From positions 12,544 to 76,543 of the forward strand of contig CAZKUA010000004.1 of NCBI GenBank assembly GCA_964555845.1: a DNA stretch of 64,000 nt, written 5' to 3'. Position numbers and translations under genes: made by a program. Below, piece by piece: positions 1-64,000 of this stretch. Numbering within the stretch: the first letter of the stretch is position 1; every line of letters begins with the position of its first letter. Source of the DNA: an uncultured Candidatus Peribacteria bacterium. Lineage in GTDB: Bacteria > Patescibacteriota > Gracilibacteria > BD1-5 > UBA2023. A model generated the notes under the pieces. It ran no database searches. It worked only from the letters and a program-made list of their open reading frames with translations, and was not told the DNA's origin.

Positions 1-262
1 ATGTAAAAACTCAGGGTTTTATATACTTTATTATTATATCTTCTTTTTTCCATTCTCAACCCTTAATTTCATCTGCAAAAGTTTTATTAATTATAATATC
101 ATAAACTTCTTTTTCTTGTTCCTCTATAGTTTTAGGAATTTCTATTTTTAGTCATTTCAAAGCCCTTTGAAATTCATTATTTCATGATTGTTTGTTTCGC
201 TCAATAGCTGGATTTTGATGTAGTAAATCCATATTATTTATATCTGGTCAAGGCATTCACAT
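1..262 (-). CDS. hypothetical protein, C-terminal part cut by the window edge
   Basis: With TGA read as Gly, the minus-strand frame is open from ATG at 262 (alternative ATG at 256) to position 1. No TAA or TAG in frame. No recognisable motif. Confidence 0.45.
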
Positions 263-279
263 AAATTAAATAGTTAAAA

Positions 280-551
280 TTATTTTTTATCTTTTTGTTT
301 ATCTTTTGTTCTAATATCTATTCTCCTCAACTCCTCACTATTCTCGTCCAATTTATCCACATACCTAATCAAATCTACTATACTATGAGACTCCATAGAT
401 TTTTGAGTAGAATTTCGCTATCTCATATATCTTCTCAGAGATTAGCTATCATAGTTAATCAAGCAGTTGTTTTTACATTTGTTATATTCTTTCATATTGT
501 ATCATAATTTCTGTTTTTTGCAAAATCTTGGAACTTTCAAAATTTTCTATA
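280..551 (-). pseudogene. degraded C-terminal fragment of a lipase paralog (copy of the 3' end of CDS 630..2072)
   Basis: The translation (..NITNVKTTAGLTMIANLGEDIGDSEILLKNLWS.. then ..DLIRYVDKLDENSEELR..) parallels the last ~90 aa of the adjacent lipase gene. There is no start codon. In-frame TAG TAG lies at 375-380 and a frameshift follows. The nucleotide core 421-489 is about 90 percent identical (by eye) to the reverse complement of 1862-1930. Confidence 0.5.
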
Positions 552-629
552 CTAAAATTTGCATAATCTGCATAATTATATTACAATGTATCTAAATAAA
601 AACAAAATTAACAATTAAGTTAGATCAAA

Positions 630-2072
630 ATGCCTTCTCACGAATCATTTTCAAATAATAGCGAATTATCTCAAATATTGGAAATTAGTAAGCCAACTCC
701 AGAACAGCTAATAAGAGCTAGATTAAGAGCTTTAAATTCAATAAATTTCCTTCAGAAACATACACAAGTAGAAGATAAAGAAAAACAAAATTTTTTAATA
801 GATTTTGATATTGATAAAATATGGGAAAATTGATTTGAAGAACCAAAAAAAGAAACTTATTCCAAACCAGAAATGAAGACTAAAACTGAAGAATTAGGTG
901 AAAAAGAAAAATTGCAACTTTATGGTAATTTATCTAATTTAGCATATTCAGAATTTAAGACAATTCAAAATAAGCAAGAAAATTATAATACTCAAAATCT
1001 GCAGATTTCTTGAATAAAATTAGATCCACTAAATTATCCAAATATTAAAAAAATATTTACTGACAAAAAACCTGATAATCTAAATCCAGATGAAGAATTT
1101 TTGTATAATTATGTGAATAATGATAAAAATAAAATACTGATAAATATATTTAATAATCCCACCTCTGTAGCTTGAGATGTTAGAGATATATTAAGATTAG
1201 CCTGATTCAAAAGTGATATAAATGATATTAATTGAAATTTAAAATATGCTTTAAATGATGAATATTGAGTAATTTCTGATGCTTGAAATGGTATTTCTGT
1301 TTGAAATAATACCAAAGGAAATGAAGATTCCAAAAAAATAAAATTACTACAAAATTGATTTGAAGCTCTAAGAAAAGAAAAAATCAAAGAAAATTGAAAT
1401 GTTTTAGAAAGTATAAACTGAAATTTTGAAATACTTGATTATTATCCAAATGAAACCAAAAATGATAAAGTTAATTCTTGATTTTGAGCTATTTGTCTGA
1501 AAGATAAAACTACTTGAGAAAAAGTATTTGCAATTAGATGAACAGAAATTGATGATTGGTGAGATTTAAAAGCAGATTGAAAACTTTTGATTAAGTGAAT
1601 ACCCGAAAATCAAACAAAAGATATGATTGATTTTGTAGAAAGAAATATAACTAAATGAGAAAAATTTAATATTACTGGACATTCTCTCGGTTGAGCTTTA
1701 GGTCAAATACTCTCTGCCATGTATAAGGATAACAAACAAGAAACTTATACATTTAATTCCCCTGGAGCTAAAGAACTAAAATCAAATATAGAAGAAAATG
1801 ACCCATATTTTGCAAAATTTGATAAATTCGAGTATAATAAGAGTAAGAAAGAAACTTGAGAAAATATTACAAATGTAAAAGCAACTGCTTGATTGACTAT
1901 AATAGCTAATCTCTGAGAAGATATATGAGACAATGAAATTCTTTTAAAGAATTTATGGAGTCATTGAATAAGGGATATGATAAAATATATAAATAATTTA
2001 GATGAAAATAGTGAGGAGTTGAGAAAAAAAATTCACGAAAAACCTTCTGCTAAAAATAATATAAATGATTAA
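630..2072 (+). CDS. class-3 lipase-like alpha/beta hydrolase (480 aa)
   Basis: ATG at 630 and TAA at 2070, with the frame checked codon by codon under code 25. Nucleophile elbow GHSLGGA at 1677-1697, with the second Gly encoded by TGA. It is preceded by VFAIRGTE, which is typical of the lipase_3/DUF2974 family. Confidence 0.8.
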
Positions 2073-2092
2073 TTTTTAATTAATAATAATTT

Positions 2093-3004
2093 ATGTCTGA
2101 AAAACAAATAGATACATATGACGAAAATGCTAGCTCTTCAAATTGAGAATCAAGAGCTAATGATGTAAAAAATATTCCTAGCGATACACGAGAGATACTT
2201 TTTATAGGCTGATATATTAAGCCCTTTGATTATTATAAATCAAAAGAAGAAAAAGTGAAAGAAATTATTCTTAGTAGGACTCTTGATAAATCAATAAAAG
2301 AATGACATTATGAATGATGAATTGATGTTAAATATATTTGAGAAGGTCTTTATTTAGTTAAAAGTATAAAAAAATGAAATATAACTTTTTATTCTGATAA
2401 AGATTGAAAGCCTGTTTTTTCAATTTCATGAATAAGAACTGATTCTTTTATTAAAAATTGAAAAGCACTCGAAGATTTAGGATATATTGAAAAAAAAGAA
2501 GGCGATACTTATAATATGTATAAAATAGATTGATATAAAGAGTGAATTGATTGAAAAAAAGAGCCTATTTTATGAGAACAGATAAAAATTGATAATATTC
2601 AATATTATAAAATATGGAAAAATATTCTTTTTCAATCTGACATTTATAGTAAATTTTTTCTATTAAAAGATTGAAAACCTATTGAAAGAAAATTACTCAC
2701 TTATTTCATTGAATGATGATCCTTCAAATTCGAAGACCTTGAAATTTTCAGACAAAAATGACTCATAACTCCAGAAGATTTTAATTATTGAATTCAAGAA
2801 ATGAAAAAAGTATTAGTTTCTCAATGTGGTGACTCAAGACTTATAAATCTAAAATGACTTGACTGAAAAACTTCTTGAATAAAAGAGAGTGATTTAAAGA
2901 AATACATGGAAAAAAAAGAATATTGAATATCTCCAGAACTAGCTTTAGAATGTTATAAGGTTTTGCCTAAGGAAATGAGGGATTTGAGCAATAAAAATGA
3001 CTAG
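2093..3004 (+). CDS. hypothetical protein (303 aa), co-oriented immediately downstream of the lipase gene
   Basis: ATG at 2093 and TAG at 3002, an uninterrupted code-25 frame with many TGA codons. No recognised domain. Confidence 0.6.
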
Positions 3005-3025
3005 AAATTTTTTCTAGTCATTTTT
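2993..3025. terminator. bidirectional hairpin shared by two convergent genes
   Basis: Perfect inverted repeat AAAAATGACTAGAAA / TTTCTAGTCATTTTT with a 3-nt loop. It carries an A-run on one side and a T-run on the other. Both convergent CDS end inside it. Confidence 0.6.
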
Positions 3026-4954
3026 GTACCTCTCCACAAACTCCAAAATCTCTCAAATATCCCTAGTTTTATGTACGCTATCAAGTATCTTGTAAAAACC
3101 TATCTCATCATTTCTTTTTATATCTCACAAATATAGAGGAGAAAATCAATTTTTCAGTAATAATAAATCAGTTAAAATATCAATCGTTCTTCCATTTCAA
3201 TCTCAAAAAGGATGAACTACCGAGAAATCAGTTAAAAATAGAAGAATATCACTAATTCCTTTTTTTGAATCATTAAAATTCAAGACTATTTCTTGAATTC
3301 ATTTTTCTACTTTGTGATGTTTGAAATACACATTTTTATTTGGATTAGTTTTAGAAATAAGCTCAATATTTCTATATTCTCCAGGTACCATAGAAATAAA
3401 ATCTCTTCAATTAATATCTCTTGCTTTTTGGATAAATCAATTTGGATATAGATTTTTGTGAAGCTCTTTTATTATAGTATCACTTAATTTAAAAAATGGA
3501 TTTGAAATAATCTTTTTTTGACAAAAGTTTATAACTTTTTCAGTATCAGAGTTATATCAATTAAAGATTAGCTGATGTTTATCTTCTGGAGTTCTTAGAA
3601 GAGCATTTTTTAAGTAAGATAAAGTATTGTTGTATACTATTTTTCTGACATCATAATCTGAAAGTTCTGGGCGGATGTTTATGAAATTTTCAGAAATTTT
3701 TATATCTAATTTTCTTTGATATGTATTTTCTCAATTTTCTTTTATTGAAATGTATTGATTTAGCACCTCATTATATCATCAGTGCTTTTGCATAAATCCG
3801 ATAACAAGATATAAATATTGTTCATATTCATGTTTTACCTGCTCTACTTTTATTCCTGCTTGTTCCATGATTTTTCTACCTCACCATGAAGGATCTTCTA
3901 GAATATAATAAACTTCATCAACTCAAAAATCCACCAATGCTTTTGCACAATTATTACAAGGTTCCATAGTAACAAATAAAACTTTTTTACACTGTTTTCA
4001 TATATAATTTTGTCATTTATTTATAATATCTATCTCTGCATGAAGAGTGTGATTATTGTCTGTAACCACTCTATTTTGTCATAATATTTCTGTACTATCA
4101 TCTACAATCAAAACAGCTCAAATAGGATAATTTCAACTATTATATGTTTCTAGGGCCAGATTTATAGATTTTTGGAGATATTGTTCTATTTCAGTTATAG
4201 ATTTTTGTATATAAATATATTTTTCTTTTTTTAATAATTTTCAATCTTTAATATAATCTTTTATATTTTTAATTATTAATACAATTTCATTGTCTTTAAG
4301 TTTTTCAAACATTTTAAAAATCATAAATGAAATCATATTCTTTCATTTTTGCGTTAAATTTATTATTTCTTCTACTCAATAAAGGTGTGATTCTTTTACT
4401 TCTGTGGTATAGGAAATATTTAATTCTTCTAATGATAAAATTATATTTTCATTAATATCGTTTATTGTGTATCAAAGATTTTTTCTTAATATAGATTCAA
4501 TAGAATTAATATCTTTATTTACTATAATTATAGTTCATCAATAATTTAATTTTTTATAAACTATTTTTAATAGTTCTTTTATATTTCAAATAGAACGAAA
4601 AACAAAAGATAATATTATTATATCTGATCTTGGTAAATCTATATTTTCAATTAATTTATTATAAAAAATAACATTTTTATTTGTATTATTTTTTTTAAAT
4701 TCTTCTATTAATTCATATGAAGACTCAATATAATTATAAACATATTTTTTATTTAATTTTTGAAAATTAGCTATAATTTTATTGGCTATAATTCAATTTC
4801 CTGCTCAAATATCAGATATAATAATTTCCTCCTTGTCTAATTTTTGTATTATGTCAAAAATTGTTTGAGCTATAATATCTTTTTGATTTGTATTATTTAT
4901 CGAATCAAAATAAATATTTTTACTTGAATTATATAAATTAGGTATTCAATCCAT
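3014..4954 (-). CDS. three-domain fusion protein: SAM-methyltransferase-like + CMP/dCMP(TadA)-type zinc deaminase + Fic domain (646 aa)
   Basis: The frame was checked line by line: ATG at 4954, TAG at 3016-3014. MTase motif I DIGAGNG at 4793-4813. Deaminase motifs HAE at 4034-4042 and PCNNC at 3947-3961, preceded by YPIGAVLI. Canonical Fic motif HPFGDGNGRTID at about 3188-3214, with both Gly of HPF-G-D-G encoded by TGA. Confidence 0.8.
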
Positions 4955-4957
4955 TTT

Positions 4958-5671
4958 TTAAAATAGTTTAGAAGTAGAGTATATTGTCTGTTTATTTTTC
5001 ATATCTATTATTTTTTGGCTTAAATTATTGTTATGAAAATCACTAATGAATCATGCTATTTCTTCTAAAATATTATTTTTTTGTATATTCTCCTCATAAT
5101 AAGTTGTAATATAATACATAAATTTAGAATCTTTGAATCTTATATCTAACATGTTTAGTAATAAAACTCAATATTTAGTACATTCTAAATCACAAATTAT
5201 AGATACAACAGTTAGATTGCTATCACTAAATGGATGTACTCTCAGAAAATCAAAATAATATTTTAATATATTTGCTATTGTTTTATTTTGTATGAGATTA
5301 TATTCATTTGTAAATTTGTACAAATCTTTTTCTATGTCACATTGTTTTGACCAGTAGGATGTAGGTATTTGTGGGTTATAATCATGTAATCTCCATTCTC
5401 ATGGTATATTTTCATAACGAATTCATTCGCGTTGCACTATTATTTTAAAGTCTTTCGGATAAAGTAATCTATGAAGTCATTTCATAAAGTCAATATTTAA
5501 ATAACCTATTTTTGAATAATTTTCATAAATATAATCTGATAATATTTTCATGTGACCTTCAAAAGACTTTTTGGCTTGTTCTAGATTTAATTTACCGCTC
5601 AAAATCCCTGCTTCAAATTTTGGAGCGAGGGTTTCGGTTACGGTTAATTTTATAGTTTCTTTGTTAAGCAC
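4958..5671 (-). CDS. Fic/DOC-family-like protein with a degenerate active-site motif (237 aa)
   Basis: ATG at 5671, TAA at 4960-4958, frame checked. It contains GEWR and HPFSDSNLTV where HxFx(D/E)GNGRxxR is expected. Only 3 nt separate its stop from the start of the downstream fusion gene. Confidence 0.65.
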
Positions 5672-5680
5672 GAATAGTTA

Positions 5681-8023
5681 TTAATTTTTATAAATTTTAA
5701 CGTAATCAATAATATCATTCCATTGGGATGTTTTGTCATTTTTCGATCAAATATATAACTCATTTCAGTAATTTGTTATAATTCATCAACTTGTAGTCGT
5801 ATTTCATGTAAGAATTAGATTATTTCAATCTAAAATAGATAAATTAGGAATTCAATTTTCAAATTTTGAGATTACTTTATAGAATTTATTGTTATCAGTA
5901 ATTTTTGTTATTATATCAGAATTATTTATAATAGATCTTGTATATAATGATCAAATATTAGTAAAATACAAATACAATCATCAATTATACATATTTAAGT
6001 TTATATCACTTGTTCATCCCGAAAAATTAAATAATTTATATGTTCCACTCTTTCTTTCTATTGTATTCAACGCCCCACCCCTCACACTCATCTCAATACT
6101 AAAACTATCCCCCAAACTCAATTTACTCAAATCATATTTCATATAATTGCTCTGAAGAGTACTCACTGCAATTCCTCTTTCTCCACTAATCATCGACATA
6201 AAGGAATTAGGTATATTCAAATAATAAATATTAGAATTATTTAAAGAAGAATAACCAGCCGAATTAATATATGAATTAGTTCAAACATCATTCTTATAAT
6301 TCCCTCAATCATATTTAGTACTCGCCACATAATCAGTTCTCGGTTCTAACTTCTTGTTATCAACAGTAGGAGAGTTACTATACATATACAAATCTCAGAT
6401 ATTATCGTATGGAGCATAGGCTACAAGATTCTCATCCTGACATCCAAATCATAGGAATGATTTCATTCAAGTTTCACACTCTAGATTAAATCCAGCTGAA
6501 GCTCTTTTTAGTCATATAATTGCAGATTCACTTATTGAGGTTCAATTTGAATTTAGTGTTGCCCGACCTGTACAATTTTGTTTTCACTCGATAATATTCA
6601 CACACAATCTCACAGCATAATTGTTACTTCAATTCCATGTAATTCCAGTCTTATCTATAACAGATAAAGTAGCCAAAAATGTCCCAGAATAACTATCTTC
6701 AACTCCATTTCCAGTTCACTTTATCTCAATACTCGTAGCTCACATATTTTCTACTTTAATTCCGAGCTTTCCAGATATACTTCTATCAATACTTATAATA
6801 TTCGGCAATATCCCTGAATTAAATTTTAATACAGGAGTTTCTATTTCGAGAACTTTTCCTGTTCATACATTTCAAGTATCAGATGATGTAGGAATAGCAG
6901 TTCATGTTACATTTAGATAAATTGGTTTTTCTCAAGTTTTCACTTCCATATATGAAACTCAGTCTACAACAGTAAATCAAGTTCAAATATTAGTATCTGT
7001 AAATAATGGAGTAGTACCTCAGGTCTCATTCTCTTTTGTTACCTCTAATTTTCAATCAATCAGTGATACACTTCCAGAAGAAGCATTTGTAGTCATTCCA
7101 AATACTGTTCATCTCACGGTTGCTGCTAGGAATTTATTTTTCAATTCAAATGAAGAGTTATCTTCCAGTTGCGGAGCTTTTACCCAGATTTCACCAAGAG
7201 ATAAATTAATCATTACTTTTGTGAATAAATTACTGTCATCAGTGTATTCTAAATCAGAAAAATCAAGAATTGATTCTCCAGAAGCTGACCCAAGTCTTAG
7301 CTCTGTCCCATCTGATAAATTAATTATCACAAGTCATCAAGTTTGCACTTTTATAGTATTTCATTTTTCTATCTCATAATCTAGAATATTTGTAGAAGTA
7401 ATCTCACCACCATTCCCATCTTCAATTTTCACACTTCCAGAATAAACTGATATTTTTCAGGTTAGTTTGATTTCGTATGGATTGTAAGGCAAGAATTTAC
7501 TCTTATTAGTCACAAAATTAGGTCCAGCATATTCTTTAACCAGTCCAGCTAGCTCCATTCTATTTCATCCAATATCTCAGACTACATAGCTAAAATATTC
7601 TCATTTTTCATTTAGAACTGTTGCTATATTGTATCCAGAATTTCCATCAAGTCTTTTTCAGAATGCATAATAATTTTTTGTTTGTTCATCTTTAAAAGGA
7701 TATCAGACCTTATCTTTAGAAAGAGTTTTTTGAGTCAAAAATCAACTTACTCAAAAAGCCCCAGACCCAGAATGCGCATAAGTTCATTTTTTGTCATAAT
7801 ACTGTCTGTTTCAGCTTGGGTCAGGAAAAGTCTTGTTTTGAGTGTAGCTAGTCTGAAACAGATTATATATTGCAGTCAAATCTGCTACACGAGAAGTATT
7901 ATATTGATTAGATTGATAATTCGTAGCAAATGTAAATCATACTATTGCGAGAACTGCGATTATGGCAGTGGTGGTGATTATCTCCACTAGAGAAAATCAC
8001 TTTATTGACTTATTCATATACAT
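5681..8023 (-). CDS. large type IV pilin-like (prepilin N-terminal domain) protein with a FecR-like and possibly a LamG-like domain (about 780 aa)
   Basis: The frame was checked line by line and ends at TAA 5683-5681. N-terminus M(YM)NKSIKG|FSLVEIITTTAIIAVLAIV is the class III signal / N-methylation motif. The Gly at -1 is TGA at 7997-7999. The FecR-like segment is LSDGTELRLGSASGESILDF...GEIWVKA...ATVRGTVFGM. The start is ambiguous among ATG at 8023, 8017 and 8053. Confidence 0.75.
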
Positions 8024-8161
8024 ATAAGTAAAGAAATAGTGACGACAGTTTAGCATATTTAGATAAGGAGTCAAATTTTTTTCACAAAAATTTGATTATT
8101 TTAGTATTTTTTATATAATTTGCTTTATTGAAAATCGTTCGTTTAATTTATTTTAAAAAAC

Positions 8162-11100
8162 ATGAAAATTATTAAAAAATTTTTTGTTTATATTATTGTT
8201 ATTTCACTTGTATTTAATCAGTCTTTTTATAACATAGTTAATGCCTCAGCATCGCTTAGTATTCAGCTTTTTTTGCTTAATTGAGTTTCTAGTAATTTAT
8301 CTGTTAATCCCGGAGATTCTTTTAAAATTTCTCTTGAATGAATTAATGATGGAACAGATACATTAACGAGTGTTTATTGAAATGTATATTTTTCTGATAA
8401 TAATAGTTTCACTTATAATACGAATTTATTTACTCTAATAAATTTTGCAACTATTACAAATCCTATTCCAGGGACTGATTATACGGCTTGAAATTGACTT
8501 TATACCCAGATTACTGGCTGATCGACAACGACATTAATCGCCTGAAAAAAACCAAAGATTTCATGAACAGCATTAAATAATTTCACTGCTAATTCTAATA
8601 TTTCTACTTATTCAAATACCATTTATTGAAAATTTAGCGGACTAGATCCGGCTCTAAATCCAATAAATTCTACTATAAGTCAACTTACAATTTATGCGAA
8701 TGTAAGACCTCATATCACAGATTATTATTTTGAGAAAGCTGATGGATCAGAGGTTACAAATCAAATACAATGAGCCAATGCAGAAGCTATAAACTTGGTA
8801 TTAAAAGTAAAAGATTATAATGGTTGTGCTAATATTGATGGGTGAGCCGTTGTAGCTAATTTAAGCCAGATTTGATTAAGTTCTTCTGAAAGTCTTACAT
8901 ATAATAGTTGTGATGGGGACGGTAAGACTGCTATATTTAAAAGAACTTGAATTACAACTACAGCATCACTTAGTACTTATAATTTTAATTATTCTCACTT
9001 TACTGCTACTGATGAAGATGGTAATGTAAATACTCCAACTGATGCTAATACAACTTTTGATGATGAAGATAAAAAAACTGATTTTCCACTTACTGTGATA
9101 TCAGCCGGAGCACCGGGCGTTAGTAATTTATGAATTACAGATGATTATATAGGATGACCAGCTGAGACTTCTACTACTTTTAGTTTCTCTGGAAGTCAGG
9201 ATGGGGAATACAAGGTGGCATTATGAAGCGATTGAACTTGTAATTGATGAACTACTTTACTTGATTGGACAGCGACATGAACTTATGTTGCCTGAGACTC
9301 TGCTAGTTTTGTAATTAATTCAGCAAGTCTTAGTGATTGAAATAATAATATCTATGCTTGTTTTAGAAATGTAACAAGTGAGATATGATCTACAACTCAA
9401 ACTATTATTAAGGATACTACTAATCCCACCATAAGCTCTCTCCAAGTGAGTCCCGCGAGTGTAGTTACAAATGATAGTAATGTAAGTTTTATTTGTAGTG
9501 AAGCAGGTTATTATAAGACAAGTATTGGATGAAATATAATTACGAATTATACCATAACTACTGCTGGGGCTACTAATTCATCAGTAATTCCAAATGCTAA
9601 TTTATTTGAATGAGATAATATCATTACAGTTTATTGTAAAGATGACGCCTCAAATGAGCTAACTACAACAACAAATGTAGTCAAATCTACTGCTCCACCA
9701 AGCCTAAATTGAGCTGTAACTTCCTTTTCTGATACTGATATTGATTATGATTGACTTAACTGATCAGATTTAAATTTTACTTGGGATAACACAAATGCTG
9801 TATCTTATAATTATTTTGAATCATATAGACTCTATCTTCTTCCATCTAATATTACACTAAATACTAGCTCTCATACTTATATTAAGATATTGTCCGATAA
9901 AAATCTAGCAACTTGGACTTGAGATTCTACCATTACAAAAGACTCTACAAATACAGACTTAGTTAACTGAGCAAGCTATCAAATGTGTATTGCAATTATG
10001 TGAACAAACTGACAATTATGAGAAGCTGGATGTAGCGATGCCTCAGCATTAATTACAGATGTAGTACAACATCCAAATGTACTTAGTGCCAGATTTAATT
10101 CTTCAACCAATTTAGAACTTACTACAGATGCAACTCTTGATACAGATATAGCTACTCATAGCGGAGAATTAGTATCTTTTATAGTGTGATCTACTACATA
10201 TACCGGAACTGCCATAGCTTCAGTTGATTCACAAAAAATTAATATTACAATCCCAGATTTATGAAATCTCTGAGCCACTTGAACAGGATTATTACTGTTT
10301 ACTTGAGCTATTCATTCTTTTTCTTGAGGATTTAATAATTATTTTAGCTCAGGAAGTCTTATAATTACTGACTGACAAGCTCCTACAATTGCTGGATTTG
10401 TAAATAATACGGCATCTCCTTATGGCTCTTTTTTCTCTTGATCTATAAATGTATGATTTACTTTCGCTGAAGCCATGAGAGCCTCTGGATATACCAAAAT
10501 TACTTTTGATAGAACTGCCTGAAATGCCTCAGCTCAAAAAATTTATGAAATAACCGATTCTTCTAAGCTAACTCCTGGAGTTCATAGTGTAGACATTAAT
10601 TTGGTATCTCTATGATTAGTCTCAGGTACTACTTATGATATGAAAATTACAGGACAAGATTTGGCTGGTAATTCTGTCACTTCTGGAGCTATTACTGTTA
10701 AATTTGATAATGTTTGACCGGTTATAATGAGTCTTAGCCCTATTTGAATTTCTTGAATTACTGATCCATTTTTTAATTGGCTTGCGACTACTGATGATGG
10801 CGGGAATTGATCTGGAGTTGGAGGTTATACTCTAAAAATATTTTCTGGATCTACTTGTACAACTCTATTATCTCAAACTGGAATTACAGACCCAATAACA
10901 CTGCAATATCAAGTACTTCTAGCTGATATGAGAGATTATGCTTGGAATATAGTCGCTTATGATAATATGTCTAATTTATGAACTACTTCGGCTTGTGATA
11001 GTTTTTCAGTAAATACTTCTATTCCAGTAATATCTAGTTTATCTATAAAAAATAATTGAGGAACCCCTATAACTTATACAAAAACAGCTGATACTATCAA

Positions 11101-14100
11101 AATCACAGCAAATGTAGTTAATTCAAATACTGATAATATTTCTATTAATCTTTCTTCTCTGACAGGAAATTGATCTCACACAAATGTAGTATGTAGTGCA
11201 CCTGGAGCTGGAATATCTTGTACTTATGTAGGGTGAGTAGTGACTTATACTTTTGCTGTATGATTTGCCGGAGCAGTAACTAATTGATTAAAATGGACAA
11301 CTCTTACTACAAATAATACAGATGGAATAAATACTCAAAATTCAAGTATTTCAGTTACTGTAGATAATACTGCCCCAGCTATAGTTGGAACTCCTATTAC
11401 TGCTCCAATAAGTTCATCAGTTTGGTGATGAACTACTCAGACTATAGTCCGGACTGCCGGGTCTATAACTGATAATTATTCTATTGCATACATGAAATTA
11501 GAATATAGTAATGATAACTGATGAAGCTGGAATGATATAGCTACAGGATCTAATCTAGGTTCTTATAACTGGGATATATCAGCTCTAGCTAGTGATACTG
11601 ATTATAAAATAAAATTAACAGCTTTTGATAGGGTAGATAATAATACTTCTACAATTTCCGATGCTTTTACTATAGATAAGGTTGCTCCTGCAGTTGCTGC
11701 TGATACAATTACTACTCCAAATGGGTCAAATATCTATAAATGATGACAAGCTCTTAATATTGCCTGGGATCAGACAAAAATAACTGACAATATAGCGCTA
11801 GCATCGAGTCCTATAAAACTCGAATATACCCTAGATAATTGAACCGCTTGGACTCAAATAGCAACAGGTGAAGCAAATGACGGGACTTACGCTTGGACAG
11901 TACCTTCGGTGAATTCTTCACAAGTCAAAATAAGACTTACAGCCACAGATAATGCTACAAATATAAATTTAGATACTTCTGATACTACTTTTATAATAGA
12001 TTCTACACTTCCAACTGTAGCTCTTACTTTTGCTGGAGCTGGATGATCTACTCCACAAAATGGAAAATATATCAATAATAGCTGATTAGATATAACTGCG
12101 ACAACTTCTGATTCCTATCTAGATAGAGTAATGTATAAATTAGAAAATATTACAGATACTCAATATTGGCAACAATCTACAACTGGATGGCTTGGAATAG
12201 AAAATTGGAATGATTTATGTATAGAACCTCAAGCTCTCTGAAATGGTTGAACTTGTGCAAATATAGCCGAAATTGCAACACTCGCAGGTATACTGGGTAA
12301 CAAAGATTATAGACTTACTATTAAGGCAATTGATGAAGCCTGAAATGAAAAAACCTATAATCCAGTCGATTATATTGGGGATGTTGTGAGTCCAAATTTA
12401 TCTATAACTACAGCAAATAATTATTATTTTAGTGGAAGTATAAATATAGCAGGTACTGCAAGTGATGCTCTGTCTGGACTTAGCTCGACTAATATTGAGA
12501 TAAAAAAATGAGCCTTATGGTGGAATGGGTCTGACTGGGTAGTTCCTCAGACGGTATTAGTTACTTCTGGGACAGCTGGGAATTGGAATTATAATTTTAC
12601 ATCGCCTGGAGCTGATGCGGACGCTACCAATTATAATGTAATAATCACGACTCATGATAGTGCATTTAAAACTAACAATAATACAAGTTCAAATATTAAT
12701 ATAATAAAAGATTCATCAGGACCAATTATTGATAATAGTGTATTTACCTTTGATACATCAGGAATTAGAAAATGATGAACTGCAATGACTATAACATGGA
12801 ATCCGGCGCTTATTACAACCATCTGAGCTTCACTAAATGCTAATTCTATAAAACTTGATTATAATTTTACAGGGTCTATAATTCCAATAGCTTCTTGAGA
12901 AGCTAATGATGGAAGTTATAATTTTACACTTCCAGCAGGAGTAGATAGTCTAACTGCAAAATTTATAATTACAGCATATGATAATTTATGAAATATTTCA
13001 AATGTTGTAGCGTCGTCTGATTTTATAATTGATAGTCTGCCTCCTACTGTTAGTACTGTTGAGACCCAGGATTTTAATACAGATGGTCAGATTGATTGAT
13101 TTATAGTTACCTTTTCTGAGAAAATAAATAATTGATCTGTAAATGTGGCAGAATTCAGTGTGTCAGATTGAATCACTCTTAATAATTGAAGTCATAGTAT
13201 ATATGATGCTGGAAATTATACAAAGCTTGAGCTGTATTTTAATGCACAATATTGAGACACTTCATCAATTCCTACGCTTAGTTATAATTGAGTGGCTATT
13301 GAGGATATTGCTTCAAATAAACTCGCTAATTTTACTAATAAGGCATCTGTAGATAAGGCTTCTCCTAGAATAACAAATGCTGAGATATATGATACTAATT
13401 CAAATGGAAAAGTAGACCAAATTAAAGTATATTTTACAGAAAATATAACCTCCACTACTGACATATGAAGTTTTACTTTAAATAATGTCTTGCCAGGAGC
13501 TTCTATATCAGGAGCTAGTGTGTCTGGAAATGTATGAACTCTGTCATTAGTAGAATCTTCAAATTATAATACTTCACCAGATGGAATGACCATTACCTTC
13601 TCTAATAATGGAGCATGGAAAGATATAAGTCCTGCCCTAAATGTCGCTGGAAATAGAGCAAATATAGCCCTAATAGATAAAGCTTCTCCTGTGAAAATAT
13701 CTGCTATAACTACTGATTCTAATTCAAACTCTAAAATTGATAGACTCGATATTACATTTTCTGAAGATATTGTCTGAAATATTGACTGAGATATTACTGT
13801 TTGAAATCTGGCAGCCGGATCATCTAAATGAGCCTCATCAGTTGTCTCTAATGTACTTAGAATTGCAATAAATGAAACAAGTGATAATAATGATACGGCT
13901 CAAATTCCAACTTTTGCATATAATTGAGCTAATTTAAAAGATAGCTCTAATAATCTAGTAGCAAATATTGCGAGCTTTAGTTTGAGTGATTGAGTAAAAC
14001 CAAAACTATTATTAAGAGAGACGGTCGATTCTAATTGAAATGGAAAATTAGATAAAATTAAAATAACTTTCTCTGAAACCCTAAATAATAATGTATGAGC

Positions 14101-15769
14101 AATAGTAATAAATGTAGCATGATATGTAGTGAGTTCTTATTCATCAAGCGCTAATTTATTATATGCTAATCTAGATGAACTAGATATTTCCGATACCTGA
14201 GCTACACCAAATGTTCAAATAACTTCAAACACTACACTTTGAGATACAACAAATAATTTAGTGTTTACAGAGTGAGCGGCAACTGCATCCACAGATAAAG
14301 TATGACCTGTTGTAATTTGAGCTAGATATTCAGCAAATACTGTTTATGTGGATTTATCAGAGAATTATGGAGGAGTACTTGATAATAATTCATTTGTACT
14401 GAGTGGCTCTGCTCTGCCAAGTATTACAAATACGGTATGAGCTGGAAGTCAAGTAACTATAACTCTTAGCTGACCAATTAGTGCTAACACAGAAATCTCA
14501 GCTGCAGCAAATACTGTAGAGGATGGAGCTTGAAATAAACAAGCCTCAACATATTTTATGGTAATTTCAAGCTCACTAATTATCAATGAAGTAATGTATT
14601 CTACAGGTAATACTCAATATATAGAACTTAAAAATCTATGAGCTAATCCTGTAGATCTAACAAATTGGGTAATAGAAAATGGGGGAGGGAATTGAGTAAA
14701 TATTACTGTAACAGCTTGAAATATACCGGCCTGATGATTATTTTTAATTACAAAAACTGGAATAACAGAACTTAATTGAGTTGTGACTGATTTTAATGCT
14801 GGACTTTCACTCGATTTAACTACTCAAAATGATTTAATATTAAAAGATAACTCTTGAAATATATGGGATAGTGTCCAATCTAGTCCGTGGCCAGCTGGAA
14901 GTGGAAGTCTTTGAGTTGCTATGGAGAGAATAAGTTCTCCAGGAAATTGATTAAATTCTTCTTCTTGGTATTCTGCAACTACAAATAATTGACTTACAGC
15001 TTGATTTCTTGGGACTCCAAAAAATCCTAATGTATTTGATTCTACTATTCCGACTATAAATAGTTTCTCGCCTGCAGATAATACTCTATATCCTGTTGGA
15101 TGACTAAATGTAGTATATAACTATTCTGATAATGTAGCCGTGGATGATAGCTCGTATACATTTGCATTAGAAAAATGGAATGGAGTTAACGCTTGGAATG
15201 ATGCTTCCGCTGGAATAGCTAATTCTTCAGTTAGCGTAACTTCTGCCACATTTACTTTGGCTAATCTGACTTTTTGAAAATACAAAGCTTCCTTTACGAT
15301 TGATGATACCAGTGGAAATACAGTTTCAAAAGATATAATTTTTTATGTTGATAAATTCGAATTTACTATTTCAAATTCAAGTATTAATTTATGAGTTATG
15401 GAAGTTGACAGCTTAGTGAGTGCTACGCAAAATGCGACTATTACAATAAAAACGCTCGGAGCTGGATTTGATTTGAATATCGGATGAGATACTACGCTGG
15501 ATGCTTGAATTAATTCAATTCAAAGTTGGAATACTCTGTATTGATTTTGAATTGATTATGAAGCGACTAATTCTGCAACACCTAAAGTATTTTGAACTAC
15601 CGATGCTATCCCAAAAGTACTAGAAAGTAATCCTACTTGAAGTATTGATTGAAACTGAAACCAGAAAACATTCACATATAATGTAAAATATCAATGAAAA
15701 ATACCTTTCATACAAGTGGCTGGAAATTACAGTGCAAATACAAGTTATACTGTGGATATTAATTATTAG
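8162..15769 (+). CDS. giant secreted surface protein (2535 aa) with Ig-like repeats, four Ca-binding-like modules and a lamin-tail (LTD) domain
   Basis: ATG at 8162 and TAG at 15767 are in the same frame. I translated the whole frame by eye and spot-checked many lines for TAA/TAG. The track ORF 13586-13777 lies in this frame. Signal peptide MKIIKKFFVYIIVISLVFNQSFYNIVNA. LTD signature LIINEVMYSTGNTQYIELKNLGANPVDLTNWVI at about 14566-14760. Composition is rich in Thr, Ser, Asn and Gly. Confidence 0.8.
13036..14090 (+). repeat. four tandem ~105-aa intragenic modules inside the giant ORF
   Basis: Recurring cores: LPPTVSTVETQDFNTDGQIDGFIVTFSEKI, ASPRITNAEIYDTNSNGKVDQIKVYFTENI, ASPVKISAITTDSNSNSKIDRLDITFSEDI and VKPKLLLRETVDSNGNGKLDKIKITFSETL. 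They recur at a period of about 320 nt. Confidence 0.7.
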
Positions 15770-15780
15770 TTTAATAGACC

Positions 15781-15814
15781 CATTCGACTACACTACGTTT
15801 CACTCAGGGTGACG
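15781..15814. repeat. degenerate solo copy of the GIY-YIG-associated terminal repeat
   Basis: CATTCGACTACACTACGTTTCACTCAGGGTGACG resembles CTCACTACACTTCGTTTCGTTCGAAATGACAGG at 21092-21125. It lies between two convergent genes. Confidence 0.3.
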
Positions 15815-15823
15815 ATTATTGTT

Positions 15824-16396
15824 TTAACAATGTTCTCAAATATCATCTTTTACTTTCTTTTTGATATGAACTAGACTAAATTTATTTATTTTTTGTTTTA
15901 ATCTTTTTTGGAAATAAGTTATTAAATCTTCATTTGAATTTGGTCTTTTTGTATTTCTACCAGAAAAATTATTAATTAAATTAGAGAATTCTTTGACACA
16001 CAATGTATCACAATTTCTGTATATATTACTAAAATCTTCAGGATTTACCTCTCTTTTATTTTTTATAATTTCTATTATTTGTTTCTCAAATTCTATATTA
16101 TAAAGAGAAAAACTAGAACTATCATCCAAAGAAATATAATTAATTAATTCTATTAGAGAATCTATTTTTGTTTTTTCTGGATTTTTTGGATCTTGATCAA
16201 AAATAAAATCTCATAAATAATTATTTAGTGTAAAATAAAGCAAAATAATAATTGCTCTTATCTCTAAATAAAGCCAAATTTTCTCTTTATTGTCAAAAAT
16301 TTTACTGAATTTTTTTAATTCTGGATTATTTTTATAGAATTCTTTTATTTCTTCTATTTTTGAATCTATTGCATTTAATTTTTTATGTTTTTCCAT
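15824..16396 (-). CDS. hypothetical protein (190 aa)
   Basis: Track ORFs 16211-16396 and 15836-16129 are in one frame and are joined by read-through of TGA. ATG at 16396. The true stop is TAA at 15826-15824. Confidence 0.6.
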
Positions 16397-16431
16397 AGTT
16401 GTTTTTTTTATTGTATATTTTTAATTTAATA

Positions 16432-16506
16432 GATTTCTCGCTAACGCTCGAAATGACAGAGTGGGGCACTAGATTACATTTTGGCTCGGAATGACAAGGG
16501 GCGGAG
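16432..16506. repeat. solo copies of the GGATTTCTC...TCGAAATGACAG repeat family
   Basis: GATTTCTCGCTAACGCTCGAAATGACAGAGTGGGG is followed by GGCTCGGAATGACAAGGGGCGG. Both match the right end of the GIY-YIG cassette at 21086-21160. Confidence 0.55.
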
Positions 16507-18445
16507 TTTTTCTTCATTTTTTTCTTCATAAATTATGATTATCAAGATATCTTATAAATGGAGAAGGTGGATCTCATTTAAGGTTTCATTTCGCATCTAT
16601 TACATTAGCAAGTAGAATTTCTTCTTCCATATTTTTTGGTTTGTCATGAAATGTTATATATTCGATATCATCTTTTATACTTAGACTAAAATTTCTTAAT
16701 TTCTCAAAACTACTTATTTTTTTATTTATTTCAATATTTTCTTCATTATTAGATATTCATTTTCTAGCTAGAAATAAATTTTGTTTAATAACCTCAAGTC
16801 TTTTTTCTATTTCTTTTGTCTTTTTTGTTAATTTATCAAGAGTTTCCACCAGATGTTCTCATCCAACTTGAATATTTTGTTCTTTAATTAATCTCTCTGT
16901 AACTCTTCATTCTACTTGATTTTTCTTAAGAATTTTAAATAAGCTTTCTATAACTTTCTTAGCGCTTATGTTATTGTCAATTCACCGCACAAAAACTATT
17001 ATCTCATCTCATCAAATGGATATATTTATTTTATTTTCTGGATAAATTCTTTTTAGTTCACCCTTTAATTCCCTAATAATATTTTGGAATTTTATCGTCA
17101 TATTATCGCCTGATTTTAGAAGTATTTCTTTAGCAGTAAGGAGTCAGTTACTCCACATATTAATTTTGTCGGAAAAATCCTTCATATTAATACTTCACAT
17201 ATCCTTTATATCTATGTAAAATAATTGTCATTTTTGATTTATTTTACTGTAAAATACTCATTTTTCTAAAGAATTTTTATAATTGTTTTCTGATAGCTGT
17301 CTGATTTTTTTTGGATTTTTTATTTTACCCTGTTCAATTCAACCTATAGCCTCTTTATAATCTGATAATTCTTCTGAAGTTAAAATTTCTCATTTTTCTA
17401 AATCATCTCTTTTGATATACGGTGCTATAAATTCGGCTCTGGCAACATAAGAATCAAAAAGAATTTTAAAATCATTATAAAAATCACAATTAGTTGGAAT
17501 TTCTTTTTTTCTCACTTTTGTAATAAAACCTATATTAATATCTCAATTTGGATAAAAAATTAAAGTTTTTTCTTGTTTTTTGCGTCAATTTAGTTTAAAT
17601 TCTCTTATCAAATTATTATTTTCCACATAATACATTTCTCCATCAAAAAGATATTTCCTTTTTACTTTTGACTCATTAAAATATTTCTGAAATAATTCCT
17701 TCTCTTTAGCTACTATTTCTTCTTTTGTCAAAAGTCATTTTACTCATTCTCTCTCAAGTGATAGTCTCGCGAAAGCAATATTGTGTACAAAATCTTCTTG
17801 AGTGCGTCAACTAATTATTGAACTTGTAGAGGCTACTTTTATAATATTTGAAATATCTACTCAAGATGATTTATCCTGTTTTTTAATTCAAGATTTTTTC
17901 ATATTTTTAACCAAAATATTTTTCATAATTTTAGCTAACTCCTCTTGATTTATTGCTGAAGTTCTAGACATTTTAAATACAAAATTTTTCCAATCATTCC
18001 AGATAACTTTTATTTCTGGATGATTTTTTTTGACTGTAGATTTAAATTCATTTACCACTTTATCAGTAAAAGATTGACTCGTAGTGTCATTTAGATCCTT
18101 AATTCACTTAAATATTATAATTCAGAATTTATCTCATCTGTTTAAATTTGTTAAAATCCCATAAATAGGATTATTTTTTTCTATTCTTCTAATTAAAAGT
18201 AGCTTTTCTTTTTTTGAAATTTCCTCTCAATTATCGATTTTTGATAGAATTTGTCACAATTCCTCTCAACTTAAATTTGGTATTTTCTTCAAATAATTAT
18301 TATTTTTCACAACTCCAGATTGCTCATAAATATCTCAAACTAGTTTTTTTACCTTCAGAACAACACCAGAGACACCATAAAATACATTCTGACTTAGAAT
18401 TTTTCTTCTATCTGTATTTATTTGTGTATTTGTATTTAAAGACAT
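16469..18445 (-). CDS. hypothetical protein (658 aa), predicted helical/coiled-coil rich
   Basis: ATG at 18445, TAG at 16471-16469, frame checked line by line. No recognised domain. The last ~12 codons are supplied by the repeat element at 16469-16506. Confidence 0.6.
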
Positions 18446-18576
18446 TTTTACTAGATTAACTTCTAATTAATTTAATTTTATCATATTTATCAAAATAATG
18501 CAAAAACTACGAAAAAGTTTTTGAAAATCAAAGATTTTGGATATAATGAGGAAAATTATTAGTTAATTTAGAAAAT

Positions 18577-18825
18577 ATGTTAGATAAAATATTAGATTAT
18601 TACCTTCAAAATGCTATTTATGAAAAAGATGAAAGCGGTTATATATTAGCTTCAGTTCCTTGAGAAAGTGGATTTTTTTCGCAATGAGAAAATTATGAAC
18701 AAGCTAGAAATAACCTTAAAGATGCGATAGAATGAGTTATTACAATCAGACTTCTTGAACAAGATAAAAATATTACAAGTAGATTAAAAACTATTTTATC
18801 TTATAAAGAAATGGTAAATGCCTAA
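18577..18825 (+). CDS. hicB: HicB-family antitoxin (82 aa)
   Basis: MLDKILDYYLQNAIYEKDESGYILASVPGESGFFSQGENYEQARNNLKDAIEG.. is the UPF0150/HicB pattern. It overlaps the next gene by 8 nt (ATGCCTAA). Confidence 0.7.
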
Positions 18826-19036
18826 ATTAACCCCTCTAAAATATCAACAAGTTATAAATAAATTACAAAAACTTTGATTTAGTTGACCGATTTATTGAGG
18901 AAGACATGCACATATGAAGAAATGAAGTAAAATTATTCCAATACCAATTCATTGATGAAAACAAATTTGAGTTTGATTAATAAGCATGGTAATTAAAGAA
19001 ATTTGAATCACAAGAGATGAGTGGATTAAATTATAA
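18818..19036 (+). CDS. hicA: HicA-family mRNA interferase toxin (72 aa)
   Basis: MPKLTPLKYQQVINKLQKLGFSGPIYGGRHAHMKKGSKIIPIPIHGGKQIGVGLISMVIKEIGITRDEW is the YcfA/HicA pattern. Several of the Gly residues are TGA. Confidence 0.7.
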
Positions 19037-19099
19037 TTTCAATTTTTCCTCTAAAAATAGACATTATTAATTTTAATAAAAATTTTCTTTAAATTGTAT

Positions 19100-19128
19100 T
19101 TGACTTTTTCAAAAAAAAGTGATAATAA
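19100..19128 (+). promoter_or_regulatory. putative sigma70-type promoter with extended -10 for the surface-protein gene
   Basis: TTGACT, a 17-nt spacer ending in TGa, then TAATAA. Downstream lie a perfect 10-bp inverted repeat (TTTGAAATAT at 19137-19146 and ATATTTCAAA at 19172-19181) and the palindrome AAAAAAACATGTTTTTTT in the leader. Confidence 0.35.
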
Positions 19129-19215
19129 AATTATATTTGAAATATACTGCTTTGGCCAAAAGAAATATTTCAAATAAAAAAACATGTTTTTTTATTTTTT
19201 TTAACTTATATTAAT

Positions 19216-20088
19216 ATGACAAATATTAAGAAAGTTGTAGCGGGTGCAAGTGCAATTGCAATCCTTACAATGAACATGATTAACTTTACAGCTAACGCTG
19301 CTGCTCTTAACACTGCTACTGCTGTTGTTACAGGATGAGTTGGTGTAGTTGTTACTGGTGTTTGATTTCCAGTTTGAGGAACTTGTACTGCATCTATTAC
19401 AAAAACTAATGCTGGATGAGCTAATTCTGCTGTTACAGTTGATTCTTGTACTCAAACAAATGCTACTACATTAACAATTGCTGCTTCTACTATTGCTGCT
19501 AATGAATATTATACAATAGCATTTTCTACAACTGATGGAGTTTTCTGAACTACTACAGCTTGAAATACTACAAATAATGTAGTTGTAAGTGCTAGAGTTC
19601 TACCAATATTAAGTATGGCAATAAGCAATAATACTGTTGATTTATGAGTATTATCAGCTTTAGCTGTTACTGATTCAACTACTGATACTACTATTACTAT
19701 AAATACAAATGCTGTTGGTTGATATATCGTAAGTGCTGCAGCTTCAAATTTTGTTGGAGCAACTACAGCTAATGTAATACCTTTCTTATCTAGATCTGCT
19801 CAAGGAGTTTGAGTTGAATGATTTAGTATTGATGTTGCATCAGTAGGACAAGCTGGAGCTGGTACTTCTACAGTTGATGCTACTGCAGGATTAGGAGGTG
19901 TTTCTACTTATGCTGTTGCTAATGGCTCAGCTAGTTTTGGATGAGCTGCTGCCTGATTAGGTGCTTCTGTGGCTGGTACTACTAATGGTGATACTATTGT
20001 TGCTAATTATGCTGCTTCTATTTCTCCTGTTACTGAAGCTGATAATTATTCTACAACTGTAACATATACTGTTTCAGGTACATTCTAA
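19216..20088 (+). CDS. secreted Ala/Thr/Gly-rich protein, candidate major surface or fibre subunit (290 aa)
   Basis: ATG at 19216, TAA at 20086, translated codon by codon. Signal peptide MTNIKKVVAGASAIAILTMNMINFTANA. Composition is visibly less AT-rich than the neighbours, with strong GCT/ACT/GTT codon bias. It sits between a putative strong promoter and a good terminator. The C-terminus is ..YSTTVTYTVSGTF. Confidence 0.75.
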
Positions 20089-20116
20089 TTGACTTAAAAA
20101 TTTAGATAAAAAAAAT

Positions 20117-20150
20117 TCCTCGAGAATGAAATTCTTGGGGGATTTTTTTT
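20117..20150 (+). terminator. rho-independent terminator
   Basis: An 11-bp stem TCCTCGAGAAT / ATTCTTGGGGA (two G-U pairs), loop GAA, then a T8 run. Confidence 0.7.
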
Positions 20151-20240
20151 GTTGTGTTTGTGTGGATAAATTTATTTTTGCTTTTTTGGAAATTTAATTA
20201 TAATAATTGCATTAAAGATTTAATATTTAATATTAGAAAT

Positions 20241-20480
20241 ATGACAACCGTAACAATTAAAAATGTTCCTGTAGATATAATTAAAAAATTCTGAGCAACT
20301 ATAGATTATAAAGAAGTAGATGTTAATTTCACTCCAAAAAAAAGAATTAATTCAAAGGCTTCTAAATTAATAAAAGAATGGAAAAGTCCAAGCAACACTT
20401 CTAGTTGACCTTTTGAAGTTTCTGAATTTATCAATATAATGAAAGGTTGGCAAAATTGAACACATTCTCAGTTATATTAG
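20241..20480 (+). CDS. small protein, possible RHH-type antitoxin-like (79 aa)
   Basis: ATG at 20241, TAG at 20478. The N-terminus MTTVTIKNVPVDIIKKFG resembles the N-termini of the small proteins at 35448-35648 and 40846-41046. Confidence 0.45.
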
Positions 20481-20517
20481 AGTTATTTATATTATTTTAT
20501 TCATTAATAATGAGGTT

Positions 20518-20682
20518 ATGGAAGACAATGCTTTATGAAAAATAGCTCAAAAAAGTGATATTTGAGACTATGTTGATATGAATATTTTTTATAATTTAGC
20601 TAAGAAACATATAATTTCTTGAAAAAGGAAGGAAAACAAAACTTTATCTTTAGATGTTGATAAAATAGTTTATGGGATTTAA
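20518..20682 (+). CDS. small hypothetical protein (54 aa)
   Basis: ATG at 20518 is preceded by GAGG. TAA at 20680. No similarity recognised. Confidence 0.3.
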
Positions 20683-20750
20683 CAAAAGATTTTTTTAAAT
20701 AGATTATAATCATTTTTATTATTTTTCACTTTTCATTAAAAGCCCCTTCT

Positions 20751-21201
20751 CCTGTCATTTCGAGTGCAACGAGAAATCCCTTTTTAACTCATCTTATGAA
20801 TCATAACTATTTTGTCTATATTTTAGCTAGTCAATCTTGAACTTTATATATTTGAGTTACTAATAATTTAGAAAGAAGAATATCTGAACATAAATTAGAA
20901 TTAATTGAATGATTTACTAAAAAATACAATTGTAATAAATTAGTTTACTACGAAAATTTCAATAATATAAATTCAGCAATAATAAGAGAAAAACAAATAA
21001 AGAAGTTTTCAAGAATTAAGAAAATAGATTTAATTGAAAATATAAATAAAACTTGGGAAGATTTGAGTCTAAAGTGATTCTAAAAGGGATTTCTCACTAC
21101 ACTTCGTTTCGTTCGAAATGACAGGTGGTGGAGTTTCGTTCGAAATGACAGAATGTGGATATTCAAAAATGACAGAATGTGGGATTCAAAATGATAGTTG
21201 G
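20751..21201 (+). mobile_element. GIY-YIG gene cassette bounded by inverted repeats, with decayed tandem repeat copies at the right end
   Basis: Left end: CCTGTCATTTCGAG-TGCAAC-GAGAAATCCC (20751-20780). Right end: GGGATTTCTC-N17-TCGAAATGACAGG (21086-21125). The inner 10 bp match 10/10 as an inverted repeat and the outer 14 bp match 13/14. Extra partial copies (..TCGAAATGACAGAATGTGG, ..AAAAATGACAGAATGTGGG, ..AAAATGATAGTTGG) run to 21201. Confidence 0.5.
20796..21083 (+). CDS. GIY-YIG nuclease superfamily protein (95 aa, COG2827-like)
   Basis: MNHNYFVYILASQSGTLYIGVTNNLERRISEHK...LVYYENF...AIIREKQIKKFSRIKKIDLI is a textbook GIY-YIG short protein. The G of the YIG motif is TGA. Confidence 0.85.
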
Positions 21202-21335
21202 ATTTTTTTGTGTTTGTTTTGGAATTTGAAGAGAAAATTTTGCCATAAGGATATATAAAAATAAATTAAAATTAAATTTTGAAATTATTTAAAAATTAGT
21301 ATATTTAAAATAGTATAATTAATTATAACAAAAAT

Positions 21336-23981
21336 ATGGAGTTTGCGAAAAAATATAATCCGAAGGATTTTGAATCAGATATTTACAAGAAATGGGAGGC
21401 GGAAGATAAATTCAAACCAAGAGAATCGAGGACGGGGAAGACTTTTTATATTCCGATGCCACCTCCAAATGTTACCGGAAATCTGCATGTGGGACATGTT
21501 TTGACTATGACATTAGAAGATATTATGGTGAGATATCATAGATTAAAATGAGATGATACAGTATGGATTCCATGAACTGATCATGCTGGGATTTCGACTC
21601 AAAATGTTGTGGAGAAAAAATTGGCAAAGGAGGGGATTTCGAGAGTTGAATTATGAAGAGAAAAATTTCTGGAGGAAGTGTGGAAATGGAAGGATGAATA
21701 TCATAAAAATATCACGGATCAAATAAAATTAAGTTGAGCGAGTTGTGATTGGAGTAAGGAAAGATTTACTTTTGATGAGGGATTAAATAAGACGGTTGAG
21801 AAAGTTTTCGTGAATTTATATGAGAAATGATTAATTTACAGATGAGAATATATGGTGAATTATTCGCCAGCTCTTAAGACTGTAGTGAGCGATATCGAGG
21901 TGGAATACAAGGAAGAACAGGCTGAAATGTACTATATTACTTATTTTGTAAGTGGATCTGATAATGAGCTTGTAGTGGCTACAACTCGCCCAGAGACAAT
22001 GTTAGCTGACCAGGCTATTGCTGTAAATCCAAAAGATAAAAGATATAAAAGACTTATTTGAAGAAATGTAATACTTCCTATTTTAAATAAAGAAATCCCT
22101 ATAATTGGCGACGAAGCTGTGGATATGGAATTTGGGACTTGAGTGCTTAAAATCACTCCAGCTCATGATAGCACAGATTTTCAAATTGGAAAAAAACACT
22201 GATTGAGGCTGGATTATAGTGTTATTGATAATGCCGGATATATGAATAGGGAAGCCGGAATATTTGCTGGACAAGATATAAAAACTGCTAGAGAAAATAT
22301 TGTGGAACTTCTTAAATCAAAATGAAATTTCTTAAAACAAGAGCCATATACTCACAAAGTTGGATATTGCGAGAGAACTTGATGTAAAATAGAAACCGTA
22401 ATTTCAACTCAATGGTTTGTAAAAGCCGACAAATTAGCAGAGAAAGTAATCTTTTGATACAAAAAATGAGAATTTAAAATTATTCCAGAAAGATTTAACA
22501 AGGTTTTTGAAGATTGGATTTATAATCTGCGTGATTGGTGTATTTCTCGCCAACTCTGGTGGGGTCATCAAATTCCTGCTTATTATGACGTTAAGACTTG
22601 AAAATTACTTGAAGTATCACTAGACGAAGAAAAAGTATTTGCAAAATATTGACGCGAAAATGTGGCTCGCGATGAGGACGTACTTGATACTTGGTTTTCA
22701 TCTGCGCTTTGGCCTTTTTCTATTTTAGATTGGGATTTTGAAAATAAGAGTGAATTATTTGAAAAATATTATCCAGCACAAATGCTAGAAACTGGAGGTG
22801 ATATTTTGTTTTTTTGGGTAATTAGAATGCTTTTAATGTGATATGAATTTACAGATATGGCTCCATTTAAAGAAATTTATCTGAATTGATTGATTCTCGA
22901 TGACAAATGAAAGAAGATGAGTAAATCATTTTGAAATTCAATTAGTCCTATTGGAATAGTTGATGAATATAGCTCAGATTCGCTAAGACTTTCGCTTGTA
23001 ATAGGGAATACTCCAGGAAATAATATGAATTTCTCAATCAAAAATGTAGAAACCGCCTCAATTTTCTTGAATAAACTCTGGAATATTTCAAGATTTGTAT
23101 TCTCAAATATCTGAGAAATAAGCAAAACTTATACTGATATTGAAAAATCAATTACAAGTAATTATGATAAACTTCTAAATCATGAAAAATGGATTATTTC
23201 TAAGCTAAAAGGTATTATTGAGACCACAACCGCTTGAATGGAAAGTTATAACTTTTCGTTAACTTGAATGGATTTAATTAGTTTTACGAGAGATGATTTC
23301 TCAGATTTTTATATCGAGGAATACAAATTAACTAAAGATATTTCAACTCATTGAGACGATATACTCGCTTTTTCTATTTTGACGCTTCTTAAATTATGGC
23401 ATCCTTATGTGCCTTTTATTACAGAAGAAATTTATAATAAATTGAGAACATGAGTTACTCTGATAGATAACTCTTGGCCAGAATTAGGAATTATTAAAGA
23501 CGAAAATATTGAAAAAGATATGAGTATTTTGTATGAAGTAATTAAATCAATTAGAAATATTAAAGCTCTAAAATGAGTAAAACCAGGCGAATTTATCGAT
23601 GTGAATTTCAAGACAGATGAGCTAAGTTCTAAACTTATTCAAGACAATGAAATCATTCTAAAATGACTTGCAAAAATTGGAAATATTAAATTTTTCAACT
23701 CATGAGAAGAAATTGATAAAGATAAATTCTCATTTGCAATTGTTGATACTATCGAGATTTATGCCGATTTGTGAGGTGAAATTAATCCAGAAGAAGAAAA
23801 ATCTAGACTAAAACTAGAAATAGAAGACAGAAAGGAATACATCAAAATTATAGACCACAAACTCCTCAACGCTGAATTCATCAAAAACGCACCAGAAAGT
23901 GTAGTAAGAGCCGAACAAGCGAAAAAAGCCCAAGCTCTGGAACATTTAGAAAAGTTGAAAATGAAGTTTAATTCGTTGTAG
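21336..23981 (+). CDS. valS: valyl-tRNA synthetase (881 aa)
   Basis: The frame was checked line by line. Motifs present: [31 protein letters not shown] (TGA at 21549 and 21573), [11 protein letters not shown] (TGG codons, 22536-22568) and KMSKS, plus a C-terminal coiled coil. Confidence 0.95.
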
Positions 23982-24011
23982 AAAGTAAATATTAATTAAT
24001 TAGCTTTATAT

Positions 24012-24749
24012 ATGTTTAAAATGATAACTTTTGATTTAGATTGAACTTTGGCTCCAAGTAAGTGACAAATGGATAATGAAATGGCTGAGTTATTTAAAGA
24101 CTTACTTGCTAAATATAAAGTATGAGTAATTTCTGGATGAGATTATCCTCAATTTCAGAAGCAAATAATACCATTTTTATGAACTGAAGAAAAATTACTT
24201 CAAAATTTATATATTTGTCCGACTTGTAGTACAAAAATGTATATGTTTGAAAATTGAGAATGGAATAAAAAATATTCTCTTGATTTTACACAAGAAGAAA
24301 AAAATCATATTATAGATGTATTAAATAAAGCAATAAATGAACTTAATTTAAAACCTAATCAAATTTGGTGAGAATTAATTGAAGATAGAAGTACACAAAT
24401 TAGCTATTCTGCTTTATGACAAGAGGCACCACTTGAATTCAAGAAAACTTATGATCCAGATTTTAAGAAAAGAAAAAAAATCAGAGAATTTATTTTGGAT
24501 GACTTAAAATGATTTAATATTTTACTTTGATGAGCTTCTACTATTGATATAACAAGAATTTGAGTAGATAAAGCTTATGGAATCAAAAAACTTGTGGAAG
24601 TTTCTTGAATTTGATTAAATGAAATTTTATTTGTATGAGATGCTATTTTTGAAGGCTGAAATGATTATCCACCACTAGAAATAGGTGTTACATGCAAAAG
24701 AGTATTTAATGTCGAAGATACCAAAGAATATATAAGAAGTTTATTATAG
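24012..24749 (+). CDS. HAD-IIB family hydrolase (phosphomannomutase-like fold, 245 aa)
   Basis: FDLDGTL (Gly is TGA at 24042), VISGG, and GDAIFEGGNDYP. ATG at 24012, TAG at 24747. Confidence 0.75.
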
Positions 24750-24760
24750 GGTATATATTA

Positions 24761-26644
24761 CTAATTTCTCTCTTCTGAATTATGTCATAAACTTCCCATA
24801 ACACTTTTATGAGAATCTAGGATATTTGATTCAAGAGCTGTAAGATACATGGTTTTCACTTCTTTTTCTGTAAAATGCAATGTTTCATAAATTGGACTTC
24901 CCATATTTCTATTTACTGGAAAATAAATATCCAATCATCAATTAGGTAGAGATTCAACTCAGGCCCTTGGTTTTTCTATGGTATCAAAATGAAAATCATC
25001 TAATTTTGATACTGTAAGTCAGTTATAAATCGCATCAACTATGTCAAAAATTTCATTTTCCAATTCATAAGCTTCTCTAGAAGGCATATCTTTTGTGAGT
25101 TTTTCAATTTTGTCACTAAAAATTTCTTCAGGATTTTCTTTTTTGTTCATTCTTTCTATTATTTCTACTATTTCGTGAATCGAGATTTCTTTAAAATATT
25201 TCTTTAAAAATTTTTCTCATATTTTTATTGGAATTCCTCAGGCAATATTTAGGTAAAGATGAGAAAATAATAACCAAAGTGGAATCTCATAATCTTGCTC
25301 ATAAAGTCAGTAATTCCAAGTATGTCATTTTCAAAAAATTAAGGTTGGTTCAAAATGATATTCCTCATAACTTTCAGAAAAACTCCAAGGATATTTTATT
25401 ATACTTTCCATAATTTCATCAAAACATTCTGGTTTTTGGAAAGTACTTTCTTGTAATTTTGTAGCCAAAGCTACAATTTTATTTTCTTCAAATTTATTAC
25501 TTTCAAGAAACTTAATCAGATTAATTAAATCTTTTGGCCATTTTTCTTCAGGAATCTGCCTGATTATATGTGCAAAGAGACTTTCACCATTAGGAAAATA
25601 AGCTTTTTTTCAATATTTTTCTCTCCAAAGAGATCATCTTTTCCTCAAAAAAGCTGCTCAAACGATTGCATCATTTCTGTCTAAATCTACTTTTTTATAA
25701 AGACCTTCGTTCCATTCTCAAACTCACCAGATTATATCAATATTTTTAGCTTGTTCCCAAGAAACTCATTGATAACACTGAAATATTTCCCAAGCTTTTT
25801 CAACATTATTTCTTGTAATGGCAAATTTTTCTCAAATATCTGATTCCATTCTAATTTTTAAATTATCCCAAATATCTTTCATTCTTTTCCTTTCTTCAAA
25901 TAGTTCGTAAAATTCCTCAAAAGAAATTCAGTAATTTTGCATAAGTAACTCTGAATTAATTTTTATTTTTTCTTCTTTCGAAATTTCATCTTTTTTAGGA
26001 TATATTTTTTCTAAAATTAATCCAACTTCAAATATTATATTTTCTATAAAATTTTTGATAAATTCCATAATTTCTGATTTTACTACATCAAGCTCTTCAC
26101 CCTTTAATAAATCTAAAGTTTTTACCCTTTCTTTTATTTGATTTTTTTGAGAATGAAATTCTAAAATAGATCAATCTTGAGGTTTTGAAGGAAGCATTTT
26201 ATTTACTATTTGAGGTACCTTATCGGGATGACAAGTACTCAACATTTTTTTATATGATTTATGTCAGGCTGCATAACTAGATCATGGTTGAATAAAAAGT
26301 ATTCTGCAAGCCTCAATATATGATTCTGGAGATAAATCTGGAATTTCTTTTCATACAAATATAAGCTCCGTTTGTGCCATTTTTTCAGCCAGACTTTGTT
26401 CAAGTTCTTCAACATAATTAAGTCAGAATAAAGAAGTTCAATCATAGTTGATTCATTTATTATTTTCTTTGATTCTTTCAAGAATAAATCTTTCTTCAAT
26501 TATATAACTAGGTCTTATTTTAGGATCAAATTTTAATATTGAAGTCACAATTTCTCTTGTACTAATCATAGAAAAAGGACAAAGATACCTATCCTTACTT
26601 GTTTTTTGTTCTTTTGATATATCCAAATGTTCTTTAAGTGACAT
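24761..26644 (-). CDS. J-domain (DnaJ-like) protein with a long uncharacterised C-terminal region (627 aa)
   Basis: The frame was checked line by line: ATG at 26644, TAG at 24763-24761. The J-domain core is ..CRILFIQPGSSYAAGHKSYKKMLSTCHPDKVP, with HPD at 26222-26230. I saw no G/F region and no CxxCxGxG zinc finger. Confidence 0.7.
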
Positions 26645-26938
26645 TTTGCTAATTAATTCTAATTAGATTAATGTATAATAAATAAAACAACTTTGTCAAG
26701 TAAAAATAAAAGTTATTTGGTAAAATAGATTTTAAATAAAATTCATTTTCTCTATTTTAAAGTAAAAATTAAATTTGCAAATTTTGATTTTTTTATATAA
26801 TGAGTAGGATTTTTTTCGGAAAATGAGAAAAATCATATTTTTAGTTTTATTGTAATATATATTCCTGTAGCTTAAAATAGCTAACTTTATATATGAAAAC
26901 TAAAGATAATTTAAGGATTATTTTTTAATATTATACCT

Positions 26939-27730
26939 ATGGTTAATAAAGAAGTTATGAAGGATATGTTCGATAATGCGGTACATATCTGATACAAAAA
27001 ACAATTTTGGTCTCCTAAAATGAAATGATATATTTTTGGAATTCAAAATTGAATACATGTTTTTGACTTATACAAGACAATTGAAAAACTTGAGGAAGTT
27101 AAGACAGCACTTAAGGATTATTCTGAAAAAGGTAAAGATATACTTTTTGTAGGAACAAAAATACAAGCAAGAAATTTAGTAAAAGAACTTGCATGAGAAA
27201 CTGGACATTTTTTCGTAATAGATAAATGGGTTCCTGGTTTACTTACAAATTTTACTACACTTAAAAAAAGAATTGCTACGTACAATAAAATAGAGAAAGA
27301 CCTTGAAAACTGAACTCTTGATATGCTAAGTAAAAAAGAAAAATCTGAGAAAATGAAAGAATTAGAGAAATTAAAAAAAGCATACGAATGACTTAAAGAA
27401 TTAAAGAAAAGTCCAGATGTAATATTTGCAGTGGATGGACATTACGAATGATTATCGCTTACTGAAGCTCGCAAAATGAAAATTCCATCTTATGCACTTT
27501 TGGGTTCTACTGGAGATATTGATTCTTGTACAAATTTTATTCCATGTAATGTAAATTCAATCAAATCAATAAAATTTATTCTTGATTATCTAAAACCAGT
27601 TTTAACTAAGAAAAAAATTATAAGTTCATTCAATAAAGAACAAACAAACACTAGACCATTTAATAAAGATTTCAAAAAACCTTTCGTAAAAACTGAAACT
27701 AAACCAGAAACAACTGAAATTACAAAATAA
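26939..27730 (+). CDS. rpsB: 30S ribosomal protein S2
   Basis: MVNKEVMKDMFDNAVHIGYKKQFWSPKMKGYIFG...ILFVGTK...VIDKWVPGLLTNF. The frame was checked and joins track ORF 27476-27730. Confidence 0.95.
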
Positions 27731-27741
27731 TTTTAAAAAGT

Positions 27742-28077
27742 ATGTCAGATAATAAAATAGAAACTGAAGAATTTAACGAATGACCAAATAAAGAAGAAAG
27801 AATGCTAGCAGCAATTTGCTACCTACCTTTTGGATTTTTGGCTCCACTTCTAATGCACAAGCAGTCAGATTTTTTATCACAACACACAAAGCAAGGTGGA
27901 ATTATATTTTGAATATACTTATTCTTAAGCATTGTAACATTTACATTTATTTGGTGAATATTAACTCTTCTTTATATCTGAATAGCAATTTTCGCTATAA
28001 ATAAAGCCTATAACTGAGAAATGTTTGAATTCTGGTTTATAAGAAAACTCCTTGATTTACTTAATTGAAAAAAATAA
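27742..28077 (+). CDS. small membrane protein, DUF4870/Tic20-like (111 aa)
   Basis: EERMLAAICYLPFGFLAPLLMHKQSDFLSQHTKQGGI, followed by two hydrophobic helices. The frame was checked. Confidence 0.55.
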
Positions 28078-28091
28078 AACCCTCACCTTAA

Positions 28092-28112
28092 CCCTCTCTC
28101 AAGAGGAGAGGG
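28092..28112 (+). terminator. GC-rich hairpin after the membrane-protein gene (terminator or REP-like)
   Basis: CCCTCTC-TCAAGAG-GAGAGGG. No T-run follows, so its function is uncertain. Confidence 0.3.
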
Positions 28113-28154
28113 AACAAAGGGAATAAATTAAATTTATATTTTAATAAAATAATT

Positions 28155-28943
28155 ATGATAACAGCACAACAGGTAAAAGAGTTAAGAGATAGAACTTGAG
28201 TTGGTATGGCAGATTGTAAAAATGCACTTACTGAATCAATTGGTGATATCGAACTTGCAATAGAACTTCTAAGAAAGAAATGAATTGCAAAAGCAGCAAA
28301 GCGCGCTGATAATGAGACAACAGAAGGAAAAGTAAAAATAGTAAATGATGGAAAGGTGGCTTATGTAGTTTCTGTTTCTTGTGAGACAGATTTTGTAGCT
28401 AGAACTCCAGTTTTTGAAGAAATGCTTGATAAATTTATAGATATTAGAAAAAATAGTGCAACTGATGCGGATGCAATTGCAAAAGCTGATGACCTAAAAT
28501 CTACAGAATACCAACTTAAGATGTGAGAAAATATGAAAATATCAGCTCTATCAAAATTTGAATGAGAAGTTATAGAATCATACGTTCACTCAAACGATAA
28601 AGTATGAGCTATAGTTATTGCAAAAGCTGGAACTGATAAAGAAAAACTTAAACAAGTTGCAATGCATATAACTGCAACTAATCCTGATGTATTATCTCCA
28701 AGCGATATATCTGATGAAATAGTTGCAAAAGAAAAATCAATCCAATTAGAGATAATGCAACAAGACCCAAAAAATACAGGAAAACCAGCTGAAATTATGC
28801 TAAAAATCATCGAGGGTAAAATGACTAAATTCCGCGAAGAAAACGCTCTTCTAACTCAACAATTCGTAATTAATCCCGACCAAAAAGTTCGCGACGTTAT
28901 CGGAGCCGACAATATCGTAAGTTTTAAAAGATTTAGTATATAA
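28155..28943 (+). CDS. tsf: translation elongation factor Ts
   Basis: [28 protein letters not shown]...CETDFVART... The frame joins track ORF 28662-28943. Confidence 0.93.
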
Positions 28944-28952
28944 ATTTAAATT

Positions 28953-29015
28953 CTGTCATTCCTGCTTCCTCTGTCATTCCCGCTTCCTCTGTCATTCCCA
29001 CGAAGGTGGGAATCT
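28953..29015. repeat. palindromic repeat cluster (GTCATTCC-N-GGAATC family): two 18-bp half copies plus one full palindrome
   Basis: CTGTCATTCCTGCTTCCT, CTGTCATTCCCGCTTCCT and CTGTCATTCCCACGAAGGTGGGAATCT, directly abutting the 5' end of tRNA-Trp. Confidence 0.7.
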
Positions 29016-29016
29016 T

Positions 29017-29091
29017 AGCCCTATAGTTCATCGGTTAGAATTCAGGATTCCAAATCCTGCGAGGTCGGTTCGATTCCAACTGGGGCTGCCA
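29017..29091 (+). tRNA. tRNA-Trp (anticodon CCA)
   Basis: I folded a cloverleaf by hand. Acceptor AGCCCTA/TGGGGCT (one G-U pair). D stem GTTC/GAAT. Anticodon stem CAGGA/TCCTG with loop TTCCAAA. T arm with TTCGATT loop (one mismatch in the stem). 3' CCA is encoded. Confidence 0.85.
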
Positions 29092-29103
29092 AAATGAAAA
29101 ATA

Positions 29104-29139
29104 AAAAAAATTCTCCCAAGATTTGTGAGAATTTTTTTA
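29104..29139 (+). terminator. rho-independent terminator after tRNA-Trp
   Basis: AAAAAAATTCTC ... GAGAATTTTTTT, with an 11-nt loop and a T-run. Confidence 0.55.
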
Positions 29140-29215
29140 TATTGAAAAGAATTATTTTCTTTTTTAAAAGATTTGTTTATACTTTAATTAAATTTTTAAT
29201 TTATAAACAATTTTA

Positions 29216-29887
29216 ATGAAAAACCATATTATATTTGATTTAGATTGAACAATCGCGGATACGCAGAAAATACATCAGCAAATAGAATCAGATTTTTTAA
29301 GAGGGAAGGGATTATTCATAGATCCAAAGGAAATATGAGTTAGATTTGCTTGAAGAACTCCTCAGGAATGGATTTCAGAAGTTTTGCTTTTAAATAAGAT
29401 AAATTTTCATAGGGATGAATTAGAATTATTTGTTTCAAAGAAGGATGAAATAGTTATTTCTATGTTAAATGAATGAAAAATAGAATTAATGCCCTATGCT
29501 TTTGAAATATTAGAATTATTACATCAAAATGATTATAAAATAGGTATTTCTTCGGGTGCTTGTAGAGAATTTATCAATCAATTTATAGTATATTTCAATT
29601 TAAAAGAAATAGTAGTGGCAAGCACGAGTTCAAATGAAGTTGAAAAGAAAAAGCCAAATCCCGATGTTTTTCTGACTTCATTTAAGAAAATAGAAAATTT
29701 ATTTTGAATTCCAGATAACAAATTCGTTATATGAGATTGATGGTCTGATGTTGAGTGATGACACAAGTCTTGAGCTAAAACTATCTGGTTAAATTATTCA
29801 AAAAAAGACAAAATAAATGAATCTTATTGTGATTTTGAAATAGAATCTTTGAAAGATTTAAAAGATATTTTATGATTTAATAATTAG
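29216..29887 (+). CDS. HAD-IA family phosphatase (beta-phosphoglucomutase-like, 223 aa)
   Basis: FDLDGTIADT (Gly is TGA), GISSGA, KKKPNPDVF and IGDGWSDVEGG. The frame was checked. Confidence 0.75.
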
Positions 29888-29912
29888 ATTATGATATATT
29901 TAATCTTTGTAG

Positions 29913-31130
29913 TTAAACAAGTTTTAGAAATGCTCTTTTTCAATCTGAAATTATTCTTACTTTAGTTGCCTTCATATTAGAACAAGAAAATGAAAATCAA
30001 AATAATTCTTCTCAAGTTTTTTCTGAGATAATAATACTTAAAGGTGGTTTATGTAAAAATGATTTTGGTGCATGACCTTGAGAAATATTCAGTATATTTG
30101 AGCCTAAATTTACAGTAGTAAATACACTTACAACTAGACACATTGGTATATTTTTTTGTGCTATATCTTCTATTTTCTTTTGGTTGTATTTAAAGCTATT
30201 ATTTGCTGTTTCAAATACAAATCATTCAATTTCATTATCTTTAAATTTTGTTAATAAACTTCAAAAATTAATTTCTATTCATCCAGGTGGAGTTATTCAT
30301 CTTACAAAAGTTGCTTGATATTCATTATCTTCTAATTCTCGGTTATCTAAAGAAAAGTTGGCTTGTTCAATTTCTCTTGTTTTTAAATATTGTAAGAAAA
30401 AAAGTTCATGTTCATTTTGTTTATTTTCTCATCATATCTTATATTGAAATTCCATAATTGGACAATTCCTTTTATCAAATCTTTCAAAATTTCTATATTC
30501 TTCATATTTTATAATTAATTTATTATGAATTTCACTTTTTTCGTCATCTTCTTTAATAATAATATTTTTTCATCAATTAAAATTTTCATAAATATAATAT
30601 GTTCACTTTATTGAAGAATCAGCTACAATAGAATAATTATTTCATGGAATATATTCCCAAATAGAAAATGAAGCATCATTAAAGTCTAGTCAATTAGGTT
30701 CACAATTTTCTTTTATATTTTTATTAAATTCTAAAATTATTCATCACAAACTAGGAGATGTATATCCATAAAAATCATCACCATATATTTCAAATTCTCA
30801 ATTATTTTTTCTATATATTTCCCATGTGGGTAAAAGTCAGGATTTTCAAGAATAATCTTGAGGATGTTCACTTCTAATTAAAATTTTTCTGCAATCAGAT
30901 ATAGGTAAATCTAGAACATCTTCAATACTAGAAAATCTTCTCGGAACTAATCATCACATTGACTCAATATATTCCGCAATTTCAATTTTTGGTTTTAATG
31001 GTAAATTTACAGAATAATAATCTAAATCATTTATTCATTCAACTTTTTCAGAAGTTTTTGTTAATAAATTATTTAAAACAGCTACATTTTGAGCTGTTGT
31101 TACATCTGATTTACCATTGATTTTATTCAT
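29913..31130 (-). CDS. hypothetical protein (405 aa), weak resemblance to PEP-utilising/ATP-grasp (PPDK_N-like) enzymes
   Basis: The frame was checked line by line: ATG at 31130, TAA at 29915-29913. The only motif-level hint is ILIRSEHPQDYSGKSGLLPT, which resembles VRSSAxxEDxxxxSFAGQxxT. Confidence 0.55.
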
Positions 31131-31155
31131 ATTAGTTCATTGATAAATAAATTAA

Positions 31156-31692
31156 TTAAATTTTGAATTTTCTCATGGCATTAAATAAATTTTCTCATTC
31201 AATTTCAAGTATTCTTTCTAATTTTTTAGATCATGCATCTATAAGTTTAATATTTCAGTCTATATCCCTTGCGAAATCTCATTGATCATAAAAAGCATGT
31301 CAACATACAGTAGCATTATTATGATTTCAAAAAACATTAATTATTTCATCCCATAGTAATTGACTTTCTTCATTAGAAATAGTTTTTCAAGAATCTTGAA
31401 TATTTAGTAATCAAAAAACTGATATTCTTGTTTTCATTACTACTTTAGGATATTTTTTTCATAACCTGTATTCAATTAAATTACCTTTAATATTATCTAA
31501 ATTATGTCTAAACCAATTTAGAATATTATTTTTAAGTAACCTTTCTGTTAACTTAAAACTTCTTCATTCTTTGTAAGATCAATAAATTATTTTATATACT
31601 AATCAAGGCACTCTAAAATCAATTAGAGGTAATTTTAGTGTATATTTATTTCCTACAAATGATAACCTAGAAGTACCCCTTTTTAATTCCAT
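31156..31692 (-). CDS. hypothetical protein (178 aa), possible small kinase-like fold
   Basis: ATG at 31692, TAA at 31158-31156. GHAFYDQGDFARDIDGNIKLIDAG resembles an HxDxxxxN...D catalytic/Mg loop arrangement. The resemblance is weak. Confidence 0.5.
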
Positions 31693-31741
31693 ATATAACT
31701 TAAATTAATAATTTACTTATTTATATATCTAAACCTACTTT

Positions 31742-32647
31742 TTAATCAAAAAGATTAATATCTCAATAAATAGATTCAATTTTCTTAATTCTTTCTATAA
31801 TTACCGCTGTAATTTCTGGGGAAAACATAGGTTCTTTATCTTGGGATAATTCATCATTTCAAGTCATAATTTTATGGAATTCTTTTACTAATCAGAAAAA
31901 ATAAAAATTATTTGATTGCTTAAAACTAGGATTTTTTTCAAATCACTCAAAAGCTCTACTAATTCAGTTTGGCAAATCAAGAATAATATTTTTATAACCC
32001 GAATCATTCAGTTTCTTTGTAAGCTCATTCATATCAAGTAATCATAATCTAAAAGTTAAAATATCAATAAAAGAAAAGGCTTTAGCAAATTGCAGAGCTC
32101 AAAATCTTGTAACAAAAGTATCTATAATAGCATTAGCTTCATGAAAACTTTCAACTAAATCATCTTCTTTTATTGCTACATCTTTATATCAAGCGAAAAC
32201 CAGGCTCATAATTTTATCTTTATTCTCTCAAAAATGAGCCTTACTAATATAATCTTCAATATATTTTTTAGTAACTTTTGTTTTTTCAATTACTTCATTA
32301 AAAACCTCAATTCACTTAGGATCTCATTTTGGAACAACTAATTTTAGTTGATGAAAATTAGATTTTCATAATTCACTCTTAAGATATTTAAGATATCATT
32401 CCTTTGAATCAATTTCAATTTGAATTAAATTTATAATGTATAAATGATTTTTTATATCCTTTTTTTCAGAAAGAAAATATTTGAAATCTGAATATAATTT
32501 AATTAAATTTATAGCTACATCAATTACCTTTTCATTCTTATAATTTAGGATAGTTCGTTCTAGTTCAGCTTTTCTTTGACTAATAAAATCTAGAATATTT
32601 TTAGTTTCTTCTTGAATAGAAGCATTTTTACTTGGACTAGTTTGCAT
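31742..32647 (-). CDS. hypothetical protein (301 aa)
   Basis: This extends track ORF 32396-32647 through TGA codons. The frame was checked. TAA at 31744-31742. Confidence 0.6.
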
Positions 32648-32748
32648 ATTAATTGAAATTAAGAATTAATAATTCACTAATTTATATATCTAAATTAATT
32701 TTTGTCAAGTTTATGTATAGATAAATAAAATTTTAATTTCAAATAATT

Positions 32749-34740
32749 TTACCTTCCAGTAAAAACCAAACTTCAATTTGAGGCAGAATTAATTTTTTCC
32801 ACTAAATAAAGAGCTTCTCAGATGGTGATATTTTTGTCTTTTTGGAAGTATCTATCTTTGAATTGGTCTTTCCAAGCAAATTTATATTTAACTCTGAGAG
32901 TTGTGATGTAGTCTTTATGATCTCATGTTTCATCTATAAATACCTTGTCATTATTTTTAACTAAGTCAAGTCACAGATTATCAAAAATTACTTTAGCAAA
33001 TTCGGCTCTGTTGAATTTTTTGTAGTCATCTAGTGTTTTAAAATTTGTCTTTATTTGGTTTATTTTTGAGATTATTTGGGTTTTTCTGGTGTAATTATCT
33101 CAGGATCTGAGAAATTCATAAGATAGATAATTGGTTATAATTTCTTTGACTTGTTTTCAAATTATTTCTCTATCTTGCAGTAAATATCAAGAATCAAGTC
33201 TTAATAATCATTTTTTTAGAGCGGAAATATTTTCATTAAAATAAAGATAGGATTTATCAAGATTGTTTGGATTACTTATTGTAGTTTGAGATTTCATCCG
33301 AGCTATATCATATTTTTTTCATTCCTTTGATAGTGTGAGTTTTATTGGGCTATAATCTAGTGGAATCACATTAAAAAGCAATACTCAAAATAATGTGTCA
33401 TCATACCTAAAAGTAAGCTCTTCGACTAGTTCACTATTATTACATTTTCTTACTTTTTTTCTAGATACATTACAGAATTTTACTTTTCCAGAAAGTGATT
33501 TTACTTTGTAAGTTCCATCATAGGGAATATATATTTGTTTGCTTCAAAATTTGGTTTTAAATACTATTCAGGCTAATTTTTCATCTCAGAGTGCGATATT
33601 GCTTTTAATTATAAATGAGGCATCTGTAGGATTTCCAAGCTCAGCTCATTTATAGAAATTAATTGTAATACTTCAAACCGTTTGTTTTCCAAGTTTTAAA
33701 TTAATAGTCTGAGCTCCACTTTTTAATCAAGTAATTGTAATTTCTCTAAATCAATTATCCACTGCTATTGCTTTCTCTGGAAATACTTTTACAGCAGTTT
33801 TATCATATTCAAATGCTATTCAAGTTCCTGGAAGATTTCAGCTAAATAGTCTATTAAAATATAACACATTTAATTTTGTAATATAATTTTTTCATACAAT
33901 TAAATTGTTTCCTGAAACTCATGTATTTAGCTTAAATGAATGAATTTTTAGGAATTCTGCAATTTCTTCATCGAGAATTTGTTCTCTTGTTTTAATATTT
34001 TGTTTATTGATTTTTTCTGTTTTATCCTGCATTTGTTTTATATCTTCAATTGCCTTAAATTCTCAATTACTTTCTAGAAATAATATTGGATCAATTGTGT
34101 TAGCTGTCAAGAAATCTCTACACATTCCGTCATTTACGACATCAAATATATCAACTCATTTTGAACAGACACTGTACCAATATGGGTGAGATTGGTTTGT
34201 AATATCAATTTGAAAATGTAGGTGATTTCAGTATGAATTTCAAGTAGATCACACTTCTCATATTGTTTCTCAAGCTTTAATATCTCATTTTTTAGCGAAT
34301 ATCTTATTTAGATGAGAATAATTTGAATAAACATACGTTCAATTATTTAATTTATGCTTAATCGTAACCGAATTTCACCGTCAAGCAAGCCAATTAGCCA
34401 CTATAACTTCTCAGTCTCAAATACTTCTAACTGGAGTCCCTGCACTTGTCGCGATATCAACTCCAAGATGGCTTCCATATCACACATCCCATCAATAATC
34501 GTATGTAGAACCCCATAAAATTGAATAAATTCTTCTGTAATTTGTATTATTTTTATATTTTGTATAATCTCATTTTTCAATTCTTGGAATACTAATTTTA
34601 CAATTTTCAGATAATGTATTCCACGCGCTAAATCTACATTTTGGGTCTGATACTTTATCAAATGGATATACGAAATTCCCAGCTTCCGCGAAGTTGTAAA
34701 ATGCTATAAATGCAAAAAATGATATAATTATTTTCCTCAT
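32749..34740 (-). CDS. secreted M23/LytM-family metallopeptidase with a long C-terminal extension (663 aa)
   Basis: The frame was checked line by line. Signal peptide MRKIIISFFAFIAFYNFAEA. HLGVD at 34456-34470 and HLHF at 34213-34224, with GTPVRSIGDGEVIVA and GSTGNSYGNHLHFQI. Confidence 0.85.
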
Positions 34741-34750
34741 GATTCTTAAG

Positions 34751-35293
34751 TTATAGACTACTAAACCACACAACAAAGAGTAAAATGATAGTTAGGAATA
34801 AAAATATTGAAAGAATTAAATTTACTAATTTGTTAGAATTTAAATTTTTCTCAAGTTTTTCTTTAGTTTCAGTGAGAATTTGCTTTTCTTGTTCGATTTT
34901 ATTAGTTGAGCTTTCCAGTAAAAATGCAGTTTTTTTGTATTCAACAAGAGAAATAGAATTTTTTAATTCTGCCTCAGCATTGCCTAATTTATAGGATAAA
35001 TCTTTAATTAGATTATCTTTTTGTTCCAATTTACAAACGATTTCTTGATATAGATTTTTGTATGAAACTAAATCAGTTTTGACAAATGGATTTACTTCAA
35101 CAACTCTTGATTTAATAACCTCATAATCCTCTTGAATTCATCAATTTTTCAGCACATTAACATCATCATCATTCAAAAAAACCTTTTTTCATTTTTTCTG
35201 ACTTCTAATTTTACCTGATCTAATATATCTATCAAGAGTTCTTGTCGATACATCAAGGATTTTAGCTCATTTTGTTCTGTCTATTGAATACAT
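34751..35293 (-). CDS. HTH-domain protein with coiled coil and C-terminal transmembrane anchor (180 aa)
   Basis: ATG at 35293, with an in-frame TAG just upstream. The MerR/excisionase-like HTH is AKILDVSTRTLDRYIRSGKI. The C-terminal helix is LVNLILSIFLFLTIILLFVVWF. The track ORF covers only the 3' half. Confidence 0.6.
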
Positions 35294-35352
35294 CTAATTT
35301 TTTTAATATTAAATTTCATAGATGATATTTATTTTTTAAAAATATTCAATTT

Positions 35353-35457
35353 TTATTTTTCTAATTCTTTTAAAACTTCCTCTTTTGCTTTTATAATATC
35401 TGCAGATGTAACATTTTCTAATTGTTTAAGAAAATATTTAGTTTTTATTATATTCAT
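35353..35457 (-). CDS. possible truncated RelE-like toxin remnant (34 aa)
   Basis: MNIIKTKYFLKQLENV.. resembles the N-terminus of the 108-aa protein at 41049 (MYNFIITKSFLDNQNE..). It overlaps the upstream small gene. It is very short. Confidence 0.25.
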   Translation of the reverse strand: MNIIKTKYFLKQLENVTSADIIKAKEEVLKELEK

Positions 35458-35648
35458 ATAGCAGATTTTAATCTACTATTCAATATTTTGTCATATGGAT
35501 TATTTTCTAATTCTTTTTTGGTCTTACTATCCTGATATAATTCTGATAAATAGTCATTTATAAAATAAGAAGTAATTTTTTCTAATTGCTCATTTTGAGT
35601 AACAATACTCTTATATTTATTTGGTATCTGTAAAGTTAAAGTAGTCAT
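35448..35648 (-). CDS. small antitoxin-like protein (66 aa)
   Basis: MTTLTLQIPNKYKSIV... shares its N-terminal pattern with the proteins at 40846 (MTTVKLEIPNSINKSI) and 20241. Read-through of one TGA moves the stop to TAA at 35450-35448. Confidence 0.45.
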
Positions 35649-35832
35649 AATTGTGATAAATTATATTTTAAATCTTAGAAGATTATATAAAATTTAGGAA
35701 AAAATGCAAGTAAAATAATTTTTTCTAAAATCACTTAAAAGCACAAAATCTCAGAAATATTTCCTGAGATTTTGCTATACAAATATGTTATTTTTATGTA
35801 CCAAACATAATAATAAAATAAATTAGTAGTAA

Positions 35833-35859
35833 GAGTACTTTTATTTTTGAAAAGTACTC
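35833..35859 (-). terminator. hairpin terminator downstream of the DUF5652-like gene
   Basis: A 10-bp perfect stem GAGTACTTTT / AAAAGTACTC with a 7-nt loop. Confidence 0.5.
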
Positions 35860-35901
35860 CCATATTAAACTATATTATTTTATTAAAGTCAAACAATTTT
35901 T

Positions 35902-36087
35902 TTATTTCTTTTTTTCAGAGAAAAAGTAGATATAAATAATAGGTAGGATACCCACAGAATTGATTATTAGAAGTGCTATAAACCAGTTTCTATTTCAATT
36001 TCTTGCAGCTTTCCAAAGTGCAATACCTTTCCATACAAGTTCCCAAATCATCAAAGGTATAAAATATATCAAATATTGTTTTTCCAT
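35902..36087 (-). CDS. small two-helix membrane protein, DUF5652-like (61 aa)
   Basis: MEKQYLIYFIPLMIWELVWKGIALWKAARNGNRNWFIALLIINSVGILPIIYIYFF matches the WKGxALWKAA...WFI...N(T/S)xGILxIIY pattern common in CPR genomes. Confidence 0.6.
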
Positions 36088-36222
36088 AAGGATTTTTATT
36101 AGAAATAAACACAAATATATTATTCTTTTTTCACTAATTTTCAAAAATTAAGTATATTTCTGCTTGACTTTTATATTTATTTTCTTATAAGTTAATATAT
36201 TTACAATTCTAAAATATTATCT

Positions 36223-37026
36223 ATGAACAATAAACCAACTCAAGTATCTCCACAAAATGACCAGTTTAGCACTAATAATGAAGTATTATCAGTTAAAGAC
36301 ATTAAAAAAGAATTTTTAACTATTATTGATGATTTTATTGAAGCATTAGAGAAAAGCTTGCTAAAAGTAGATTTTGATAATGTTGATATTGCTACTGCTT
36401 TATTGCAAGGGAATATTCCTATAATAAATGGTTTAACTTTAAATGAAATAGATTCCATTTTTCATCAGAAATTCTCTACAATTTTTGAAATAAAACCTTT
36501 TATTTTAAATGAAATAAATACATTTGTATCTGAATATAGCGAATTTTTCAAGTGATGAGATTTATTTAGAAAAATTTTTCATAAAAACTGAAGTTTTGAC
36601 TATATATGATGAAATCATAAAGAAGAAACAAGAAGGTTAATAGAAGTTATTTCTCATAAGTTTTGATTGGAAAAAAGTAATTTTGTTAGTCGACATCATT
36701 CTAATATTTTTAACACAGCAAAATCACATATAAAAAAGAAACTAGACAAATTAGCTAAAATTGATCTAAATATTCCTGGTTATATAGTTTTACTAATTTT
36801 TAGAAATATCTTAAATGAGCAAGAAAATGTCAAAGATTTTCTATCTTATGCTTCTATAATCCAAAATTCTTTTACTGTAAAAGATACTGCATTTTGAGAT
36901 AAAATTAATGAATTTTTTCTAAAATATTCTACTGTGGAATCTACTGTTGATAGGGTAAGTGAATCTGTATCAGATATAACAAAAGCTGGAGAATATCCAA
37001 TACAGGCTGATGAGATTCCATATTAA
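36223..37026 (+). CDS. hypothetical protein (267 aa), first gene of the MutS-like operon
   Basis: Track ORFs 36223-36555 and 36667-36897 are in one frame and join through TGA codons. The frame was checked. TAA at 37024. No recognised domain. Confidence 0.65.
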
Positions 37027-37050
37027 ATTTAATTAACCCCTACATAAACT

Positions 37051-40000
37051 ATGCATAAATTAAGATTAGGAGATTTAAAGAATTTCCAAGTATATGATAG
37101 AAAAACTGGATTGTTTAATTCTCAAGATTTAGTAGCCAAGATTATTGATTGAGAAACTATGGAAATTTTTACTCAACCAAAAAATCCAGCAGAAATTATT
37201 TCATTGTCTAAAAATAAGACTTCTCTTGATTATAAGGAAAGAAATAGTTTTAGATGTAATGAAAGAGAAGATGCTATAATAAGTAGTATTTTAAAAAATC
37301 CTTCTAAGGATTTATCTGAGATAGTTGCTCGTCAGAGAGTTTTCGATGAACTATTGTCAAGCAGAGTTGATTTAGAAAAATTAATAAAATTAAAAAGAGA
37401 AAGTGAGAGATTTTGAGAGACTTTAAAATATCTATGGTGATATGATAGAGATGAAAAGGAGCAAGCAGAAGAAGAAAGAAGGAAACCCAGAAAAAGAATA
37501 GATATTTTAAAGGAAGAAAACAAAAAATTTAGGGTAGAAAATTTTATTAAAATAGAAGAAAATTTAAGTAAATGAAAAATAGATGAAAAAACTTTTGATA
37601 AATTTATTGGTCGCGGAGATGGAATGCTTCATTTAATTAGTCTTAAAGATGAGTTTAATGACATTAATAAATTAATAGTCTATCTTAAAAAAGTAGCAAA
37701 TCCAGTTATTCAAGACTTAGCGATAAAATTAGAAACTGAATACAGACAAATAAATTTCTTGAGTGTTTCTTATTTTGTATGACTATATCTTGACTGAAAA
37801 GAAAAAGAAATAAAGAAATTTTTCACTCAAGCAGATAATCTTTTTAAGATATTAAATCAAGTATGAGCGCTATTATCCATAGCTTATAAAATAAAAGAAG
37901 ACGAATATAGCAAGGTAAGTTTTGACGAAACTAAACCAATGCAATTTAAACAAGCTTGGCAATTTGAAAGAACTAAAAAATGAAGAGATCGGTGAGATAA
38001 AGTTCCACCACAAAAATTAAATGATTCTATGGATAGCACATCTTGTAATGTGCTAGTTTGAGATATAATGTCAGGAAAAAGTTTTCAATGAGAACTTAAT
38101 AAACAATTACATATTTGTGCTCAATCAATTTGATACGCCCCTGCAAAAGAAGTTAATGTTCACATTTTTGATAGATTTGTATCGATAGACAGAGCCTTGA
38201 CTGATTCATGAAAATGACTGAGTGCTTTCGGGGAAGATATTACAAATATAAATAAATTATTAGAATTAAACAGTATATGATGAACTACATTTTTATTTAT
38301 GGACGAGTGGTGATCGACAACTTCTCCAGAAGATCAGGCGATTTTGCTTAAATCAATATTAATTTATATGACAAATAAAGGTATTAAAGTAGTTCTTGCG
38401 ACTCATAATGAAGAATTTGTAAAATATGTTAATGATAATATTAATTTTAGTGTTTATCATCTTGAAGATAAATTAAATGATGACGGAACTATAACTTTTT
38501 TGTATGAATTAAAAAAATGAATTTGAGAACATCATATTCTAGAAGCTGCAAAAACTCTCTGATTACCAGAAAGTATCCATCACACAGCACAGCAATATCT
38601 AGAATGAAATATCCTAGAGGCAAATATCCCAGAAATTAATTTTAGAGATGTTGTAAAATATACTCCTGAAGAAAGAGAAAAATTAAAACAAGAGCTAAGA
38701 AGTTTTATGTCTTTAATGCCTTATAGAGATGAAATAAAAATTATATATAAGGAAAAGGCAACAAATTATAATCGTCCTTATGAAATTACAAAATTTCCTG
38801 TTCTAAAATGGAAATATTCCATGGATAATGAAGATAGGGAAGAAAAATCAAGAAGTAATTGGGGTTGAGGAAGAGAATACACTTGATATCAACCAGAAGA
38901 AAAACCAGAATATAATAAGATATTGTCTGTAATAAGCGATGATGATGATTTTAAACGGACTCATTTTAAATGATTGAAATTAGAGCGCTATGATGATATT
39001 TGAAAATTTATAACTCAATCTCCCATAAGAAGTTCTCAAGATATTTTTGAAATTCAAAAAATGCTTGAAGAAATAGATAGATTATGAGTTGAAAAATTAG
39101 CAGAAGAAAGAATTAAATTACACAATTTTTTATGGCATTTAAACAGGTCTTTATATACAATTAGAGATTACTGAGAAAATTTTAATAACCATTTGTTTGA
39201 GGATACTTATAAGGAATTTAAGGGAGATAGTTTATCTTGAAGAAATTTTTTATATTCATTTAGATTGTTTGTTTTATCAATAAAAATAAGTCTAGAATTA
39301 TCATGACTTAAAATTGAAGATGATAGTTATTTTAAAGAACAATTAGCTAAATTTGATTTATTAATTCAATTCAAACAAAAAATAAAAGAATGGAAAAAGA
39401 GGAGAGAACAAGAAAAAAAGGATTGAGTATATGAAAAACTAAATGAAGAAGAATTTGAAATAAAACAAAATGAAAATGGTAAAGAATATAATAAGATAAT
39501 TGATGATTGTGCTAAACTTGCTTGATTTGATACATCAAAAAAAGATTGGTTTGAAATTAGTCAAATAATAACTTTTTGATGTAAACAAATTTGAAAAGAA
39601 TTTTATGAGCATTACAAAGATAAATTTAAATCTTATAATTTATTTGATATAGATTTGCAAATAGTTAAGAAATTAATGAATGAAGAAAAAGAAGCTTTAA
39701 CTAAACTTGATTGGATGTGAAATAGTGGCATTAGTTTTATATGTTGACTTTATGCGATAGTATGACAAGAAGTTGATATTTATTCAACCACAAATGAATT
39801 AAAAAAATATGACTCAGTTCATTTTCATCAAATATCTAATTTTTGGGAAAATATTTTAAAAGAAGTTTTATGAGATATAAAAACATGAGATGATATTTTT
39901 CAAATTCTCAAAGAAAGTTATAATTCGAATAAGGATGAACTAGAAAGAAGAGAAAAAATAAAATCATTTCCAAATTTTGAAAAATTATTAATAGATATGA

Positions 40001-40749
40001 TAAATTTATTAGCCATTTTTGATCTATCTAAAATGATTAAAGATAATGATTTTTGCAAAGTTAATTTTAATCAAACTGGTTCTATTGTTTTAGATGAACC
40101 TTATAATCCAAATAAAAAGCCGGAAGAACAAGTTAAAAATAAATTTTATTTCTGAGAAGATCAAAGAGTTGTAATAAAAACCGGAGCCAATATGTCCGGA
40201 AAAACTCAAAGTCTTAAACATACAATATGGCCACTCGCTTTTGCAAATGCTATCGGTTATGCTCCAGCAAAATCTATGAATACTCCATTAATTGATAAAA
40301 TTTATTGGGTAGATCGCATAAAAGCTCGCCAAGATTTAAATTTAAGTTCCGGATGAACAGAAGTTATAGTTTTAAAACAAATTTTTGAAGAAATATCAAA
40401 ATCAAAATGAATGAATATTGGATTTTTTGATGAAATGTGGTCAACTGTTCCTCCAAGATTTCAGACAGCTCTCACTTATGCAACTATTAGGGAATTTATG
40501 CAAAAATGAGTTTATATTGATATTTCTCATCATAATCACGATTTTATAAATAAATTAATGCAGAATCATCCAGAAATAACTGAATCAGTTCATTTTAAGA
40601 CAAATATAATGGATGACTGAACTGTTTCATTTGATTATAAACAAGAAAGATGACATACAAAATCTCAAGCCTTACTTGTTGCAAAAACCTGTTGATTAAT
40701 ACAAGAAATTTTGGATATAGCAGATATGATTTCAAAAGAAGCTATTTAG
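37051..40749 (+). CDS. 1232-aa protein with two MutS domain-V-type ABC ATPase modules (MutS-related, no mismatch-binding or Smr domain recognised)
   Basis: The frame was checked for every line: ATG at 37051, TAG at 40747. Module 1: GDIMSGKSF (38059-38085), FLFMDEWGSTTSPEDQ (38290-) and LATHNEEF. Module 2: GANMSGKTQ (40183-40209), GFFDEMWSTVPPRFQ (40420-) and ISHHNHDF. Both modules share the ..IGYAPAK.. segment typical of MutS ATPases. Confidence 0.8.
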
Positions 40750-40757
40750 GAAAAAAA

Positions 40758-40786
40758 ATAAAACCCGTCCGGGTTTTATTTTTTTT
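40758..40786 (+). terminator. rho-independent terminator of the MutS-like operon
   Basis: AAAACCCG-TC-CGGGTTTT followed by a long T-run. Confidence 0.8.
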
Positions 40787-40845
40787 GGTTTTGCATTTTG
40801 GAAAATTTTTATATAATAGTTTTTGTAAAATTAATTTCACTAATT

Positions 40846-41046
40846 ATGACAACAGTAAAACTTGAGATACCTAATAGCATAAATAAATCTATTTGATTAA
40901 GTGATACTCAAAATATTATCAATATTGTTGATTTATTTGAGAAATTATGAATTGATTTGAGATTTTTATTAAAAGAAAGGGCTTACCAGAAAAAATTTTT
41001 AAAGGATTTAAAAGAAAATAATTTTACTGAATCAAATAATTTTTAG
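40846..41046 (+). CDS. small antitoxin-like protein (66 aa)
   Basis: MTTVKLEIPNSINKSIGLSDTQNII... Its stop lies 2 nt before the start of the toxin-like gene. Confidence 0.5.
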
Positions 41047-41048
41047 TT

Positions 41049-41375
41049 ATGTATAATTTTATAATTACAAAAAGTTTTTTAGATAATCAAAATGAATATA
41101 TCTCAAAACTAACAGAAAAAGAATATCAAAAATTTATTAATACAAAAGCTAAATTTCAAAAAAATATTTTCGATAAATCTATTAATACTCACGATATTTA
41201 TCAGGCAAATTCCATAAAAGTTTATTCTTCTTATATAAATGAAAAAGATAGAATAATATTTTTTTATAAGAAGCCAGAGAAAATATTTTTATACAAGATA
41301 ATGACGGATCATAACTATAAAAAGCTTCTTTCAAATATAGATTTTGCACTTAAAGATTTTTTAAATAATTTCTAA
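41049..41375 (+). CDS. RelE/ParE-superfamily-like toxin (108 aa)
   Basis: An intact ORF in the track. ..SIKVYSSYINEKDRIIFFYKKPEKIFLYKIMTDHNY fits the RelE-like beta-sheet core pattern (xRixY...i.l..i..dH.Y). Confidence 0.5.
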   Translation: MYNFIITKSFLDNQNEYISKLTEKEYQKFINTKAKFQKNIFDKSINTHDIYQANSIKVYSSYINEKDRIIFFYKKPEKIFLYKIMTDHNYKKLLSNIDFALKDFLNNF

Positions 41376-41420
41376 ATTATCACTTCAATTAATTAATATT
41401 AATCAATTAATAAACAATAA

Positions 41421-43610
41421 ATGTTAAACACAGAGCAAGAAAAAGCAGTTAAGCAAACGGAGGGGCCACTTTTAATTTTGGCTTGAGCCTGAGTAGGGAA
41501 GACTCATACTTTAACTGAAAGGGTTTCTTATATGATTAAGGAAAAATGAATAAATCCTGAGAGTATTTTGTGTGTGACTTTTACGAATAAGGCGGCTCGC
41601 GAGATGAAGGAGAGAATTTGAAATTTATTGGGTGTGGATGGGGCGAGCGTAAATATTTATAGAAGTCGTAATTTTCCATTAATTGGTACTTTTCATTCGG
41701 TTTGAGTGTATTTTTTGAGGCTTTTTATTGATAGAATAGGTTATGATAAAAATTTCACAATTTGAGACGAAGATGATAAAGTGAAATTAATTAAAGAAAT
41801 TCTGGATGAGAAAAATATTGATTCAAAGGAATTTCAGGCTCGCAAAATTGCAGGAGCAATTAGCTCTGCCAAAAATGCTTGAGCGAATTCTCAAACATTT
41901 CAGGTTTCTTCTTATTACACTCAGGTTGTCAGAGATATTTTTGAAGAATATGAGAAAAAATTAAAGCAATATAATATTTTAGATTTCGATGATATCCTCA
42001 CTAATACTTACAAAATTCTACAAAACAAGGAAGTTTTAGATTATTTTCAAAATAGATTTTCGTATTTTCTCGTGGATGAGTATCAGGACACAAATGAAGT
42101 TCAATACAATATTATCAAACTTCTTGCTAGTAAATCTAGGAATTTGTGCGTTGTCTGAGATGATTGGCAGTGAATTTATTCTTGGCGTGGAGCAACAATT
42201 AAAAACATTTTACATTTCTGAAAAGATTACAAGGATTTAGTTACAGTGAAGCTTGAACAGAATTACAGATCTACAAAAAATATTATACATTGTGCGAATT
42301 GTGTAATAAAAAATAATTCTGGAATTATCGATAAAACGCTTTGGACAGACAATGAGGCCTGAGATAAAATTAATTTAATCGAAGCATTTAATGAAAAAAA
42401 TGAGGTGGAAATGGTAGCTTCAATTATTGATGAGAATATTGATAACTATAAAAATTTCGGGATTTTATACAGGACAAATGGGCAGTCTCGTCTAATTGAG
42501 GAGGCCCTGCTTTCAAAGTGAATTCCTTATAGAGTTTTCGGTTGATTGAAATTTTATGAAAGAAAGGAAATTAAAGATATTTTGGCTTATTTAAGACTTA
42601 TTGCTAATCCTGCTGATTTACTCAGTCTTAAGAGAATTATAAATATACCCTGAAGAAAAATTTGACCAAAATCAGTTGAAACTCTCGTTAATTATGCTAG
42701 AAATTATGGAGTGAGTCCACTTGAGATTATGGATAATGTGGAGGAAATTGGAGAATTATCTTCTTGAGCTAAAAAATCTATTTCTTGGTTTAAGGAAATG
42801 TACGATGACTTTGTGAAATTTTTACCAGAAAATAGTATAGAACTACTAATGAAGCACATTATAAAAACAATTTGATATGAGGATTATTTACGCGATGATT
42901 ATGACTGAGAAGAGCTCGAATGAAAACTTGATAATCTAAAAGAATTTGAGAATATGGCTTCGAGATTTACAGGATTAGAGAGTCAAGAAGCACTTAATAT
43001 GTTTTTAGAAGAAATCTCACTAATTACAGATTCATCAGATGAATGAAAAGAAAATATTAAAGTAAATCTTATGACAGTTCATCTCTCAAAATGACTTGAA
43101 TTTGATGTTGTATTTATAATCTGAGCCGAAGATGGGATTTTCCCACACTCAAGAACTTTTTCTGAGCCAAAAGAACTCGAAGAAGAAAGAAGATTAATGT
43201 ATGTAGCGATGACCAGAGCCAAAAAAGTTCTCTATATTTCAAAAGCCAGAGAAAGATATATGTTCTGAAATTATTCAGCCAATCCAGCCTCAAGATTTAT
43301 CAGAGAAATTCCAACTGAATTTCTAGAAAAGATAGCTTCATCATTTTCTTGAGACAAAAGAGATTATTTCAAAAATTCTTTCTCTCCACAATTTCTAACT
43401 AGCTCTGATAGTCTAGATTTAAAACCAAAAGTAAGAACAATAATTCACAACAATATTTCAAATTTCTCACTCTGAGACAAAATAAATCACGTGAAATTCT
43501 GAACCGGTACAATTATTTCCATGAACTGAAGTTTCGCCGACATAGCATTTTGATCTTGAGTTTGAATCAAAAAATTTAATTTAGAAATAGCACCAGTGGA
43601 GAAATTGTAG
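41421..43610 (+). CDS. pcrA: UvrD/PcrA-family ATP-dependent DNA helicase (729 aa)
   Basis: The frame was checked line by line. Walker A is LAGAGVGKTHTL, with both Gly encoded by TGA at 41484 and 41490. Also present: [27 protein letters not shown] (G is TGA), QNYRST and VHLSKGLEFD. Confidence 0.92.
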
Positions 43611-43611
43611 T

Positions 43612-43660
43612 CTTGTCATTTCCATCTTTTCTATGTCATTCCCGCGCAGGCGGGAATCTA
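43612..43660. repeat. palindromic repeat (GTCATTCCCGCGCAGGCGGGAATC) with an upstream half copy
   Basis: CTTGTCATTTCCATCTTTTCT followed by ATGTCATTCCCGCGCAGGCGGGAATCTA, starting 1 nt after the pcrA stop. Confidence 0.7.
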
Positions 43661-43759
43661 CAATTTATGAAACATTTTTTTTTGCAAAAAAACTTGACAA
43701 TTTATAAAAAAGGTTATAAATAAGTTGTTAACTAAATTTATTTTTTAATATTAAGTTTT

Positions 43760-44341
43760 ATGAATACTCCAGGTAATCAGTCATCAAGTGAAATTTATGA
43801 TTATATTTTAAAAAGTGAGAAATCACGTAGAATTTATGAAAAAGTTGTAAAGAAAAGTTCTGATCATTTTTTAGATAGATTTGTTCAGAAAATTATATGA
43901 TTATCTGATAATATCCGTGCGGAATCAGATGTTATGTATAGTGACTGAGAACGTCAAAATTATTTAGGAACAGATTGAGCAGTTTTACTAGAAAATCTTA
44001 CAGGTTTAGATAAGAATCTTGAAATTCGTTCTTCTTTGTTATTAACAAGTACTTTTAATAAAAACATAGGTTCTTATGATGAAATTAAATGATTAATAGA
44101 TGATAAGGAGGTATTTATAACTTGTAGTAGAGAAGATAAGAAAGAAGGTAGCATTTATAGTTATAAATGAGCTATAGATTGACAAAAAATTACAGATGAA
44201 GATGCTCGTATGATTTTTGAAAAATATTACGATATTGCAAAAAAGAGAACTGATAGAATTGATAATATTAGATCTGAGAATGTAAAAATTTGAATTAGAA
44301 AAAAAACTGGTGCGGCTGTAGAAGGTATTCTTAGTGTATAA
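43760..44341 (+). CDS. hypothetical protein (193 aa)
   Basis: ATG at 43760, TAA at 44339, frame checked line by line. No recognised domain. Confidence 0.6.
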
Positions 44342-44353
44342 ATAGTTTAAATT

Positions 44354-44386
44354 AAAAAAATAGCCAGCTTCGCTGGCTATTTTTTT
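44354..44386. terminator. bidirectional rho-independent terminator between convergent genes
   Basis: A7-TAGCCAGC-TTC-GCTGGCTA-T7. Confidence 0.8.
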
Positions 44387-44389
44387 AAT

Positions 44390-45376
44390 TTAAACTTTCT
44401 TTCTTCTAATTACAATCTGAATTCAAATTCAGGCGAGGGTTACAATCACAATTAACATCATAATAAATATTTGATTTCCATCATTTCCAGCTCAATTTAC
44501 AGAAATTTTAAGATTATCTCAAATATTCTCAGTTGGTTTAATTTCTTCTTGAGGTGTAGAGTTTGAAACCTCATTTATTGCATTTTCAACATTTGCATTT
44601 GGAGTTTCTGGAGGAGTTTGCTCTGTTATTACTGGTACAGGAATTTCTTCTTTTTTTGGTTCTTCAGTTTTTATAGAAGTGGTTTCCTGCCCATTCTGTC
44701 ATTCCTGCGAAGGCAGGAATCTATTACTAGAATCTTTTTTTGGAGTAATTTTTTTTACAGGAATATTTATAAATTCTATTTTTGGCTCAACCTTTTCAAC
44801 TATATTTATAAAATCCTTACTCTCGGAATTTGGGCTAAATAGTGTGATAGTTCCGGTTGTACTAAAGGCATTGCTTACATCCATTGTTTGTCCAGGATTT
44901 AAGACGGTATTGTCTGGAATTGTGTAGATATTTCAGTCTTTTCTGAGTTCCCAGAAGCTTATATCAATATCTTTAGAATCATTATTTTTTAGGAATAAAT
45001 TGCTTATTTCTCAATTTGAGAAAGTGGCGTCAGTTGTTAGATTTATGGTATTTGGATAATTAAGGACATAATTATTGATTTTGATTTTTGACTCGATTTG
45101 GGTATTTATAAATGAGAAAAAAACCAGTGGAGTTGAGGATTTTAGAATTATCGCTCAAGTATAGAGTAGTGCGTCATTTGGTCATCCGTCTGGATTGAAG
45201 CTATAAAATGTTTTGGCCTTAGAATCTGTTGGAGTGAGTTCAATTTTTAATACTTTATCATAAGTTCCAGAAGGTATATTCGCTTCAACATCTACTCAAT
45301 CAGCCCATCAGATACTAGTTAGTGCGAAAAAATTTACTAGAATTCAAGTTATAATTTTATATTTGTTTATTCTCAT
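44390..45376 (-). CDS. secreted, C-terminally membrane-anchored protein with a chitobiase/Fn3-associated-like and an LTD-like domain (328 aa)
   Basis: The frame was checked line by line: ATG at 45376, TAA at 44392-44390. The N-terminal hydrophobic signal is ITGILVNFFALTSIGWA. GTYDKVLKIELTPTDSKAKTFYSFNPDGGP is CHB_HEX_C-like. ISNLFLKNNDSKDIDISFWELRKDGNIYTIPDNTVLNPGQT is LTD-like. The C-terminus is IFIMMLIVIVTLAGIGIQIVIRRKK. Confidence 0.7.
44698..44721. repeat. palindromic repeat copy embedded in frame inside CDS 44390..45376
   Basis: GTCATTCCTGCGAAGGCAGGAATC is translated on the minus strand as ..RFLPSQEGQ.., with one TGA, in a low-complexity linker. Confidence 0.65.
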
Positions 45377-45440
45377 ATTTGTTTTTTTAAATTTTAATTT
45401 TGTGTATTCTATATTATATTTTTTTAAAATCAAAAAGATT

Positions 45441-45467
45441 TTGAAAAAAAGTATTTTTGTGTATAAT
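45441..45467 (+). promoter_or_regulatory. putative promoter of the tmRNA gene
   Basis: TTGAAA, a 15-nt spacer, then TATAAT (45462-45467), about 15 nt upstream of the mature 5' GGGG. The spacer is shorter than optimal. Confidence 0.3.
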
Positions 45468-45482
45468 AGCGCTCACATTTTT

Positions 45483-45925
45483 GGGGATGAAAGGATTCTA
45501 TTAAGAGAATCGCTGTTCTCATATGCTATCTGGGAGGTGTTTGTGGCTTCCATAATCAATTACAAACAACAACAAATGCTAACGCAAGAATCGGAGGTTT
45601 AGCTGTTTTAAAAGCTTCTTTTAAAAAAGTTCTAACTCCTGCTTACGCCTAGTCTAACTAAGCTTAAGCTGTAGCCTTCCCTACGGGAATGAGTGTCGGA
45701 TGACCTGCTACAAAAATGATATAGTTTCGTCTTAGAATTATGTCATTATTCATAAGACCATTGTCTAGATTTTATAATTATTTTGTATAGACATTGTATT
45801 AAAAATAATTCTTATGTAAGTTTTTTGTTAATTTTCAATTTATATAAGTACCAAAATTAACTATGATAGTAGAAGTATTTGGGTAGCCTCTTAAGACACG
45901 AGTTCAATTCTCGTCATCTCCACCA
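45483..45925 (+). ncRNA. ssrA: tmRNA (SsrA), about 443 nt
   Basis: 5' GGGGATG pairs with 3' CATCTCC followed by ACCA. The T-arm is CGAGTTCAATTCTCG. The candidate tag frame GCT AAC GCA ... GCT TAC GCC TAG (45578-45652) encodes ANARIGGLAVLKASFKKVLTPAYA, and its stop sits in a GCTTA/TAAGC hairpin. The 3' half is very AT-rich. Confidence 0.85.
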
Positions 45926-46017
45926 AAATAAATTTAAATTTGACATTTGTAAAATATTGATTATATATTATTTATACTTCTTAGTATAAATAATATTTTA
46001 TTTTTTATCATAAATTT

Positions 46018-46599
46018 ATGGCAGTAGAATTATTAAGAAATGCTGAAAAAGCAAAAACACAAAAAACAGGTATATTACATGCATTTAATCCTAAAACTAA
46101 GGAATGGTGTATTTTAAGTGATTGATGAGAAAGATTTATATTTACGGCTGATATGTGTGATTCTAAAAAAGGTGTTAATTGAGAAATTTTATTTAGTGGA
46201 CTAGTTAAGGGTGATGTAGTTTCTTTTATTCCTTGAGAATGAGCTGAATATGATATAGCGAAAAAAATCGCTTTTATTTCTCATATAAATACTGAATCGC
46301 TCACTACACAAGTGAAGGATAATTTCACTGTATCTATGGAATCACTTGAAGCTATGTGAATTCAAGAAAGTGGTACAATAAAAGTTTTGAGATTAAAAGA
46401 AGATAATGGCTTTGGTTTTATTAATACTGATGACTGAAAAGATATTTTCTTTCATTCAACTAAATGTGTAGGTGGATTTAGAGAATTTATGGATATTTAT
46501 AATAAAAGAAAAAAAGGTGACAAAAATATAAGAGTTACTTTTAATGCTCTAAATTCACAAAGAGGTCCAATGGCATTTAATGTTTCAATAGCTAAGTAA
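46018..46599 (+). CDS. cold-shock-domain protein with an N-terminal extension (193 aa)
   Basis: The frame was checked. The C-terminal CSD is GTIKVLRLKEDNGFGFINTDDGKDIFFHSTKC (RNP1-like GFGFI, RNP2-like IFFH). Confidence 0.7.
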
Positions 46600-46612
46600 T
46601 TAAATTTTATTT

Positions 46613-46644
46613 AAAAAACTCTATTTTTCAAAATAGAGTTTTTT
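46613..46644 (+). terminator. rho-independent terminator
   Basis: AAAAAACTCTATTTT / AAAATAGAGTTTTTT inverted repeat followed by a T-run. Confidence 0.7.
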
Positions 46645-46733
46645 ATTATTTCTTTTTATAAAATAAAGTTTTACAAATCAAGCTTTTTAAATACTATATT
46701 CAATATATTCAATTAACTATTAATATTACAAAT

Positions 46734-48014
46734 ATGAAACTAAAACAAGAACTCGAGGCAAGATGACTACTTAATCAGTATTCAAATGAGGAGGTTTTCG
46801 ACTTATATACAAAATGATGACAAAGTTTTTATATTTGATTTGATCCGAGTGCTGATTCACTTCAATTAGGTAATATGTGTGCAATTATGGCAGCAGTTAA
46901 CCTTATGAAATATTGAAATAAATGTTATTTTTTAGTTGGTTGAGCTACTGGTATGATAGGTGATCCAGGATGAAAAGATGCAGAAAGAAATTTTCTTACA
47001 GAAGATATTTTACGTCACAATGAAAAATCAATCCATAATCAATTAAAGTCATTTTTAGATAATTTAAAAGCTAATTATGGAATAAAATTCGATTTTGAAA
47101 TGGTAAATAATTATGATTTTTTCAAAAATATGTCAGTTCTTGATTTTTTGCGTGATGTTGGAAAATACATCACCATTAATAATATGATAAAGAAGGATAC
47201 TGTAGCTAAAAGAATCGAAGATCCAGATAAATCAATTTCTTATACTGAATTCTCTTATATGCTTTTGCAAGGTTATGATTTTGTAAAATTATTTAGAGAT
47301 AAATGAGTTAAATTACAACTTGCTTGATGAGATCAATGGGGGAATGCAGTAACATGAGTTGAGTTAATTAGAAAAATTGAAGAAAAGGAATGATATGTAA
47401 TGACTATTCCGATTGTAACTGATGCTAGCTGAAAAAAATTTGGTAAATCTGCAGGTAATGCGATTTGGCTTGACCCAAACAAAAATAGTCCATACTTTGT
47501 GTACCAATTTTTTATGAATGTTGCAGATGCTGATATTGAGAGATATTTAAAAATTCTAACTCTTCTAAGTCTTGAAGATATTTCAGATATTATGAAAAAA
47601 CATAATGAAAATCCAGAATTAAGAACATGACAATCTGCTCTTTGAAAAGCTGTTGTTGAAATAATTTTCTGAAAAAAAGCTTCAAATCAATCTGAGATGA
47701 TTTCAGATATGCTTTTTTGAAATAAAGATAAATTAGAGACTCTGAAAACACTTGAAAAAGATGATTTAGAAGCTCTTGCAAAAGAAACAGGAAGTACAAA
47801 TTATAATTCATGATTAATAATCCTAGATGCACTAATAAACTGCTCTCTCGCTAGCTCTAGATGAGACGGAAGAAAGCTAATTGAGTGAGGTTGAATTTAT
47901 CTAAATGAAGTAAAAGTTACCGATTGATTTGCTGAAATTACCGACAAGGATTTCATAAATTCCGCAATAATCATCAGAAAATGAAAGAAAAATTTTAAAT
48001 TGATTTTGAGGTAA
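46734..48014 (+). CDS. tyrS: tyrosyl-tRNA synthetase (426 aa)
   Basis: The frame was checked line by line. Motifs: [28 protein letters not shown] (TGA Gly codons) and KFGKS. The C-terminal S4-like domain is [20 protein letters not shown]. Confidence 0.93.
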
Positions 48015-48030
48015 TATTTTAAAACTCTAA

Positions 48031-50319
48031 ATGCAAAATTTAAACAAAATACTTAAAGAAAGTTTTTGACTTGAGTCGTTTCTTGAATGACAACAAGATA
48101 TTGTGGAGAGTGTCTTGGATTTAAAAGACACTCTTGTTTTTATGCCGACTGGTTGAGGTAAATCGCTGACTTATCAGCTTTCTGGGATTTTGTTGCCGGG
48201 GCTTACGATTGTAATTTCTCCGCTTATTTCTCTGATGAAGGATCAATTAGACAAGTTAAATGAACTTAAGATTAGGACCGAGATTATCAATTCTACAATT
48301 TCTGGAAATGAGCAAAAACAAATTTTGGATGAACTAAATTTCACTGATTTTACGGAGAAAAATGCTATAAAATTCCTGTATATCGCTCCAGAAAGACTCA
48401 ATTCTCGTGAATTTCTGGATGCTATTTCAAATATAAAAATAAGTCTGGTTGCGATAGATGAGGCTCATTGTATCAGTCAATGGTGACATGATTTTCGTCC
48501 TAGTTATATGAAAATTAAGAATTTTTTGACTGATTTGAAAAAAAGACAAAATTTTCCAGTGATGGCATTGACGGCTACGGCTACGAAAAAAGTAAGAGCT
48601 GATATTGTGGATAGACTAGGTTTAGTTGATTACAATGTTTTCACGAAATGATTTGACCGCAAAAATATAATTTTACTGGTAAAAGAAATTAGTAAAAAAG
48701 AAGAAAAACTAGCTAAAACTCTAGAGATTATTGAGAAAACTCCAGGGTCTGGAATTATTTATTGTTCGAGTATCAAAATGGTTGAGGAGGTCCATGAATT
48801 TCTAAAATCAAATGGGGTGGATGTTGGTATTTATAATGGGTCTTTGGGGGCATCACTGAGAGAAAATGAGCAAAATAAATTTATGAATTCAACTTATAAA
48901 GTGATTGTCGCGACAAATGCCTTTGGGATGGGAATTGATAAAAGTGATATTAGGTTTGTAATTCACTATAATTTACCTGGAAGTATAGAAAATTATTATC
49001 AAGAAGTCTGAAGAGCCTGAAGAGATTGACTGAAGTCTTATGGCGTTGTGCTCGCGAGTTTTGGTGACACAAAAATCCAGGAATTTTTTATAGAAAATAC
49101 TTATCCCGCTAAATCAGAAATTCTAGATTTTTACGATTATTTATTTAAGGAATTTAAACTGGGTGAATGAAAATGAGCTCAAATTCTCAAAACTTATTAT
49201 CAAATGTCGAAAGAATCCGGAATTGGAAGTGATATGAGAGTTGGAAGTATTTTAAAAATTCTCGAAAAGTATGGAATTATTTCAAGGTGAGTTGATGAGA
49301 AAACAGATGAGGGATTTAGGTGAAAGTGAATCACTCTAGTTCAGGAAAAAAGAAAGCATTCTGGAATTTTAATCGATTGGAATAGACAAGATTTACTAAA
49401 AAAAGAAGCTTATTTTAAGCTCGACCAAATCAAAAAACTACTTTTTTATCCGAGTTGTAGAAGAAGATTTATATTAGAATATTTTCAGGATGAGGAGGAT
49501 TTGAGCTCGCTCCCAGATAATTGTAGGACTTGTGATTATTGTATTGAAAAGAAAAAACTTGAAAATAGGGAAGTGGAAAGTATTGTAAATTTGTCTGTTT
49601 TTGGATTAGTTTTAGAGGTAATTAAAAAACTTGATAATAAATTCTGAGTTATGACTTTTGTACAATTTTTGAGTGGAAGCCAAGATAAGAAAATATTGAG
49701 CTGGAATCTTGATAAAGATGAGAATTATTGAATTTTAACTGAATATTCTACTCAATTTATCCAGGCTCTAATTGAAGCTCTAATTCAACAAGGATTTATA
49801 GAGAAATCAAGTTGACTTTACCCCGTTATTTGACTTACAAGTAAATGAAATATTGCGCTTCGTAGAGAAGATTTACTCAAAAAAGAAGAAAAGGAATTAC
49901 AATCTTTTATAACACTCAGGTCCGGATCTAATATTTTCAAAAAAGATAAACCAAATAAAACAAGTGCTTCTAAGCCAAAGAAATCATCAATTTGAAAATG
50001 AGATACTTATGCTGAAACTCTTGACTTATTTAACGAGTGAAAAAATATCTCTGAAATTGCCAAAAATCGCGAAATGACAACAAATACAATAGAATCCCAT
50101 TTAATTAAACTCTATGAAACAGGGAAATTAGTGACTGTTGATTTATTAAAAATTGCCAATACCTCAAATGTTACTAAAGTCCAAGAAATTATAAAGTCTG
50201 ACTTTGCCGATAATACAGACAAACTAAGACCCATCAAAGACAAACTCGAGGAACTAGGTTTTTGAGAAATAAATTATTTCGAAATTAAGGTTGCAATTTC
50301 ATTATTGCTTAGAAACTAG
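48031..50319 (+). CDS. recQ: RecQ-family ATP-dependent DNA helicase (762 aa)
   Basis: The frame was checked line by line. MPTGGGKSL (middle Gly is TGA at 48154-48156) and the DEAH box ([18 protein letters not shown]). The Zn-binding cysteines are [10 protein letters not shown]...CRTCDYC. The C-terminal HTH-like tail is [14 protein letters not shown]. The code-25 stop is TAG at 50317. Confidence 0.92.
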
Positions 50320-50577
50320 TTTTCATGTTGTAAATTTATGCAAAACTGTTGAAATAAGAGTCTGATAAGGTAATCATTCTTCTGCCGCTATAGTTCTAAG
50401 TCTTAAAATATCTGATTCTAGAATTCTAATATTTATAGGTTTTCTACTTTGGATAGTTTTTTTAAAAGATTGCTTTAATAGCGCCTTTCTTTTATCTAAA
50501 TTTTTCGCACTCACAAATTCTCATTTTTCAAATGATTCAATTAAATCTTTTTCTTCTTTATCTATAAAATTATACAT
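50302..50577 (-). CDS. BrnA-like (CopG/RHH) antitoxin (91 aa)
   Basis: ..RKPINIRILESDILRLRTIAAEEGLPYQTLISTVLHKFTTGKL is the BrnA_antitoxin pattern. Its 3' end overlaps the recQ 3' end convergently by 18 nt. Confidence 0.6.
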
Positions 50578-50600
50578 AAAATTAAATATTAAAAAATAAA

Positions 50601-50849
50601 TTACTTTTTGTATCTCCTGTCAGGAAATAAGGTTTTTAAAAATATTGTTTTTTCATCTTCCACATATGGACAAACATATGGATATCATCAAATATTAACA
50701 ATCATAATTCTTTGATTTGGATATTTTTCTTTGTTTGGATGTTCTAAATCATCTAAAATCTCGGAATTCAAAACATCCTCAAAACATACTCATCTTTGCC
50801 TCTTTATTATCTCATTTTTTTCATCATCCCAAAGTATAATTTTACTCAT
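50601..50849 (-). CDS. BrnT-like (DUF497-like) toxin (82 aa)
   Basis: MSKIILWDDEKNEIIKRQRGVCFEDV...IFLKTLFPDRRYKK resembles the WDxxKxxxNxxKHGVxFE pattern. It lies directly upstream of the antitoxin-like gene. Confidence 0.55.
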
Positions 50850-51101
50850 CAAAATATATTTAACAAATACCTTTTGTATACCGCCATAGTATACAATTTT
50901 AAAAATAAGTCAAACTATTTTTTAAAATTTCGAAATCAAAGTTGCAATCTCATTACAAACAAAGTAAAAATTCACTTGACAAATATCAATAATTTCTTAT
51001 ATTTCAACTTAATCTAAAATAAAAATAAAAAAATACTTTTGTCTATTATCCAAAAAATCTAGGCATTTTTTTATTTTTTTCATCATTTAACCAAATATAT
51101 T

Positions 51102-54068
51102 ATGCGCAGTGAAAGAAGTACTCCTGGGGTGACAAATATTCCTTGAAATTCATCATCTGAACACAGAGAAAAACAACAAAATAATACTCAAATATTCTGA
51201 GAAATTCAAATTTGAGAAATGAAATATCCGTCTTATTTAAGACCAGATTGAACTCCTTTTACAGTCTGATGAGAACCGATAATAGTTATAAGTTGTGAGG
51301 GAAATAGTGCAAGAGTTATTATGAATTTATTAGATATTTCAAATTCAATAATTGAAGTAGTTTGGGAAAATAATGAGCCTAAAATTATAGATTTAGGTTG
51401 AATAGAATTTTTATGTAAAATTTATGATAATAAGGTATTTAAAGTAGCTTTAATGAGTAATAAAATTAAACTACCATATCATTTATATGAATCACCTTTA
51501 GTTATTATTAAACAAGATGGACGTGATATGTTGATAACCGAGAACAATGAATTGTTTTATTCAGTTATTTATATTGAGAAACACTGAAGACCTCATCCTG
51601 ATGTTTATTCAAGAATTTTTTATAAAAAATGAGATAAATATATACCTGTAACTTTTGAATGAGAAGCACCATTGCATGATTTTATTTGAGTTCCAGATGT
51701 TGAAGGTATGAGTTTATGGGATAGAAATAATCGCAGACTAATTTATTGGGATAAAGAAGCTGAAACATTTAGGCAAGTAGAGAAAAATGGTATAGTATTT
51801 GAGAATGTTCATCAAAATCTAAAACATGATGAGTATTCAATTAATATTTGAGATAAAACAGTACCCTTTTCTAAATCTTTAGACAATCCGAACCAGCCAG
51901 CTTCAATTGAAATTAATTGAAATTTCTTCTTTGTATTATATTTAGATAAGAATTCATCTATAAGTCATGTTTCGGCTTGAGGTCAATCATTTCCAATTAA
52001 AATTAATGAGCCAATTGTTATTAACTGAAGAACTTTTTATAAAATAGTAGATCAGAGAAACTATTATATTGATTGATTTTATAATCCAAATTGATTTAAT
52101 TTTTTACGTTTTGAAATTAATGAAAATAAAGAAATAAAGACATTTGATTATCAAGGTAAAAAATTACCAATTATTGACTCTACATGTAGTGATTTAACTA
52201 AAATTCATTCTGAAAATCCTATTATTGAAATATATAATTTTGAATGAAATAACTCAGAAAAGATTATCTTAATGAAAAATTCTAAATTTAATGAAAATGA
52301 AGAAGAGAAATGAGAGGATAATGAGAAAAGCGATAAAATAGATGAAGAATATATTAGACTTAAGCTCACTCCGGATCAATCAGAAAAAAATTTAATAACT
52401 ACTAGTTATAAACATTGAATTATTTGTTTATCTAATAGTGTTAGTGGTCAATCTAAATATGAATTCTATAGAATTAATCCAGATTGAACTCTAGATTTAG
52501 CATTTAAAAATGCTATTAATATTTCAATAAAAGATAATGTTATAATTGAGTGTTATGATAGAGAAGTTAGGTTTAAACTGAGTTATACCCTAATTCGCAG
52601 ACCTGGGACATCGAGCATTTTTGAGCCAGTAGATTATAATGGTAAACCCTGTCTAGTTGCTAAGTGAATAAATTCATGAACTGTAACTTATATTTCTATA
52701 GAGGATTTTTCTGAAATAATTGAGCAATATATTTGACCAGATCCAGAAATACTTACTTCAATGATTAATAATAAATTTGAGCTTTGATGAGAAACTTTGT
52801 TTTATAACGATGATTGAACTATTAATTTATTGGACAAAAAATTTCATTTAGCTAATTCTAAAGGTAAGCTAGTGAAATCTCCAGAAAACTCAATTCTAAA
52901 AGTTTGAGATAAAGAAATTCTATTGCTTGTAAATAAAGATGATACAATCGTTGGTTATTTTGTGTGAATGAAAACTGATTTAGACATGCTTGACCTAAGG
53001 CATTATGTTAAAACATCTCCTGATTTACTTGAATCCATAAAAAGAGAAGTTATTAAAGTATCAGTAGATGGTGTGGAAGCTATTTGTAATATGAATTATC
53101 CAGAATTTAGAGCTCTTCGAATATGTGAAATTGTAAATGAATATTTTTATAATCGTTATGTTTGTAATGTGTGAAATGCTACAAAAATTTCTTGAAAGGA
53201 ATTTATGTGTGATTGAGAACAAATTGAAATTCAGGAAATATATTCAGAAGAATATGTTTTGGATAAAAAATGAGAACTATATTATAGAAAAGATCTTTGA
53301 AATGAACTAACAAAAGTAATTCTACCAAGAAGGGTATATCTTTCTAATGCTTGAATTCCTTATATACATCCAGATTTATATAATTCTATTTGACAAAACA
53401 AATGACCTCAGGACTGAAAATTTCCTCTTAAAATTGTAAATTGACAGATAAATCCTATAGGAAAATTTTCTAATTTATATAGAGTGGATATGGAAGATTT
53501 TGATTGTATTATAAATTGAGTAGAAAAAACATTCATAAATTTATGGAATTATAAAACAAATCAAATTTGCTCTTATACCGAGGAAAGTTGGGGTTTTGAA
53601 GCCTTTAAAATTTGTAATCATAAAACATTTTTTGATGATAATAATATTAGAATTTATATTGATTGAGATATTATTGATTGAAATATTGATGTTTGTAAAA
53701 ATATTTTTGGAAGAAATATTATATTACCAAGGCTAAAAGATAATTTTAGAGAGGAATATGAATATAAAACTGTAATAATTCACGAACAAATCAAGACAGA
53801 AGATTTTATTTTTGCCAAAGCTTGGAATTCAGATATGGATGGAGTTCAAATATATCCTTTATATAAAGTTGATTGAAACTTTGTTGCAATTGAGATTCCA
53901 GAATGATATAACTTTAGATTTGAAAACTGAAAAATACTGATTAATGGCATTCCCTACGGAGACAACGAGGTTAAACTTTTCTACGAAAAATTCAGACCAG
54001 AGCAAATTAACACTAAATGAGTCGTAGAAAAAGTAACTTGAAAAGTCAAGGATTTAACTCAAAAATAA
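51102..54068 (+). CDS. large hypothetical protein (988 aa), no signal peptide or known domain recognised
   Basis: ATG at 51102, TAA at 54066. I translated the first ~1.9 kb codon by codon and checked the last 0.9 kb line by line. Track ORF 52968-53174 is in this frame. Confidence 0.7.
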
Positions 54069-54094
54069 TTTTTATTTAACTAATTTTATAAAAT

Positions 54095-54763
54095 ATGAAA
54101 AATAATTTTCTACATGATCACAATAATCTTGTAACTGAACATCATATACAGCAAGAATCAAAAATTTGCGAAAATATTTTTGAGATTTTGGCACATTTAG
54201 CAGTATTTAATCCATTGATAACTTGTATTTTTCCTGATGTTGCATCTCTTGGTGCAGCAACATATATCGCTATTCTTCCTGATAAATCAAGTAGAGAACA
54301 TTATATAAATCTTCATATTAAAGAAATAGTTAAATATTTTCAGAAAAAAGAAAATGTAAAGAAATTTGCACAGGAAGTAGAGAAATTCTATCTAGAACAT
54401 AAAAAGGCACTTGATAAAGCCTGAATAAATAACTCTCATAAAAATGCCTACAGTATGGCAATAGCGACTATTAGAGCAGTTGCGGATATGCAGAATAAAA
54501 CTAAAACAAAAACTAATAAAACAAGTTCTAATCTTACCCAGATACCAAGCATTAATTCTCAAGTTATTGCAAAATTTTATGAGATATTTAATGAATATAA
54601 AAAATATGATATCGTTTGAGATATTGAGTGAAATTTGATAGATATTAATGGAAAAAATGAATGAGCAGTAAGAAATTTTTCTGGTGGAGATATAATTAGA
54701 ATATGAGGAAAGTGTATTAATCCCGAAACAAGAAGTTCTATTTTACTTAAATATTGAATTTAG
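54095..54763 (+). CDS. paralog A of a three-member tandem family (222 aa)
   Basis: The frame was checked. Shared N-terminal module: ..C(E/S)NI(F/Y)EILAH.A(V/I)FNPL..CI(F/Y)P...KYFQKKENV(K/E)KFA.EVE.FY..HK.AL.KAGIN.SHKNAY.MAIAT(I/L)R, then GDIEGNL. Confidence 0.65.
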
Positions 54764-54802
54764 AATATTAAAATAATTTTTATTTAACTAACCCTACTAC
54801 CT

Positions 54803-55849
54803 ATGAATAATAAAATAAGTGATTATGAAATACAACGTGAACCAAAAACTTGTAGTAATATCTACGAGATTTTGGCTCATCCAGCAATTTTTAATCCGCT
54901 TATGAATTGTATTTATCCAGAAATAAACCCAAAAACAATAAATAATATTGTTCCTGATAAATCAAGTAAGATACACCATATTTTTCTTCATATTGAGAAA
55001 ATTGTTAAATATTTTCAGAAAAAAGAAAATGTAGAGAAATTTGCAAAGGAAGTAGAAATTTTTTATTTAACACATAAAAATGCACTTGAGAAAGCTTGAA
55101 TCAATGATTCTCATAAAAATGCCTATGTTATGGCAATAGCGACTCTTAGAAGTGTTGCAAATCAAAAAGTGAAAGAAACGAATGATTCAAAGCAAAATTT
55201 TACAAGTATTAATGCTAAAATATCTGCCGTAGTTGATATTCAGTCTCAAGTTAATCTTAAATTCAGAGAAATATTTGAGTGATATAGAGAACAAGCTATA
55301 GCTTGAGATATTGAATGAAATCTTGTTAAGGAAAAAGAATGAAAAATAAAAGAGTTTTTTGGTAAAAATGTCATAAAAGTTAATTGAAGAGTTATTTATA
55401 CAGACTCAAGAAAACCTGTTATTGTAGAATGATGTGAGGTTATTAGTTTATTTAGATATAATACTTTACCTAATTGAAAAATAATAAGAAGAGCAAATAT
55501 AAGAGATAAAGACTTAAATCAAAAAATAATTTATATTACAAAAGAAAATGAAATTTTTAGAGTAGAATGACATGAAATTATTAAAGCTTCCAACCCTTAT
55601 TATTGAAAATCAGATTTACTATCTATACCTAAATGAACTCTTATTTCAAGCGTAAATTTAGAAAATTGAGAAGAAAGGTATATTACAAAAGAAAATAAAT
55701 TATTTAGAGTTGAATTCAATAATAAGCAATGTGAATTATGCGATATATGTTCATATAATGATAGACGTGGATGAACAGAAATTATTATTAACTATAATTG
55801 AAAAGAAATAAAAGTAATTGTTACAAAAGATTGAGTAGAAAAAATGTAA
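54803..55849 (+). CDS. paralog B of the tandem family (348 aa)
   Basis: The frame was checked. The N-terminal module is about 85 percent identical at nucleotide level (by eye) to paralog A over the KYFQKKENV...AIATLR stretch. The C-terminal region has repeated YITKEN(E/K)(I/L)FRVE units and CELCDIC. Confidence 0.65.
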
Positions 55850-55873
55850 TTTAACTAATTAACTTTATAACTT

Positions 55874-56980
55874 ATGAATACTTTAGAAAATTTTGAGCAA
55901 GAAAGAAAAACTTGTAGTAATATCTACGAGATTTTGGCTCATCCAGCGATTTTTAAGTCATTAATTAGCTGTATATTTCAGGATATAGAAGCCGATGAAT
56001 ATCAACATATTTATAATATCAAAAAACAATTTCTATGAAATCGGAATAATAAAGAATATAGAGAAGAATTTTTAAGATATGAGGAAAATATATCTAAAAT
56101 CCTAGAATTTTTCAAAGATGAGACAAATGTGAAGAAATTCGCGAATGAGGTGGATAAATTCTATACTGAGCATAAAGAAGCTCTGTATAAATCTTGAATT
56201 AATCATTCCCATAAAAATGCCTACAGTATCGCAATAGCTACTTTAAGACAATTTGAAGATGATAAATTTGTTGATAATTCAGAAGTTGATAATCATACAA
56301 GTATTAAACCTACTCAAAAAGATGATATTGTAAAAAGAGTTAATGATAAATTTGAAGAAATACTATCTGAAATTCGTCCGGATTATTTGATTGTTTGAGA
56401 TATTGAATGAAATCTTGTTAATTGAGTTAATTCCAATTATATTATTGATTTTTTTGATAAAAATGTAGCTCAGATTAAAAACAATTATATTGATATAGAT
56501 ACAAGAAAGCCTATAATTATTGATGATTGTAATCTTTACTGGATGTCAAATATTTATTTACCAGGTTGAAAAAATATTGTAGAAGTAGAATTGAGTAGAA
56601 ATTCAAAAACTGCTGGATTTATAACAAAATATATGCTGAATAAAACTGAAGAATACAGTGTAGAATGAAATAAAATAGTTAGTATTTGGGATAGAGATAA
56701 TTTACCAAATTGAGACGAAGTAGCAAAAATAGTACTTGAAAATGAAGATACTAGATATGTTACAAAAGAAAATAAAATTTATAGAGTTCATTTTGAAGGT
56801 AGTGAATGTGAGGTTTGTGATTTATGAGAAATGAAGGAAATTTCTAAATGAAAAAATGCTAGACAGGCTATAATTATAGATAAAAATTGAAAGAAAAGAA
56901 AAATATTAATTTTAGAATATTGAATACAAAAACCAATGTTTACTATTTTCTGAAAAGCTTTTTTTAAGTTTTCAAGCTAG
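55874..56980 (+). CDS. paralog C of the tandem family (368 aa)
   Basis: The frame was checked. A roughly 38-nt identical stretch is shared with paralog B (ACTTGTAGTAATATCTACGAGATTTTGGCTCATCCAGC). The C-terminal region has YVTKENKIYRVHFEGSECEVCD. The code-25 stop is TAG at 56978, after read-through of TGA at 56921 and 56951. Confidence 0.6.
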
Positions 56981-57107
56981 TTTTCCTTGAAAAATTTTAC
57001 AAAAAATTCTGGAAAATTTCCAGAATTTTTTGTTTATCTTTTGACTTTAATTTAAAAAATATAAAATCTATTAAACTTATATATTTATAATCTGTAATTA
57101 AATTAAT

Positions 57108-58601
57108 TTGGCAACAAAAAAAGTATATTTCAATACTATAGCTCAACTCGCTGGGAAGTTCTCGACAGCTTTTATTAGTATATTCCTCATTAAAATACTC
57201 ACAAATTACCTGAGTCTTGATGATTATGGGCTTTATTCTAAGATTTATAACTATCTTTCAATTTTTGCAGTAATAGCTGATATGGGGCTTTTTACTATCA
57301 CGATTAGGGAGATTTCCGCGAATAGGGAAAATAAAGATATAGTGAGAAAAATCATCTGAAATATGATGACAATTAGATTATCACTTGGTTTTTTGATAAT
57401 ATTCTTAGCGGTTGGAATTGCCTTTTTCTTGCCATGATATAATTCCAGTCTTGCACTTTGGTCAATATTTATCACTTCATTTTTTGTATTTTTTTGATTG
57501 ATGAACAGTGCTATTTTATCTCTTCTTCAAGCCTACCTTAAGACTGAGTTTTCATTTATTTCTACCACTGTTTGAAAAATTGCAAATTTCTTGCTTATCT
57601 TATTTGTGGTTTTTATTTTATATCCAAAATGAGCGATAATGTGAAATTCACATTTGCAATTTAGTGCGTTTTTGTGGATTATGTTTGCCGGAGTTTTTGG
57701 TAATATTGTCATGACTTTGCTGATTTATTTTTATTCCAGAAAAGTCGAGAAAATCAATTTTTCATTTCATTTACCTCAAATTAAAAGTCTTGTGAAAATG
57801 TCTATTCCATATGGACTTGCAATGTTTTTAAATGTTATTTATTTTAAAATTGATGTAATTATTTTATCTATTATGGAGCCGAGAAATATAGCTGATACCA
57901 GTATCGCGCTTTACTCTGTTCCTATGAAAATTGTTGAAGTCTGAATGCTTTTTGGATGACTTTTTCTCCAGTCTATGTTACCACTTTTTACCAATGCTAT
58001 CAAGAAAAAAGATAATATTGAAATGAAAATGCTTGTTTCAAAATCCTATAAACTTTTACTTGCTTTTTGAATAGCAATTATTGGATTTTCACTTGTAAAT
58101 TGAAGAGAAATTTTATCACTTATTGCCAGCAGAGAATATCTAGATCATAGCAAATATCTCTATAATTCTCTGGACTCTTATAATGTTGTGATTTTCATTT
58201 TCTTATTTTATTTTATATCATCTATTTTTACATATATTCTCATAGCGTCCTGAGAGCAGGGAAGGCTTCTTAAGATTAATTTTTATCTTACAATTCTAAA
58301 TATTGTCCTAAATATTATTTTAATTCCTCGTTTCTCTTTTGTAGGATCTTCTGTGGCTACGCTTATTTCTCAAGTATTTTTAGTAGCTAGCACTTATTTT
58401 GTTTCTCGCCATATTTTTAGATTTAATTTTATGCCGGGTTATACTTTCAAAATACTTTTTCTGTGAGTTTTGGCTTCTTTAGTTAATTTTTTGATAATTT
58501 CTCATTTTTCTCTCTGAGTATTCTTGAGTCTGATTATATCTTTTGTGATATTTTGAGCAATTTATTTTCCTGGATTTTATTTGAGTTATAAGAAAATATA
58601 G
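57108..58601 (+). CDS. MOP-superfamily polysaccharide/lipid-linked oligosaccharide flippase (Wzx/MurJ-like, 497 aa)
   Basis: The frame was checked line by line. The protein is multi-pass hydrophobic. The start appears to be TTG at 57108, because there is no in-frame ATG upstream. TAG at 58599. Confidence 0.75.
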
Positions 58602-58604
58602 ACT

Positions 58605-61361
58605 TTATTTATTTTTTAAAAGTTTTAAAATAGCTTCATTAAAAATTTCTTGTTTTCTTATTAATTCAATTAAAATTCTTTGGTTTTCTGTCAGGTTAGC
58701 TTCAACTATAATTCATTCTTTTAAGATTTTATCATTTTCTTTTAATACACCAACAATTTGTTCATTAATATCTACTTCTTCATCCATAGATTCACCATAT
58801 ACAGCATTTTCGATTTCATGTTGGCTCATTTCTCAATAAAGTAGTCTTTGTATTTCCTCCATTGTTCTTTTTTGTTTTGGGAACTGATTAGTTCTAACCA
58901 CTTTTAAAACTTCTTCTAGGGTAGTTTCTCATTCTATAACACGACAAAATCCATCCTCAGCCATACTTGTCATACCATATCTGCGGGCTATAGTTTCGAG
59001 TTCAGAAGCTGTTTTTCTTTGAATTACCGCTTTTTTTAATTCTTCATTTACACAAAATAGCTCTACAATACTTACTCTTCACTTATATCCAGTATCATTA
59101 CAATGATCACAACCTTTTCATTTTTTAAATTTTATTTTATGTTCTTTAAGATAATTACCCATATTTTTTACATATCTTTTTAAATATGAGAGATCATTTT
59201 CATTTGGAGTGTAATCTGTAATACAGTGTGGACATATTTTTCTAACTAATCTTTGTCCTACTAGAGACACAAGAGTTGAGCCCAAAAAGAATGGCTCTAT
59301 TCACATATTTATAAGCCTATCTATAGCAGATATCGCATCATTTGTATGAAGAGTAGATAATAATAAGCGACCTGTAAGACCTGCTGCTATAGCATTTTGA
59401 GCCGACTCTAAATCTCTCATTTCTCAAAACATCAAAATATCTGGGTCTTGTCTTAATATTGTTTTTAGTACAACTTCAAATGATATTTGATTTTTTCAGC
59501 CAGCATCTATTTGATTTGCTCATCTAATGGTATATTCAATTGGATTTTCCACTGTCACTATATTTTTTTCATCACTATTAAGATTAGATAGAGTTGAATA
59601 CAGTGTTGTAGTTTTACCGCTTCATGTAGGTCAAGTTATTATAATAATACCACTTGGAAGTACTGTTACAAGTTCATATTTTCTGGCAATATTTAGTCTC
59701 ATTCAGAGCTCTTGAACTGATGGAATTATATCTTTTTGAATTAATAGACGAGCAACTATTGTGTCTCAGAAATTTGTAGGTATTAGAGAAAATCTAATAT
59801 CAACTTTTATATCTTTATCATCATAATAAACACTTATTCTTTCATCGTATGTTTCACTTTTTTTCCAAGAATCAGCGAAAACAAAATAATTTTTAATAGT
59901 ATTTGTAAATCATTTACTAATTTGAATTGGTAACTCTCCAATTTGCTGAAGTACTCAATCAACGCGCGCTCTAATTCTTACTCTATCTTCCTCGGGTTCT
60001 ATATGAATATCTGATGCTCATTTATTTATTGCTTCTATTAAAATATCTGCAAATTTATTAAGATTGTCATTAGTTTCAGATCTAAAATTTTTTCAAATAT
60101 TAAAAACACCAGAAGCACTTTTAAAATCTTGCTTTGGTTCCATTTTTTCTCTACTCATTTTCCTAAAAACTCCCTCATTTTTGACACATTCATCAATAAA
60201 TGGGTTTATTTCATCTTTTGTGGCATATTCAAAAACTATTTCAATTGATAAATCATTTAATTCCTCTTTTTTTAGATTTGTAAAAATAGCTTCTTTAATT
60301 TCTGAAGATTTTTTTAAAATCTGTCTTTTTATTTCTTCTATTTTTTTTCCTGCTGAATCATCAGATAAAACTGTAATAATACATCCTTTAATTTCAGGAG
60401 GCGCCTTACTATCTTTATCTCATAATTTATCTTCATTTTTGTATGTCTGAAAAATTCTATAAGGTACAAAATTTAGATCCTTCATTATTCTTCTTTCTTT
60501 GCTAAAAATAGGAAAAATTTTTGGGTCTATACCAGAAATACTAGGTTTTGATCTAATCATATTCTTTTGTTGAGCTATGATTTTTAATAATCTGTCTTTA
60601 CTCACAACTCCCATATCTTCAACTAAAATATCTCATATTTGTTTTTTTGTTCATTTTGCTTCCCAATCCCTTTGTAATGCTATTGCATTTTCTAATTGTT
60701 CTCAATCTATTAAATTATTTGCTACCAGAAGCTCACCCGTTTTCATAGAGAATTCAGGGTGAGATTTTATAAAATTTAAAAATTTTCTCCTATCAATAAA
60801 ACCGAGAATCATTAATATTTCTCAAACCATCATTATTTTACCATCTTTTGCCTTTTCTGCTTTATATTTTAGAGCTTCCTCAAGATTTTTTTGAGTAATA
60901 AATTGAGCTTCAATCAGAGCTTCTCATATTTGCTTTCTAGGTATATTATTTTTAATAGGGACTACATCAGTATCTACAGGTAAATTTATAATACTTTGAG
61001 TCTTGTCTTTAACTTCTTCTTTTTGAGAGGTTAAAGGTTCTACTCTTGATTCTATAATTTTTATTTGTTCTCTATCAGTAGGAATAATTCAATTTTTTGC
61101 AATAAAATCAAGGAATTTTTTTCTGTTTTTTTCAATATTTTTAGATCAAAATAATATCTCTAAAAATGAAGGAATTTCTCATATATCCTTATTTGAATTA
61201 GCTATTTTTTTTTGATAATCTATAATTTTATTAAGATCTCATTCAGATAATAAATTTCATTTTATGAATTTTTCTCAGATTATTTTTGAATTTTCTAGTA
61301 AATTTAATAATGCTTGCTCATTTCAAGCTCAAGAATTTATTCAACTATTTATTGTATTCAT
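58605..61361 (-). CDS. pilB: type IV pilus assembly / T2SS GspE-family ATPase with an extended N-terminal region (918 aa)
   Basis: The frame was checked for every line. Walker A is TGPTGSGKTTTL at 59607-59636, with two Gly encoded by TGA. Also present: the Asp box, Walker B (DPDILMFGEMRD), the His box ([10 protein letters not shown]), the tetracysteine CPHC...CDHC, and N-terminal GSPII_E_N-like repeats. Confidence 0.9.
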
Positions 61362-61496
61362 CTATAAAATTTTTTTATTAAAATTATTACATTATATTAA
61401 TATATATCGTAATGTTACTTTTTGTCAAATTAAAATTTGACTATTTAATAAAAGTATGATTTAATTTCTCTTAAAAGTATAGTTTTATATAAATTT

Positions 61497-61757
61497 ATGA
61501 AAATAAAAATAAAAAATAAATTAATTGAATTTAAAAATTTTCTTCAATTTAAAGAGATTTCAAACACAAATTTAGTTTGATTTATAGGAATTTTTGTAGT
61601 TGCATTTTCTTATCTTTGAAATATAAATTCAAGTGGTCAATTTAATTCTTGATACCTTAAATCCAACCTTGCTGAGGCAAAATTGAAAAAAACTAATTGA
61701 AATTATATCATAAATATTGACGGAAAAGACTATATTTTAAATACTCTCACAAAATAA
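61497..61757 (+). CDS. small membrane protein (86 aa)
   Basis: ATG at 61497, TAA at 61755. It has one hydrophobic helix, LVGFIGIFVVAFSYLG. Confidence 0.45.
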
Positions 61758-61824
61758 TAAAGATTTTCTATTTTTGATTTTTTCATTTTTATTATTAGAA
61801 TGTATGAAATAATAATTTTATAGC

Positions 61825-63111
61825 ATGGAAAAAATAGAAAAATCACTTAAGCAATTATCTCAAATATGGCAAGAATTTAATATAGAGTGATATTTGAATA
61901 TTTATGAAACTAAATCAAAAGAAATCTCATTCACTCCAGTTTGAGATGAAATTAGTGTGAGTCAAGATACGGATGTGAGTCTGATTTTAAATATTATCAA
62001 AAACAATAAAAAACTTACAATAAAACAAAATTCGCTGTCTTATGAGGATTTGTGTGATAAAATTAAAGATAACTTATGACTTCTTGAGGTAGGTAGCGCT
62101 GATTCTGATATTTATATGTTTCCGACAAAAAATAGTCTAGATGTTGATGAAATAAAATTTGATATAGACGACATTTCTTGAGATTTTCTTTTATCACAGC
62201 GGAATAAAGTCAAAAATTATAAATTTAGTCCTAACATTTCAGTTGAGGCATTTTCATATTCTCTAAATTCAGAAAATAGATATTTTATAAATTCTCTTGG
62301 CGCTTCTAAATCGCATAAATCAACTCAAAACTCATATTTTTTATGACTTTATTATGATACTCTAAATTTTTCTGACACAGAATATGAAGTTTTTTATAGC
62401 TCAAATTATGAGAATGTAACTTCCGATTTTATAGCCAAAACTGAGCAAAAACTTCTCGCAAAAGTTAATCCTCAAAAATCCCAATTAAAATCTTGATTTT
62501 ATAATGTTACATTTAAAAATAATTTAGCAGGAGATTTCCTAGATATTTTACTGAGTTGATGTAGTGGAGAAAAAATCAGACAATGAATTTCTTTCTTAAA
62601 AAAATGAGATATCTGAAAAAAAATTGTAACAGACAAATTAAATATAAAATCAATTCATAATATAGACAGTTCTCCATTTAACAGATTCTTTGATTCTGAG
62701 TGAATTGACACAAAAGACTTATTTATTATCAAAAATTGAGTTTTAGACGAGATTTTTCTTGATTCTAAAAATGCAAAAAAATATTCCAAAGATCCAAATT
62801 GAAATCCAACTTATGCCAATATTGCTCTAATTTGAGACAAAACCAAGGATTTTTTAAAAAATACAAATTTCTTATTTACGAATTTAATGTGACTTCATAC
62901 TATTGATTTTTCTACCGGTAAATTCGCGCTCGAGTGAGAATGATTTGAGGTTAACAATTGAAAAATTTGAAATTTTGTTAAAAATGTTAGTATAAGTTGA
63001 AGTATTCTAGATTTATTTTTATCGCTAGATTCTATTTGAGATGATATTTATGAACATTCTGCTATTAAAACTGGCTCAATTACTTTTTTAAATCAAAATA
63101 TAATTATATAA
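61825..63111 (+). CDS. TldD/PmbA-family metalloprotease (428 aa)
   Basis: The frame was checked line by line. ..SSPFNRFFDSEGIDTKDLFIIKNGVL.. and ..LMGLHTIDFSTGKFALEGEGFEVNNGKI.. match the PmbA_TldD C-terminal signatures. Confidence 0.78.
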
Positions 63112-63112
63112 A

Positions 63113-63844
63113 ATGCAACAAATAATTTTACAAATTTGAAATACTCTGGGTCTAAATCCACAAAATGATGTGTATATTTTGATTTGATTTTTTGTTTTTT
63201 TCATAATTTTTGCAATTTTATGAACTTCAAAAATTTATGAAGCTTTATTTTGAATTGTGCTTTGAATTTCAATTTTTATAGTTGTTCAAATTTTGCTTTG
63301 ATATAGCGGAAATGATTCCTATTCTCTGACATTTATGAGTGAGAAAATTGTTAAATTTATTGTCGGATCTTCAGTTTATTTAATAATTATTTTATCAATT
63401 TTGGTGCCAATTAATTGATGATTTCAAGGATCGTCTACCAAAAATCCAGCCTTAAAAATATTTGTAACAATATTTTTATCAAGTTTACTTATTTTATTAT
63501 TCTCGGCAATTTTGGCTTGATTAATCGAACAAATCTATATTTTTAAAATTGATAATGCATTTAGTTTACTCAAAAAATGGCCAAAATTTACAGAATTTCT
63601 ATCTTGATCTAAAATATATGCTTTCTTAATTTCATATATTCATATTATAATAGTTTTTGGCGTATTTTACGTCATTTATAAGCTACTTTTTGCTGATATT
63701 GTGTCTTCGATGCTTAAGTGATTTTTGTCTTCATTATTTAAGAAAAAGGACAAATGAGCCTGAGATTGAGACTGAGAAGATTATTGACATCATTAATTTT
63801 TTTACAAAATCAAAAAATATGATACAATGTTTCTGATTTAATAA
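63113..63844 (+). CDS. integral membrane protein (243 aa)
   Basis: The ATG lies 1 nt after the previous stop. The frame was checked. TAA at 63842. It has several hydrophobic helices and an acidic Gly-rich tail, KGAGDGDGEE. Confidence 0.55.
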
Positions 63845-63851
63845 AATATTA

Positions 63852-64000
63852 ATGAAAAAATTTAATAAAAGATGAGAAACTCTAGTTTCACTTTTGATAT
63901 GAATGTTTATAATATCATTAGTGATTTCTTGAATTGCAACAATTATTGGCTCTAATTACAGTTTAGAAGATAATTTTATTAAAAATAATAAAGTTTTTTT
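63852..64000 (+). CDS. pilin/pseudopilin-like protein, N-terminal part only (continues past the window)
   Basis: MKKFNKRG|ETLVSLLIGMFIISLVISGIATII is prepilin-like, with a short basic leader, Gly (TGA) and a hydrophobic helix. It lacks the conserved Glu at position +5. Confidence 0.45.

Follow-up and report, generated by a model that had tools for sequence, protein, structure and literature searches.

A chromosomal segment of a Gracilibacteria-lineage bacterium in which UGA encodes glycine and CGG very probably tryptophan

Read with the standard code, the 64,000-nucleotide stretch of DNA analysed here (referred to as the window) looks close to non-coding, which raises the question of the genetic code in which it is written. 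The original prediction was that all of it uses NCBI translation table 25, in which UGA is read as glycine, and that its standard-code open reading frames (ORFs) are artefacts.

The window matches contig DOSC01000027.1 of assembly GCA_003512235.1, a genome of 27% GC, and its nearest relatives by sequence matches are Candidatus Gracilibacteria metagenome-assembled genomes (MAGs), to which the window ValRS is at most 86% and the MutS_V-domain protein 89% identical at the protein level, with synteny extending over about 10 genes. The best ValRS and MutS_V matches, which are syntenic, are titled Candidatus Gracilibacteria bacterium and assign the window to the Gracilibacteria or Absconditabacteria, the groups to which table 25 had been said to belong, in agreement with the published survey (PMC8629427). 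A non-overlapping gene set with TGA as a sense codon comprises 42 genes and 19,055 codons, covers 89.5% of the window and includes the housekeeping genes valS, tyrS, rpsB, tsf, pcrA, recQ and pilB, together with tRNA-Trp and tmRNA. The window is almost certainly a normal stretch of the chromosome of an uncultivated Gracilibacteria-lineage bacterium (Patescibacteria/CPR), with UGA as glycine, UAA and UAG as sole stops, UGG as tryptophan and CGG very probably as tryptophan. The features used below are as follows.

630..2072, plus strand: class-3 lipase-like protein (GHSLG-G-A motif)
3014..4954, minus strand: 646-aa fusion of methyltransferase, cytidine-deaminase and Fic domains, 29 TGA
5681..8056, minus strand: protein with a prepilin-type N-terminus (K-G|FSLVE) and a FecR domain; one CGG, at 6565-6563
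8162..15769, plus strand: giant protein, 2535 aa, 120 TGA; CGG at 11450-11452
21336..23981, plus strand: valS (ValRS), 881 aa, 28 TGA (motifs; alignment to standard-code ValRS and to E. coli)
24012..24749, plus strand: HAD/phosphomannomutase-like hydrolase (DLD-G-T motif)
26939-27730, plus strand: rpsB (E. coli alignment)
28155-28943, plus strand: tsf (E. coli alignment)
29017..29091, plus strand: tRNA-Trp(CCA), with A1:U72, G73 and a normal 5-bp anticodon stem
32749..34740, minus strand: M23 peptidase, two CGG codons
37051..40749, plus strand: MutS_V-domain protein, 1232 aa, 45 TGA; CGG at 37990 and 38956
41421..43610, plus strand: pcrA/uvrD helicase, 729 aa, 30 TGA (Walker A; E. coli alignment)
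45483..45925, plus strand: tmRNA (Rfam alignment)
46734..48014, plus strand: tyrS, 426 aa, 23 TGA (E. coli alignment)
48031..50319, plus strand: recQ helicase, 762 aa, 22 TGA (motif; E. coli alignment)
58605..61361, minus strand: pilB/gspE-type secretion ATPase, 918 aa, 32 TGA (Walker A; E. coli alignment)

TGA as a sense codon

Under table 11 the 64 kb contain no ORF of at least 300 aa, the longest being 152 aa, whereas reading TGA as sense yields 23 such ORFs, the longest of 2540 codons; treating TAG or TAA as sense instead did not rescue the frames of the window. TGA occurs in frame 813 times (4.27% of codons) and in 41 of the 42 genes, and neither TAA nor TAG is found in frame among the 19,055 codons. 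As predicted, every one of the 42 genes ends at TAA (28) or TAG (14), so that UAA and UAG are still stops. The tmRNA tag frame also closes with TAG and lacks TGA; its tag, ANARIGGLAVLKASFKKVLTPAYA, runs from the resume codon GCT at 45578 to TAG at 45650-45652, a reading inferred from the Rfam alignment.

The near absence of coding capacity under table 11 is what the standard code would give if the TGA codons were true stops, the genes then being pseudogenes, products of sequencing error or carriers of programmed read-through or selenocysteine sites. Against this stand 813 in-frame TGA codons versus zero in-frame TAA or TAG, the conservation of the pattern across at least 15 relatives and the location of TGA on invariant catalytic glycines, for example in Walker A motifs and next to the HIGH region. 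TGA density is also uniform along genes, without a surplus near gene ends: the stop follows the last TGA at a median of 15 codons, the same as the TGA-to-TGA spacing, and the longest run without TGA in each gene is 76 aa in the median. The standard code was rejected on the lack of in-frame TAA/TAG, the conserved recoding in relatives and the presence of TGA on ValRS glycine columns, and we regard it as the least credible of all the readings considered.

The standard-code ORFs are thus the artefact that they had been taken for. Table 11 breaks up 41 of the 42 genes, and the genes called on the source contig in public records are fragments of 14–128 aa, some of them on the wrong strand.

UGA is read as glycine

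The in-frame TGA codons fall on glycines of well-known motifs, and each of the motif sites put forward in the original prediction proved correct. In ValRS, the two positions marked x in RLK-x-DD..WIP-x-TDHAGI are TGA codons (21549 and 21573), and the columns of these and of four further TGA codons (21735, 21828, 22059 and 22140) hold Gly in all 12 standard-code ValRS sequences. The Walker A motifs contain TGA at 41484 and 41490 in PcrA (A-G-A-G-VGKT) and, on the minus strand, at 59633-59631 and 59624-59622 in PilB (T-G-PT-G-SGKT). Further examples are RecQ MPTG-G-GKS (48154), the Fic motif HPF-G-D-G-NGR (3205-3203 and 3199-3197, minus strand), the lipase GHSLG-G-A (1692), the hydrolase DLD-G-T (24042) and the prepilin-type K-G|FSLVE (7999-7997, minus strand).

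A tabulation of residues in TGA-aligned columns, proposed with the original prediction, showed glycine to be dominant. In seven genes aligned to E. coli, Gly lies opposite 66 of 110 TGA codons (60%, against a background of 7.1%; binomial p = 7e-47) and Trp opposite none; in tsf all five TGA codons lie opposite Gly of E. coli EF-Ts, and in tyrS 13 of 23 aligned residues are Gly. Across the 12 standard-code ValRS, glycine accounts for 49.5% of the residues in TGA columns and tryptophan for 0.6%, a profile close to that of the columns of the window's own GGN codons (58.7% G). Conserved tryptophans, as had been claimed, are written TGG, including those of the ValRS stretch starting at 22536: all 18 TGG codons of valS are on Trp columns, and the share of W in TGG columns is 92% for ValRS and 82% in the E. 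coli alignments. The tRNA-Trp(CCA) at 29017..29091 decodes UGG only.

A 20-way likelihood for TGA places Gly best, 103 nats over Ala and 205 nats over Trp. In a control covering all codons, the standard meaning was recovered for 50 of 54 well-sampled codons and TGA was the sole strong deviation, the other three being weak S/T/D ambiguities. Codon shares agree: TGA makes up 4.27%, TGG 0.68% and GGN 2.52%, and the GGN and TGA total of 6.79% is a normal glycine content, which fits Gly.

In a comparison with the syntenic relative L011 that assumes no code, TGA of one sequence stands opposite GGN of the other in 96 cases and opposite TGG in none. The TGA recoding is common to 15 of 27 ValRS loci, and the full-length ValRS matches of these 15 recoded relatives contain 47–54 TGA plus GGN codons and 16–18 Trp.

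UGA as tryptophan, the Mycoplasma/Spiroplasma-type code of table 4, has in its favour that TGA is clearly a sense codon, that the genome is AT-rich (27% GC) and that public pipelines have translated the relatives in this way, as follows from the roughly 5% Trp and 1% Gly of their public proteins. In the window, however, this reading would give 4.9% Trp from TGA plus TGG and leave 2.5% Gly, and it is opposed by the Trp counts at TGA (0 of 110 E. coli residues, 0.6% of ValRS columns), by the 205 nats separating Trp from Gly, by the lack of any TGA–TGG interchange between relatives and by the relatives being Gracilibacteria rather than Mollicutes. Table 4 was rejected because ValRS columns, E. 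coli alignment, relative comparison and likelihood are all against Trp; its probability is minute, if slightly above that of the standard code. The original prediction had warned that annotation with table 11 or table 4 would miss or mistranslate nearly every gene; table 4 preserves the frames but writes Trp at 813 glycine positions.

In the window glycine is frequently written UGA, translation ends only at UAA and UAG, and UGG is tryptophan; these are the assignments of NCBI table 25. Because the Gracilibacteria clade is already known for UGA as glycine, proteomics included, this main claim is correct but not new.

CGG as a probable tryptophan codon

Table 25 leaves all other codons standard, and this probably fails at CGG, which behaves as Trp. 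CGG is rare (9 of 19,055 codons, 4.7 per 10,000), as is CGA (5 codons, 2.6 per 10,000), and arginine is mainly AGA. The CGG comparison covers six of the nine window sites, the remaining three, including 6565-6563 in the prepilin/FecR protein, being without comparators. A relative has TGG at four of the six and an Arg codon at none, whereas at ordinary Arg sites (AGA/AGG/CGT/CGC) relatives have TGG at 0 of 194 and an Arg codon at 164 of 194 (Fisher p = 2e-7 for TGG and 2e-5 for Arg codons).

The M23 peptidase CGG at 34380-34378 (aa121) occupies an aromatic 'G-[Y/W/F]-GN' column in which relatives have TGG (three), CGG (four) or TTT (one), and that at 33300-33298 (aa481) is opposite TGG (three), CGG (two) or AAA (two). 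In the giant protein, TGG is found in both aligned relatives (aa1097), and at 38956 in the MutS_V-domain protein (aa636) relatives show TGG, TGA, CGA and CGG. Conversely, relatives show CGG where the window has TGG, including ValRS W619, a position occupied by Trp in 10 of the 11 standard-code references. Just outside the window on the same contig, a CGG (L035 position 14888) falls on the Trp of the PKD signature 'WDFGD', where two Pfam PKD models score W 9–10 bits above R.

It might be argued that the code is plain table 25, with CGG standard and the CGG/TGG alignments reflecting true Arg-to-Trp substitutions or chance. There are only nine CGG codons in the window, W outscores R by only 1.6 bits in the Pfam column of the M23 site, the CGG at 16987 is opposite GAA in a relative, and that at 37990 (MutS_V-domain protein, aa314) is opposite AAA in three relatives and CGG in one, in a poorly conserved basic stretch where Arg looks natural. 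The CGG opposite Lys codons would also be compatible with ambiguous or transitional decoding. Substitution or chance would nevertheless have to produce TGG opposite four of six CGG sites against 0 of 194 ordinary Arg sites, no Arg codon opposite any CGG, a PKD signature Trp written CGG and CGG in relatives at the invariant ValRS Trp 619, and we consider plain table 25 unlikely, though a serious contender.

On these alignments, CGG very probably specifies Trp and not Arg, the code being table 25 with CGG reassigned to Trp. The original prediction held in every test as regards UGA as glycine; plain table 25 probably falls short of the full code, because CGG is very likely Trp.

The CGG/Trp pattern is repeated in low-GC relatives: those with GC ≤0.31 share the change, whereas those with GC ≥0.36 keep both CGG and CGA as Arg, so the change appears confined to a low-GC sub-lineage. 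For CGA, the one window site with an aligned relative is opposite GAT in a poor alignment, and one alignment column contains TGG, CGG and CGA across three genomes. We judge it likely that the code corresponds to no NCBI table and combines UGA as Gly with CGG (Arg) as Trp, with CGA nearly extinct (the five codons above), in this low-GC sub-lineage only. If so, the clade would offer a natural series for watching arginine codon capture. GCA_003512235.1 was not found in the text-form supplementary files of PMC8629427, and so far has no independent published code call.

Decoding machinery and known systems

The only tRNA of the window is tRNA-Trp(CCA), and the other loci examined showed no tRNA; tRNA(UCA), tRNA(CCG), prfA and prfB were found neither in the window nor in those loci, and no release factor domain was detected among the 27 of 42 proteins compared with Pfam or, by BLAST, with E. 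coli. The machinery is hence taken from the clade literature, according to which a dedicated tRNA-Gly(UCA) would decode UGA, RF2, the terminator at UGA, would have been lost, and RF1 would serve UAA and UAG. For CGG the expected decoder is a tRNA(CCG) bearing the Trp identity elements, G73 without A20, which would differ from tRNA-Trp(CCA) by a single anticodon mutation. Strong AT mutation pressure (27% GC) could have moved glycine usage from GGN (2.5%) to UGA (4.3%).

For Gracilibacteria and Absconditabacteria, which have tRNA-Gly(UCA) but lack RF2, UGA as glycine is established (PMC8629427, which cites Campbell et al. 2013 and Rinke et al. 2013 for the table 25 code), and BD1-5 proteomics recovered 97 peptides unique to Gly translation versus three for Trp (Hanke et al. 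2014, PMC4032931). The window resembles table 25 (SR1/Gracilibacteria) in its frequent UGA glycine codons, its UAA and UAG sole stops, UGG as Trp, low GC and Candidatus Gracilibacteria MAGs as nearest relatives, and differs in CGG, very probably Trp here and not so in table 25.

The window also resembles the extended code predicted by Codetta (Shulgina & Eddy 2021, PMC8629427), in which Absconditabacteria have UGA as Gly plus CGA and CGG as Trp, and 'some Gracilibacteria' have CGG as Trp. As in that code, CGG is rare, interchanges with TGG in low-GC relatives and lies on conserved Trp positions, and the window's arginine is mainly AGA; CGG and CGA as Arg in higher-GC relatives match the patchy distribution reported there.

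Table 4, with UGA as Trp, is used by Mycoplasmatales, Entomoplasmatales and several insect endosymbionts. They resemble the present case in that a UGA stop has been taken as sense in an AT-rich, reduced genome, with RF2 loss expected in both. They differ in the amino acid, which here is Gly and not Trp, and in that UGA is about six times as frequent as UGG in the window, which is impossible for a Trp codon.

Reading frames and the amino acid at TGA

In the window, which has a GC content of 27.2%, the standard bacterial code (table 11) yields no open reading frame (ORF) of at least 300 aa and a longest ORF of 152 aa, whereas treating TGA alone as a sense codon yields 23 ORFs of at least 300 aa, the longest of 2540 codons; in the same scan, reading TAG or TAA as sense instead did not restore long frames. 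The in-frame TGA interruptions are thus, as originally predicted, an artefact of the standard code. A non-overlapping set of 42 genes with TGA as sense covers 89.5% of the window, and the expectation that frames end at TAA or TAG holds for every one of them (28 and 14 genes respectively). These genes contain 813 in-frame TGA codons compared to 130 TGG codons, with at least one TGA in 41 of the 42, and the table 11 track is fragmented because the longest TGA-free stretch per gene has a median of only 76 aa. TGA is evenly placed across gene deciles, and the last TGA of a gene precedes the true stop by a median of 15 codons, the same as the spacing between successive TGA codons. There is no sign of residual use of TGA as a terminator.

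The genes valS, rpsB, tsf, uvrD, tyrS, recQ and gspE were identified by BLAST against their E. coli K-12 orthologues, with the identity of ValRS also given by a PDB search (E = 5e-176 to 1gax). Window proteins matched the Pfam families Lipase_3, Fic, HAD, Peptidase_M23 and PmbA_TldD, and a MutS_V domain was assigned through precomputed Pfam hits on homologues of the window protein. Pseudogenes, sequencing errors, selenocysteine or read-through, and phage origin were each rejected as explanations, given the housekeeping genes, the synteny with a 489-kb MAG contig and the uniformity of TGA.

TGA makes up 4.27% of codons in the window genes and the standard glycine codons (GGN) 2.52%; their sum of 6.79% is a normal glycine content, and codon usage therefore points to Gly. 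If TGA were instead read as Trp, as in table 4, TGA and TGG together would give an impossible 4.9% Trp. The residues aligned with TGA were tabulated, as the original prediction had proposed, against two reference sets chosen to make the test independent of lineage, namely 12 standard-code ValRS genes from other phyla and the E. coli orthologues of seven genes. At 28 ValRS TGA columns the references carry 49.5% Gly (background 6.1%) and 0.6% Trp (background 2.9%), and at 10 of these columns all references with an aligned residue have Gly; the control GGN columns are 58.7% Gly and the TGG columns 92% Trp. The 110 E. coli residues aligned with TGA are 60% Gly and 0% Trp, and the corresponding controls are 56% Gly for GGN and 82% Trp for TGG. 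The binomial p value for Gly at TGA-aligned sites is 7e-47, and a 20-way likelihood based on BLOSUM62 places Gly first, 103 nats over Ala and 205 nats over Trp. Applied to all codons, the likelihood procedure agrees with the standard code at 50 of the 54 well-sampled ones; three of the remainder are weak S/T/D confusions of at most 2 nats, and the only strong deviation is TGA to Gly.

Pairing of codons between the window and the syntenic locus of its closest relative (L011) provides a code-independent test: over approximately 5,500 aligned codons, TGA lies opposite TGA 233 times, opposite GGN 96 times and never opposite TGG. In the ValRS genes of 15 recoded relatives, TGA and GGN codons together number 47–54, and Trp codons 16–18, for the full-length matches. 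Together these analyses show that UGA encodes Gly, that UAA and UAG are kept as stops and that UGG encodes Trp. At the level of individual sites, TGA was found at the predicted glycines of ValRS (21549, 21573), PcrA (41484, 41490), RecQ (48154), PilB (59633, 59624), Fic (3205, 3199), the lipase (1692), the HAD hydrolase (24042) and the prepilin (7999), and the conserved Trp motif at 22536 indeed uses TGG.

CGG as a probable tryptophan codon

The CGG and CGA codons of the window were examined because the Codetta paper predicts reassignment of both to Trp in Absconditabacteria, and of CGG to Trp in some Gracilibacteria (PMC8629427). Both codons are rare.

CGG codons in the window (n = 9), by first base; minus-strand codons run downwards
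6565
11450, giant protein; TGG in a relative
16987
33300, M23 peptidase; TGG in a relative
34380, M23 peptidase; TGG in a relative
37990
38956, MutS_V protein; TGG in a relative
56042
62200

CGA codons in the window (n = 5; 2.6 per 10,000)
2189
30341
32557
36691
53118

Comparators were the DNA of relatives from a genome scan, a metagenome scan and three contigs found via homologous proteins; MutS_V homologues were compared as DNA, several of the public proteins being in table 4 with an ambiguous 'W'. Six CGG sites have comparators, and at four of these at least one relative carries TGG, whilst an ordinary Arg codon occurs at none. At 194 AGA, AGG, CGT or CGC sites in the same comparison, TGG occurs at none and an Arg codon at 164 (Fisher p = 2e-7 for TGG and 2e-5 for the Arg codon). 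Exchange is also seen in the other direction, with relatives carrying CGG opposite TGG of the window, including at ValRS Trp 619, where 10 of 11 standard-code references have Trp.

Profile models were consulted at two positions. At CGG 34380 the Pfam M23 model scores Tyr best, then Phe, then Trp, all above Arg, with a weak preference of 1.6 bits for Trp over Arg. A further CGG lies 1.5 kb past the window on the public contig DOSC01000027.1 (locus L035, position 14888), where it encodes the first residue of the PKD-domain 'WDFGD' signature; two Pfam PKD models give 49.1 and 39.8 bits for Trp, the best of eight residues tried, compared to 40.1 and 29.6 bits for Arg. Relatives with a GC content of 0.31 or below show the same CGG behaviour as the window, whereas in those at 0.36 or above CGG and CGA lie opposite AGA or AAA of the window, i.e. 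as Arg.

Plain table 25 would keep CGG as Arg, and two sites lean that way: CGG 37990, in a poorly conserved basic stretch, is opposite Lys codons in three relatives, and CGG 16987 is opposite GAA. Against this, CGG and TGG replace each other in low-GC relatives, and no Arg codon stands opposite CGG at any of the six sites (out of nine) that have comparators. We therefore consider it likely, on codon substitution, that CGG is read as Trp in the window's genome. The original prediction of code 25 consequently stands for UGA, for the UAA and UAG stops and for UGG, but table 25 probably does not give the full code of this genome, since CGG, apparently Trp, falls outside it.

One MutS_V column has TGG, CGG and CGA in three genomes. 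When the paralogous genes 54095, 54803 and 55874 are aligned with one another, the region around CGG 56042 stays unaligned.

Translation machinery and other features of the window

The tRNA-Trp(CCA) in the window is canonical, with A1:U72, G73 and a 5-bp anticodon stem. Neither tRNA-Gly(UCA) nor a Trp-type tRNA(CCG) was found in the window or the fetched loci, and tRNA scans of all fetched loci returned no tRNA. An RF2 gene was likewise not seen there, with no release-factor domain in the 27 window proteins compared with Pfam or E. coli. By analogy with the clade literature, UGA would be decoded by tRNA-Gly(UCA), RF2 would have been lost, and CGG would be decoded by a Trp-type tRNA(CCG). The window also contains a tmRNA, missed by ARAGORN:

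45483–45925, plus strand, tmRNA (Rfam, 67.7 bits)

Judged from the Rfam-aligned resume codon, its tag reads ANARIGGLAVLKASFKKVLTPAYA, in a frame that has no UGA and closes at TAG 45650–45652. The ORF at 44390–45553 (minus strand) overlaps the first 70 nt of the tmRNA, so its true start is probably further downstream.

Several other genes are unusual in size or arrangement. A 646-aa protein (3014–4954, minus strand) combines SAM-methyltransferase, cytidine/dCMP-deaminase and Fic domains, an unusual fusion, and a short second Fic-like gene (4958–5551, minus strand) lies immediately upstream. Three tandem paralogues of 222, 348 and 368 aa (54095–56980, plus strand) have a conserved N-terminal half in common (…CSNIYEILAHPAIFNPL…NSHKNAY…GDIEGNL…). 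There are two very large ORFs on the plus strand, of which the 2535-aa protein (8162–15769) is conserved at 68% identity in L011 and 45% in L041, a further relative's locus, and the 988-aa protein (51102–54068) has no Pfam match.

Relatives, public annotation and comparison with known codes

The window is 99.98–100% identical to the 93-kb DOSC01000027.1 (GCA_003512235.1), with two mismatches over the first 10.8 kb. The coordinates of the two are offset by 438 at the left end and by 1182, or 744 bases more, close to the right end, and the window may derive from a slightly different version of this contig. Both the window and the contig carry, at their left end, inverted diverged copies, 74–97% identical, of the 3' portion of the lipase-like gene and of a section of the gene that follows it (window 321–494 and 1857–2028; positions 1–101 of contig locus L034 and window 2704–2804); these represent either a relic inverted duplication or a contig-end assembly artefact. 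The ValRS and MutS_V proteins are 86% and 89% identical to those of a Candidatus Gracilibacteria MAG (JALNXF01), with synteny over about 10 genes. The records of the other recoded relatives name them as Gracilibacteria, Patescibacteria or Peribacteria, the last probably wrongly. In L011, valS directly adjoins the M23 peptidase gene, whereas in the window they are separated by approximately 8.8 kb (23982–32748). Here lie rpsB, tsf, tRNA-Trp, two genes for HAD hydrolases and a further five to which no function is assigned, four of which were scanned against Pfam and gave no match; relative to L011, this block is an insertion or rearrangement.

The warning that other code tables would mistranslate these genes is borne out by public records. 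Gene calls on DOSC01000027.1 are fragments of 14–128 aa, several on the wrong strand, and proteins of three close relatives (P0002, P0003 and P0004) have 4.7–5.7% Trp and 0.9–1.7% Gly and were therefore translated with table 4; as 'W' in such entries stands for TGA or TGG, protein-level comparison is unreliable in this clade. On the window itself, table 11 produces short fragments and wrong-strand ORFs, and table 4 proteins of full length in which about 4% of positions are filled with Trp, errors that harm homology search, domain annotation and structure prediction clade-wide. Table 25 would in turn probably misplace Arg for Trp, for example at the aromatic position of the M23 peptidase beside its active-site region.

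UGA as Gly has been known since 2013, with proteomic validation in 2014, and the value of the finding is practical rather than conceptual. The CGG signal is the more interesting part; to our knowledge, bacteria seldom reassign a codon from one amino acid to another (sense-to-sense), and the cases known to date rest on computational prediction only. The literature searched contained no follow-up paper on CGG as Trp in Gracilibacteria, and the assembly accession was not found in the text files among the Codetta paper's supplements.

For Gracilibacteria and Absconditabacteria it is established that UGA is reassigned to Gly, with tRNA-Gly(UCA) present and RF2 absent (PMC8629427), and in a BD1-5 bacterium proteomics recovered 97 peptides unique to Gly translation and three unique to Trp (PMC4032931). 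The link to this clade made in the original prediction agrees with the Candidatus Gracilibacteria MAGs found as relatives, and the UGA phenomenon is one already known there. For part of the clade, CGG as Trp has been predicted computationally in a published study, and the window adds to this the independent backing of codon-substitution analysis.

What the first reader, a model, noticed from the sequence alone, without database searches (positions are those of the whole stretch)
3014..5671. Two-gene module: degenerate Fic protein plus a methyltransferase-deaminase-Fic triple fusion
CDS 3014-4954 combines three domains in one 646-aa polypeptide. The first is a class I SAM-methyltransferase-like domain (DIGAGNG, LNYGGTIII). 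The second is a TadA/CDA-type zinc deaminase (HAE...PCNNC). The third is a Fic domain with a fully canonical HPFGDGNGRTID motif. The gene immediately upstream ends 3 nt before this one starts. It encodes a second Fic-fold-like protein whose motif has decayed to HPFSDSNLTV, losing the Gly, Gly-Arg and final Arg needed for nucleotide binding. Deaminases and Fic AMPylators are each used as toxins or effectors, and a methyltransferase could provide self-protection or substrate targeting. I am not aware of a described system with this three-domain architecture paired with a pseudo-Fic partner. I found no obvious (S/T)xxxE(G/N) inhibitory helix in either protein. The module sits next to a lipase gene cluster and the pilus/adhesin genes, so a role as a host-directed effector in an epibiotic CPR lifestyle is conceivable.
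Basis: partly seen in the sequence, partly recalled or inferred. Interest (0 to 1): 0.8.

Follow-up and report, generated by a model that had tools for sequence, protein, structure and literature searches.

The report
Multi-Fic, deaminase, methyltransferase enzyme module
The two genes are real and belong together: they are a trimmed copy of an uncharacterised multi-enzyme system that joins several unusual Fic domains, a TadA-like deaminase and a methyltransferase, occurs in both Gracilibacteria-type and proteobacteria-type genomes, usually sits beside a large surface-protein gene, and has no known function.

Summary
On the minus strand, read with TGA = Gly, 3014-4954 encodes a 646-aa methyltransferase + zinc deaminase + Fic fusion. 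Gene 4958-5671 encodes a 237-aa Fic paralogue and stops 3 nt before it.

Two details need correcting:
- The fusion's HPFGDGNGR core is canonical, but the second arginine of HPFx(D/E)GNGRxxR is absent in 45/45 relatives.
- The partner's motif has not decayed. HPFxDSNxT is conserved in 41 relatives, including standard-code, high-GC genomes.

The architecture is not unique. A deaminase-Fic core, usually followed by this methyltransferase, occurs in about 30 other proteins. It is often fused to the partner-type Fic, to a third Fic type, or to a guanine-N2-type methyltransferase. The fusions show the two window genes work together.

The module follows a large surface-protein gene in 6/6 Gracilibacteria-type loci and 4/5 proteobacteria-like loci. 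There it also comes with a ~180-aa membrane protein and with TA, Abi or integrase genes.

It is not housekeeping TadA, not a FicTA pair, and not a listed defence system. I found no paper describing it. The function is unknown. My best guess, at 0.4, is a nucleotide-centred conflict or envelope-linked modification system rather than a secreted CPR effector.

The parts
3014..4954 (-). geneB: 646-aa fusion MT1 - deaminase - FicB (code 25; 29 in-frame TGA = Gly)
   Evidence: ORF and translation; Pfam; local domain HMMs MT1 357, Deam 235, FicB 262 bits; identical copies in L085 and L086
4202..4954 (-). MT1 domain (aa 1-251), class I SAM methyltransferase, motif I DIGAGNG at 4793-4813
   Evidence: Methyltransf_2 25.5 bits against cut-off 22.3. 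The stand-alone orthologue in L084 is 44% identical and scores 46.8 bits on Methyltransf_12. In the model of orthologue P0181 the nearest structures are histamine N-MTase, BioC and natural-product MTases.
3764..4189 (-). Zinc deaminase domain (aa 256-397), HAE at 4028-4042 and PCNNC at 3947-3961
   Evidence: PF00383 62.7 bits. Best PDB sequence hit is B. subtilis TadA at 45 bits, then guanine deaminase at 40 bits. Foldseek on the model of the 64%-identical P0002 gives TadA/ADAT2 at target-normalised TM-score 0.7-0.79. H, E, P, C, C are invariant in 14 relatives.
3017..3691 (-). FicB domain (aa 422-646), motif HPFGDGNGRTID at 3179-3214, flap-region PGEYR at 3371-3385
   Evidence: Pfam Fic 32.7 bits against cut-off 24. 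FICD is the best solved relative. Motif census: Arg at position 9 in 45/45, Arg at position 12 in 0/45.
4958..5671 (-). geneA: 237-aa FicA paralogue (GTG start), motif HPFSDSNLTVVS at 5201-5236, PGEWR at 5390-5404
   Evidence: Pfam Fic 22.2 bits. PADLOC Fic models E 6.5e-9. It is 34% identical at E 8e-39 to a stand-alone FicA gene in proteobacteria-like L089. It is fused to the deaminase-Fic core in P0006, P0014, P0015 and P0181 among others.
5681..8017 (-). 778-aa prepilin-like surface protein. It has the class III signal KGFSLVE, a FecR domain and, by eye, a LamG-like C-terminus. It is the first gene of the operon, and its stop lies 9 nt before the geneA start.
   Evidence: FecR 34.5 bits, N_methyl 18.4 bits. 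Orthologues sit in the same position in L001, L002, L083, L084, L088 and L085.
2093..3004 (+). 303-aa gene of unknown function, convergent on geneB; possibly linked to the module
   Evidence: A 30%-identical relative (E 7e-11) sits in the same convergent position in L001. No Pfam hit.

Best explanation
**Shown:**
- geneA and geneB are the cytoplasmic enzymes of a reduced copy of a conserved multi-component system found across phyla.
- The system's core is a TadA-fold zinc deaminase followed directly by a Fic domain (FicB). FicB keeps His, Asp, Asn and the first Arg but never has the second Arg.
- A small-molecule-type SAM methyltransferase (MT1) and a second, Arg-less Fic paralogue (FicA, which is geneA) accompany the core, either fused to it or adjacent.
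- Fuller versions add a third and a fourth Fic type, a guanine-N2-type methyltransferase, a ~180-aa polytopic membrane protein and an upstream large surface protein.
- In the window the operon is pilin-like gene, then geneA, then geneB.

**Inferred mechanism:**
- The proteins form one complex.
- FicB is the transferase. It moves a phosphoryl-linked group from a nucleotide donor onto a target hydroxyl. Because the gamma-phosphate-binding Arg is absent, the donor or the binding mode is not that of classical ATP-dependent AMPylation.
- The deaminase and MT1 act on a nucleobase or nucleotide, either the donor or the transferred adduct. They do not act on tRNA-Arg or on genomic DNA.
- FicA keeps the catalytic His and the flap motif but lacks the phosphate-binding Gly and Arg. 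It serves as a structural or regulatory subunit, or carries a divergent activity.

**Inferred role:** a conflict-type system (phage or mobile-element defence, or exclusion) coupled to the cell surface. In Gracilibacteria it has become fixed behind a pilin-like gene.
For: Fusion network:
- 44 of 52 proteins that hold the deaminase have Deam-FicB in that order.
- Counts of longer forms: Deam-FicB-MT1 10, with added FicA 6, with added MT15 3, FicC-FicA-Deam-FicB-MT1 2.
- geneA-type Fic is fused to the core in P0006, P0014, P0015, P0181 and others.

Motif conservation:
- FicB (n = 45): H 44/45, N 45/45, first Arg 45/45, second Arg 0/45.
- FicA (n = 41): H 41/41, S 38/41, T 38/41.

Compact core:
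- P0002 model: pLDDT 87.7, pTM 0.74.
- P0181 model: confident over residues 1-625, with a disordered linker before FicA.

Operon:
- The gaps are 9 nt and 3 nt.
- A pilin-like gene sits upstream in 6/6 Gracilibacteria-type loci whose outer flanks all differ.
- Non-homologous surface proteins with signal peptide-like N-termini (judged by eye, no predictor run) and Ig-like repeats sit upstream in L093, L098, L091 and L099.

Conflict signature in standard-code loci:
- RelB/ParE inside the Fic array of L089.
- AbiEi/AbiEii in L098.
- Mu transposase, integrases, resolvase and RadC around L091.
- A DUF4143 ATPase in L091 and L099.
- Decayed fragments of components in L091 and L099.

The family is rare: 38 representatives at E <= 1e-30 among 1.8 billion proteins.

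MT1 is of small-molecule type.

tRNA-Arg(ACG) is reported to be lacking in CPR (PMC8629427).
Against: - No activity, donor or target is known for any member.
- Within Gracilibacteria the genes look vertically inherited and well conserved (51-65% identity, fixed position). That fits a core function as well as a defence function.
- No mobile-element or defence genes were noted near the window copy (only some neighbours were screened).
- PADLOC gives only generic Fic-level matches of at most 77 bits.
- tblastn of P0181 finds nothing in 72,556 plasmids or 50,697 phages.
- The recurrent surface-protein neighbour fits a modification pathway for that protein at least as naturally as it fits defence.
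- The membrane protein is missing from the window.
- Complex formation between geneA and geneB is inferred from fusions. It was not modelled.
Confidence: 0.4

Rival explanations
1. Surface-protein modification pathway. The module decorates the co-encoded pilin-like or Ig-repeat surface protein, or another envelope target, before export. FicB would transfer a phospho-linked group from a nucleoside-diphosphate donor, as AnkX does with CDP-choline. MT1 would tailor the head group and the deaminase would process the nucleotide by-product or donor.
For: - The gene order 'large surface protein, then membrane protein where present, then Fic genes, then Deam-FicB' recurs in two distant lineages with non-homologous surface proteins.
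- The second Arg, which binds the ATP gamma-phosphate (PMC8401265), is absent in 45/45 FicB domains. That fits a diphosphate donor.
- MT1's structural neighbours include phosphoethanolamine N-methyltransferases and histamine N-MTase.
- Fic-catalysed phosphocholine transfer is established for AnkX (PMC4177925).
Against: - No modification site or donor is known.
- AnkX needs an extra CMP-binding domain, and I did not test for one here.
- The deaminase is closest to TadA and guanine deaminase, not to dCMP deaminase.
- Three or four Fic paralogues and a guanine-N2-type methyltransferase have no obvious place in this scheme.
- L089 shows no surface-protein gene within 10 kb.
- Adjacency could reflect shared expression only.
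Confidence: 0.22
2. Lineage-specific RNA modification enzyme. The TadA-like deaminase and the methyltransferase(s) would edit and methylate a tRNA or rRNA, with the Fic domains serving as RNA- or partner-binding modules.
For: - The best sequence and fold matches of the deaminase are tRNA adenosine deaminases.
- Some relatives carry a Methyltransf_15 (RNA cap guanine-N2) domain with a DPPW motif.
- Conservation within Gracilibacteria is strong.
Against: - The NCBIfam TadA score is 48.9 against a cut-off of 150.
- tRNA-Arg(ACG), the bacterial TadA substrate, is reported to be lacking in CPR (PMC8629427).
- MT1 resembles small-molecule methyltransferases.
- The family is rare and patchy, sits in mobile or TA-rich regions, and shows decayed copies. 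That is unlike a housekeeping modification enzyme.
Confidence: 0.12
3. geneB is a secreted, host-directed toxin or effector of an epibiotic CPR cell, and geneA is a pseudo-Fic immunity or chaperone partner.
For: - Deaminase and Fic domains are common toxin modules. MafB19-deam scores 53 bits.
- The genes sit next to pilus-like and large surface-protein genes.
Against: - No signal peptide was seen by eye and no secretion or trafficking domain hit in Pfam for either protein.
- The same domain set and the same FicA partner occur in standard-code, proteobacteria-like genomes.
- FicA is fused in cis to the supposed toxin in many relatives. That is unusual for an immunity protein.
- Sequence conservation is high for a host-interaction effector.
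Confidence: 0.08
4. A classical class I FicTA-type toxin-antitoxin pair, with geneA neutralising geneB.
For: - The geometry is that of a tight two-gene operon, with the upstream gene overlapping or abutting the Fic gene.
- Fic toxins are usually paired with an upstream inhibitor (PMC8401265).
Against: - geneA is a full 237-aa Fic-fold protein, not a small three-helix antitoxin.
- No conserved (S/T)xxxE(G/N) motif is present.
- The Arg that the inhibitory Glu would pair with is absent.
- The pair is often fused into one chain.
Confidence: 0.04

Closest known systems
Fic/Fido AMP-transferases (FICD/HYPE, VbhT, SoFic defence protein)
   Same: The Fic fold is present. The 9-residue core HPFxDGNGR is present in geneB, with His, Asp, Asn and the first Arg conserved. 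A flap region (PGEYR) is present. FICD is the best solved relative of the Fic half. SoFic is the best PADLOC hit at 39.6 bits.
   Different: The second Arg of HPFx(D/E)GNGRxxR is never present (0/45). There is no inhibitory helix. The domain is always fused behind a deaminase. It is accompanied by up to three further Fic paralogues with other motifs (HPFxDSNxT, HPFPDxNGK, HPFxDANGR). PADLOC scores are at generic Fic level only.
TadA / ADAT2 tRNA adenosine deaminases and the related guanine and yeast-type cytosine deaminases
   Same: The HAE and PCxxC zinc site is present. The helix-4 topology with a C-terminal helix is shared. The loop DPSWGG resembles TadA's DPKGG. TadA gives the top sequence and fold matches, at target-normalised TM-score 0.7-0.79.
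   Different: The domain scores far below the TadA equivalog cut-off (48.9 against 150). The N-terminal motif GQNxVxTxN resembles guanine deaminase as much as TadA. The usual substrate tRNA-Arg(ACG) is reported absent from CPR. The domain is fused to Fic and methyltransferase domains.
AnkX (Legionella Fic phosphocholine transferase)
   Same: It is a precedent for a Fic domain that uses a nucleoside-diphosphate donor and transfers the non-nucleotide part. A diphosphate donor would make the missing gamma-phosphate Arg irrelevant.
   Different: AnkX is a secreted eukaryote-targeting effector with ankyrin repeats and a CMP-binding insert. I showed no sequence relationship beyond the Fic core. AnkX has no deaminase or methyltransferase.
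Deaminase and Fic toxin modules of polymorphic-toxin and TA systems (MafB19-type deaminases, Doc, FicT)
   Same: The enzyme folds are the same. MafB19-deam scores 53 bits. The standard-code relatives sit among TA, Abi and integrase genes.
   Different: There are no N-terminal trafficking domains and no small immunity or antitoxin gene. The proteins are large multi-enzyme fusions, conserved in order and partnered with a membrane protein and a surface protein.
Membrane-anchored defence systems with cytoplasmic effectors (Zorya, Kiwa); analogy from my own knowledge, not tested
   Same: The layout is similar: envelope components encoded together with cytoplasmic enzymes.
   Different: No homologous components. 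The similarity is one of layout only.

Membership tests
Fic/Fido domain family (PF02661): geneB | Profile match above the curated cut-off | tested here: met
   32.7 bits against cut-off 24, aa 492-599
Fic/Fido domain family (PF02661): geneA | Profile match above the curated cut-off | tested here: inconclusive
   22.2 bits against 24. However, PADLOC Fic models give E 6.5e-9, paralogy to geneB's Fic gives E 6e-10, and the relative in L002 scores 34.9 bits.
Canonical AMPylating Fic | Full motif HPFx(D/E)GNGRxxR, including the second Arg that binds the ATP gamma-phosphate | tested here: not met
   geneB has HPFGDGNGRTID. Position 12 is D, Y, A, S, V or C and is Arg in 0/45 relatives. The motif definition is from PMC8401265.
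Canonical AMPylating Fic | Nine-residue core HxFx(D/E)GNGR | tested here: met
   Met for geneB. Not met for geneA, which has HPFSDSNLT.
Class I-III regulated Fic / FicTA toxin-antitoxin | Inhibitory helix motif (S/T)xxxE(G/N) in an upstream antitoxin or within the Fic protein | tested here: not met
   A regex scan of 15 family members finds no conserved match. TYYEEN in geneA 190-195 is absent from the orthologues.
TadA (tRNA adenosine-34 deaminase) | Equivalog-level profile score | tested here: not met
   NF008113 scores 48.9 bits against cut-off 150
TadA (tRNA adenosine-34 deaminase) | The substrate tRNA-Arg(ACG) is encoded by the organism | not testable with these tools
   Only 64 kb of the genome is available, and it holds a single tRNA, Trp-CCA. 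The literature reports the gene lacking in CPR including Absconditabacteria (PMC8629427).
CDA-fold zinc deaminase superfamily (PF00383) | H(A)E and PCxxC zinc and catalytic motifs, plus a profile match | tested here: met
   62.7 bits against 25. HAE is at aa 305-307 and PCNNC at 332-336. These residues are invariant in 14 relatives.
Class I SAM-dependent methyltransferase | Motif I GxGxG and a Rossmann-fold profile match | tested here: met
   DIGAGNG is present. PF00891 scores 25.5 against 22.3. The orthologue scores 46.8 against 30 on PF08242. In the P0181 model the fold matches histamine N-MTase at target-normalised TM-score 0.64-0.67.
DNA/RNA exocyclic-amino methyltransferase (restriction-modification-like self-protection) | Motif IV (D/N)PP(Y/F/W) | tested here: not met
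   The motif is absent from the window's MT1 by reading the sequence. It is present only in the separate Methyltransf_15 domain of some relatives (DPPWGG in P0028, P0058 and P0048), and that domain is not in the window.
Catalogued anti-phage defence systems (PADLOC: SoFic, PDC-S04, dCTP deaminase) | Strong full-length match to the system's protein models | tested here: not met
   The best scores are 39.6 bits (SoFic), 39 bits (PDC-S04) and 36 bits (dCTPase), all partial. The proteobacterial relatives reach at most 77 bits. NCBIfam anti-phage dCTP deaminase scores 31.9 against 400.
Uncharacterised 'Deam-FicB' multi-Fic family (defined here) | Deaminase directly followed by an Arg2-less Fic, with MT1 and FicA fused or adjacent | tested here: met
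   Local HMMs give MT1 357, Deam 235 and FicB 262 bits for geneB and FicA 344 bits for geneA. The domain order MT1-Deam-FicB is unique to the window among 203 proteins sampled.

The most novel reading that the evidence does not exclude
The two genes are the enzymatic part of an undescribed envelope-linked system conserved from Gracilibacteria to proteobacteria. A large surface protein and a small polytopic membrane protein are coupled to a cytoplasmic machine. That machine is built from up to three or four distinct non-canonical Fic paralogues, a TadA-fold deaminase and one or two methyltransferases. It would make and transfer a modified nucleotide-derived group. The purpose would be either a new kind of Fic-based post-translational modification of surface proteins or a surface-triggered immune response.
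Probability: 0.3. Interest if true: 0.85.

Novelty: new variant of a known kind. Interest (0 to 1): 0.62.

Why it matters
Fic enzymes, CDA-fold deaminases and SAM methyltransferases are each well studied. I found no described system in which they are obligatorily joined. I also found none that uses several different Fic paralogues, all lacking the gamma-phosphate Arg, in one chain of up to 1,135 aa.

If the chemistry is worked out, several things could follow:
- a new Fic donor or adduct;
- a new substrate class for TadA-like deaminases, which are of practical interest as base-editor scaffolds;
- a new link between surface proteins and cytoplasmic nucleotide chemistry.

For CPR biology, it marks a conserved, lineage-fixed operon behind a pilin-like gene. 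That gives a concrete and testable handle on pilus or surface biology in organisms that cannot be cultured. The standard-code relatives make the experiments feasible without recoding.

Tried and rejected
- **GTDB genome scan.** The tool chose the generic Fic motif as its pattern. 79 of the 80 loci (L004-L082) are unrelated Fic proteins. Only L003, on the same contig as L001, is a relative.
- **JGI metagenome scan.** I used a family-specific alignment. It returned 4 weak loci that match only the deaminase (L094-L097), and none was useful.
- **Structure prediction of the window protein.** I modelled the correctly translated orthologues P0002 and P0181 instead. Model coordinates and PAE are not available, so I could not inspect active-site geometry or domain contacts. 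No geneA-geneB complex was modelled.
- **PADLOC.** Only generic Fic and deaminase similarity. I rejected membership of SoFic, PDC-S04 or the dCTP-deaminase defence system.
- **Plasmid and phage collections and viral structure library.** No counterpart of the fusion.
- **Pfam on accessory proteins.** Nothing for the membrane protein or for the 268-aa and 301-aa accessory proteins.
- **Literature searches.** Four searches found no description.
- **Housekeeping TadA.** Considered and rejected.
- **Class I FicTA.** Considered and rejected.
- **Restriction-modification-like DNA methyltransferase protection by MT1.** Considered and rejected.
- **A code-25-specific tRNA function.** Considered and rejected, because the family also occurs in standard-code genomes.
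- **TYYEEN in geneA as an inhibitory helix.** Rejected, because it is not conserved.
Full report
**1. What is in the sequence**

With the standard bacterial code the window holds only 8 kb of ORFs of at least 100 aa. Reading through TGA gives 79 kb. Both genes of the finding lie on the minus strand.
- geneB is 3014-4954, 646 aa, with 29 in-frame TGA codons.
- geneA is 4958-5671, 237 aa, with a GTG start and 5 TGA codons.

TGA = Gly can be shown directly. I aligned geneB to four orthologues from standard-code genomes. Of 100 aligned TGA positions, 53 face Gly (background 6%) and 1 faces Trp. TGA supplies the glycines of DIGAGNG and HPFGDGNGR, and the window carries tRNA-Trp(CCA).

The geneA stop is followed by 3 nt and then the geneB ATG. 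Upstream, a 778-aa gene ends 9 nt before geneA. An independent assembly contains identical copies of all three genes, and a second contains geneB. The long ORF is therefore not an assembly accident.

**2. Domains**

Pfam gives the following for geneB:

| Region (aa) | Family | Bits | Cut-off |
|---|---|---|---|
| 24-148 | class I methyltransferase (PF00891) | 25.5 | 22.3 |
| 255-351 | CDA-type zinc deaminase | 62.7 | 25 |
| 492-599 | Fic | 32.7 | 24 |

- The methyltransferase call is secured by a 44%-identical stand-alone orthologue that scores 46.8 bits on Methyltransf_12.
- geneA falls just below the Pfam Fic cut-off (22.2 against 24). It matches PADLOC Fic models at E 6.5e-9. It is a paralogue of geneB's own Fic domain (30% identity, E 6e-10). 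Its relatives pass Pfam.

**3. Motifs: two corrections**

- *geneB.* HPFGDGNGR is canonical over the nine-residue core (definition in PMC4177925). The full AMPylation signature is HPFx(D/E)GNGRxxR. Its last Arg binds the ATP gamma-phosphate and pairs with the inhibitory Glu (PMC8401265). geneB has Asp there. Among 45 distinct domains of this type the position is never Arg, while His (44/45), Asn (45/45) and the first Arg (45/45) are kept.
- *geneA.* HPFSDSNLT is not decay. HPFxDSNxT is conserved in 41 domains (His 41/41, Ser 38/41, Thr 38/41). One of them is a stand-alone gene in a proteobacteria-like genome that is 34% identical to geneA (E 8e-39).
- *Shared features.* Both proteins keep the PGE(Y/W)R flap-region motif. 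No conserved (S/T)xxxE(G/N) inhibitory motif exists in the family. The one match in geneA (TYYEEN) is not shared by the orthologues.

**4. The family**

The word-indexed search found about 18 close relatives. All show TGA read as Trp or are named Candidatus Gracilibacteria. Most are ~395-aa deaminase-Fic proteins that are 53-64% identical to geneB residues 245-646. Some fuse a geneA-type domain in front (P0006, P0014, P0015, P0017).

An exhaustive profile search of 1.8 billion representatives found 38 proteins at E <= 1e-30 and 448 at E <= 1e-10. Many are high-GC, standard-code proteins with the same domains in other orders.

I built local HMMs for each domain type and annotated 203 proteins.
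- The deaminase is followed by FicB in 44 of the 52 proteins that hold a deaminase.
- Counts of the longer forms: Deam-FicB-MT1 10, Deam-FicB-MT1-FicA 6, Deam-FicB-MT1-MT15 3, FicC-FicA-Deam-FicB-MT1 2 (up to 1,135 aa).
- About 30 proteins besides the window's combine deaminase, Fic and this methyltransferase.
- JGI auto-names some of them 'tRNA(Arg) A34 adenosine deaminase TadA/SAM-dependent methyltransferase/Fic family protein'.
- The window's order, MT1-Deam-FicB, is unique in the sample.

These fusions are Rosetta-stone evidence that geneA and geneB act together.

**5. Genomic context**

- *Gracilibacteria-type loci.* All six (the window, L001, L002, L083, L084, L088) have an orthologous ~800-aa prepilin-like protein immediately upstream on the same strand. 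It carries an N_methyl signal, a FecR domain and a conserved C-terminus. Everything further out differs between loci. In L084 the methyltransferase is a separate gene between the pilin-like gene and the deaminase-Fic gene.
- *Standard-code loci.* These have 49-57% GC. L089 lies beside LppC, RsmI and mraZ-ftsL-PBP genes, an arrangement I know from Gammaproteobacteria. In these loci the module sits in same-strand arrays with small Fic genes of a fourth type (HPFxDANGR) and a ~180-aa polytopic membrane protein with the motif QKLADGHxEHGL.
- *Membrane protein.* It has no Pfam match. It also occurs in Gracilibacteria loci L001 and L002 but not in the window.
- *Surface protein in standard-code loci.* In L093, L098, L091 and L099 a large Ig-repeat protein whose N-terminus reads like a signal peptide (by eye; no predictor was run) lies upstream on the same strand. 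It is not homologous to the pilin-like protein. The order 'surface protein, membrane protein where present, Fic genes, Deam-FicB' thus recurs in two very distant lineages.
- *Mobile and conflict genes in standard-code loci.* They hold RelB/ParE, AbiEi/AbiEii, a DUF4143 ATPase, Mu transposase, integrases and resolvase. They also hold broken copies of components.

**6. Structures**

- P0002 (deaminase-FicB, 64% identical to geneB) gives pLDDT 87.7 and pTM 0.74. This indicates a defined two-domain unit with a beta-hairpin flap.
- The deaminase half matches TadA and ADAT2 best (target-normalised TM-score 0.7-0.79), then yeast-type cytosine deaminase. The Fic half matches FICD.
- P0181 (Deam-FicB-MT1-FicA) is confident over residues 1-625, with a disordered linker before FicA (pLDDT 79.5, pTM 0.64).
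- Its methyltransferase matches histamine N-methyltransferase, BioC, natural-product methyltransferases and phosphoethanolamine N-methyltransferases. These are small-molecule enzymes, not DNA methyltransferases.
- No viral protein matches the fusion.

**7. What it is not**

- *Not housekeeping TadA.* The equivalog score is 48.9 against 150. tRNA-Arg(ACG) is reported to be lacking in CPR (PMC8629427).
- *Not a FicTA pair.* There is no small antitoxin, no inhibitory motif and no partner Arg.
- *Not a catalogued defence system.* PADLOC matches stay at the generic Fic level.
- *Not on known plasmids or phages*.
- *Not specific to code-25 organisms.*
- *Not obviously secreted.* Neither protein hit a secretion-associated Pfam family, and I saw no signal peptide by eye.

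**8. Most likely mechanism**

- *Shown.* A conserved core, Deam-FicB, is joined by fusion or adjacency to MT1 and FicA, and is co-transcribed with a surface-protein gene.
- *Inferred for FicB.* FicB is the active transferase, because His, Asp, Asn, the first Arg and the flap are all kept. The universal loss of the gamma-phosphate Arg means it does not bind ATP in the classical way. It may use a diphosphate-type donor.
- *Inferred for the deaminase and MT1.* They act on a nucleobase or nucleotide connected with that reaction.
- *Inferred for FicA.* It lacks the phosphate-binding Gly and Arg and serves as a structural or regulatory subunit.
- *Role.* I favour a conflict-type system (0.4). The reasons are the domain shuffling, paralogue expansion, rarity, decay, and TA, Abi or integrase neighbourhoods in the standard-code loci.
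- *Rivals.* The recurrent surface-protein neighbour keeps a surface-modification pathway close behind (0.22). RNA modification (0.12), a secreted CPR effector (0.08) and a classical TA pair (0.04) are less likely.

**9. Novelty and limits**

All folds are known, and the three-domain architecture already sits in databases under automatic names. Four literature searches found no description of the system. Its combination of several Arg2-less Fic paralogues, a TadA-fold deaminase, one or two methyltransferases, a membrane protein and a surface protein resembles nothing I can name. I rate it a new variant of a known kind, with a real chance (about 0.3) that it is a new kind of system.

Limits:
- No biochemical data exist for any member.
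- The taxonomy of the standard-code relatives is inferred from gene order only.
- Only eleven loci were examined.
- The two collection scans that could have widened the sample failed.

Noticed in passing
window 5681-8017 (-): A 778-aa prepilin-like protein with class III signal KGFSLVE, a FecR domain and the conserved C-terminus ...QWNDIIDYVKIYKN, which looks LamG-like by eye. It is conserved upstream of the module in all six Gracilibacteria-type loci, at only 30-37% identity.
   Followed up: yes
L002 1066-1584 and 2297-2815; L001 9393-9920; L089 1739-2293 and 4713-5255; L091 8006-8560; L093 8755-9309; L098 11206-11778; L099 5706-6287: A ~180-aa polytopic membrane protein family with motifs QKLADGHxEHGL and YKxKIDxxxH. 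It always sits next to Fic genes of this system, in both code-25 and standard-code genomes. It has no Pfam match and is absent from the window.
   Followed up: partly
window 2093-3004 (+): A 303-aa gene of unknown function converges on geneB, with 9 nt between the stops. A 30%-identical relative sits in the same convergent position in L001 (12938-14440, minus strand). No Pfam hit.
   Followed up: partly
L098 1843-4293; L093 5314-7518; L091 3019-6060; L099 2202-5129: A large surface protein with a signal peptide-like N-terminus (by eye) and He_PIG/Ig repeats lies upstream of the proteobacteria-like modules. It is intact in L098 (816 aa) but split into three ORFs in L091 and L099. It is not homologous to the Gracilibacteria pilin-like protein.
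   Followed up: partly
L089 6863-7301 and 8220-8821; L098 7944-9457; L091 1-721 and 18687-22652: RelB/ParE and a second small gene pair, untyped, are inserted within the Fic gene array of L089. AbiEi/AbiEii lies next to the L098 module. Mu-type transposase, integrases and a resolvase flank L091.
   Followed up: no
window 29017-29091 (+): tRNA-Trp with anticodon CCA is the only tRNA in the window. This fits TGA not being read as Trp.
   Followed up: yes
window 624-2072 (+): A class 3 lipase-like protein (GHSLGG; Lipase_3 25.5 bits). It is not conserved next to the module in other loci.
   Followed up: partly
window 8147-15769 (+): A 2,535-aa protein with a signal-peptide-like N-terminus, divergently transcribed from the pilin-like gene. 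Presumably a giant surface protein.
   Followed up: no
window 16469-18466 (-): A 658-aa protein without a Pfam hit contains the string ISIGGDEIIVF, which recalls GGDEF or palm-domain cyclase motifs.
   Followed up: no
P0028, P0058, P0177, P0178, P0048, P0192, P0018 (relatives, not in the window): Some family members carry a Methyltransf_15 (RNA cap guanine-N2 type) domain with a DPPW motif, fused to the Fic or MT1 end. This is a second, amino-group-directed methyltransferase in the system.
   Followed up: partly

What the first reader, a model, noticed from the sequence alone, without database searches (positions are those of the whole stretch)
36223..40749. Operon of a 267-aa unknown protein and a 1232-aa protein carrying two MutS-type ATPase domains
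CDS 37051-40749 contains two copies of the MutS domain V ABC-ATPase core, separated by about 650 aa of helical, Lys/Glu-rich sequence. Module 1 (GDIMSGKSF, MDEWGSTTS, LATHNEEF) looks partly degenerate. Module 2 (GANMSGKTQ, FDEMWSTVP, ISHHNHDF) has a canonical P-loop. I could not recognise a mismatch-recognition domain (I), connector, clamp or Smr/endonuclease domain. It is translationally coupled in layout (24-nt gap) to an upstream 267-aa gene of unknown function and ends at a strong terminator. Canonical MutS works as a dimer of two ATPase domains, and here the pair appears fused in one chain. Together with the TA-like modules on both sides, this looks more like an NTPase-based defence or genome-surveillance module than mismatch repair.
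Basis: partly seen in the sequence, partly recalled or inferred. Interest (0 to 1): 0.8.

Follow-up and report, generated by a model that had tools for sequence, protein, structure and literature searches.

The report
Single-chain double MutS ATPase protein
A 1232-residue protein of a Gracilibacteria-type bacterium contains two complete MutS lever-plus-ATPase units in one chain, and it belongs to an unnamed family found mostly in uncultivated bacteria; it looks like a housekeeping nucleic-acid clamp, not a defence system.

Summary
With TGA read as glycine (code 25), 36223-37026 encodes a 267-aa protein (A). After a 24-nt gap, 37051-40749 encodes a 1232-aa protein (B), followed by a terminator. 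B has two MutS domain V ATPases, and each passes Pfam's threshold alone. Module 1 is the better match, not the degenerate one. Each ATPase follows a MutS-type helical core/lever, so B is a tandem duplication of the whole unit. It has no mismatch-binding, connector or Smr domain. Walker A, Walker B, signature Ser and switch His are invariant in both modules across 11 aligned family sequences.

An exhaustive profile search finds about 177 family clusters at E ≤ 1e-30. The named ones come from CPR groups, Omnitrophota and Margulisbacteria, and all are "hypothetical protein". Both modules form one clade (99/100 bootstraps).

No neighbour is conserved across about 20 loci. Gene A accompanies B only in one Gracilibacteria subclade, sometimes with another gene between them. 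There are no PADLOC hits and no viral relatives, and the flanking toxin-antitoxin-like cassettes are strain-specific insertions.

Best reading: a single-chain pseudo-heterodimeric MutS clamp ATPase of unknown substrate, probably DNA. The intramolecular pairing is inferred, not shown. It is a new variant of a known kind.

The parts
36223..37026 (+). Gene A: 267-aa all-alpha protein of unknown fold with 7 TGA(Gly) codons, specific to one lineage
   Evidence: ORF under code 25. No Pfam, NCBIfam or PADLOC family. Only 6 homologues at 49-73% identity. AF2 model of homologue P0034 is all-helical, pLDDT 64.8. No PDB fold match, best E 0.59.
37006..37023 (+). C-terminal tip of A, 'ADEIPY' (acidic residues, then I/V-P-aromatic)
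   Evidence: [AG]DE[IV]PY is conserved in 5 of 7 family members. The A-like 603-aa protein in L004 ends GDEIPF. A is the only window ORF with this kind of C-terminus. The closest homologue in L001 lacks it, with no hidden frame encoding it.
37027..37050 (+). 24-nt A-B intergenic spacer
   Evidence: Read directly. Nearly identical in L001. No terminator-like site lies between A and B.
37051..40749 (+). Gene B: 1232-aa tandem MutS (core/lever + ATPase) x2 protein with 45 TGA(Gly) codons
37273..38049 (+). Unit 1 core/lever (aa 75-333), MutS domain III-like, all-helical
   Evidence: In the family profile, positions 45-494 align to human MSH2 residues 328-846, i.e. domains III-V. The NPS..I..RQ motif aligns to the MutS domain III start. 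Relative P0054 gives a MutS_III hit at 32.1 bits, just under the 34.1 cutoff. Helical in the AF2 model.
38050..38601 (+). ATPase module 1 (aa 334-517): Walker A G337-S344 (K343), signature S391, Walker B D418-E419, switch H452
   Evidence: Pfam MutS_V 62.0 bits on its own. These residues are invariant in all 11 aligned sequences.
38602..38982 (+). Inter-unit linker (aa 518-644) with family-conserved motifs (YTPEERE.LK, PVLKW.YS, EEKPEY, S.D.DF), partly beta-hairpin
   Evidence: Consensus and invariant columns. Secondary structure from the model. No Pfam match.
38983..40173 (+). Unit 2 core/lever (aa 645-1041), a longer and more diverged copy of unit 1's lever
   Evidence: hhalign aa 75-126 vs 649-698: prob 89%, E 2e-6. 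aa ~195-335 vs ~900-1040: E 1.3e-8. Whole halves: E 5.4e-48.
40174..40737 (+). ATPase module 2 (aa 1042-1229): Walker A G1045-T1052 (K1051), signature S1099, Walker B D1127-E1128, switch H1161
   Evidence: Pfam MutS_V 37.5 bits on its own. Residues invariant in the family. BLASTP against module 1: 25% identity, E 1e-18.
40751..40786 (+). Intrinsic-terminator-like hairpin plus T-run directly after B's stop codon
   Evidence: 16-pair stem; 3 such sites found against 0.8 expected in shuffles.
41421..43610 (+). UvrD/PcrA helicase gene, a syntenic downstream neighbour in this Gracilibacteria subclade (context, not shown to be a functional partner)
   Evidence: Pfam UvrD-helicase 1e-88, UvrD_C, PcrA_UvrD_tudor. 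It follows B in L001 and L011 as well.

Best explanation
Gene B encodes a single-chain, internally duplicated member of the MutS family of ABC-type ATPases. Each half is a MutS core/lever (domain III-like) followed by a domain V ATPase. There is no mismatch-recognition domain I, connector domain II or Smr nuclease. This is the layout of MutS2, MSH4/MSH5 and the MutS3/MutS4 paralogue pairs, but here it occurs twice in one polypeptide. Shown: the homology, the duplication, conservation of all catalytic motifs in both modules, the existence of a distinct family, and the lack of a conserved partner gene. Inferred: all characterised MutS proteins work as dimers whose two ATPase domains pair head-to-head, with the signature motif of one completing the ATP site of the other. 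By analogy, the two modules of B most likely pair within the chain to form two non-equivalent composite ATP sites, like MSH2-MSH6 or the tandem ABC proteins UvrA and ABCE1. ATP binding and hydrolysis would then open and close the two helical lever arms around a bulky nucleic-acid substrate. I favour DNA (branched or duplex DNA in recombination or repair), acting as a stand-alone housekeeping factor in CPR, Omnitrophota and Margulisbacteria lineages. In some members a separately encoded small nuclease may assist. Gene A is a lineage-specific all-alpha protein that is probably co-transcribed with B in this strain. Any functional link between A and B is unproven. A's acidic DE[IV]P[YF] C-terminus resembles the SSB C-terminal docking tip and may recruit a genome-maintenance partner; this is speculative.
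For: Two MutS_V modules, each above the Pfam gathering score. PDB sequence hits are only MutS, MutS2, MSH2, MSH3 and MSH6, with MSH2 domains III-V aligned to unit 1. AF2 model of the 89%-identical P0001 has pLDDT 82 and pTM 0.69. All listed Foldseek PDB hits (top 50) are MutS-family entries, with 327-683 aligned columns. The halves are homologous over lever plus ATPase. Walker A Lys, Walker B Asp-Glu, signature Ser and switch His are invariant in both modules in 11 sequences down to 23% identity. The family has 177 representatives at E<=1e-30, mostly 1150-1600 aa and matching the full profile. Modules 1 and 2 are monophyletic in 99/100 bootstraps against the sampled MutS1 proteins and short MutS paralogues. 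Two-gene precedent: MutS4A/B are adjacent genes with overlapping stop and start codons (PMC2190696). MutS proteins act as dimers or tetramers, and loss of domains I/II widens the DNA site for junctions and D-loops (PMC12292046). DNA-side context: UvrD follows B in the window, L001 and L011; RecG in L004; DnaE in L016; MutL and TopA near L005. Small nucleases sit immediately upstream in two 69%-identical members: a PLD with intact HKD in L010 and a GIY-YIG in L101. Housekeeping setting, no PADLOC hits, no viral relatives.
Against: No beta-rich clamp (domain IV) is seen, as both arms are all-helical, so DNA binding is not established. No neighbour is conserved across about 20 distinct loci, and the recurring pairs (EF-P x2, GIY-YIG x2, recombinase x2) are within chance expectation. 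Translation-related neighbours (EF-P, EF-G, YicC, NYN) and the best single-sequence PDB hit being ribosome-bound MutS2 fit an RNA or ribosome role equally well. MutS-type ATPases can also serve non-nucleic-acid roles: KamC is the best NCBIfam hit, at 99 bits against a cutoff of 300.
Confidence: 0.55

Rival explanations
1. B is a ribosome-associated factor working like MutS2/RqcU: a MutS-type clamp ATPase that recognises and splits stalled or collided ribosomes, not DNA.
For: The best single-sequence PDB hits are B. subtilis MutS2 in ribosome complexes (7qv3, 8qpp). Like MutS2, B lacks domains I and II. EF-P lies directly downstream of B in two very divergent members (L097 and L101, B only 28% identical), and EF-G in L005. 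RNase-type neighbours: YicC in L095 and NYN in L007.
Against: [quoted passage not shown] The neighbour recurrences are within chance expectation for about 22 loci. DNA-repair neighbours (UvrD, RecG, DnaE, MutL) are at least as frequent. In the tree the family's modules form their own clade; no labelled MutS2 references were available to place against.
Confidence: 0.2
2. A and B, with the flanking TA-like cassettes, form an NTPase-based anti-phage defence or genome-surveillance module.
For: TA-like cassettes lie on both sides in the window. One member (L010) sits next to Phage_rep_O, a serine recombinase and a PLD nuclease. L107 has a recombinase two genes away. L174 has an ORF6N neighbour. TA genes also lie near L001, L002 and L009.
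Against: Neither protein has a PADLOC hit. There are no relatives on 2.9 million viral contigs. The TA-like cassettes are absent from the syntenic L001 locus. The genes syntenic with L001 are housekeeping. A is not conserved with B outside one subclade, and no partner gene is conserved anywhere.
Confidence: 0.08
3. B is a protein-remodelling or reactivase-type ATPase, like KamC, that uses the MutS ATPase scaffold on a protein client and not on nucleic acid.
For: The best NCBIfam match is KamC, the lysine 5,6-aminomutase reactivase ATPase (E 2.6e-28, 99 bits). No clamp domain IV is recognisable.
Against: The score is far below the KamC cutoff of 300 and covers only the lever end plus half of domain V. 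No aminomutase or B12-enzyme genes appear in any of about 20 neighbourhoods.
Confidence: 0.05

Closest known systems
MutS2 (bacterial; anti-recombination factor and ribosome-rescue factor RqcU)
   Same: Lacks domains I and II. Has a core/lever plus domain V ATPase. Among the best PDB matches by sequence and profile.
   Different: MutS2 is a homodimer of single-ATPase chains and carries C-terminal KOW and Smr domains. B has two units in one chain and no KOW or Smr.
MutS3A/B and MutS4A/B paralogue pairs (Lin, Nei & Ma 2007, PMC2190696)
   Same: Contain only the MutSd (core) and MutSac (ATPase) regions. They occur as A/B pairs, and MutS4A/B are adjacent with overlapping stop and start codons, implying a heterodimer of two diverged units. 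B is the fused equivalent in concept.
   Different: Those are two separate genes. B's two modules are each other's closest relatives (99/100 bootstrap) and do not group with the short MutS paralogues sampled from GTDB genomes. So B arose by its own duplication, not by fusing such a pair.
Eukaryotic MSH heterodimers, especially MSH4-MSH5
   Same: An asymmetric pair of diverged MutS units with two non-equivalent ATP sites. MSH4/MSH5 also lack domain I (own knowledge). MSH2 domains III-V align to unit 1.
   Different: They are two polypeptides, eukaryotic, and have recognisable clamp domains. B is one chain with all-helical arms.
Tandem ABC ATPases in one chain (UvrA, ABCE1/Rli1, ABC-F)
   Same: Two ABC-type nucleotide-binding domains in one polypeptide that pair within the chain (own knowledge; UvrA's two sites per monomer: PMC6486640 abstract).
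   Different: These are different ABC clades with no MutS lever/core. The resemblance is in architecture only.
SSB C-terminal tip (DDDIPF), for gene A only
   Same: The extreme C-terminus is acidic residues followed by I/V-P-aromatic. The DDDIPF tail of SSB is described in PMC4137731 and PMC5531588.
   Different: A is all-alpha with no OB fold. The tip has fewer acidic residues, and it is absent in 2 of 7 family members.

Membership tests
MutS superfamily (domain V ABC-type ATPase) | Match to Pfam MutS_V (PF00488) above the gathering score | tested here: met
   Module 1 at 62.0 bits and module 2 at 37.5 bits, each scanned alone, against a cutoff of 30.2.
MutS superfamily (domain V ABC-type ATPase) | Walker A, Walker B (DE), signature Ser and switch His present | tested here: met
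   K343/S344, S391, D418/E419, H452 in module 1 and K1051, S1099, D1127/E1128, H1161 in module 2. All are invariant in the 11 aligned sequences.
MutS superfamily (domain V ABC-type ATPase) | Core/lever (domain III) preceding the ATPase | tested here: met
   The family profile aligns MSH2 328-846 to positions 45-494. P0054 gives a sub-threshold MutS_III hit at 32.1 against 34.1 bits. Foldseek alignments run 327-683 columns. The window protein alone gives no Pfam MutS_III hit.
MutS1 (mismatch-repair MutS) | N-terminal mismatch-recognition domain I (PF01624) and connector domain II (PF05188) | tested here: not met
   No hit even at E<=10 on the N-terminal 331 aa or on the spacer. NCBIfam mutS1 scores 84.5 bits against a cutoff of 641.7.
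MutS2 | C-terminal Smr (and KOW) domains after the ATPase | tested here: not met
   B ends 3 residues after module 2. No Smr or KOW hit. NCBIfam mutS2 scores 77.3 bits against a cutoff of 400.
MutS3 / MutS4 paralogue pairs | Only the MutSd and MutSac regions, encoded as separate A and B genes | tested here: not met
   The domain content per half matches, but the two units are fused in one ORF. A real two-gene example is L039, with 566-aa and 539-aa genes.
MutS3 / MutS4 paralogue pairs | Phylogenetic grouping with MutS3/4 reference sequences | tested here: inconclusive
   The family's modules form their own clade (99/100) apart from the 430-690-aa MutS paralogues found in GTDB loci. Those outgroups are not labelled MutS3/4 references.
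Intramolecular (pseudo-dimeric) tandem ABC ATPase | The two ATPase modules of one chain contact head-to-head to form composite sites | not testable with these tools
   The AF2 model has pTM 0.69, but coordinates are not exposed.
Known anti-phage defence systems (PADLOC-DB 2.0) | Match of either protein to a defence-system model | tested here: not met
   0 families for A and for B at E<=1.
Conserved A-B operon | Gene A adjacent to gene B across related genomes | tested here: not met
   Directly adjacent only in the window and L001, and in L004 as a 603-aa A-like protein. Separated by a 589-685-aa gene in L011 and L012. Absent in L002, L003 and all standard-code loci.
SSB-like C-terminal docking tip (gene A) | Acidic residues followed by I/V/L-P-F/Y at the extreme C-terminus | tested here: met
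   ADEIPY in the window, GDEVPY in four homologues, GDEIPF in L004. Absent in P0034 and P0039. Binding function not tested.

The most novel reading that the evidence does not exclude
The family is a previously undescribed MutS subfamily in which the obligate MutS dimer has been hard-wired into one polypeptide with two permanently non-equivalent ATP sites. It would serve as the main junction- or duplex-sensing clamp (or a ribosome-splitting clamp) in the reduced genomes of CPR, Omnitrophota and Margulisbacteria, working with interchangeable small nucleases encoded in trans (GIY-YIG, PLD). In one Gracilibacteria clade it would also work with an adaptor (gene A) that carries an SSB-like docking tail.
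Probability: 0.3. Interest if true: 0.7.

Novelty: new variant of a known kind. Interest (0 to 1): 0.55.

Why it matters
MutS proteins are the textbook case of an ABC-type ATPase dimer whose two sites behave asymmetrically. In homodimers that asymmetry is hard to dissect, and in eukaryotes it is fixed by heterodimerisation. A natural single-chain version with two diverged but catalytically intact sites would allow site-specific mutagenesis and single-molecule work without subunit mixing. The family is also a large, entirely unannotated gene (about 1200 aa) kept in some very small genomes, where retaining it suggests an important function. Knowing whether it acts on DNA or on ribosomes would fill a gap in how these uncultivated lineages maintain their genomes or their translation. 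On the practical side, the case shows that code-25 genomes are often mistranslated in databases (W for G), and that word-index homology searches underestimated this family by more than tenfold.

Tried and rejected
I used the 89%-identical database protein P0001, trimmed to 1200 aa, instead.
- The first deep profile job failed because the profile exceeded 1200 positions. I rebuilt it with trimmed N-termini.
- I looked for model coordinates to measure the contact between the two modules. None are exposed.
- The Clostridium loci L039 and L068 looked like further fused members because the match spans 3.8 kb. They are two separate short MutS genes with a 248-aa gene between them.
- The giant relatives (2996-3392 aa) were scanned for extra domains as Rosetta-stone hints. 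Only MutS_V x2 was found.
- Fold search of the gene A family model gave nothing below E 0.59.
- Promoter scan: matches are no more frequent than in shuffled sequence, so it is uninformative in this 25% GC DNA.
- Five literature searches and two papers read for this point found no description of a tandem or fused MutS. Ogata et al. 2011, which lists further prokaryotic MutS subfamilies, is not in the library.
- I considered reading the EF-P and GIY-YIG recurrences as functional links and rejected that, because pairs like these are expected by chance with about 22 loci and 4 neighbour slots each.
- Ordinary MutS1 and MutS2 were rejected on missing defining domains.
Full report
**1. Genetic code and gene models**

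Under table 11 the region breaks into ORFs of 110 aa or less. Treating TGA as sense gives 44 ORFs of at least 100 aa across the window, against 3 under table 11. TGA reads as glycine. The first Gly of the module-1 P-loop (aa 337) is a TGA codon, and standard-code relatives have G at that position (GDMMSGKS, GSNMSGKS, GANMGGKS). With table 25, gene A is 36223-37026 (267 aa, 7 TGA codons) and gene B is 37051-40749 (1232 aa, 45 TGA codons), with 24 nt between them. A hairpin with a T-run lies at 40751-40786, directly after B. No terminator-like site lies between A and B. Promoter-like matches are at the level of shuffled sequence.

**2. What B is**

Pfam finds MutS_V twice. Scanned separately, aa 334-517 score 62.0 bits and aa 1042-1229 score 37.5 bits, against a gathering score of 30.2. 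The N-terminal 331 aa and the 522-aa spacer fragment match nothing even at E ≤ 10. NCBIfam gives only far-sub-threshold matches to KamC, MutS1 and MutS2. PADLOC gives none. Sequence hits in the PDB are exclusively MutS, MutS2, MSH2, MSH3 and MSH6.

The two halves are homologous to each other:
- BLASTP of aa 250-509 against 966-1220 gives 25% identity, E 1e-18.
- Profile-profile comparison of the halves gives E 5.4e-48 over 309 columns, starting about 140 residues before each P-loop.
- The start of each lever also aligns: aa 75-126 against 649-698, probability 89%, E 2e-6.

That start carries the motif NPSKDLSEIVARQRVFDELL in unit 1 and SPIRSSQDIFEIQKMLEEI in unit 2. In the family profile this motif aligns to the conserved beginning of MutS domain III, and MSH2 residues 328-846 (domains III-V) align to profile positions 45-494. 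A relative, P0054, gives a MutS_III hit of 32.1 bits, just under the 34.1 cutoff.

An AlphaFold2 model of the 89%-identical P0001 (residues 35-1234) has mean pLDDT 82.2 and pTM 0.69. Both arms are all-helical, and there is a beta-hairpin segment in the linker. All listed Foldseek PDB hits (top 50) are MutS-family entries, with 327-683 aligned columns.

So B is (MutS core/lever + ATPase) × 2, joined by a conserved linker of about 127 residues. It has no domain I, domain II or Smr, and no recognisable beta-rich clamp.

**3. Are both ATPase sites intact?**

I aligned B with ten relatives down to 23% identity. The following residues are invariant:
- Module 1: Walker A Lys/Ser K343/S344, signature S391, Walker B D418/E419, switch H452.
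- Module 2: Walker A K1051, signature S1099, Walker B D1127/E1128, switch H1161.

Module 1 is closer to canonical MutS, and module 2 is the more diverged copy.

**4. The family**

The word-index search found only ten two-module relatives before dropping to ordinary MutS1 at E around 1e-9. The exhaustive profile search found 177 representatives (clusters at 50% identity) at E ≤ 1e-30. Most are 1150-1600 aa and match the full 1150-position profile. A few are giants of 2996-5808 aa. Every member that carries a name is called "hypothetical protein". Those come from Gracilibacteria, Peribacteraceae, Omnitrophota and Margulisbacteria. GTDB genomes add Levybacteria and Roizmanbacteria. There are no relatives on viral contigs. 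The two giants scanned (2996 and 3392 aa) show no additional Pfam domain.

In a domain V tree, the modules of 24 family members form one clade in 99 of 100 bootstraps. The outgroups were MutS1 proteins and the short MutS paralogues (430-690 aa) found in GTDB loci. All module 2 sequences but two form a nested clade. The duplication therefore happened once, at the base of this family. It was not a fusion of two pre-existing subfamilies.

**5. Neighbourhoods**

I clustered the flanking genes of about 20 distinct loci. No family recurs across the whole B family. Gene A (cluster C1) occurs only in a Gracilibacteria subclade:
- Directly upstream of B in the window and L001.
- As the N-terminal part of a 603-aa protein directly upstream in L004.
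- Separated from B by a gene of 685 aa (L011) or 589 aa (L012).

Gene A is absent from L002 and L003, whose B proteins are 52% and 48% identical to the window's, and from all standard-code members.

By synteny with L001, the window's surroundings are housekeeping: ValRS, an M23 peptidase, an HTH protein, DUF5652, A, B, UvrD/PcrA, a cold-shock protein, TyrRS and RecQ.

Neighbours elsewhere include MutL, TopA and EF-G (L005), RecG (L004), DnaE (L016), EF-P (L097, L101), YicC (L095) and NYN (L007). L007 also has a second 1546-aa MutS_V paralogue in tandem. Two members whose B proteins are 69% identical each have a different small nuclease immediately upstream on the same strand. L010 has a PLD with an intact HxKx4D/GSxN motif, and L101 has a 90-aa GIY-YIG. 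With about 22 loci and four neighbour slots each, a few recurring pairs are expected by chance, so none of these is decisive on its own.

**6. The defence reading**

The TA-like cassettes are real as small two-gene layouts. Downstream there is a 66-aa plus a 108-aa ORF at 40846-41375. Upstream there is a paralogous 66-aa ORF at 35448-35648 on the minus strand. They match no family. They are absent from the syntenic L001 locus, where UvrD follows B after 103 nt. They are therefore strain-specific insertions. Together with the PADLOC and viral results and the housekeeping synteny, nothing positive supports a defence module.

**7. Gene A**

A has no family match and only six homologues, at 49-73% identity. 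The model is all-helical with moderate confidence (pLDDT 64.8) and has no fold match.

Its C-terminus [AG]DE[IV]PY is conserved in 5 of 7 members, and the L004 fusion ends GDEIPF. It is the only such C-terminus in the window. It resembles the SSB tip DDDIPF (plus my own knowledge), but the closest homologue lacks it. I treat this as a lead, not a finding.

**8. Mechanism and comparison**

MutS proteins act as dimers whose ATPase domains pair. Loss of domains I and II widens the DNA channel so that junctions and D-loops fit (PMC12292046). MutS3 and MutS4 occur as A/B pairs, and MutS4A/B are overlapping adjacent genes (PMC2190696).

The most economical reading is that B is a hard-wired pseudo-heterodimer with two non-equivalent composite ATP sites that drive two helical arms around a nucleic-acid substrate. 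The pairing and the substrate are inferred, not shown. A ribosome-directed role like that of MutS2 is the main rival. However, B lacks the KOW and SMR domains that recruit MutS2 to collided ribosomes (PMC10897456 abstract).

**9. Novelty**

The literature searches and the two papers read for this point found no description of a tandem or fused MutS. Ogata et al. 2011 could not be read. I rate this a new variant of a known kind. It is a distinct, sizeable, unannotated MutS subfamily with a fused architecture. It is moderately surprising, because heterodimeric MutS pairs and tandem ABC ATPases are both known themes.

Noticed in passing
window 1-64000; tRNA at 29017-29091: The whole window uses TGA as a sense codon read as Gly (code 25). 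Only one tRNA gene, tRNA-Trp(CCA), is present. GC content is about 25-30%.
   Followed up: partly
window 40846-41046 and 41049-41375 (+); 35448-35648 (-): TA-like small-gene cassettes flank the A-B pair. The two 66-aa proteins are paralogues (both start MTT[VL].L.IPN). The 108-aa partner has a RelE/ParE-like look but no Pfam hit. On reading the sequence, a remnant of about 34 aa seems to follow the upstream copy. Both cassettes are absent from the syntenic locus L001.
   Followed up: partly
P0002, P0003, P0004 (database proteins); L004, L013: Several public predictions of this family from code-25 genomes were translated with TGA = Trp. They carry W at conserved Gly positions, for example LVWDIMSGKSF. 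This distorts alignments and profiles.
   Followed up: no
L007 2353-6993 and 7001-11290: Two paralogous two-module MutS giants (1546 and 1429 aa, 41% identical over 784 aa) are encoded back-to-back with an 8-nt gap, followed by an NYN-domain gene.
   Followed up: partly
L095 3706-12696 (P0041); P0040, P0042, P0074: Some family members are giant proteins of 2996-5808 aa, including one from Omnitrophota. In the two scanned (P0040, P0041) the two-module core sits inside long extensions with no Pfam match.
   Followed up: partly
L010 6546-6986; L101 3945-4217; L098 5072-5347: Small stand-alone nuclease genes lie next to the MutS-like gene: a PLD with an intact HKD motif in L010, and GIY-YIG genes in L101 and L098. 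The B proteins of L010 and L101 are 69% identical, yet different nucleases occupy the same upstream position.
   Followed up: partly
L097 10151-10705; L101 8607-9161; L005 10694-12772: EF-P lies directly downstream of the MutS-like gene in two very divergent members, and EF-G does in a third. This may be chance, but it is relevant to a MutS2-like ribosome role.
   Followed up: partly
L039 5065-9899; L068: Clostridium genomes carry two short MutS-like genes without domain I (566 and 539 aa) separated by a 248-aa gene. This is an unfused paralogue pair of the MutS3/MutS4 type.
   Followed up: no
L011 7752-9809; L012 1543-3312: An unknown gene of 589-685 aa ('X', no Pfam hit on record) sits between the A and B homologues in two relatives and is missing from the window and L001.
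   Followed up: no
window 8162-15769 (+): A 2535-aa ORF, the largest in the window. Not examined.
   Followed up: no
window 37027-37050; L001 6977-7000: The 24-nt A-B intergenic spacer is almost identical between the window and L001 (TAAATTTAATTAACCCC.ACAT.AA.C.ATG), although protein A is only 71-73% identical between them.
   Followed up: no
method:: The word-index homologue search found 10 family members. The exhaustive HMM search found 177 cluster representatives at E<=1e-30. Rarity estimates from the first tool alone would have been misleading.
   Followed up: yes

Follow-up and report, generated by a model that had tools for sequence, protein, structure and literature searches.

[quoted passage not shown] The operon extends from a promoter-like site at position 50976 to a terminator at 56999, and encodes a 988-aa beta-rich protein that is confined to this clade, followed by three paralogs (A, B and C) of a family confined to UGA-recoded bacteria. 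The three subtypes arose by old tandem duplication, in which the gene was copied together with its leader, and they have since been reshaped by conversion between paralogs, recombination between lineages, changes in repeat number, and gain and loss of genes within the array. Purifying selection acts on all four genes and is 3–5 times weaker than on their neighbours. We tentatively propose, with a probability of about 0.45, that the paralogs are leaderless proteins composed of a conserved head and a variable binding tail, which act with the orphan 988-aa protein and to which a role in recognition or conflict may apply.

The four genes are present only when TGA is translated and not taken as a stop. 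Under translation table 11 the region yielded nothing but fragments (ORFs of up to 153 aa), and its ORF content increased approximately 10-fold once TGA was counted as sense. In-frame UGA codons were detected at conserved, invariant glycine positions of universal proteins, i.e. in the Walker A motif of RecQ (PTGxGKS), in the GPTxSGKTT motif of a PilB-like protein, and in TyrRS, which points to code 25 (UGA = Gly), the code of the Gracilibacteria/Absconditabacteria lineage. Given this code, the ORFs of 988, 222, 348 and 368 aa that had been proposed in an initial, sequence-only reading of the window proved to be exact in their coordinates.

The features of the operon are listed in Table 1. The promoter-like site has the best promoter score within the region and, judging by its match to the consensus, would be functional. 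The gaps between the four genes are short (26, 39 and 24 nt) and contain no ORFs. The upstream leaders, said to be repeated, are indeed identical over 22 nt before A and B; C and the large gene retain just an ATTTAAC(T/C)AA core. No signal peptides, TM segments or hydrophobic N-terminal segments were found in the proteins of the operon, including the 988-aa protein. Their N-termini are polar or acidic, and no hydrophobic h-region lies ahead of the conserved Cys.

Table 1. Coordinates of the operon and its sequence features, counted from the first nucleotide of the window.
Feature	Position	Strand	Description
Promoter-like site	50976..51003	+	TTGACA-16-TATATT, 11/12 match; ~100 nt 5' of the large gene
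Large orphan protein, 988 aa	51102..54068	+	code 25; 47 UGA-Gly codons; beta-rich
22-nt leader AAAATAATTTTTATTTAACTAA	54062..54083	+	5' of paralog A; overlaps stop codon of the large gene
Paralog A, 222 aa	54095..54763	+	short subtype: helical head and first beta strands; ends just past conserved (D/E)TR
A copy of A/B high-identity tract	54271..54483	+	83% nt identity
22-nt leader, identical to AAAATAATTTTTATTTAACTAA	54770..54791	+	5' of paralog B
Paralog B, 348 aa	54803..55849	+	mosaic gene: head and two-unit beta-hairpin-repeat tail
42-nt block, B side	54844..54885	+	identical to 55906-55947 in C; encodes KTCSNIYEILAHPA
B copy of A/B tract	54946..55158	+	putative A-to-B conversion tract
Two B tail repeat units (DNA)	55516..55715	+	55516-55568 and 55663-55715; encode (Y)ITKEN..FRVE
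Paralog C, 368 aa	55874..56980	+	head, beta-repeat tail and hydrophobic/basic C-terminal peptide KPMFTIFGKAFFKFSS; fastest-evolving member
42-nt block, C side	55906..55947	+	identical to 54844-54885 in B
C tail repeat unit (DNA)	56740..56792	+	75% identical to B unit
Terminator hairpin	56999..57033		perfect 16 bp, bidirectional, strong; 19 nt past stop of paralog C

Pairwise comparison of the proteins revealed 51% identity between A and B (over 214 aa; E 1e-69), 42% between A and C (E 5e-45) and 39% between B and C (over 358 aa; E 2e-65). These similarities lie far beyond chance, and on the strength of their sequences A, B and C are true paralogs. The homology is not limited to a module of ~110 aa, as had been supposed, and covers ~215 aa, i.e. 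nearly the whole of A, running through the GDIEGNL motif (A175, B168 and C175; correctly recognised before) and a D(T/S)RxP motif. Each member, encoded by a full ORF with its own start codon, possesses a conserved helical head of ~155 aa, in which the N-terminal Cys is invariant and an HKNxYSIAIATxR helix is present; behind the head come a linker that varies and the GDIEGNL/DTRxP beta segment. B and C have an additional tail of Gly-turn beta-hairpin repeats (2–3 units of ~45 aa each), which weakly resemble propeller blades. The tail units are YITKENEIFRVE (B244) and YITKENKLFRVE (B293) in B, and YVTKENKIYRVH (C295) and the degenerate YMLNKTEEYSVE (C253) in C; these repeats and the cysteine pair (CELCD at B310, CEVCD at C312) occur in B and C and not in A, as originally described. 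The AF2 model of the C ortholog P0004 (pLDDT 65) shows the same organisation, with a helical head (residues 1–156) and a beta tail (183–350; pLDDT ~80). The hydrophobic moment of the C-terminal peptide is at or above the 90th percentile in many members, which is a modest signal. The conserved-head, variable-tail layout also holds between orthologs (head omega 0.11–0.51, tail omega 0.45–0.82).

Analysis of the DNA provided evidence for exchange between the copies. Two patches of high similarity had been noticed before, of ~38 nt between B and C and of ~150 nt at ~85% identity between A and B; both exist and are somewhat longer (42 nt, exact, and 213 nt at 83%, respectively). A second exact block shared by B and C (27 nt) is located at GDIEGNL. 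Within the 42-nt block, the orthologs of B and C share a 31-nt core that is conserved at synonymous sites, and the hairpin in this block is significant only in the B gene of the window. Inside the A/B tract, pS between A and B (0.37) is close to that of an A ortholog pair (0.41), and the A-B value at a related locus, L001, is ~0.6. Synonymous sites thus support the suggested gene conversion, in the direction from A to B, and an A-like tract in B is also present in a second lineage. Paralog B combines an A-like head core with a tail nearest to that of B from L001; its head and tail are discordant in dS, and mosaicism between lineages is backed at synonymous sites. No invertible or silent-cassette mechanism was found at the array, which is not flanked by meaningful inverted repeats.

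For each of A, B and C, orthologs were detected in five or more related genomes of metagenomic origin, always downstream of the large gene; the duplications therefore predate the species splits. The view that the duplication was recent is accordingly not supported: B orthologs are 66–83% identical, compared with 39–51% between paralogs. Paralog A shares 70% identity with its ortholog at L001 and 58% with that at L019, and C orthologs are 48–79% identical. An assembly duplication was rejected, since the copies are only 39–51% identical and since five or more other metagenomes yielded the array in independent assemblies. The predicted co-occurrence with the 988-aa gene was observed in all five related loci having upstream sequence. 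The gene order CSD-TyrRS-RecQ-[large gene and array]-flippase-T2SSE ATPase is conserved at L001, L002/L004 and L006, and partially at the short loci L018 and L019. The order and orthology of A, B and C are kept across the genomes; the gene content inside the array differs among close relatives. A gene encoding an AAA_28/CYTH-like protein is inserted at varying positions (AAA_28 gene in L004, L006 and L019), and toxin-antitoxin-like pairs lie on either flank of the locus: L006 has ParE, and both the window and L001 have a CopG-antitoxin-like pair.

The A/B/C family is sparsely represented in databases, with 10 matches in 5.8e9 proteins and 31 representatives (clusters at 50% identity) in 1.84e9 (1.84 billion) proteins; every one comes from a UGA-recoded organism. 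All of the matches are W-rich, from which it follows that UGA was mistranslated in the database entries; one is labelled Candidatus Gracilibacteria by NCBI, as is the closest genome. The distant members are single-copy, lack the large protein and reside in a different neighbourhood, which is common to two of them (near Peptidase_M3/SPOUT_MTase/Beta_propel; L008 and L015). The only relatives of the large protein among 5.8e9 proteins are its own orthologs.

Consistent with the earlier impression that no named family is matched, searches of Pfam (including Ntox/Tox/Imm families), NCBIfam, PHROGs, PADLOC, PDB and viral collections gave no significant match. For the large protein, the one repeat-family match was a weak one to DUF5122 (E 0.013), below the cut-off, and its AF2 model (pLDDT 29) was unusable. 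None of the four proteins was matched by a PADLOC-DB defence HMM within an E limit of 0.1, PHROGs gave chance-level matches only, to families of unknown function, and Foldseek against BFVD gave nothing at E 1e-3 or better (best E 0.02, TM <0.2). Repeat HMMs (WD40, Kelch, NHL, PQQ, WG and others) did not detect B and C of the window or correctly translated distant members at E up to 1. The top Foldseek matches in PDB were propellers, all of them weak (E 0.014–0.1, TM ~0.15, for a query model of pLDDT 65): WD40, NHL, acylaminoacyl-peptidase and TolB. The B/C tail resembles such beta-propeller and beta-hairpin repeat proteins in its ~45-aa beta units with Gly turns. With only 2–3 units in each protein, a closed propeller would, speculatively, require oligomerisation.

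Evolution at the locus is 3–5 times faster than in the adjacent genes, with dN/dS of about 0.3–0.56 overall versus 0.05–0.18 in neighbouring genes (0.40–0.45 for the large protein and 0.29 for paralog A). Constraint is weakest in the tails, omega reaching 0.63–0.82 in that of C.

These rates admit another explanation, in which the genes form a lineage-specific housekeeping or structural family with a stable task in the cell, e.g. a membrane-proximal scaffold, whose array reflects ordinary subfunctionalised duplication and whose high rates stem from weak constraint in a reduced-genome symbiont of small population size. Mean omega is below 1 everywhere, and hence relaxed constraint alone could account for the rates; the single-copy distant members, two of which share one neighbourhood beside housekeeping genes, the retained order and orthology of A, B and C, and the lack of detected defence or toxin signatures are in line with this. 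However, omega is 3–5-fold higher than in neighbours from the same genomes (up to 0.8 in the C tail), the genes are mosaics produced by conversion and recombination, the array varies in gene content between close relatives, and a family of 31 clusters is far from universal. We regard a housekeeping role as rather unlikely. Conversion-diversified tandem families, such as Neisseria pilE/pilS, Borrelia vls and Mycoplasma variable lipoproteins, encode proteins of the cell surface that carry signal peptides or lipoboxes, and often make use of silent cassettes. The array described here resembles them in the tandem, same-strand arrangement of its paralogs, in their conserved N-terminal and variable, repeat-bearing C-terminal parts, in the movement of tracts between copies, and in the duplication of the leader with the gene. 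In contrast, its copies are complete, leaderless and contained in one operon, each has stable orthologs, and conversion took place long ago and to a limited extent; inter-copy conversion was thus found without a signal peptide or lipobox for surface export.

A novel intracellular anti-phage defence, in which the tails sense phage components, the head relays the signal and the effector is the 988-aa protein, joined in some genomes by the AAA_28/CYTH-like protein, would fit fast-evolving leaderless proteins that link a conserved module to a variable repeat module and are encoded within a variable region that contains TA-like pairs and shows flux of accessory genes. In this respect the proteins are similar to STAND/NLR-like and Avs-type sensors, which are also cytoplasmic and encoded at variable loci. 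Such a system is nevertheless improbable: unlike those sensors, neither the paralogs nor the large protein contain an NTPase or a known effector (nuclease, TIR, SIR2, protease and pore-former domains were not recognisable in the four proteins using Pfam/NCBIfam), PADLOC gave no match, and in every relative sampled the locus is syntenic and appears to be inherited vertically, not patchily. The sequence-only reading had compared the array with polymorphic toxin/immunity loci and with receptor-binding cassettes. A tandem array of conserved-head, variable-tail genes in a gene-flux region with TA modules does recall the CDI, Rhs and LXG toxins, with the large protein or B/C as variable-C-terminus toxins, and A and others as immunity proteins or orphan modules. 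Yet this analogy is largely refuted, and we consider it very unlikely: no secretion or trafficking domain was found in the operon proteins by Pfam/NCBIfam searches, the operon has no linked secretion system, signal peptides and Pfam toxin or immunity families are absent, gaps of 24–39 nt leave no space for small immunity ORFs, each paralog has stable orthologs, and the tails of B, C and their orthologs align as one repeat scaffold that diverges gradually, not as unrelated replacements. The least credible possibility is a prophage remnant or a phage-derived receptor-binding/tail-fibre cassette. The beta-rich, repeat-bearing nature of proteins whose C-termini vary would speak for it, as would the presence of a few phage tail proteins among the weak Foldseek matches (E >0.1); however, the syntenic loci all lack phage genes (the neighbours being RecQ, TyrRS, flippase and T2SSE ATPase), PHROGs and BFVD gave no significant hits, IMG/VR, INPHARED and PLSDB contain no relatives, integrase and flanking repeats are absent, and the GC content of the locus equals that of the surrounding sequence. 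The cassette analogy is thus not supported either. Overall, the initial observation of a diverging array was confirmed, and its interpretation was partly supported.

Our preferred explanation remains that of head-and-tail proteins acting with the 988-aa partner. These proteins would act inside the cell, because they lack leader sequences; the C-type, together with the majority of the distant single-copy members, may be positioned on the inner side of the membrane via a short hydrophobic/basic C-terminal peptide. The conserved head would supply a function that all members have in common, probably that of docking to the same partner, which in this clade would most likely be the co-transcribed 988-aa protein, as suggested by co-transcription and by co-occurrence at five close loci. 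The fast-evolving beta-repeat tails may confer differing binding specificities. Because of the rate pattern, recombination and gene flux at the locus, a recognition or conflict-type role (directed at phage, host or competitor molecules) would be favoured over a core housekeeping one. It is conceivable, though doubtful, that the operon represents a previously unrecognised, Gracilibacteria-specific intracellular recognition/conflict system, in which a new helical head fold would couple diversifying, interchangeable B/C sensor tails and a tail-less regulator A to a beta-rich effector or scaffold of ~1000 aa, with an AAA_28/CYTH nucleotide-processing protein recruited in some genomes. What speaks against the preferred explanation is that the distant single-copy members of the family, to judge by their neighbourhood, look as if they had a stable, lineage-specific housekeeping role rather than one in conflict.

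Read with table 11, the 46–64 kb region gave only ORFs shorter than ~130 aa and a visibly split RecQ-like gene, and this reading of the window was ruled out because it yielded nothing but fragments. When TGA was treated as a sense codon, the summed length of ORFs of at least 100 aa rose from 8 kb to 79 kb, and no comparable rise was obtained with two other stop reassignments tried. Moreover, in-frame UGA was found at invariant glycine positions of RecQ (Walker A, PTGxGKS), the PilB-like ATPase (GPTxSGKTT) and TyrRS (GDPxGK). This gain in ORF length and the location of the UGA codons indicate that the window uses code 25 (UGA = Gly), which, together with its GC content of ~25%, points to a host among the Gracilibacteria or Absconditabacteria; the closest public genome carries the NCBI label Candidatus Gracilibacteria. 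Once code 25 was applied, the four ORFs described in the sequence-only reading were recovered with exactly the same coordinates and lengths, and other window genes, e.g. those of RecQ and the PilB-like ATPase, are read with the same code. UGA accounts for 73% (81/111) of the glycine codons of the four locus genes vs ~62% window-wide (Fisher p = 0.018). The public copies of the window proteins are mostly mistranslated, with Trp in place of Gly. In practice, pipelines without code 25 miss or mistranslate the locus, and with it the whole finding, which explains why the database relatives are fragmentary.

Coordinates of features in the window and in related loci
Feature	Position	Strand	Remarks
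646-aa fusion protein	3014-4954	(-)	methyltransferase, cytidine/dCMP deaminase (also MafB19/SNAD4-like) and Fic domains
791-aa protein	5681-8056	(-)	pilin-like hydrophobic N-terminus, FecR domain
2535-aa giant ORF	8162-15769	(+)	adjoins the 791-aa gene
1232-aa protein	37051-40749	(+)	two MutS domain V ATPase modules
TyrRS	46734-48014
RecQ	48031-50319		code 25
CopG-antitoxin-like gene	50302-50577	(-)	Pfam E 1e-4, below cut-off
82-aa ORF upstream of CopG-antitoxin-like gene	50601-50849	(-)	BrnT/DUF497-type toxin likeness by eye; no Pfam match
Promoter-like site	50976-51003		11/12 match
Big gene, 988 aa	51102-54068		code-25 ORF
Paralog A, 222 aa	54095-54763		code-25 ORF
Paralog B, 348 aa	54803-55849		code-25 ORF
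31-nt core CTTGTAGTAATATCTACGAGATTTTGGCTCA in B	54849-54879		~45 nt inside coding sequence
Paralog C, 368 aa	55874-56980		code-25 ORF
31-nt core CTTGTAGTAATATCTACGAGATTTTGGCTCA in C	55911-55941		~45 nt inside coding sequence
Terminator hairpin	56999-57033		19 nt past C stop codon
PilB-like (T2SSE) ATPase	58605-61361		code 25
Split big gene	L001 6272-9184		758 + 185 aa
Split B gene	L018 204-1270		over two frames
371-377-aa AAA_28 gene	L004 8842-9975; L006 940-2055; L019 1042-1284
128-aa acidic protein gene	L001 12212-12598; L004 11136-11522	(-)	between C and flippase

The big gene and paralogs A, B and C probably form a single transcription unit, judging from their spacing and flanking signals: the intergenic gaps are only 26, 39 and 24 nt, the top-scoring promoter-like site of the region precedes the big gene, and a perfect 16-bp bidirectional terminator hairpin follows C. 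The repeated upstream leaders noticed earlier are indeed present, in the form of a 22-nt leader identical ahead of A and B and a shorter core, ATTTAAC(T/C)AA, upstream of all four genes. This core is a local form of the TTAATTAA-like motif that precedes many window genes. The AT-rich TTAATTAA/TTAACTAA-like motif recurs 10–25 nt 5' of start codons (e.g. at 24012, 24761, 37051, 41421 and 46734), the paralog leader ATTTAACTAA being a local variant of it, and no obvious Shine-Dalgarno-like sequence was detected upstream of the start codons of the window.

By sequence comparison, A, B and C are unambiguously paralogs (A-B: 51% identity over 214 aa, E 1e-69; A-C: 42%, E 5e-45; B-C: 39% over 358 aa, E 2e-65), and none of them resembles the 988-aa protein; a relationship of the tail to the latter was ruled out by HMM and hhalign (probability 0.3%). 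The shared N-terminal module proposed from the sequence is real, but about twice as long as the ~110 aa claimed, since A is homologous to B and C along nearly its full length (~215 aa), including the GDIEGNL and D(T/S)RxP motifs. Protein comparison also retrieved the proposed features of the ~145-aa tail of B and C, i.e. the (Y)(I/V)TKEN..(F/Y)RV(E/H) units (two in B, one canonical and one degenerate in C) and the CE(L/V)CD pair. A zinc site at this pair was ruled out, as the cysteines are missing from the C orthologs of the related loci L001 and L006. The near-identical DNA patches were likewise found, although their extents had to be corrected: the A/B tract spans 213 nt at 83% identity (rather than ~150 nt at ~85%), and B and C have in common a 42-mer (rather than ~38 nt) and a 27-mer, both exact matches. 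Most orthologs of B and C preserve the 31-nt core of the B/C block down to its synonymous sites, and it occurs also at L006 3361 and L018 1333. A hairpin in this conserved 5' block was significant in window B (z = -5.2) but not in window C or the orthologs, and a conserved RNA element is therefore unsupported.

No signal peptide or convincing TM segment was detected in the locus proteins. For structure modelling and representative searches, the NCBI orthologs P0004 (of C) and P0041 were used as stand-ins for the window proteins. When correctly translated, the C ortholog is predicted by AF2 (pLDDT 65) to consist of a head of ten helices (residues 1-156) and a β domain of ~15 strands (residues 183-350, pLDDT ~80), along with disordered linkers. 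A Foldseek search of the paralog model against PDB and BFVD gave nothing at E <=1e-3, the weak matches being β-propellers aligned to the tail (E 0.014-0.1, TM ~0.15). Across 23 diverse family members only one near-N-terminal Cys and the Arg of DTRxP are invariant, start Met aside, and H23, K103 and N104 are nearly so. At their C-terminus, the C-type proteins, like many distant members, carry a short hydrophobic/basic peptide of high helical hydrophobic moment, which may point to a peripheral association with the membrane. For the big protein, AF2 gave an unusable model (3 sequences, pLDDT 29); the secondary structure predicted for this protein consists mainly of β-hairpins with two C-terminal helices, and self-BLAST revealed no internal repeats.

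None of the four proteins matched a Pfam, NCBIfam, PHROGs or PADLOC profile above cut-off, in agreement with the earlier statements that the 988-aa protein has no recognisable domain and that the paralogs belong to no named family. Weak matches to PSD13_N, EssC, DUF5122 and WH_CYT4 were dismissed as short helical or low-complexity, and the only PDB sequence-profile match, to 1txg (glycerol-3-phosphate dehydrogenase; E 0.2 over KNxYSIAIA), was judged to be due to chance. The profile of the big protein found no match in PDB. The three-paralog profile retrieved 10 proteins among 5.8 billion, and exhaustive searching of 1.84 billion cluster representatives with HMMER retrieved 31 at E <=1e-3, including one protocadherin false positive. 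All genuine matches are Trp-rich through UGA mistranslation, and hence come from UGA-recoded organisms. Distant members rescanned with the correct code-25 translation matched no Gly-dependent repeat family; the wide family alignment is too divergent for pattern scans. No relatives were found in 2.9 million viral contigs, INPHARED phages or PLSDB plasmids, scans of genome and metagenome contigs yielded further close relatives only, and even a 6-sequence profile of the 988-aa protein detected nothing beyond its orthologs. The family is thus restricted to UGA-recoded bacteria, and the big protein to its clade. The "hypervariable gene" of a Gracilibacterium (Sieber 2019) is unrelated and encodes a surface protein with PTD repeats.

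In related loci the frame is conserved: CSD - TyrRS - RecQ - [big + array] - Wzx-like flippase - T2SSE/PilB-like ATPase - PmbA/TldD. Within it, as the proposed check on array variation revealed, gene content differs: (i) big-A-B-C in the window and, with a split big gene, in L001; (ii) big-B-[AAA_28 + CYTH-like]-C in L002/L004 (NCBI GCA_023230505.1); (iii) big-[AAA_28/CYTH]-B' (three repeat units)-C-ParE pair-flippase in L006; (iv) big-A-AAA_28... in L019; and (v) ...B-C-flippase in L018. The expected co-occurrence with the 988-aa gene was observed, the big gene heading the array in 5/5 loci having upstream sequence. The splits of the big gene in L001 and of the B gene in L018 could reflect pseudogenisation, programmed frameshifts or assembly errors. 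The 371-377-aa gene, absent from the window and found at differing array positions, encodes an AAA_28 P-loop domain and a C-terminal half starting with a CYTH-like IERENKYLV (ExExK; call made by eye). The window also lacks the conserved 128-aa acidic protein gene: nothing but the terminator hairpin lies between its C and flippase genes. L001 shares with the window the CopG-antitoxin-like/82-aa pair that is located between the RecQ gene and the big gene, and L004 lacks it; in L006 the ParE-type pair lies on the opposite flank of the array. There is, then, gene flux within and around the array, TA-like pairs included.

Other genes of the window also deserve mention. The 646-aa fusion protein combines its domains in an unusual way that is reminiscent of toxins or effectors, and in the 1232-aa protein MutS domains other than domain V were not recognisable.

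Flanking housekeeping proteins share 81-94% identity with their orthologs, and the locus proteins 64-72% (big), 70% (A), 66-83% (B) and 48-57% (C; 79% to L018). Since A, B and C each resemble their own orthologs far more than they resemble one another, the duplications are older than the species splits, and the recent duplication envisaged in the sequence-only reading is not upheld. The dN/dS values (NG86) were 0.09-0.12 for RecQ, 0.05-0.09 for the flippase and 0.15-0.18 for PmbA, and 0.40-0.45 for the big protein, 0.29 for A, 0.30-0.40 for B and 0.27-0.56 for C. Heads are more constrained (0.11-0.51) than tails (0.45-0.82; 0.63-0.82 for the C tail in comparisons including window C). Constraint is weak, most of all in the tails, on which selection is either relaxed or diversifying.

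The B gene has a mosaic make-up. The core of its head, at alignment columns 66-140, shows 83% nucleotide identity to A vs 68% to L001 B, and is 98% identical to that of L004 B, whereas the tail is closest to L001 B (window B vs L001 B dS: tail 0.28, head 1.1). Within this tract, pS between window A and B (0.37) is similar to that of the A ortholog pair (0.41) and much lower than the L001 A-B value (0.62); the suspected gene conversion is thereby supported. The head/tail discordance, the tract pS and the 98% match support A-to-B conversion, apparently old enough to be common to two lineages, along with inter-lineage recombination. The big protein is also a patchwork, with segments 90-97% and segments 38-50% identical. 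Discordant relatedness was also observed for TyrRS (94% identity to L001 vs 66% to L004; dS 0.54 vs 1.14) and the T2SSE ATPase (71% vs 53%), with RecQ and CSD nearer to L004 than to L001, which suggests frequent recombination among these lineages throughout the neighbourhood.

The locus is a real operon shaped by old tandem duplication, conversion and recombination. We propose that the paralogs would be leaderless adaptors, in which a conserved head carries variable binding tails, and that they would cooperate with the 988-aa protein; recognition or conflict seems a likelier role than core housekeeping. According to the main rival reading, the family would be a lineage-specific structural one under weak constraint. 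This reading is favoured by the distant members P0023, P0025 and P0029, which are single-copy, 20-28% identical and situated in other neighbourhoods, without a big-protein homolog nearby; two of the three share a conserved neighbourhood with Peptidase_M3, SPOUT_MTase and Beta_propel genes. The toxin/immunity analogy and, in its phage-cassette reading, the receptor-binding array analogy failed the tests that define such systems, as did a known defence system, for which PADLOC gave no match above cut-off. The initial observation, the orphan family, the head/tail layout and gene conversion therefore stand, but recent duplication and both array analogies do not.

Gracilibacteria are uncultivated, recoded and probably host-dependent, and the genes specific to their lineage are for the most part blank as to function. 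The locus is a well-characterised one among many such blank loci in the CPR, with clear evolutionary dynamics and a putative mechanism. It constitutes a clean, well-delimited case of operon proteins without detectable relatives beyond the recoded lineage, with a clear domain logic (conserved head, variable repeat tail) and measurable evolutionary dynamics. As no more than a structural family under weak constraint, it would be an ordinary CPR orphan cluster; if its role does lie in recognition or conflict, it would reveal the way in which these reduced-genome bacteria handle phages or hosts, and would define new folds.
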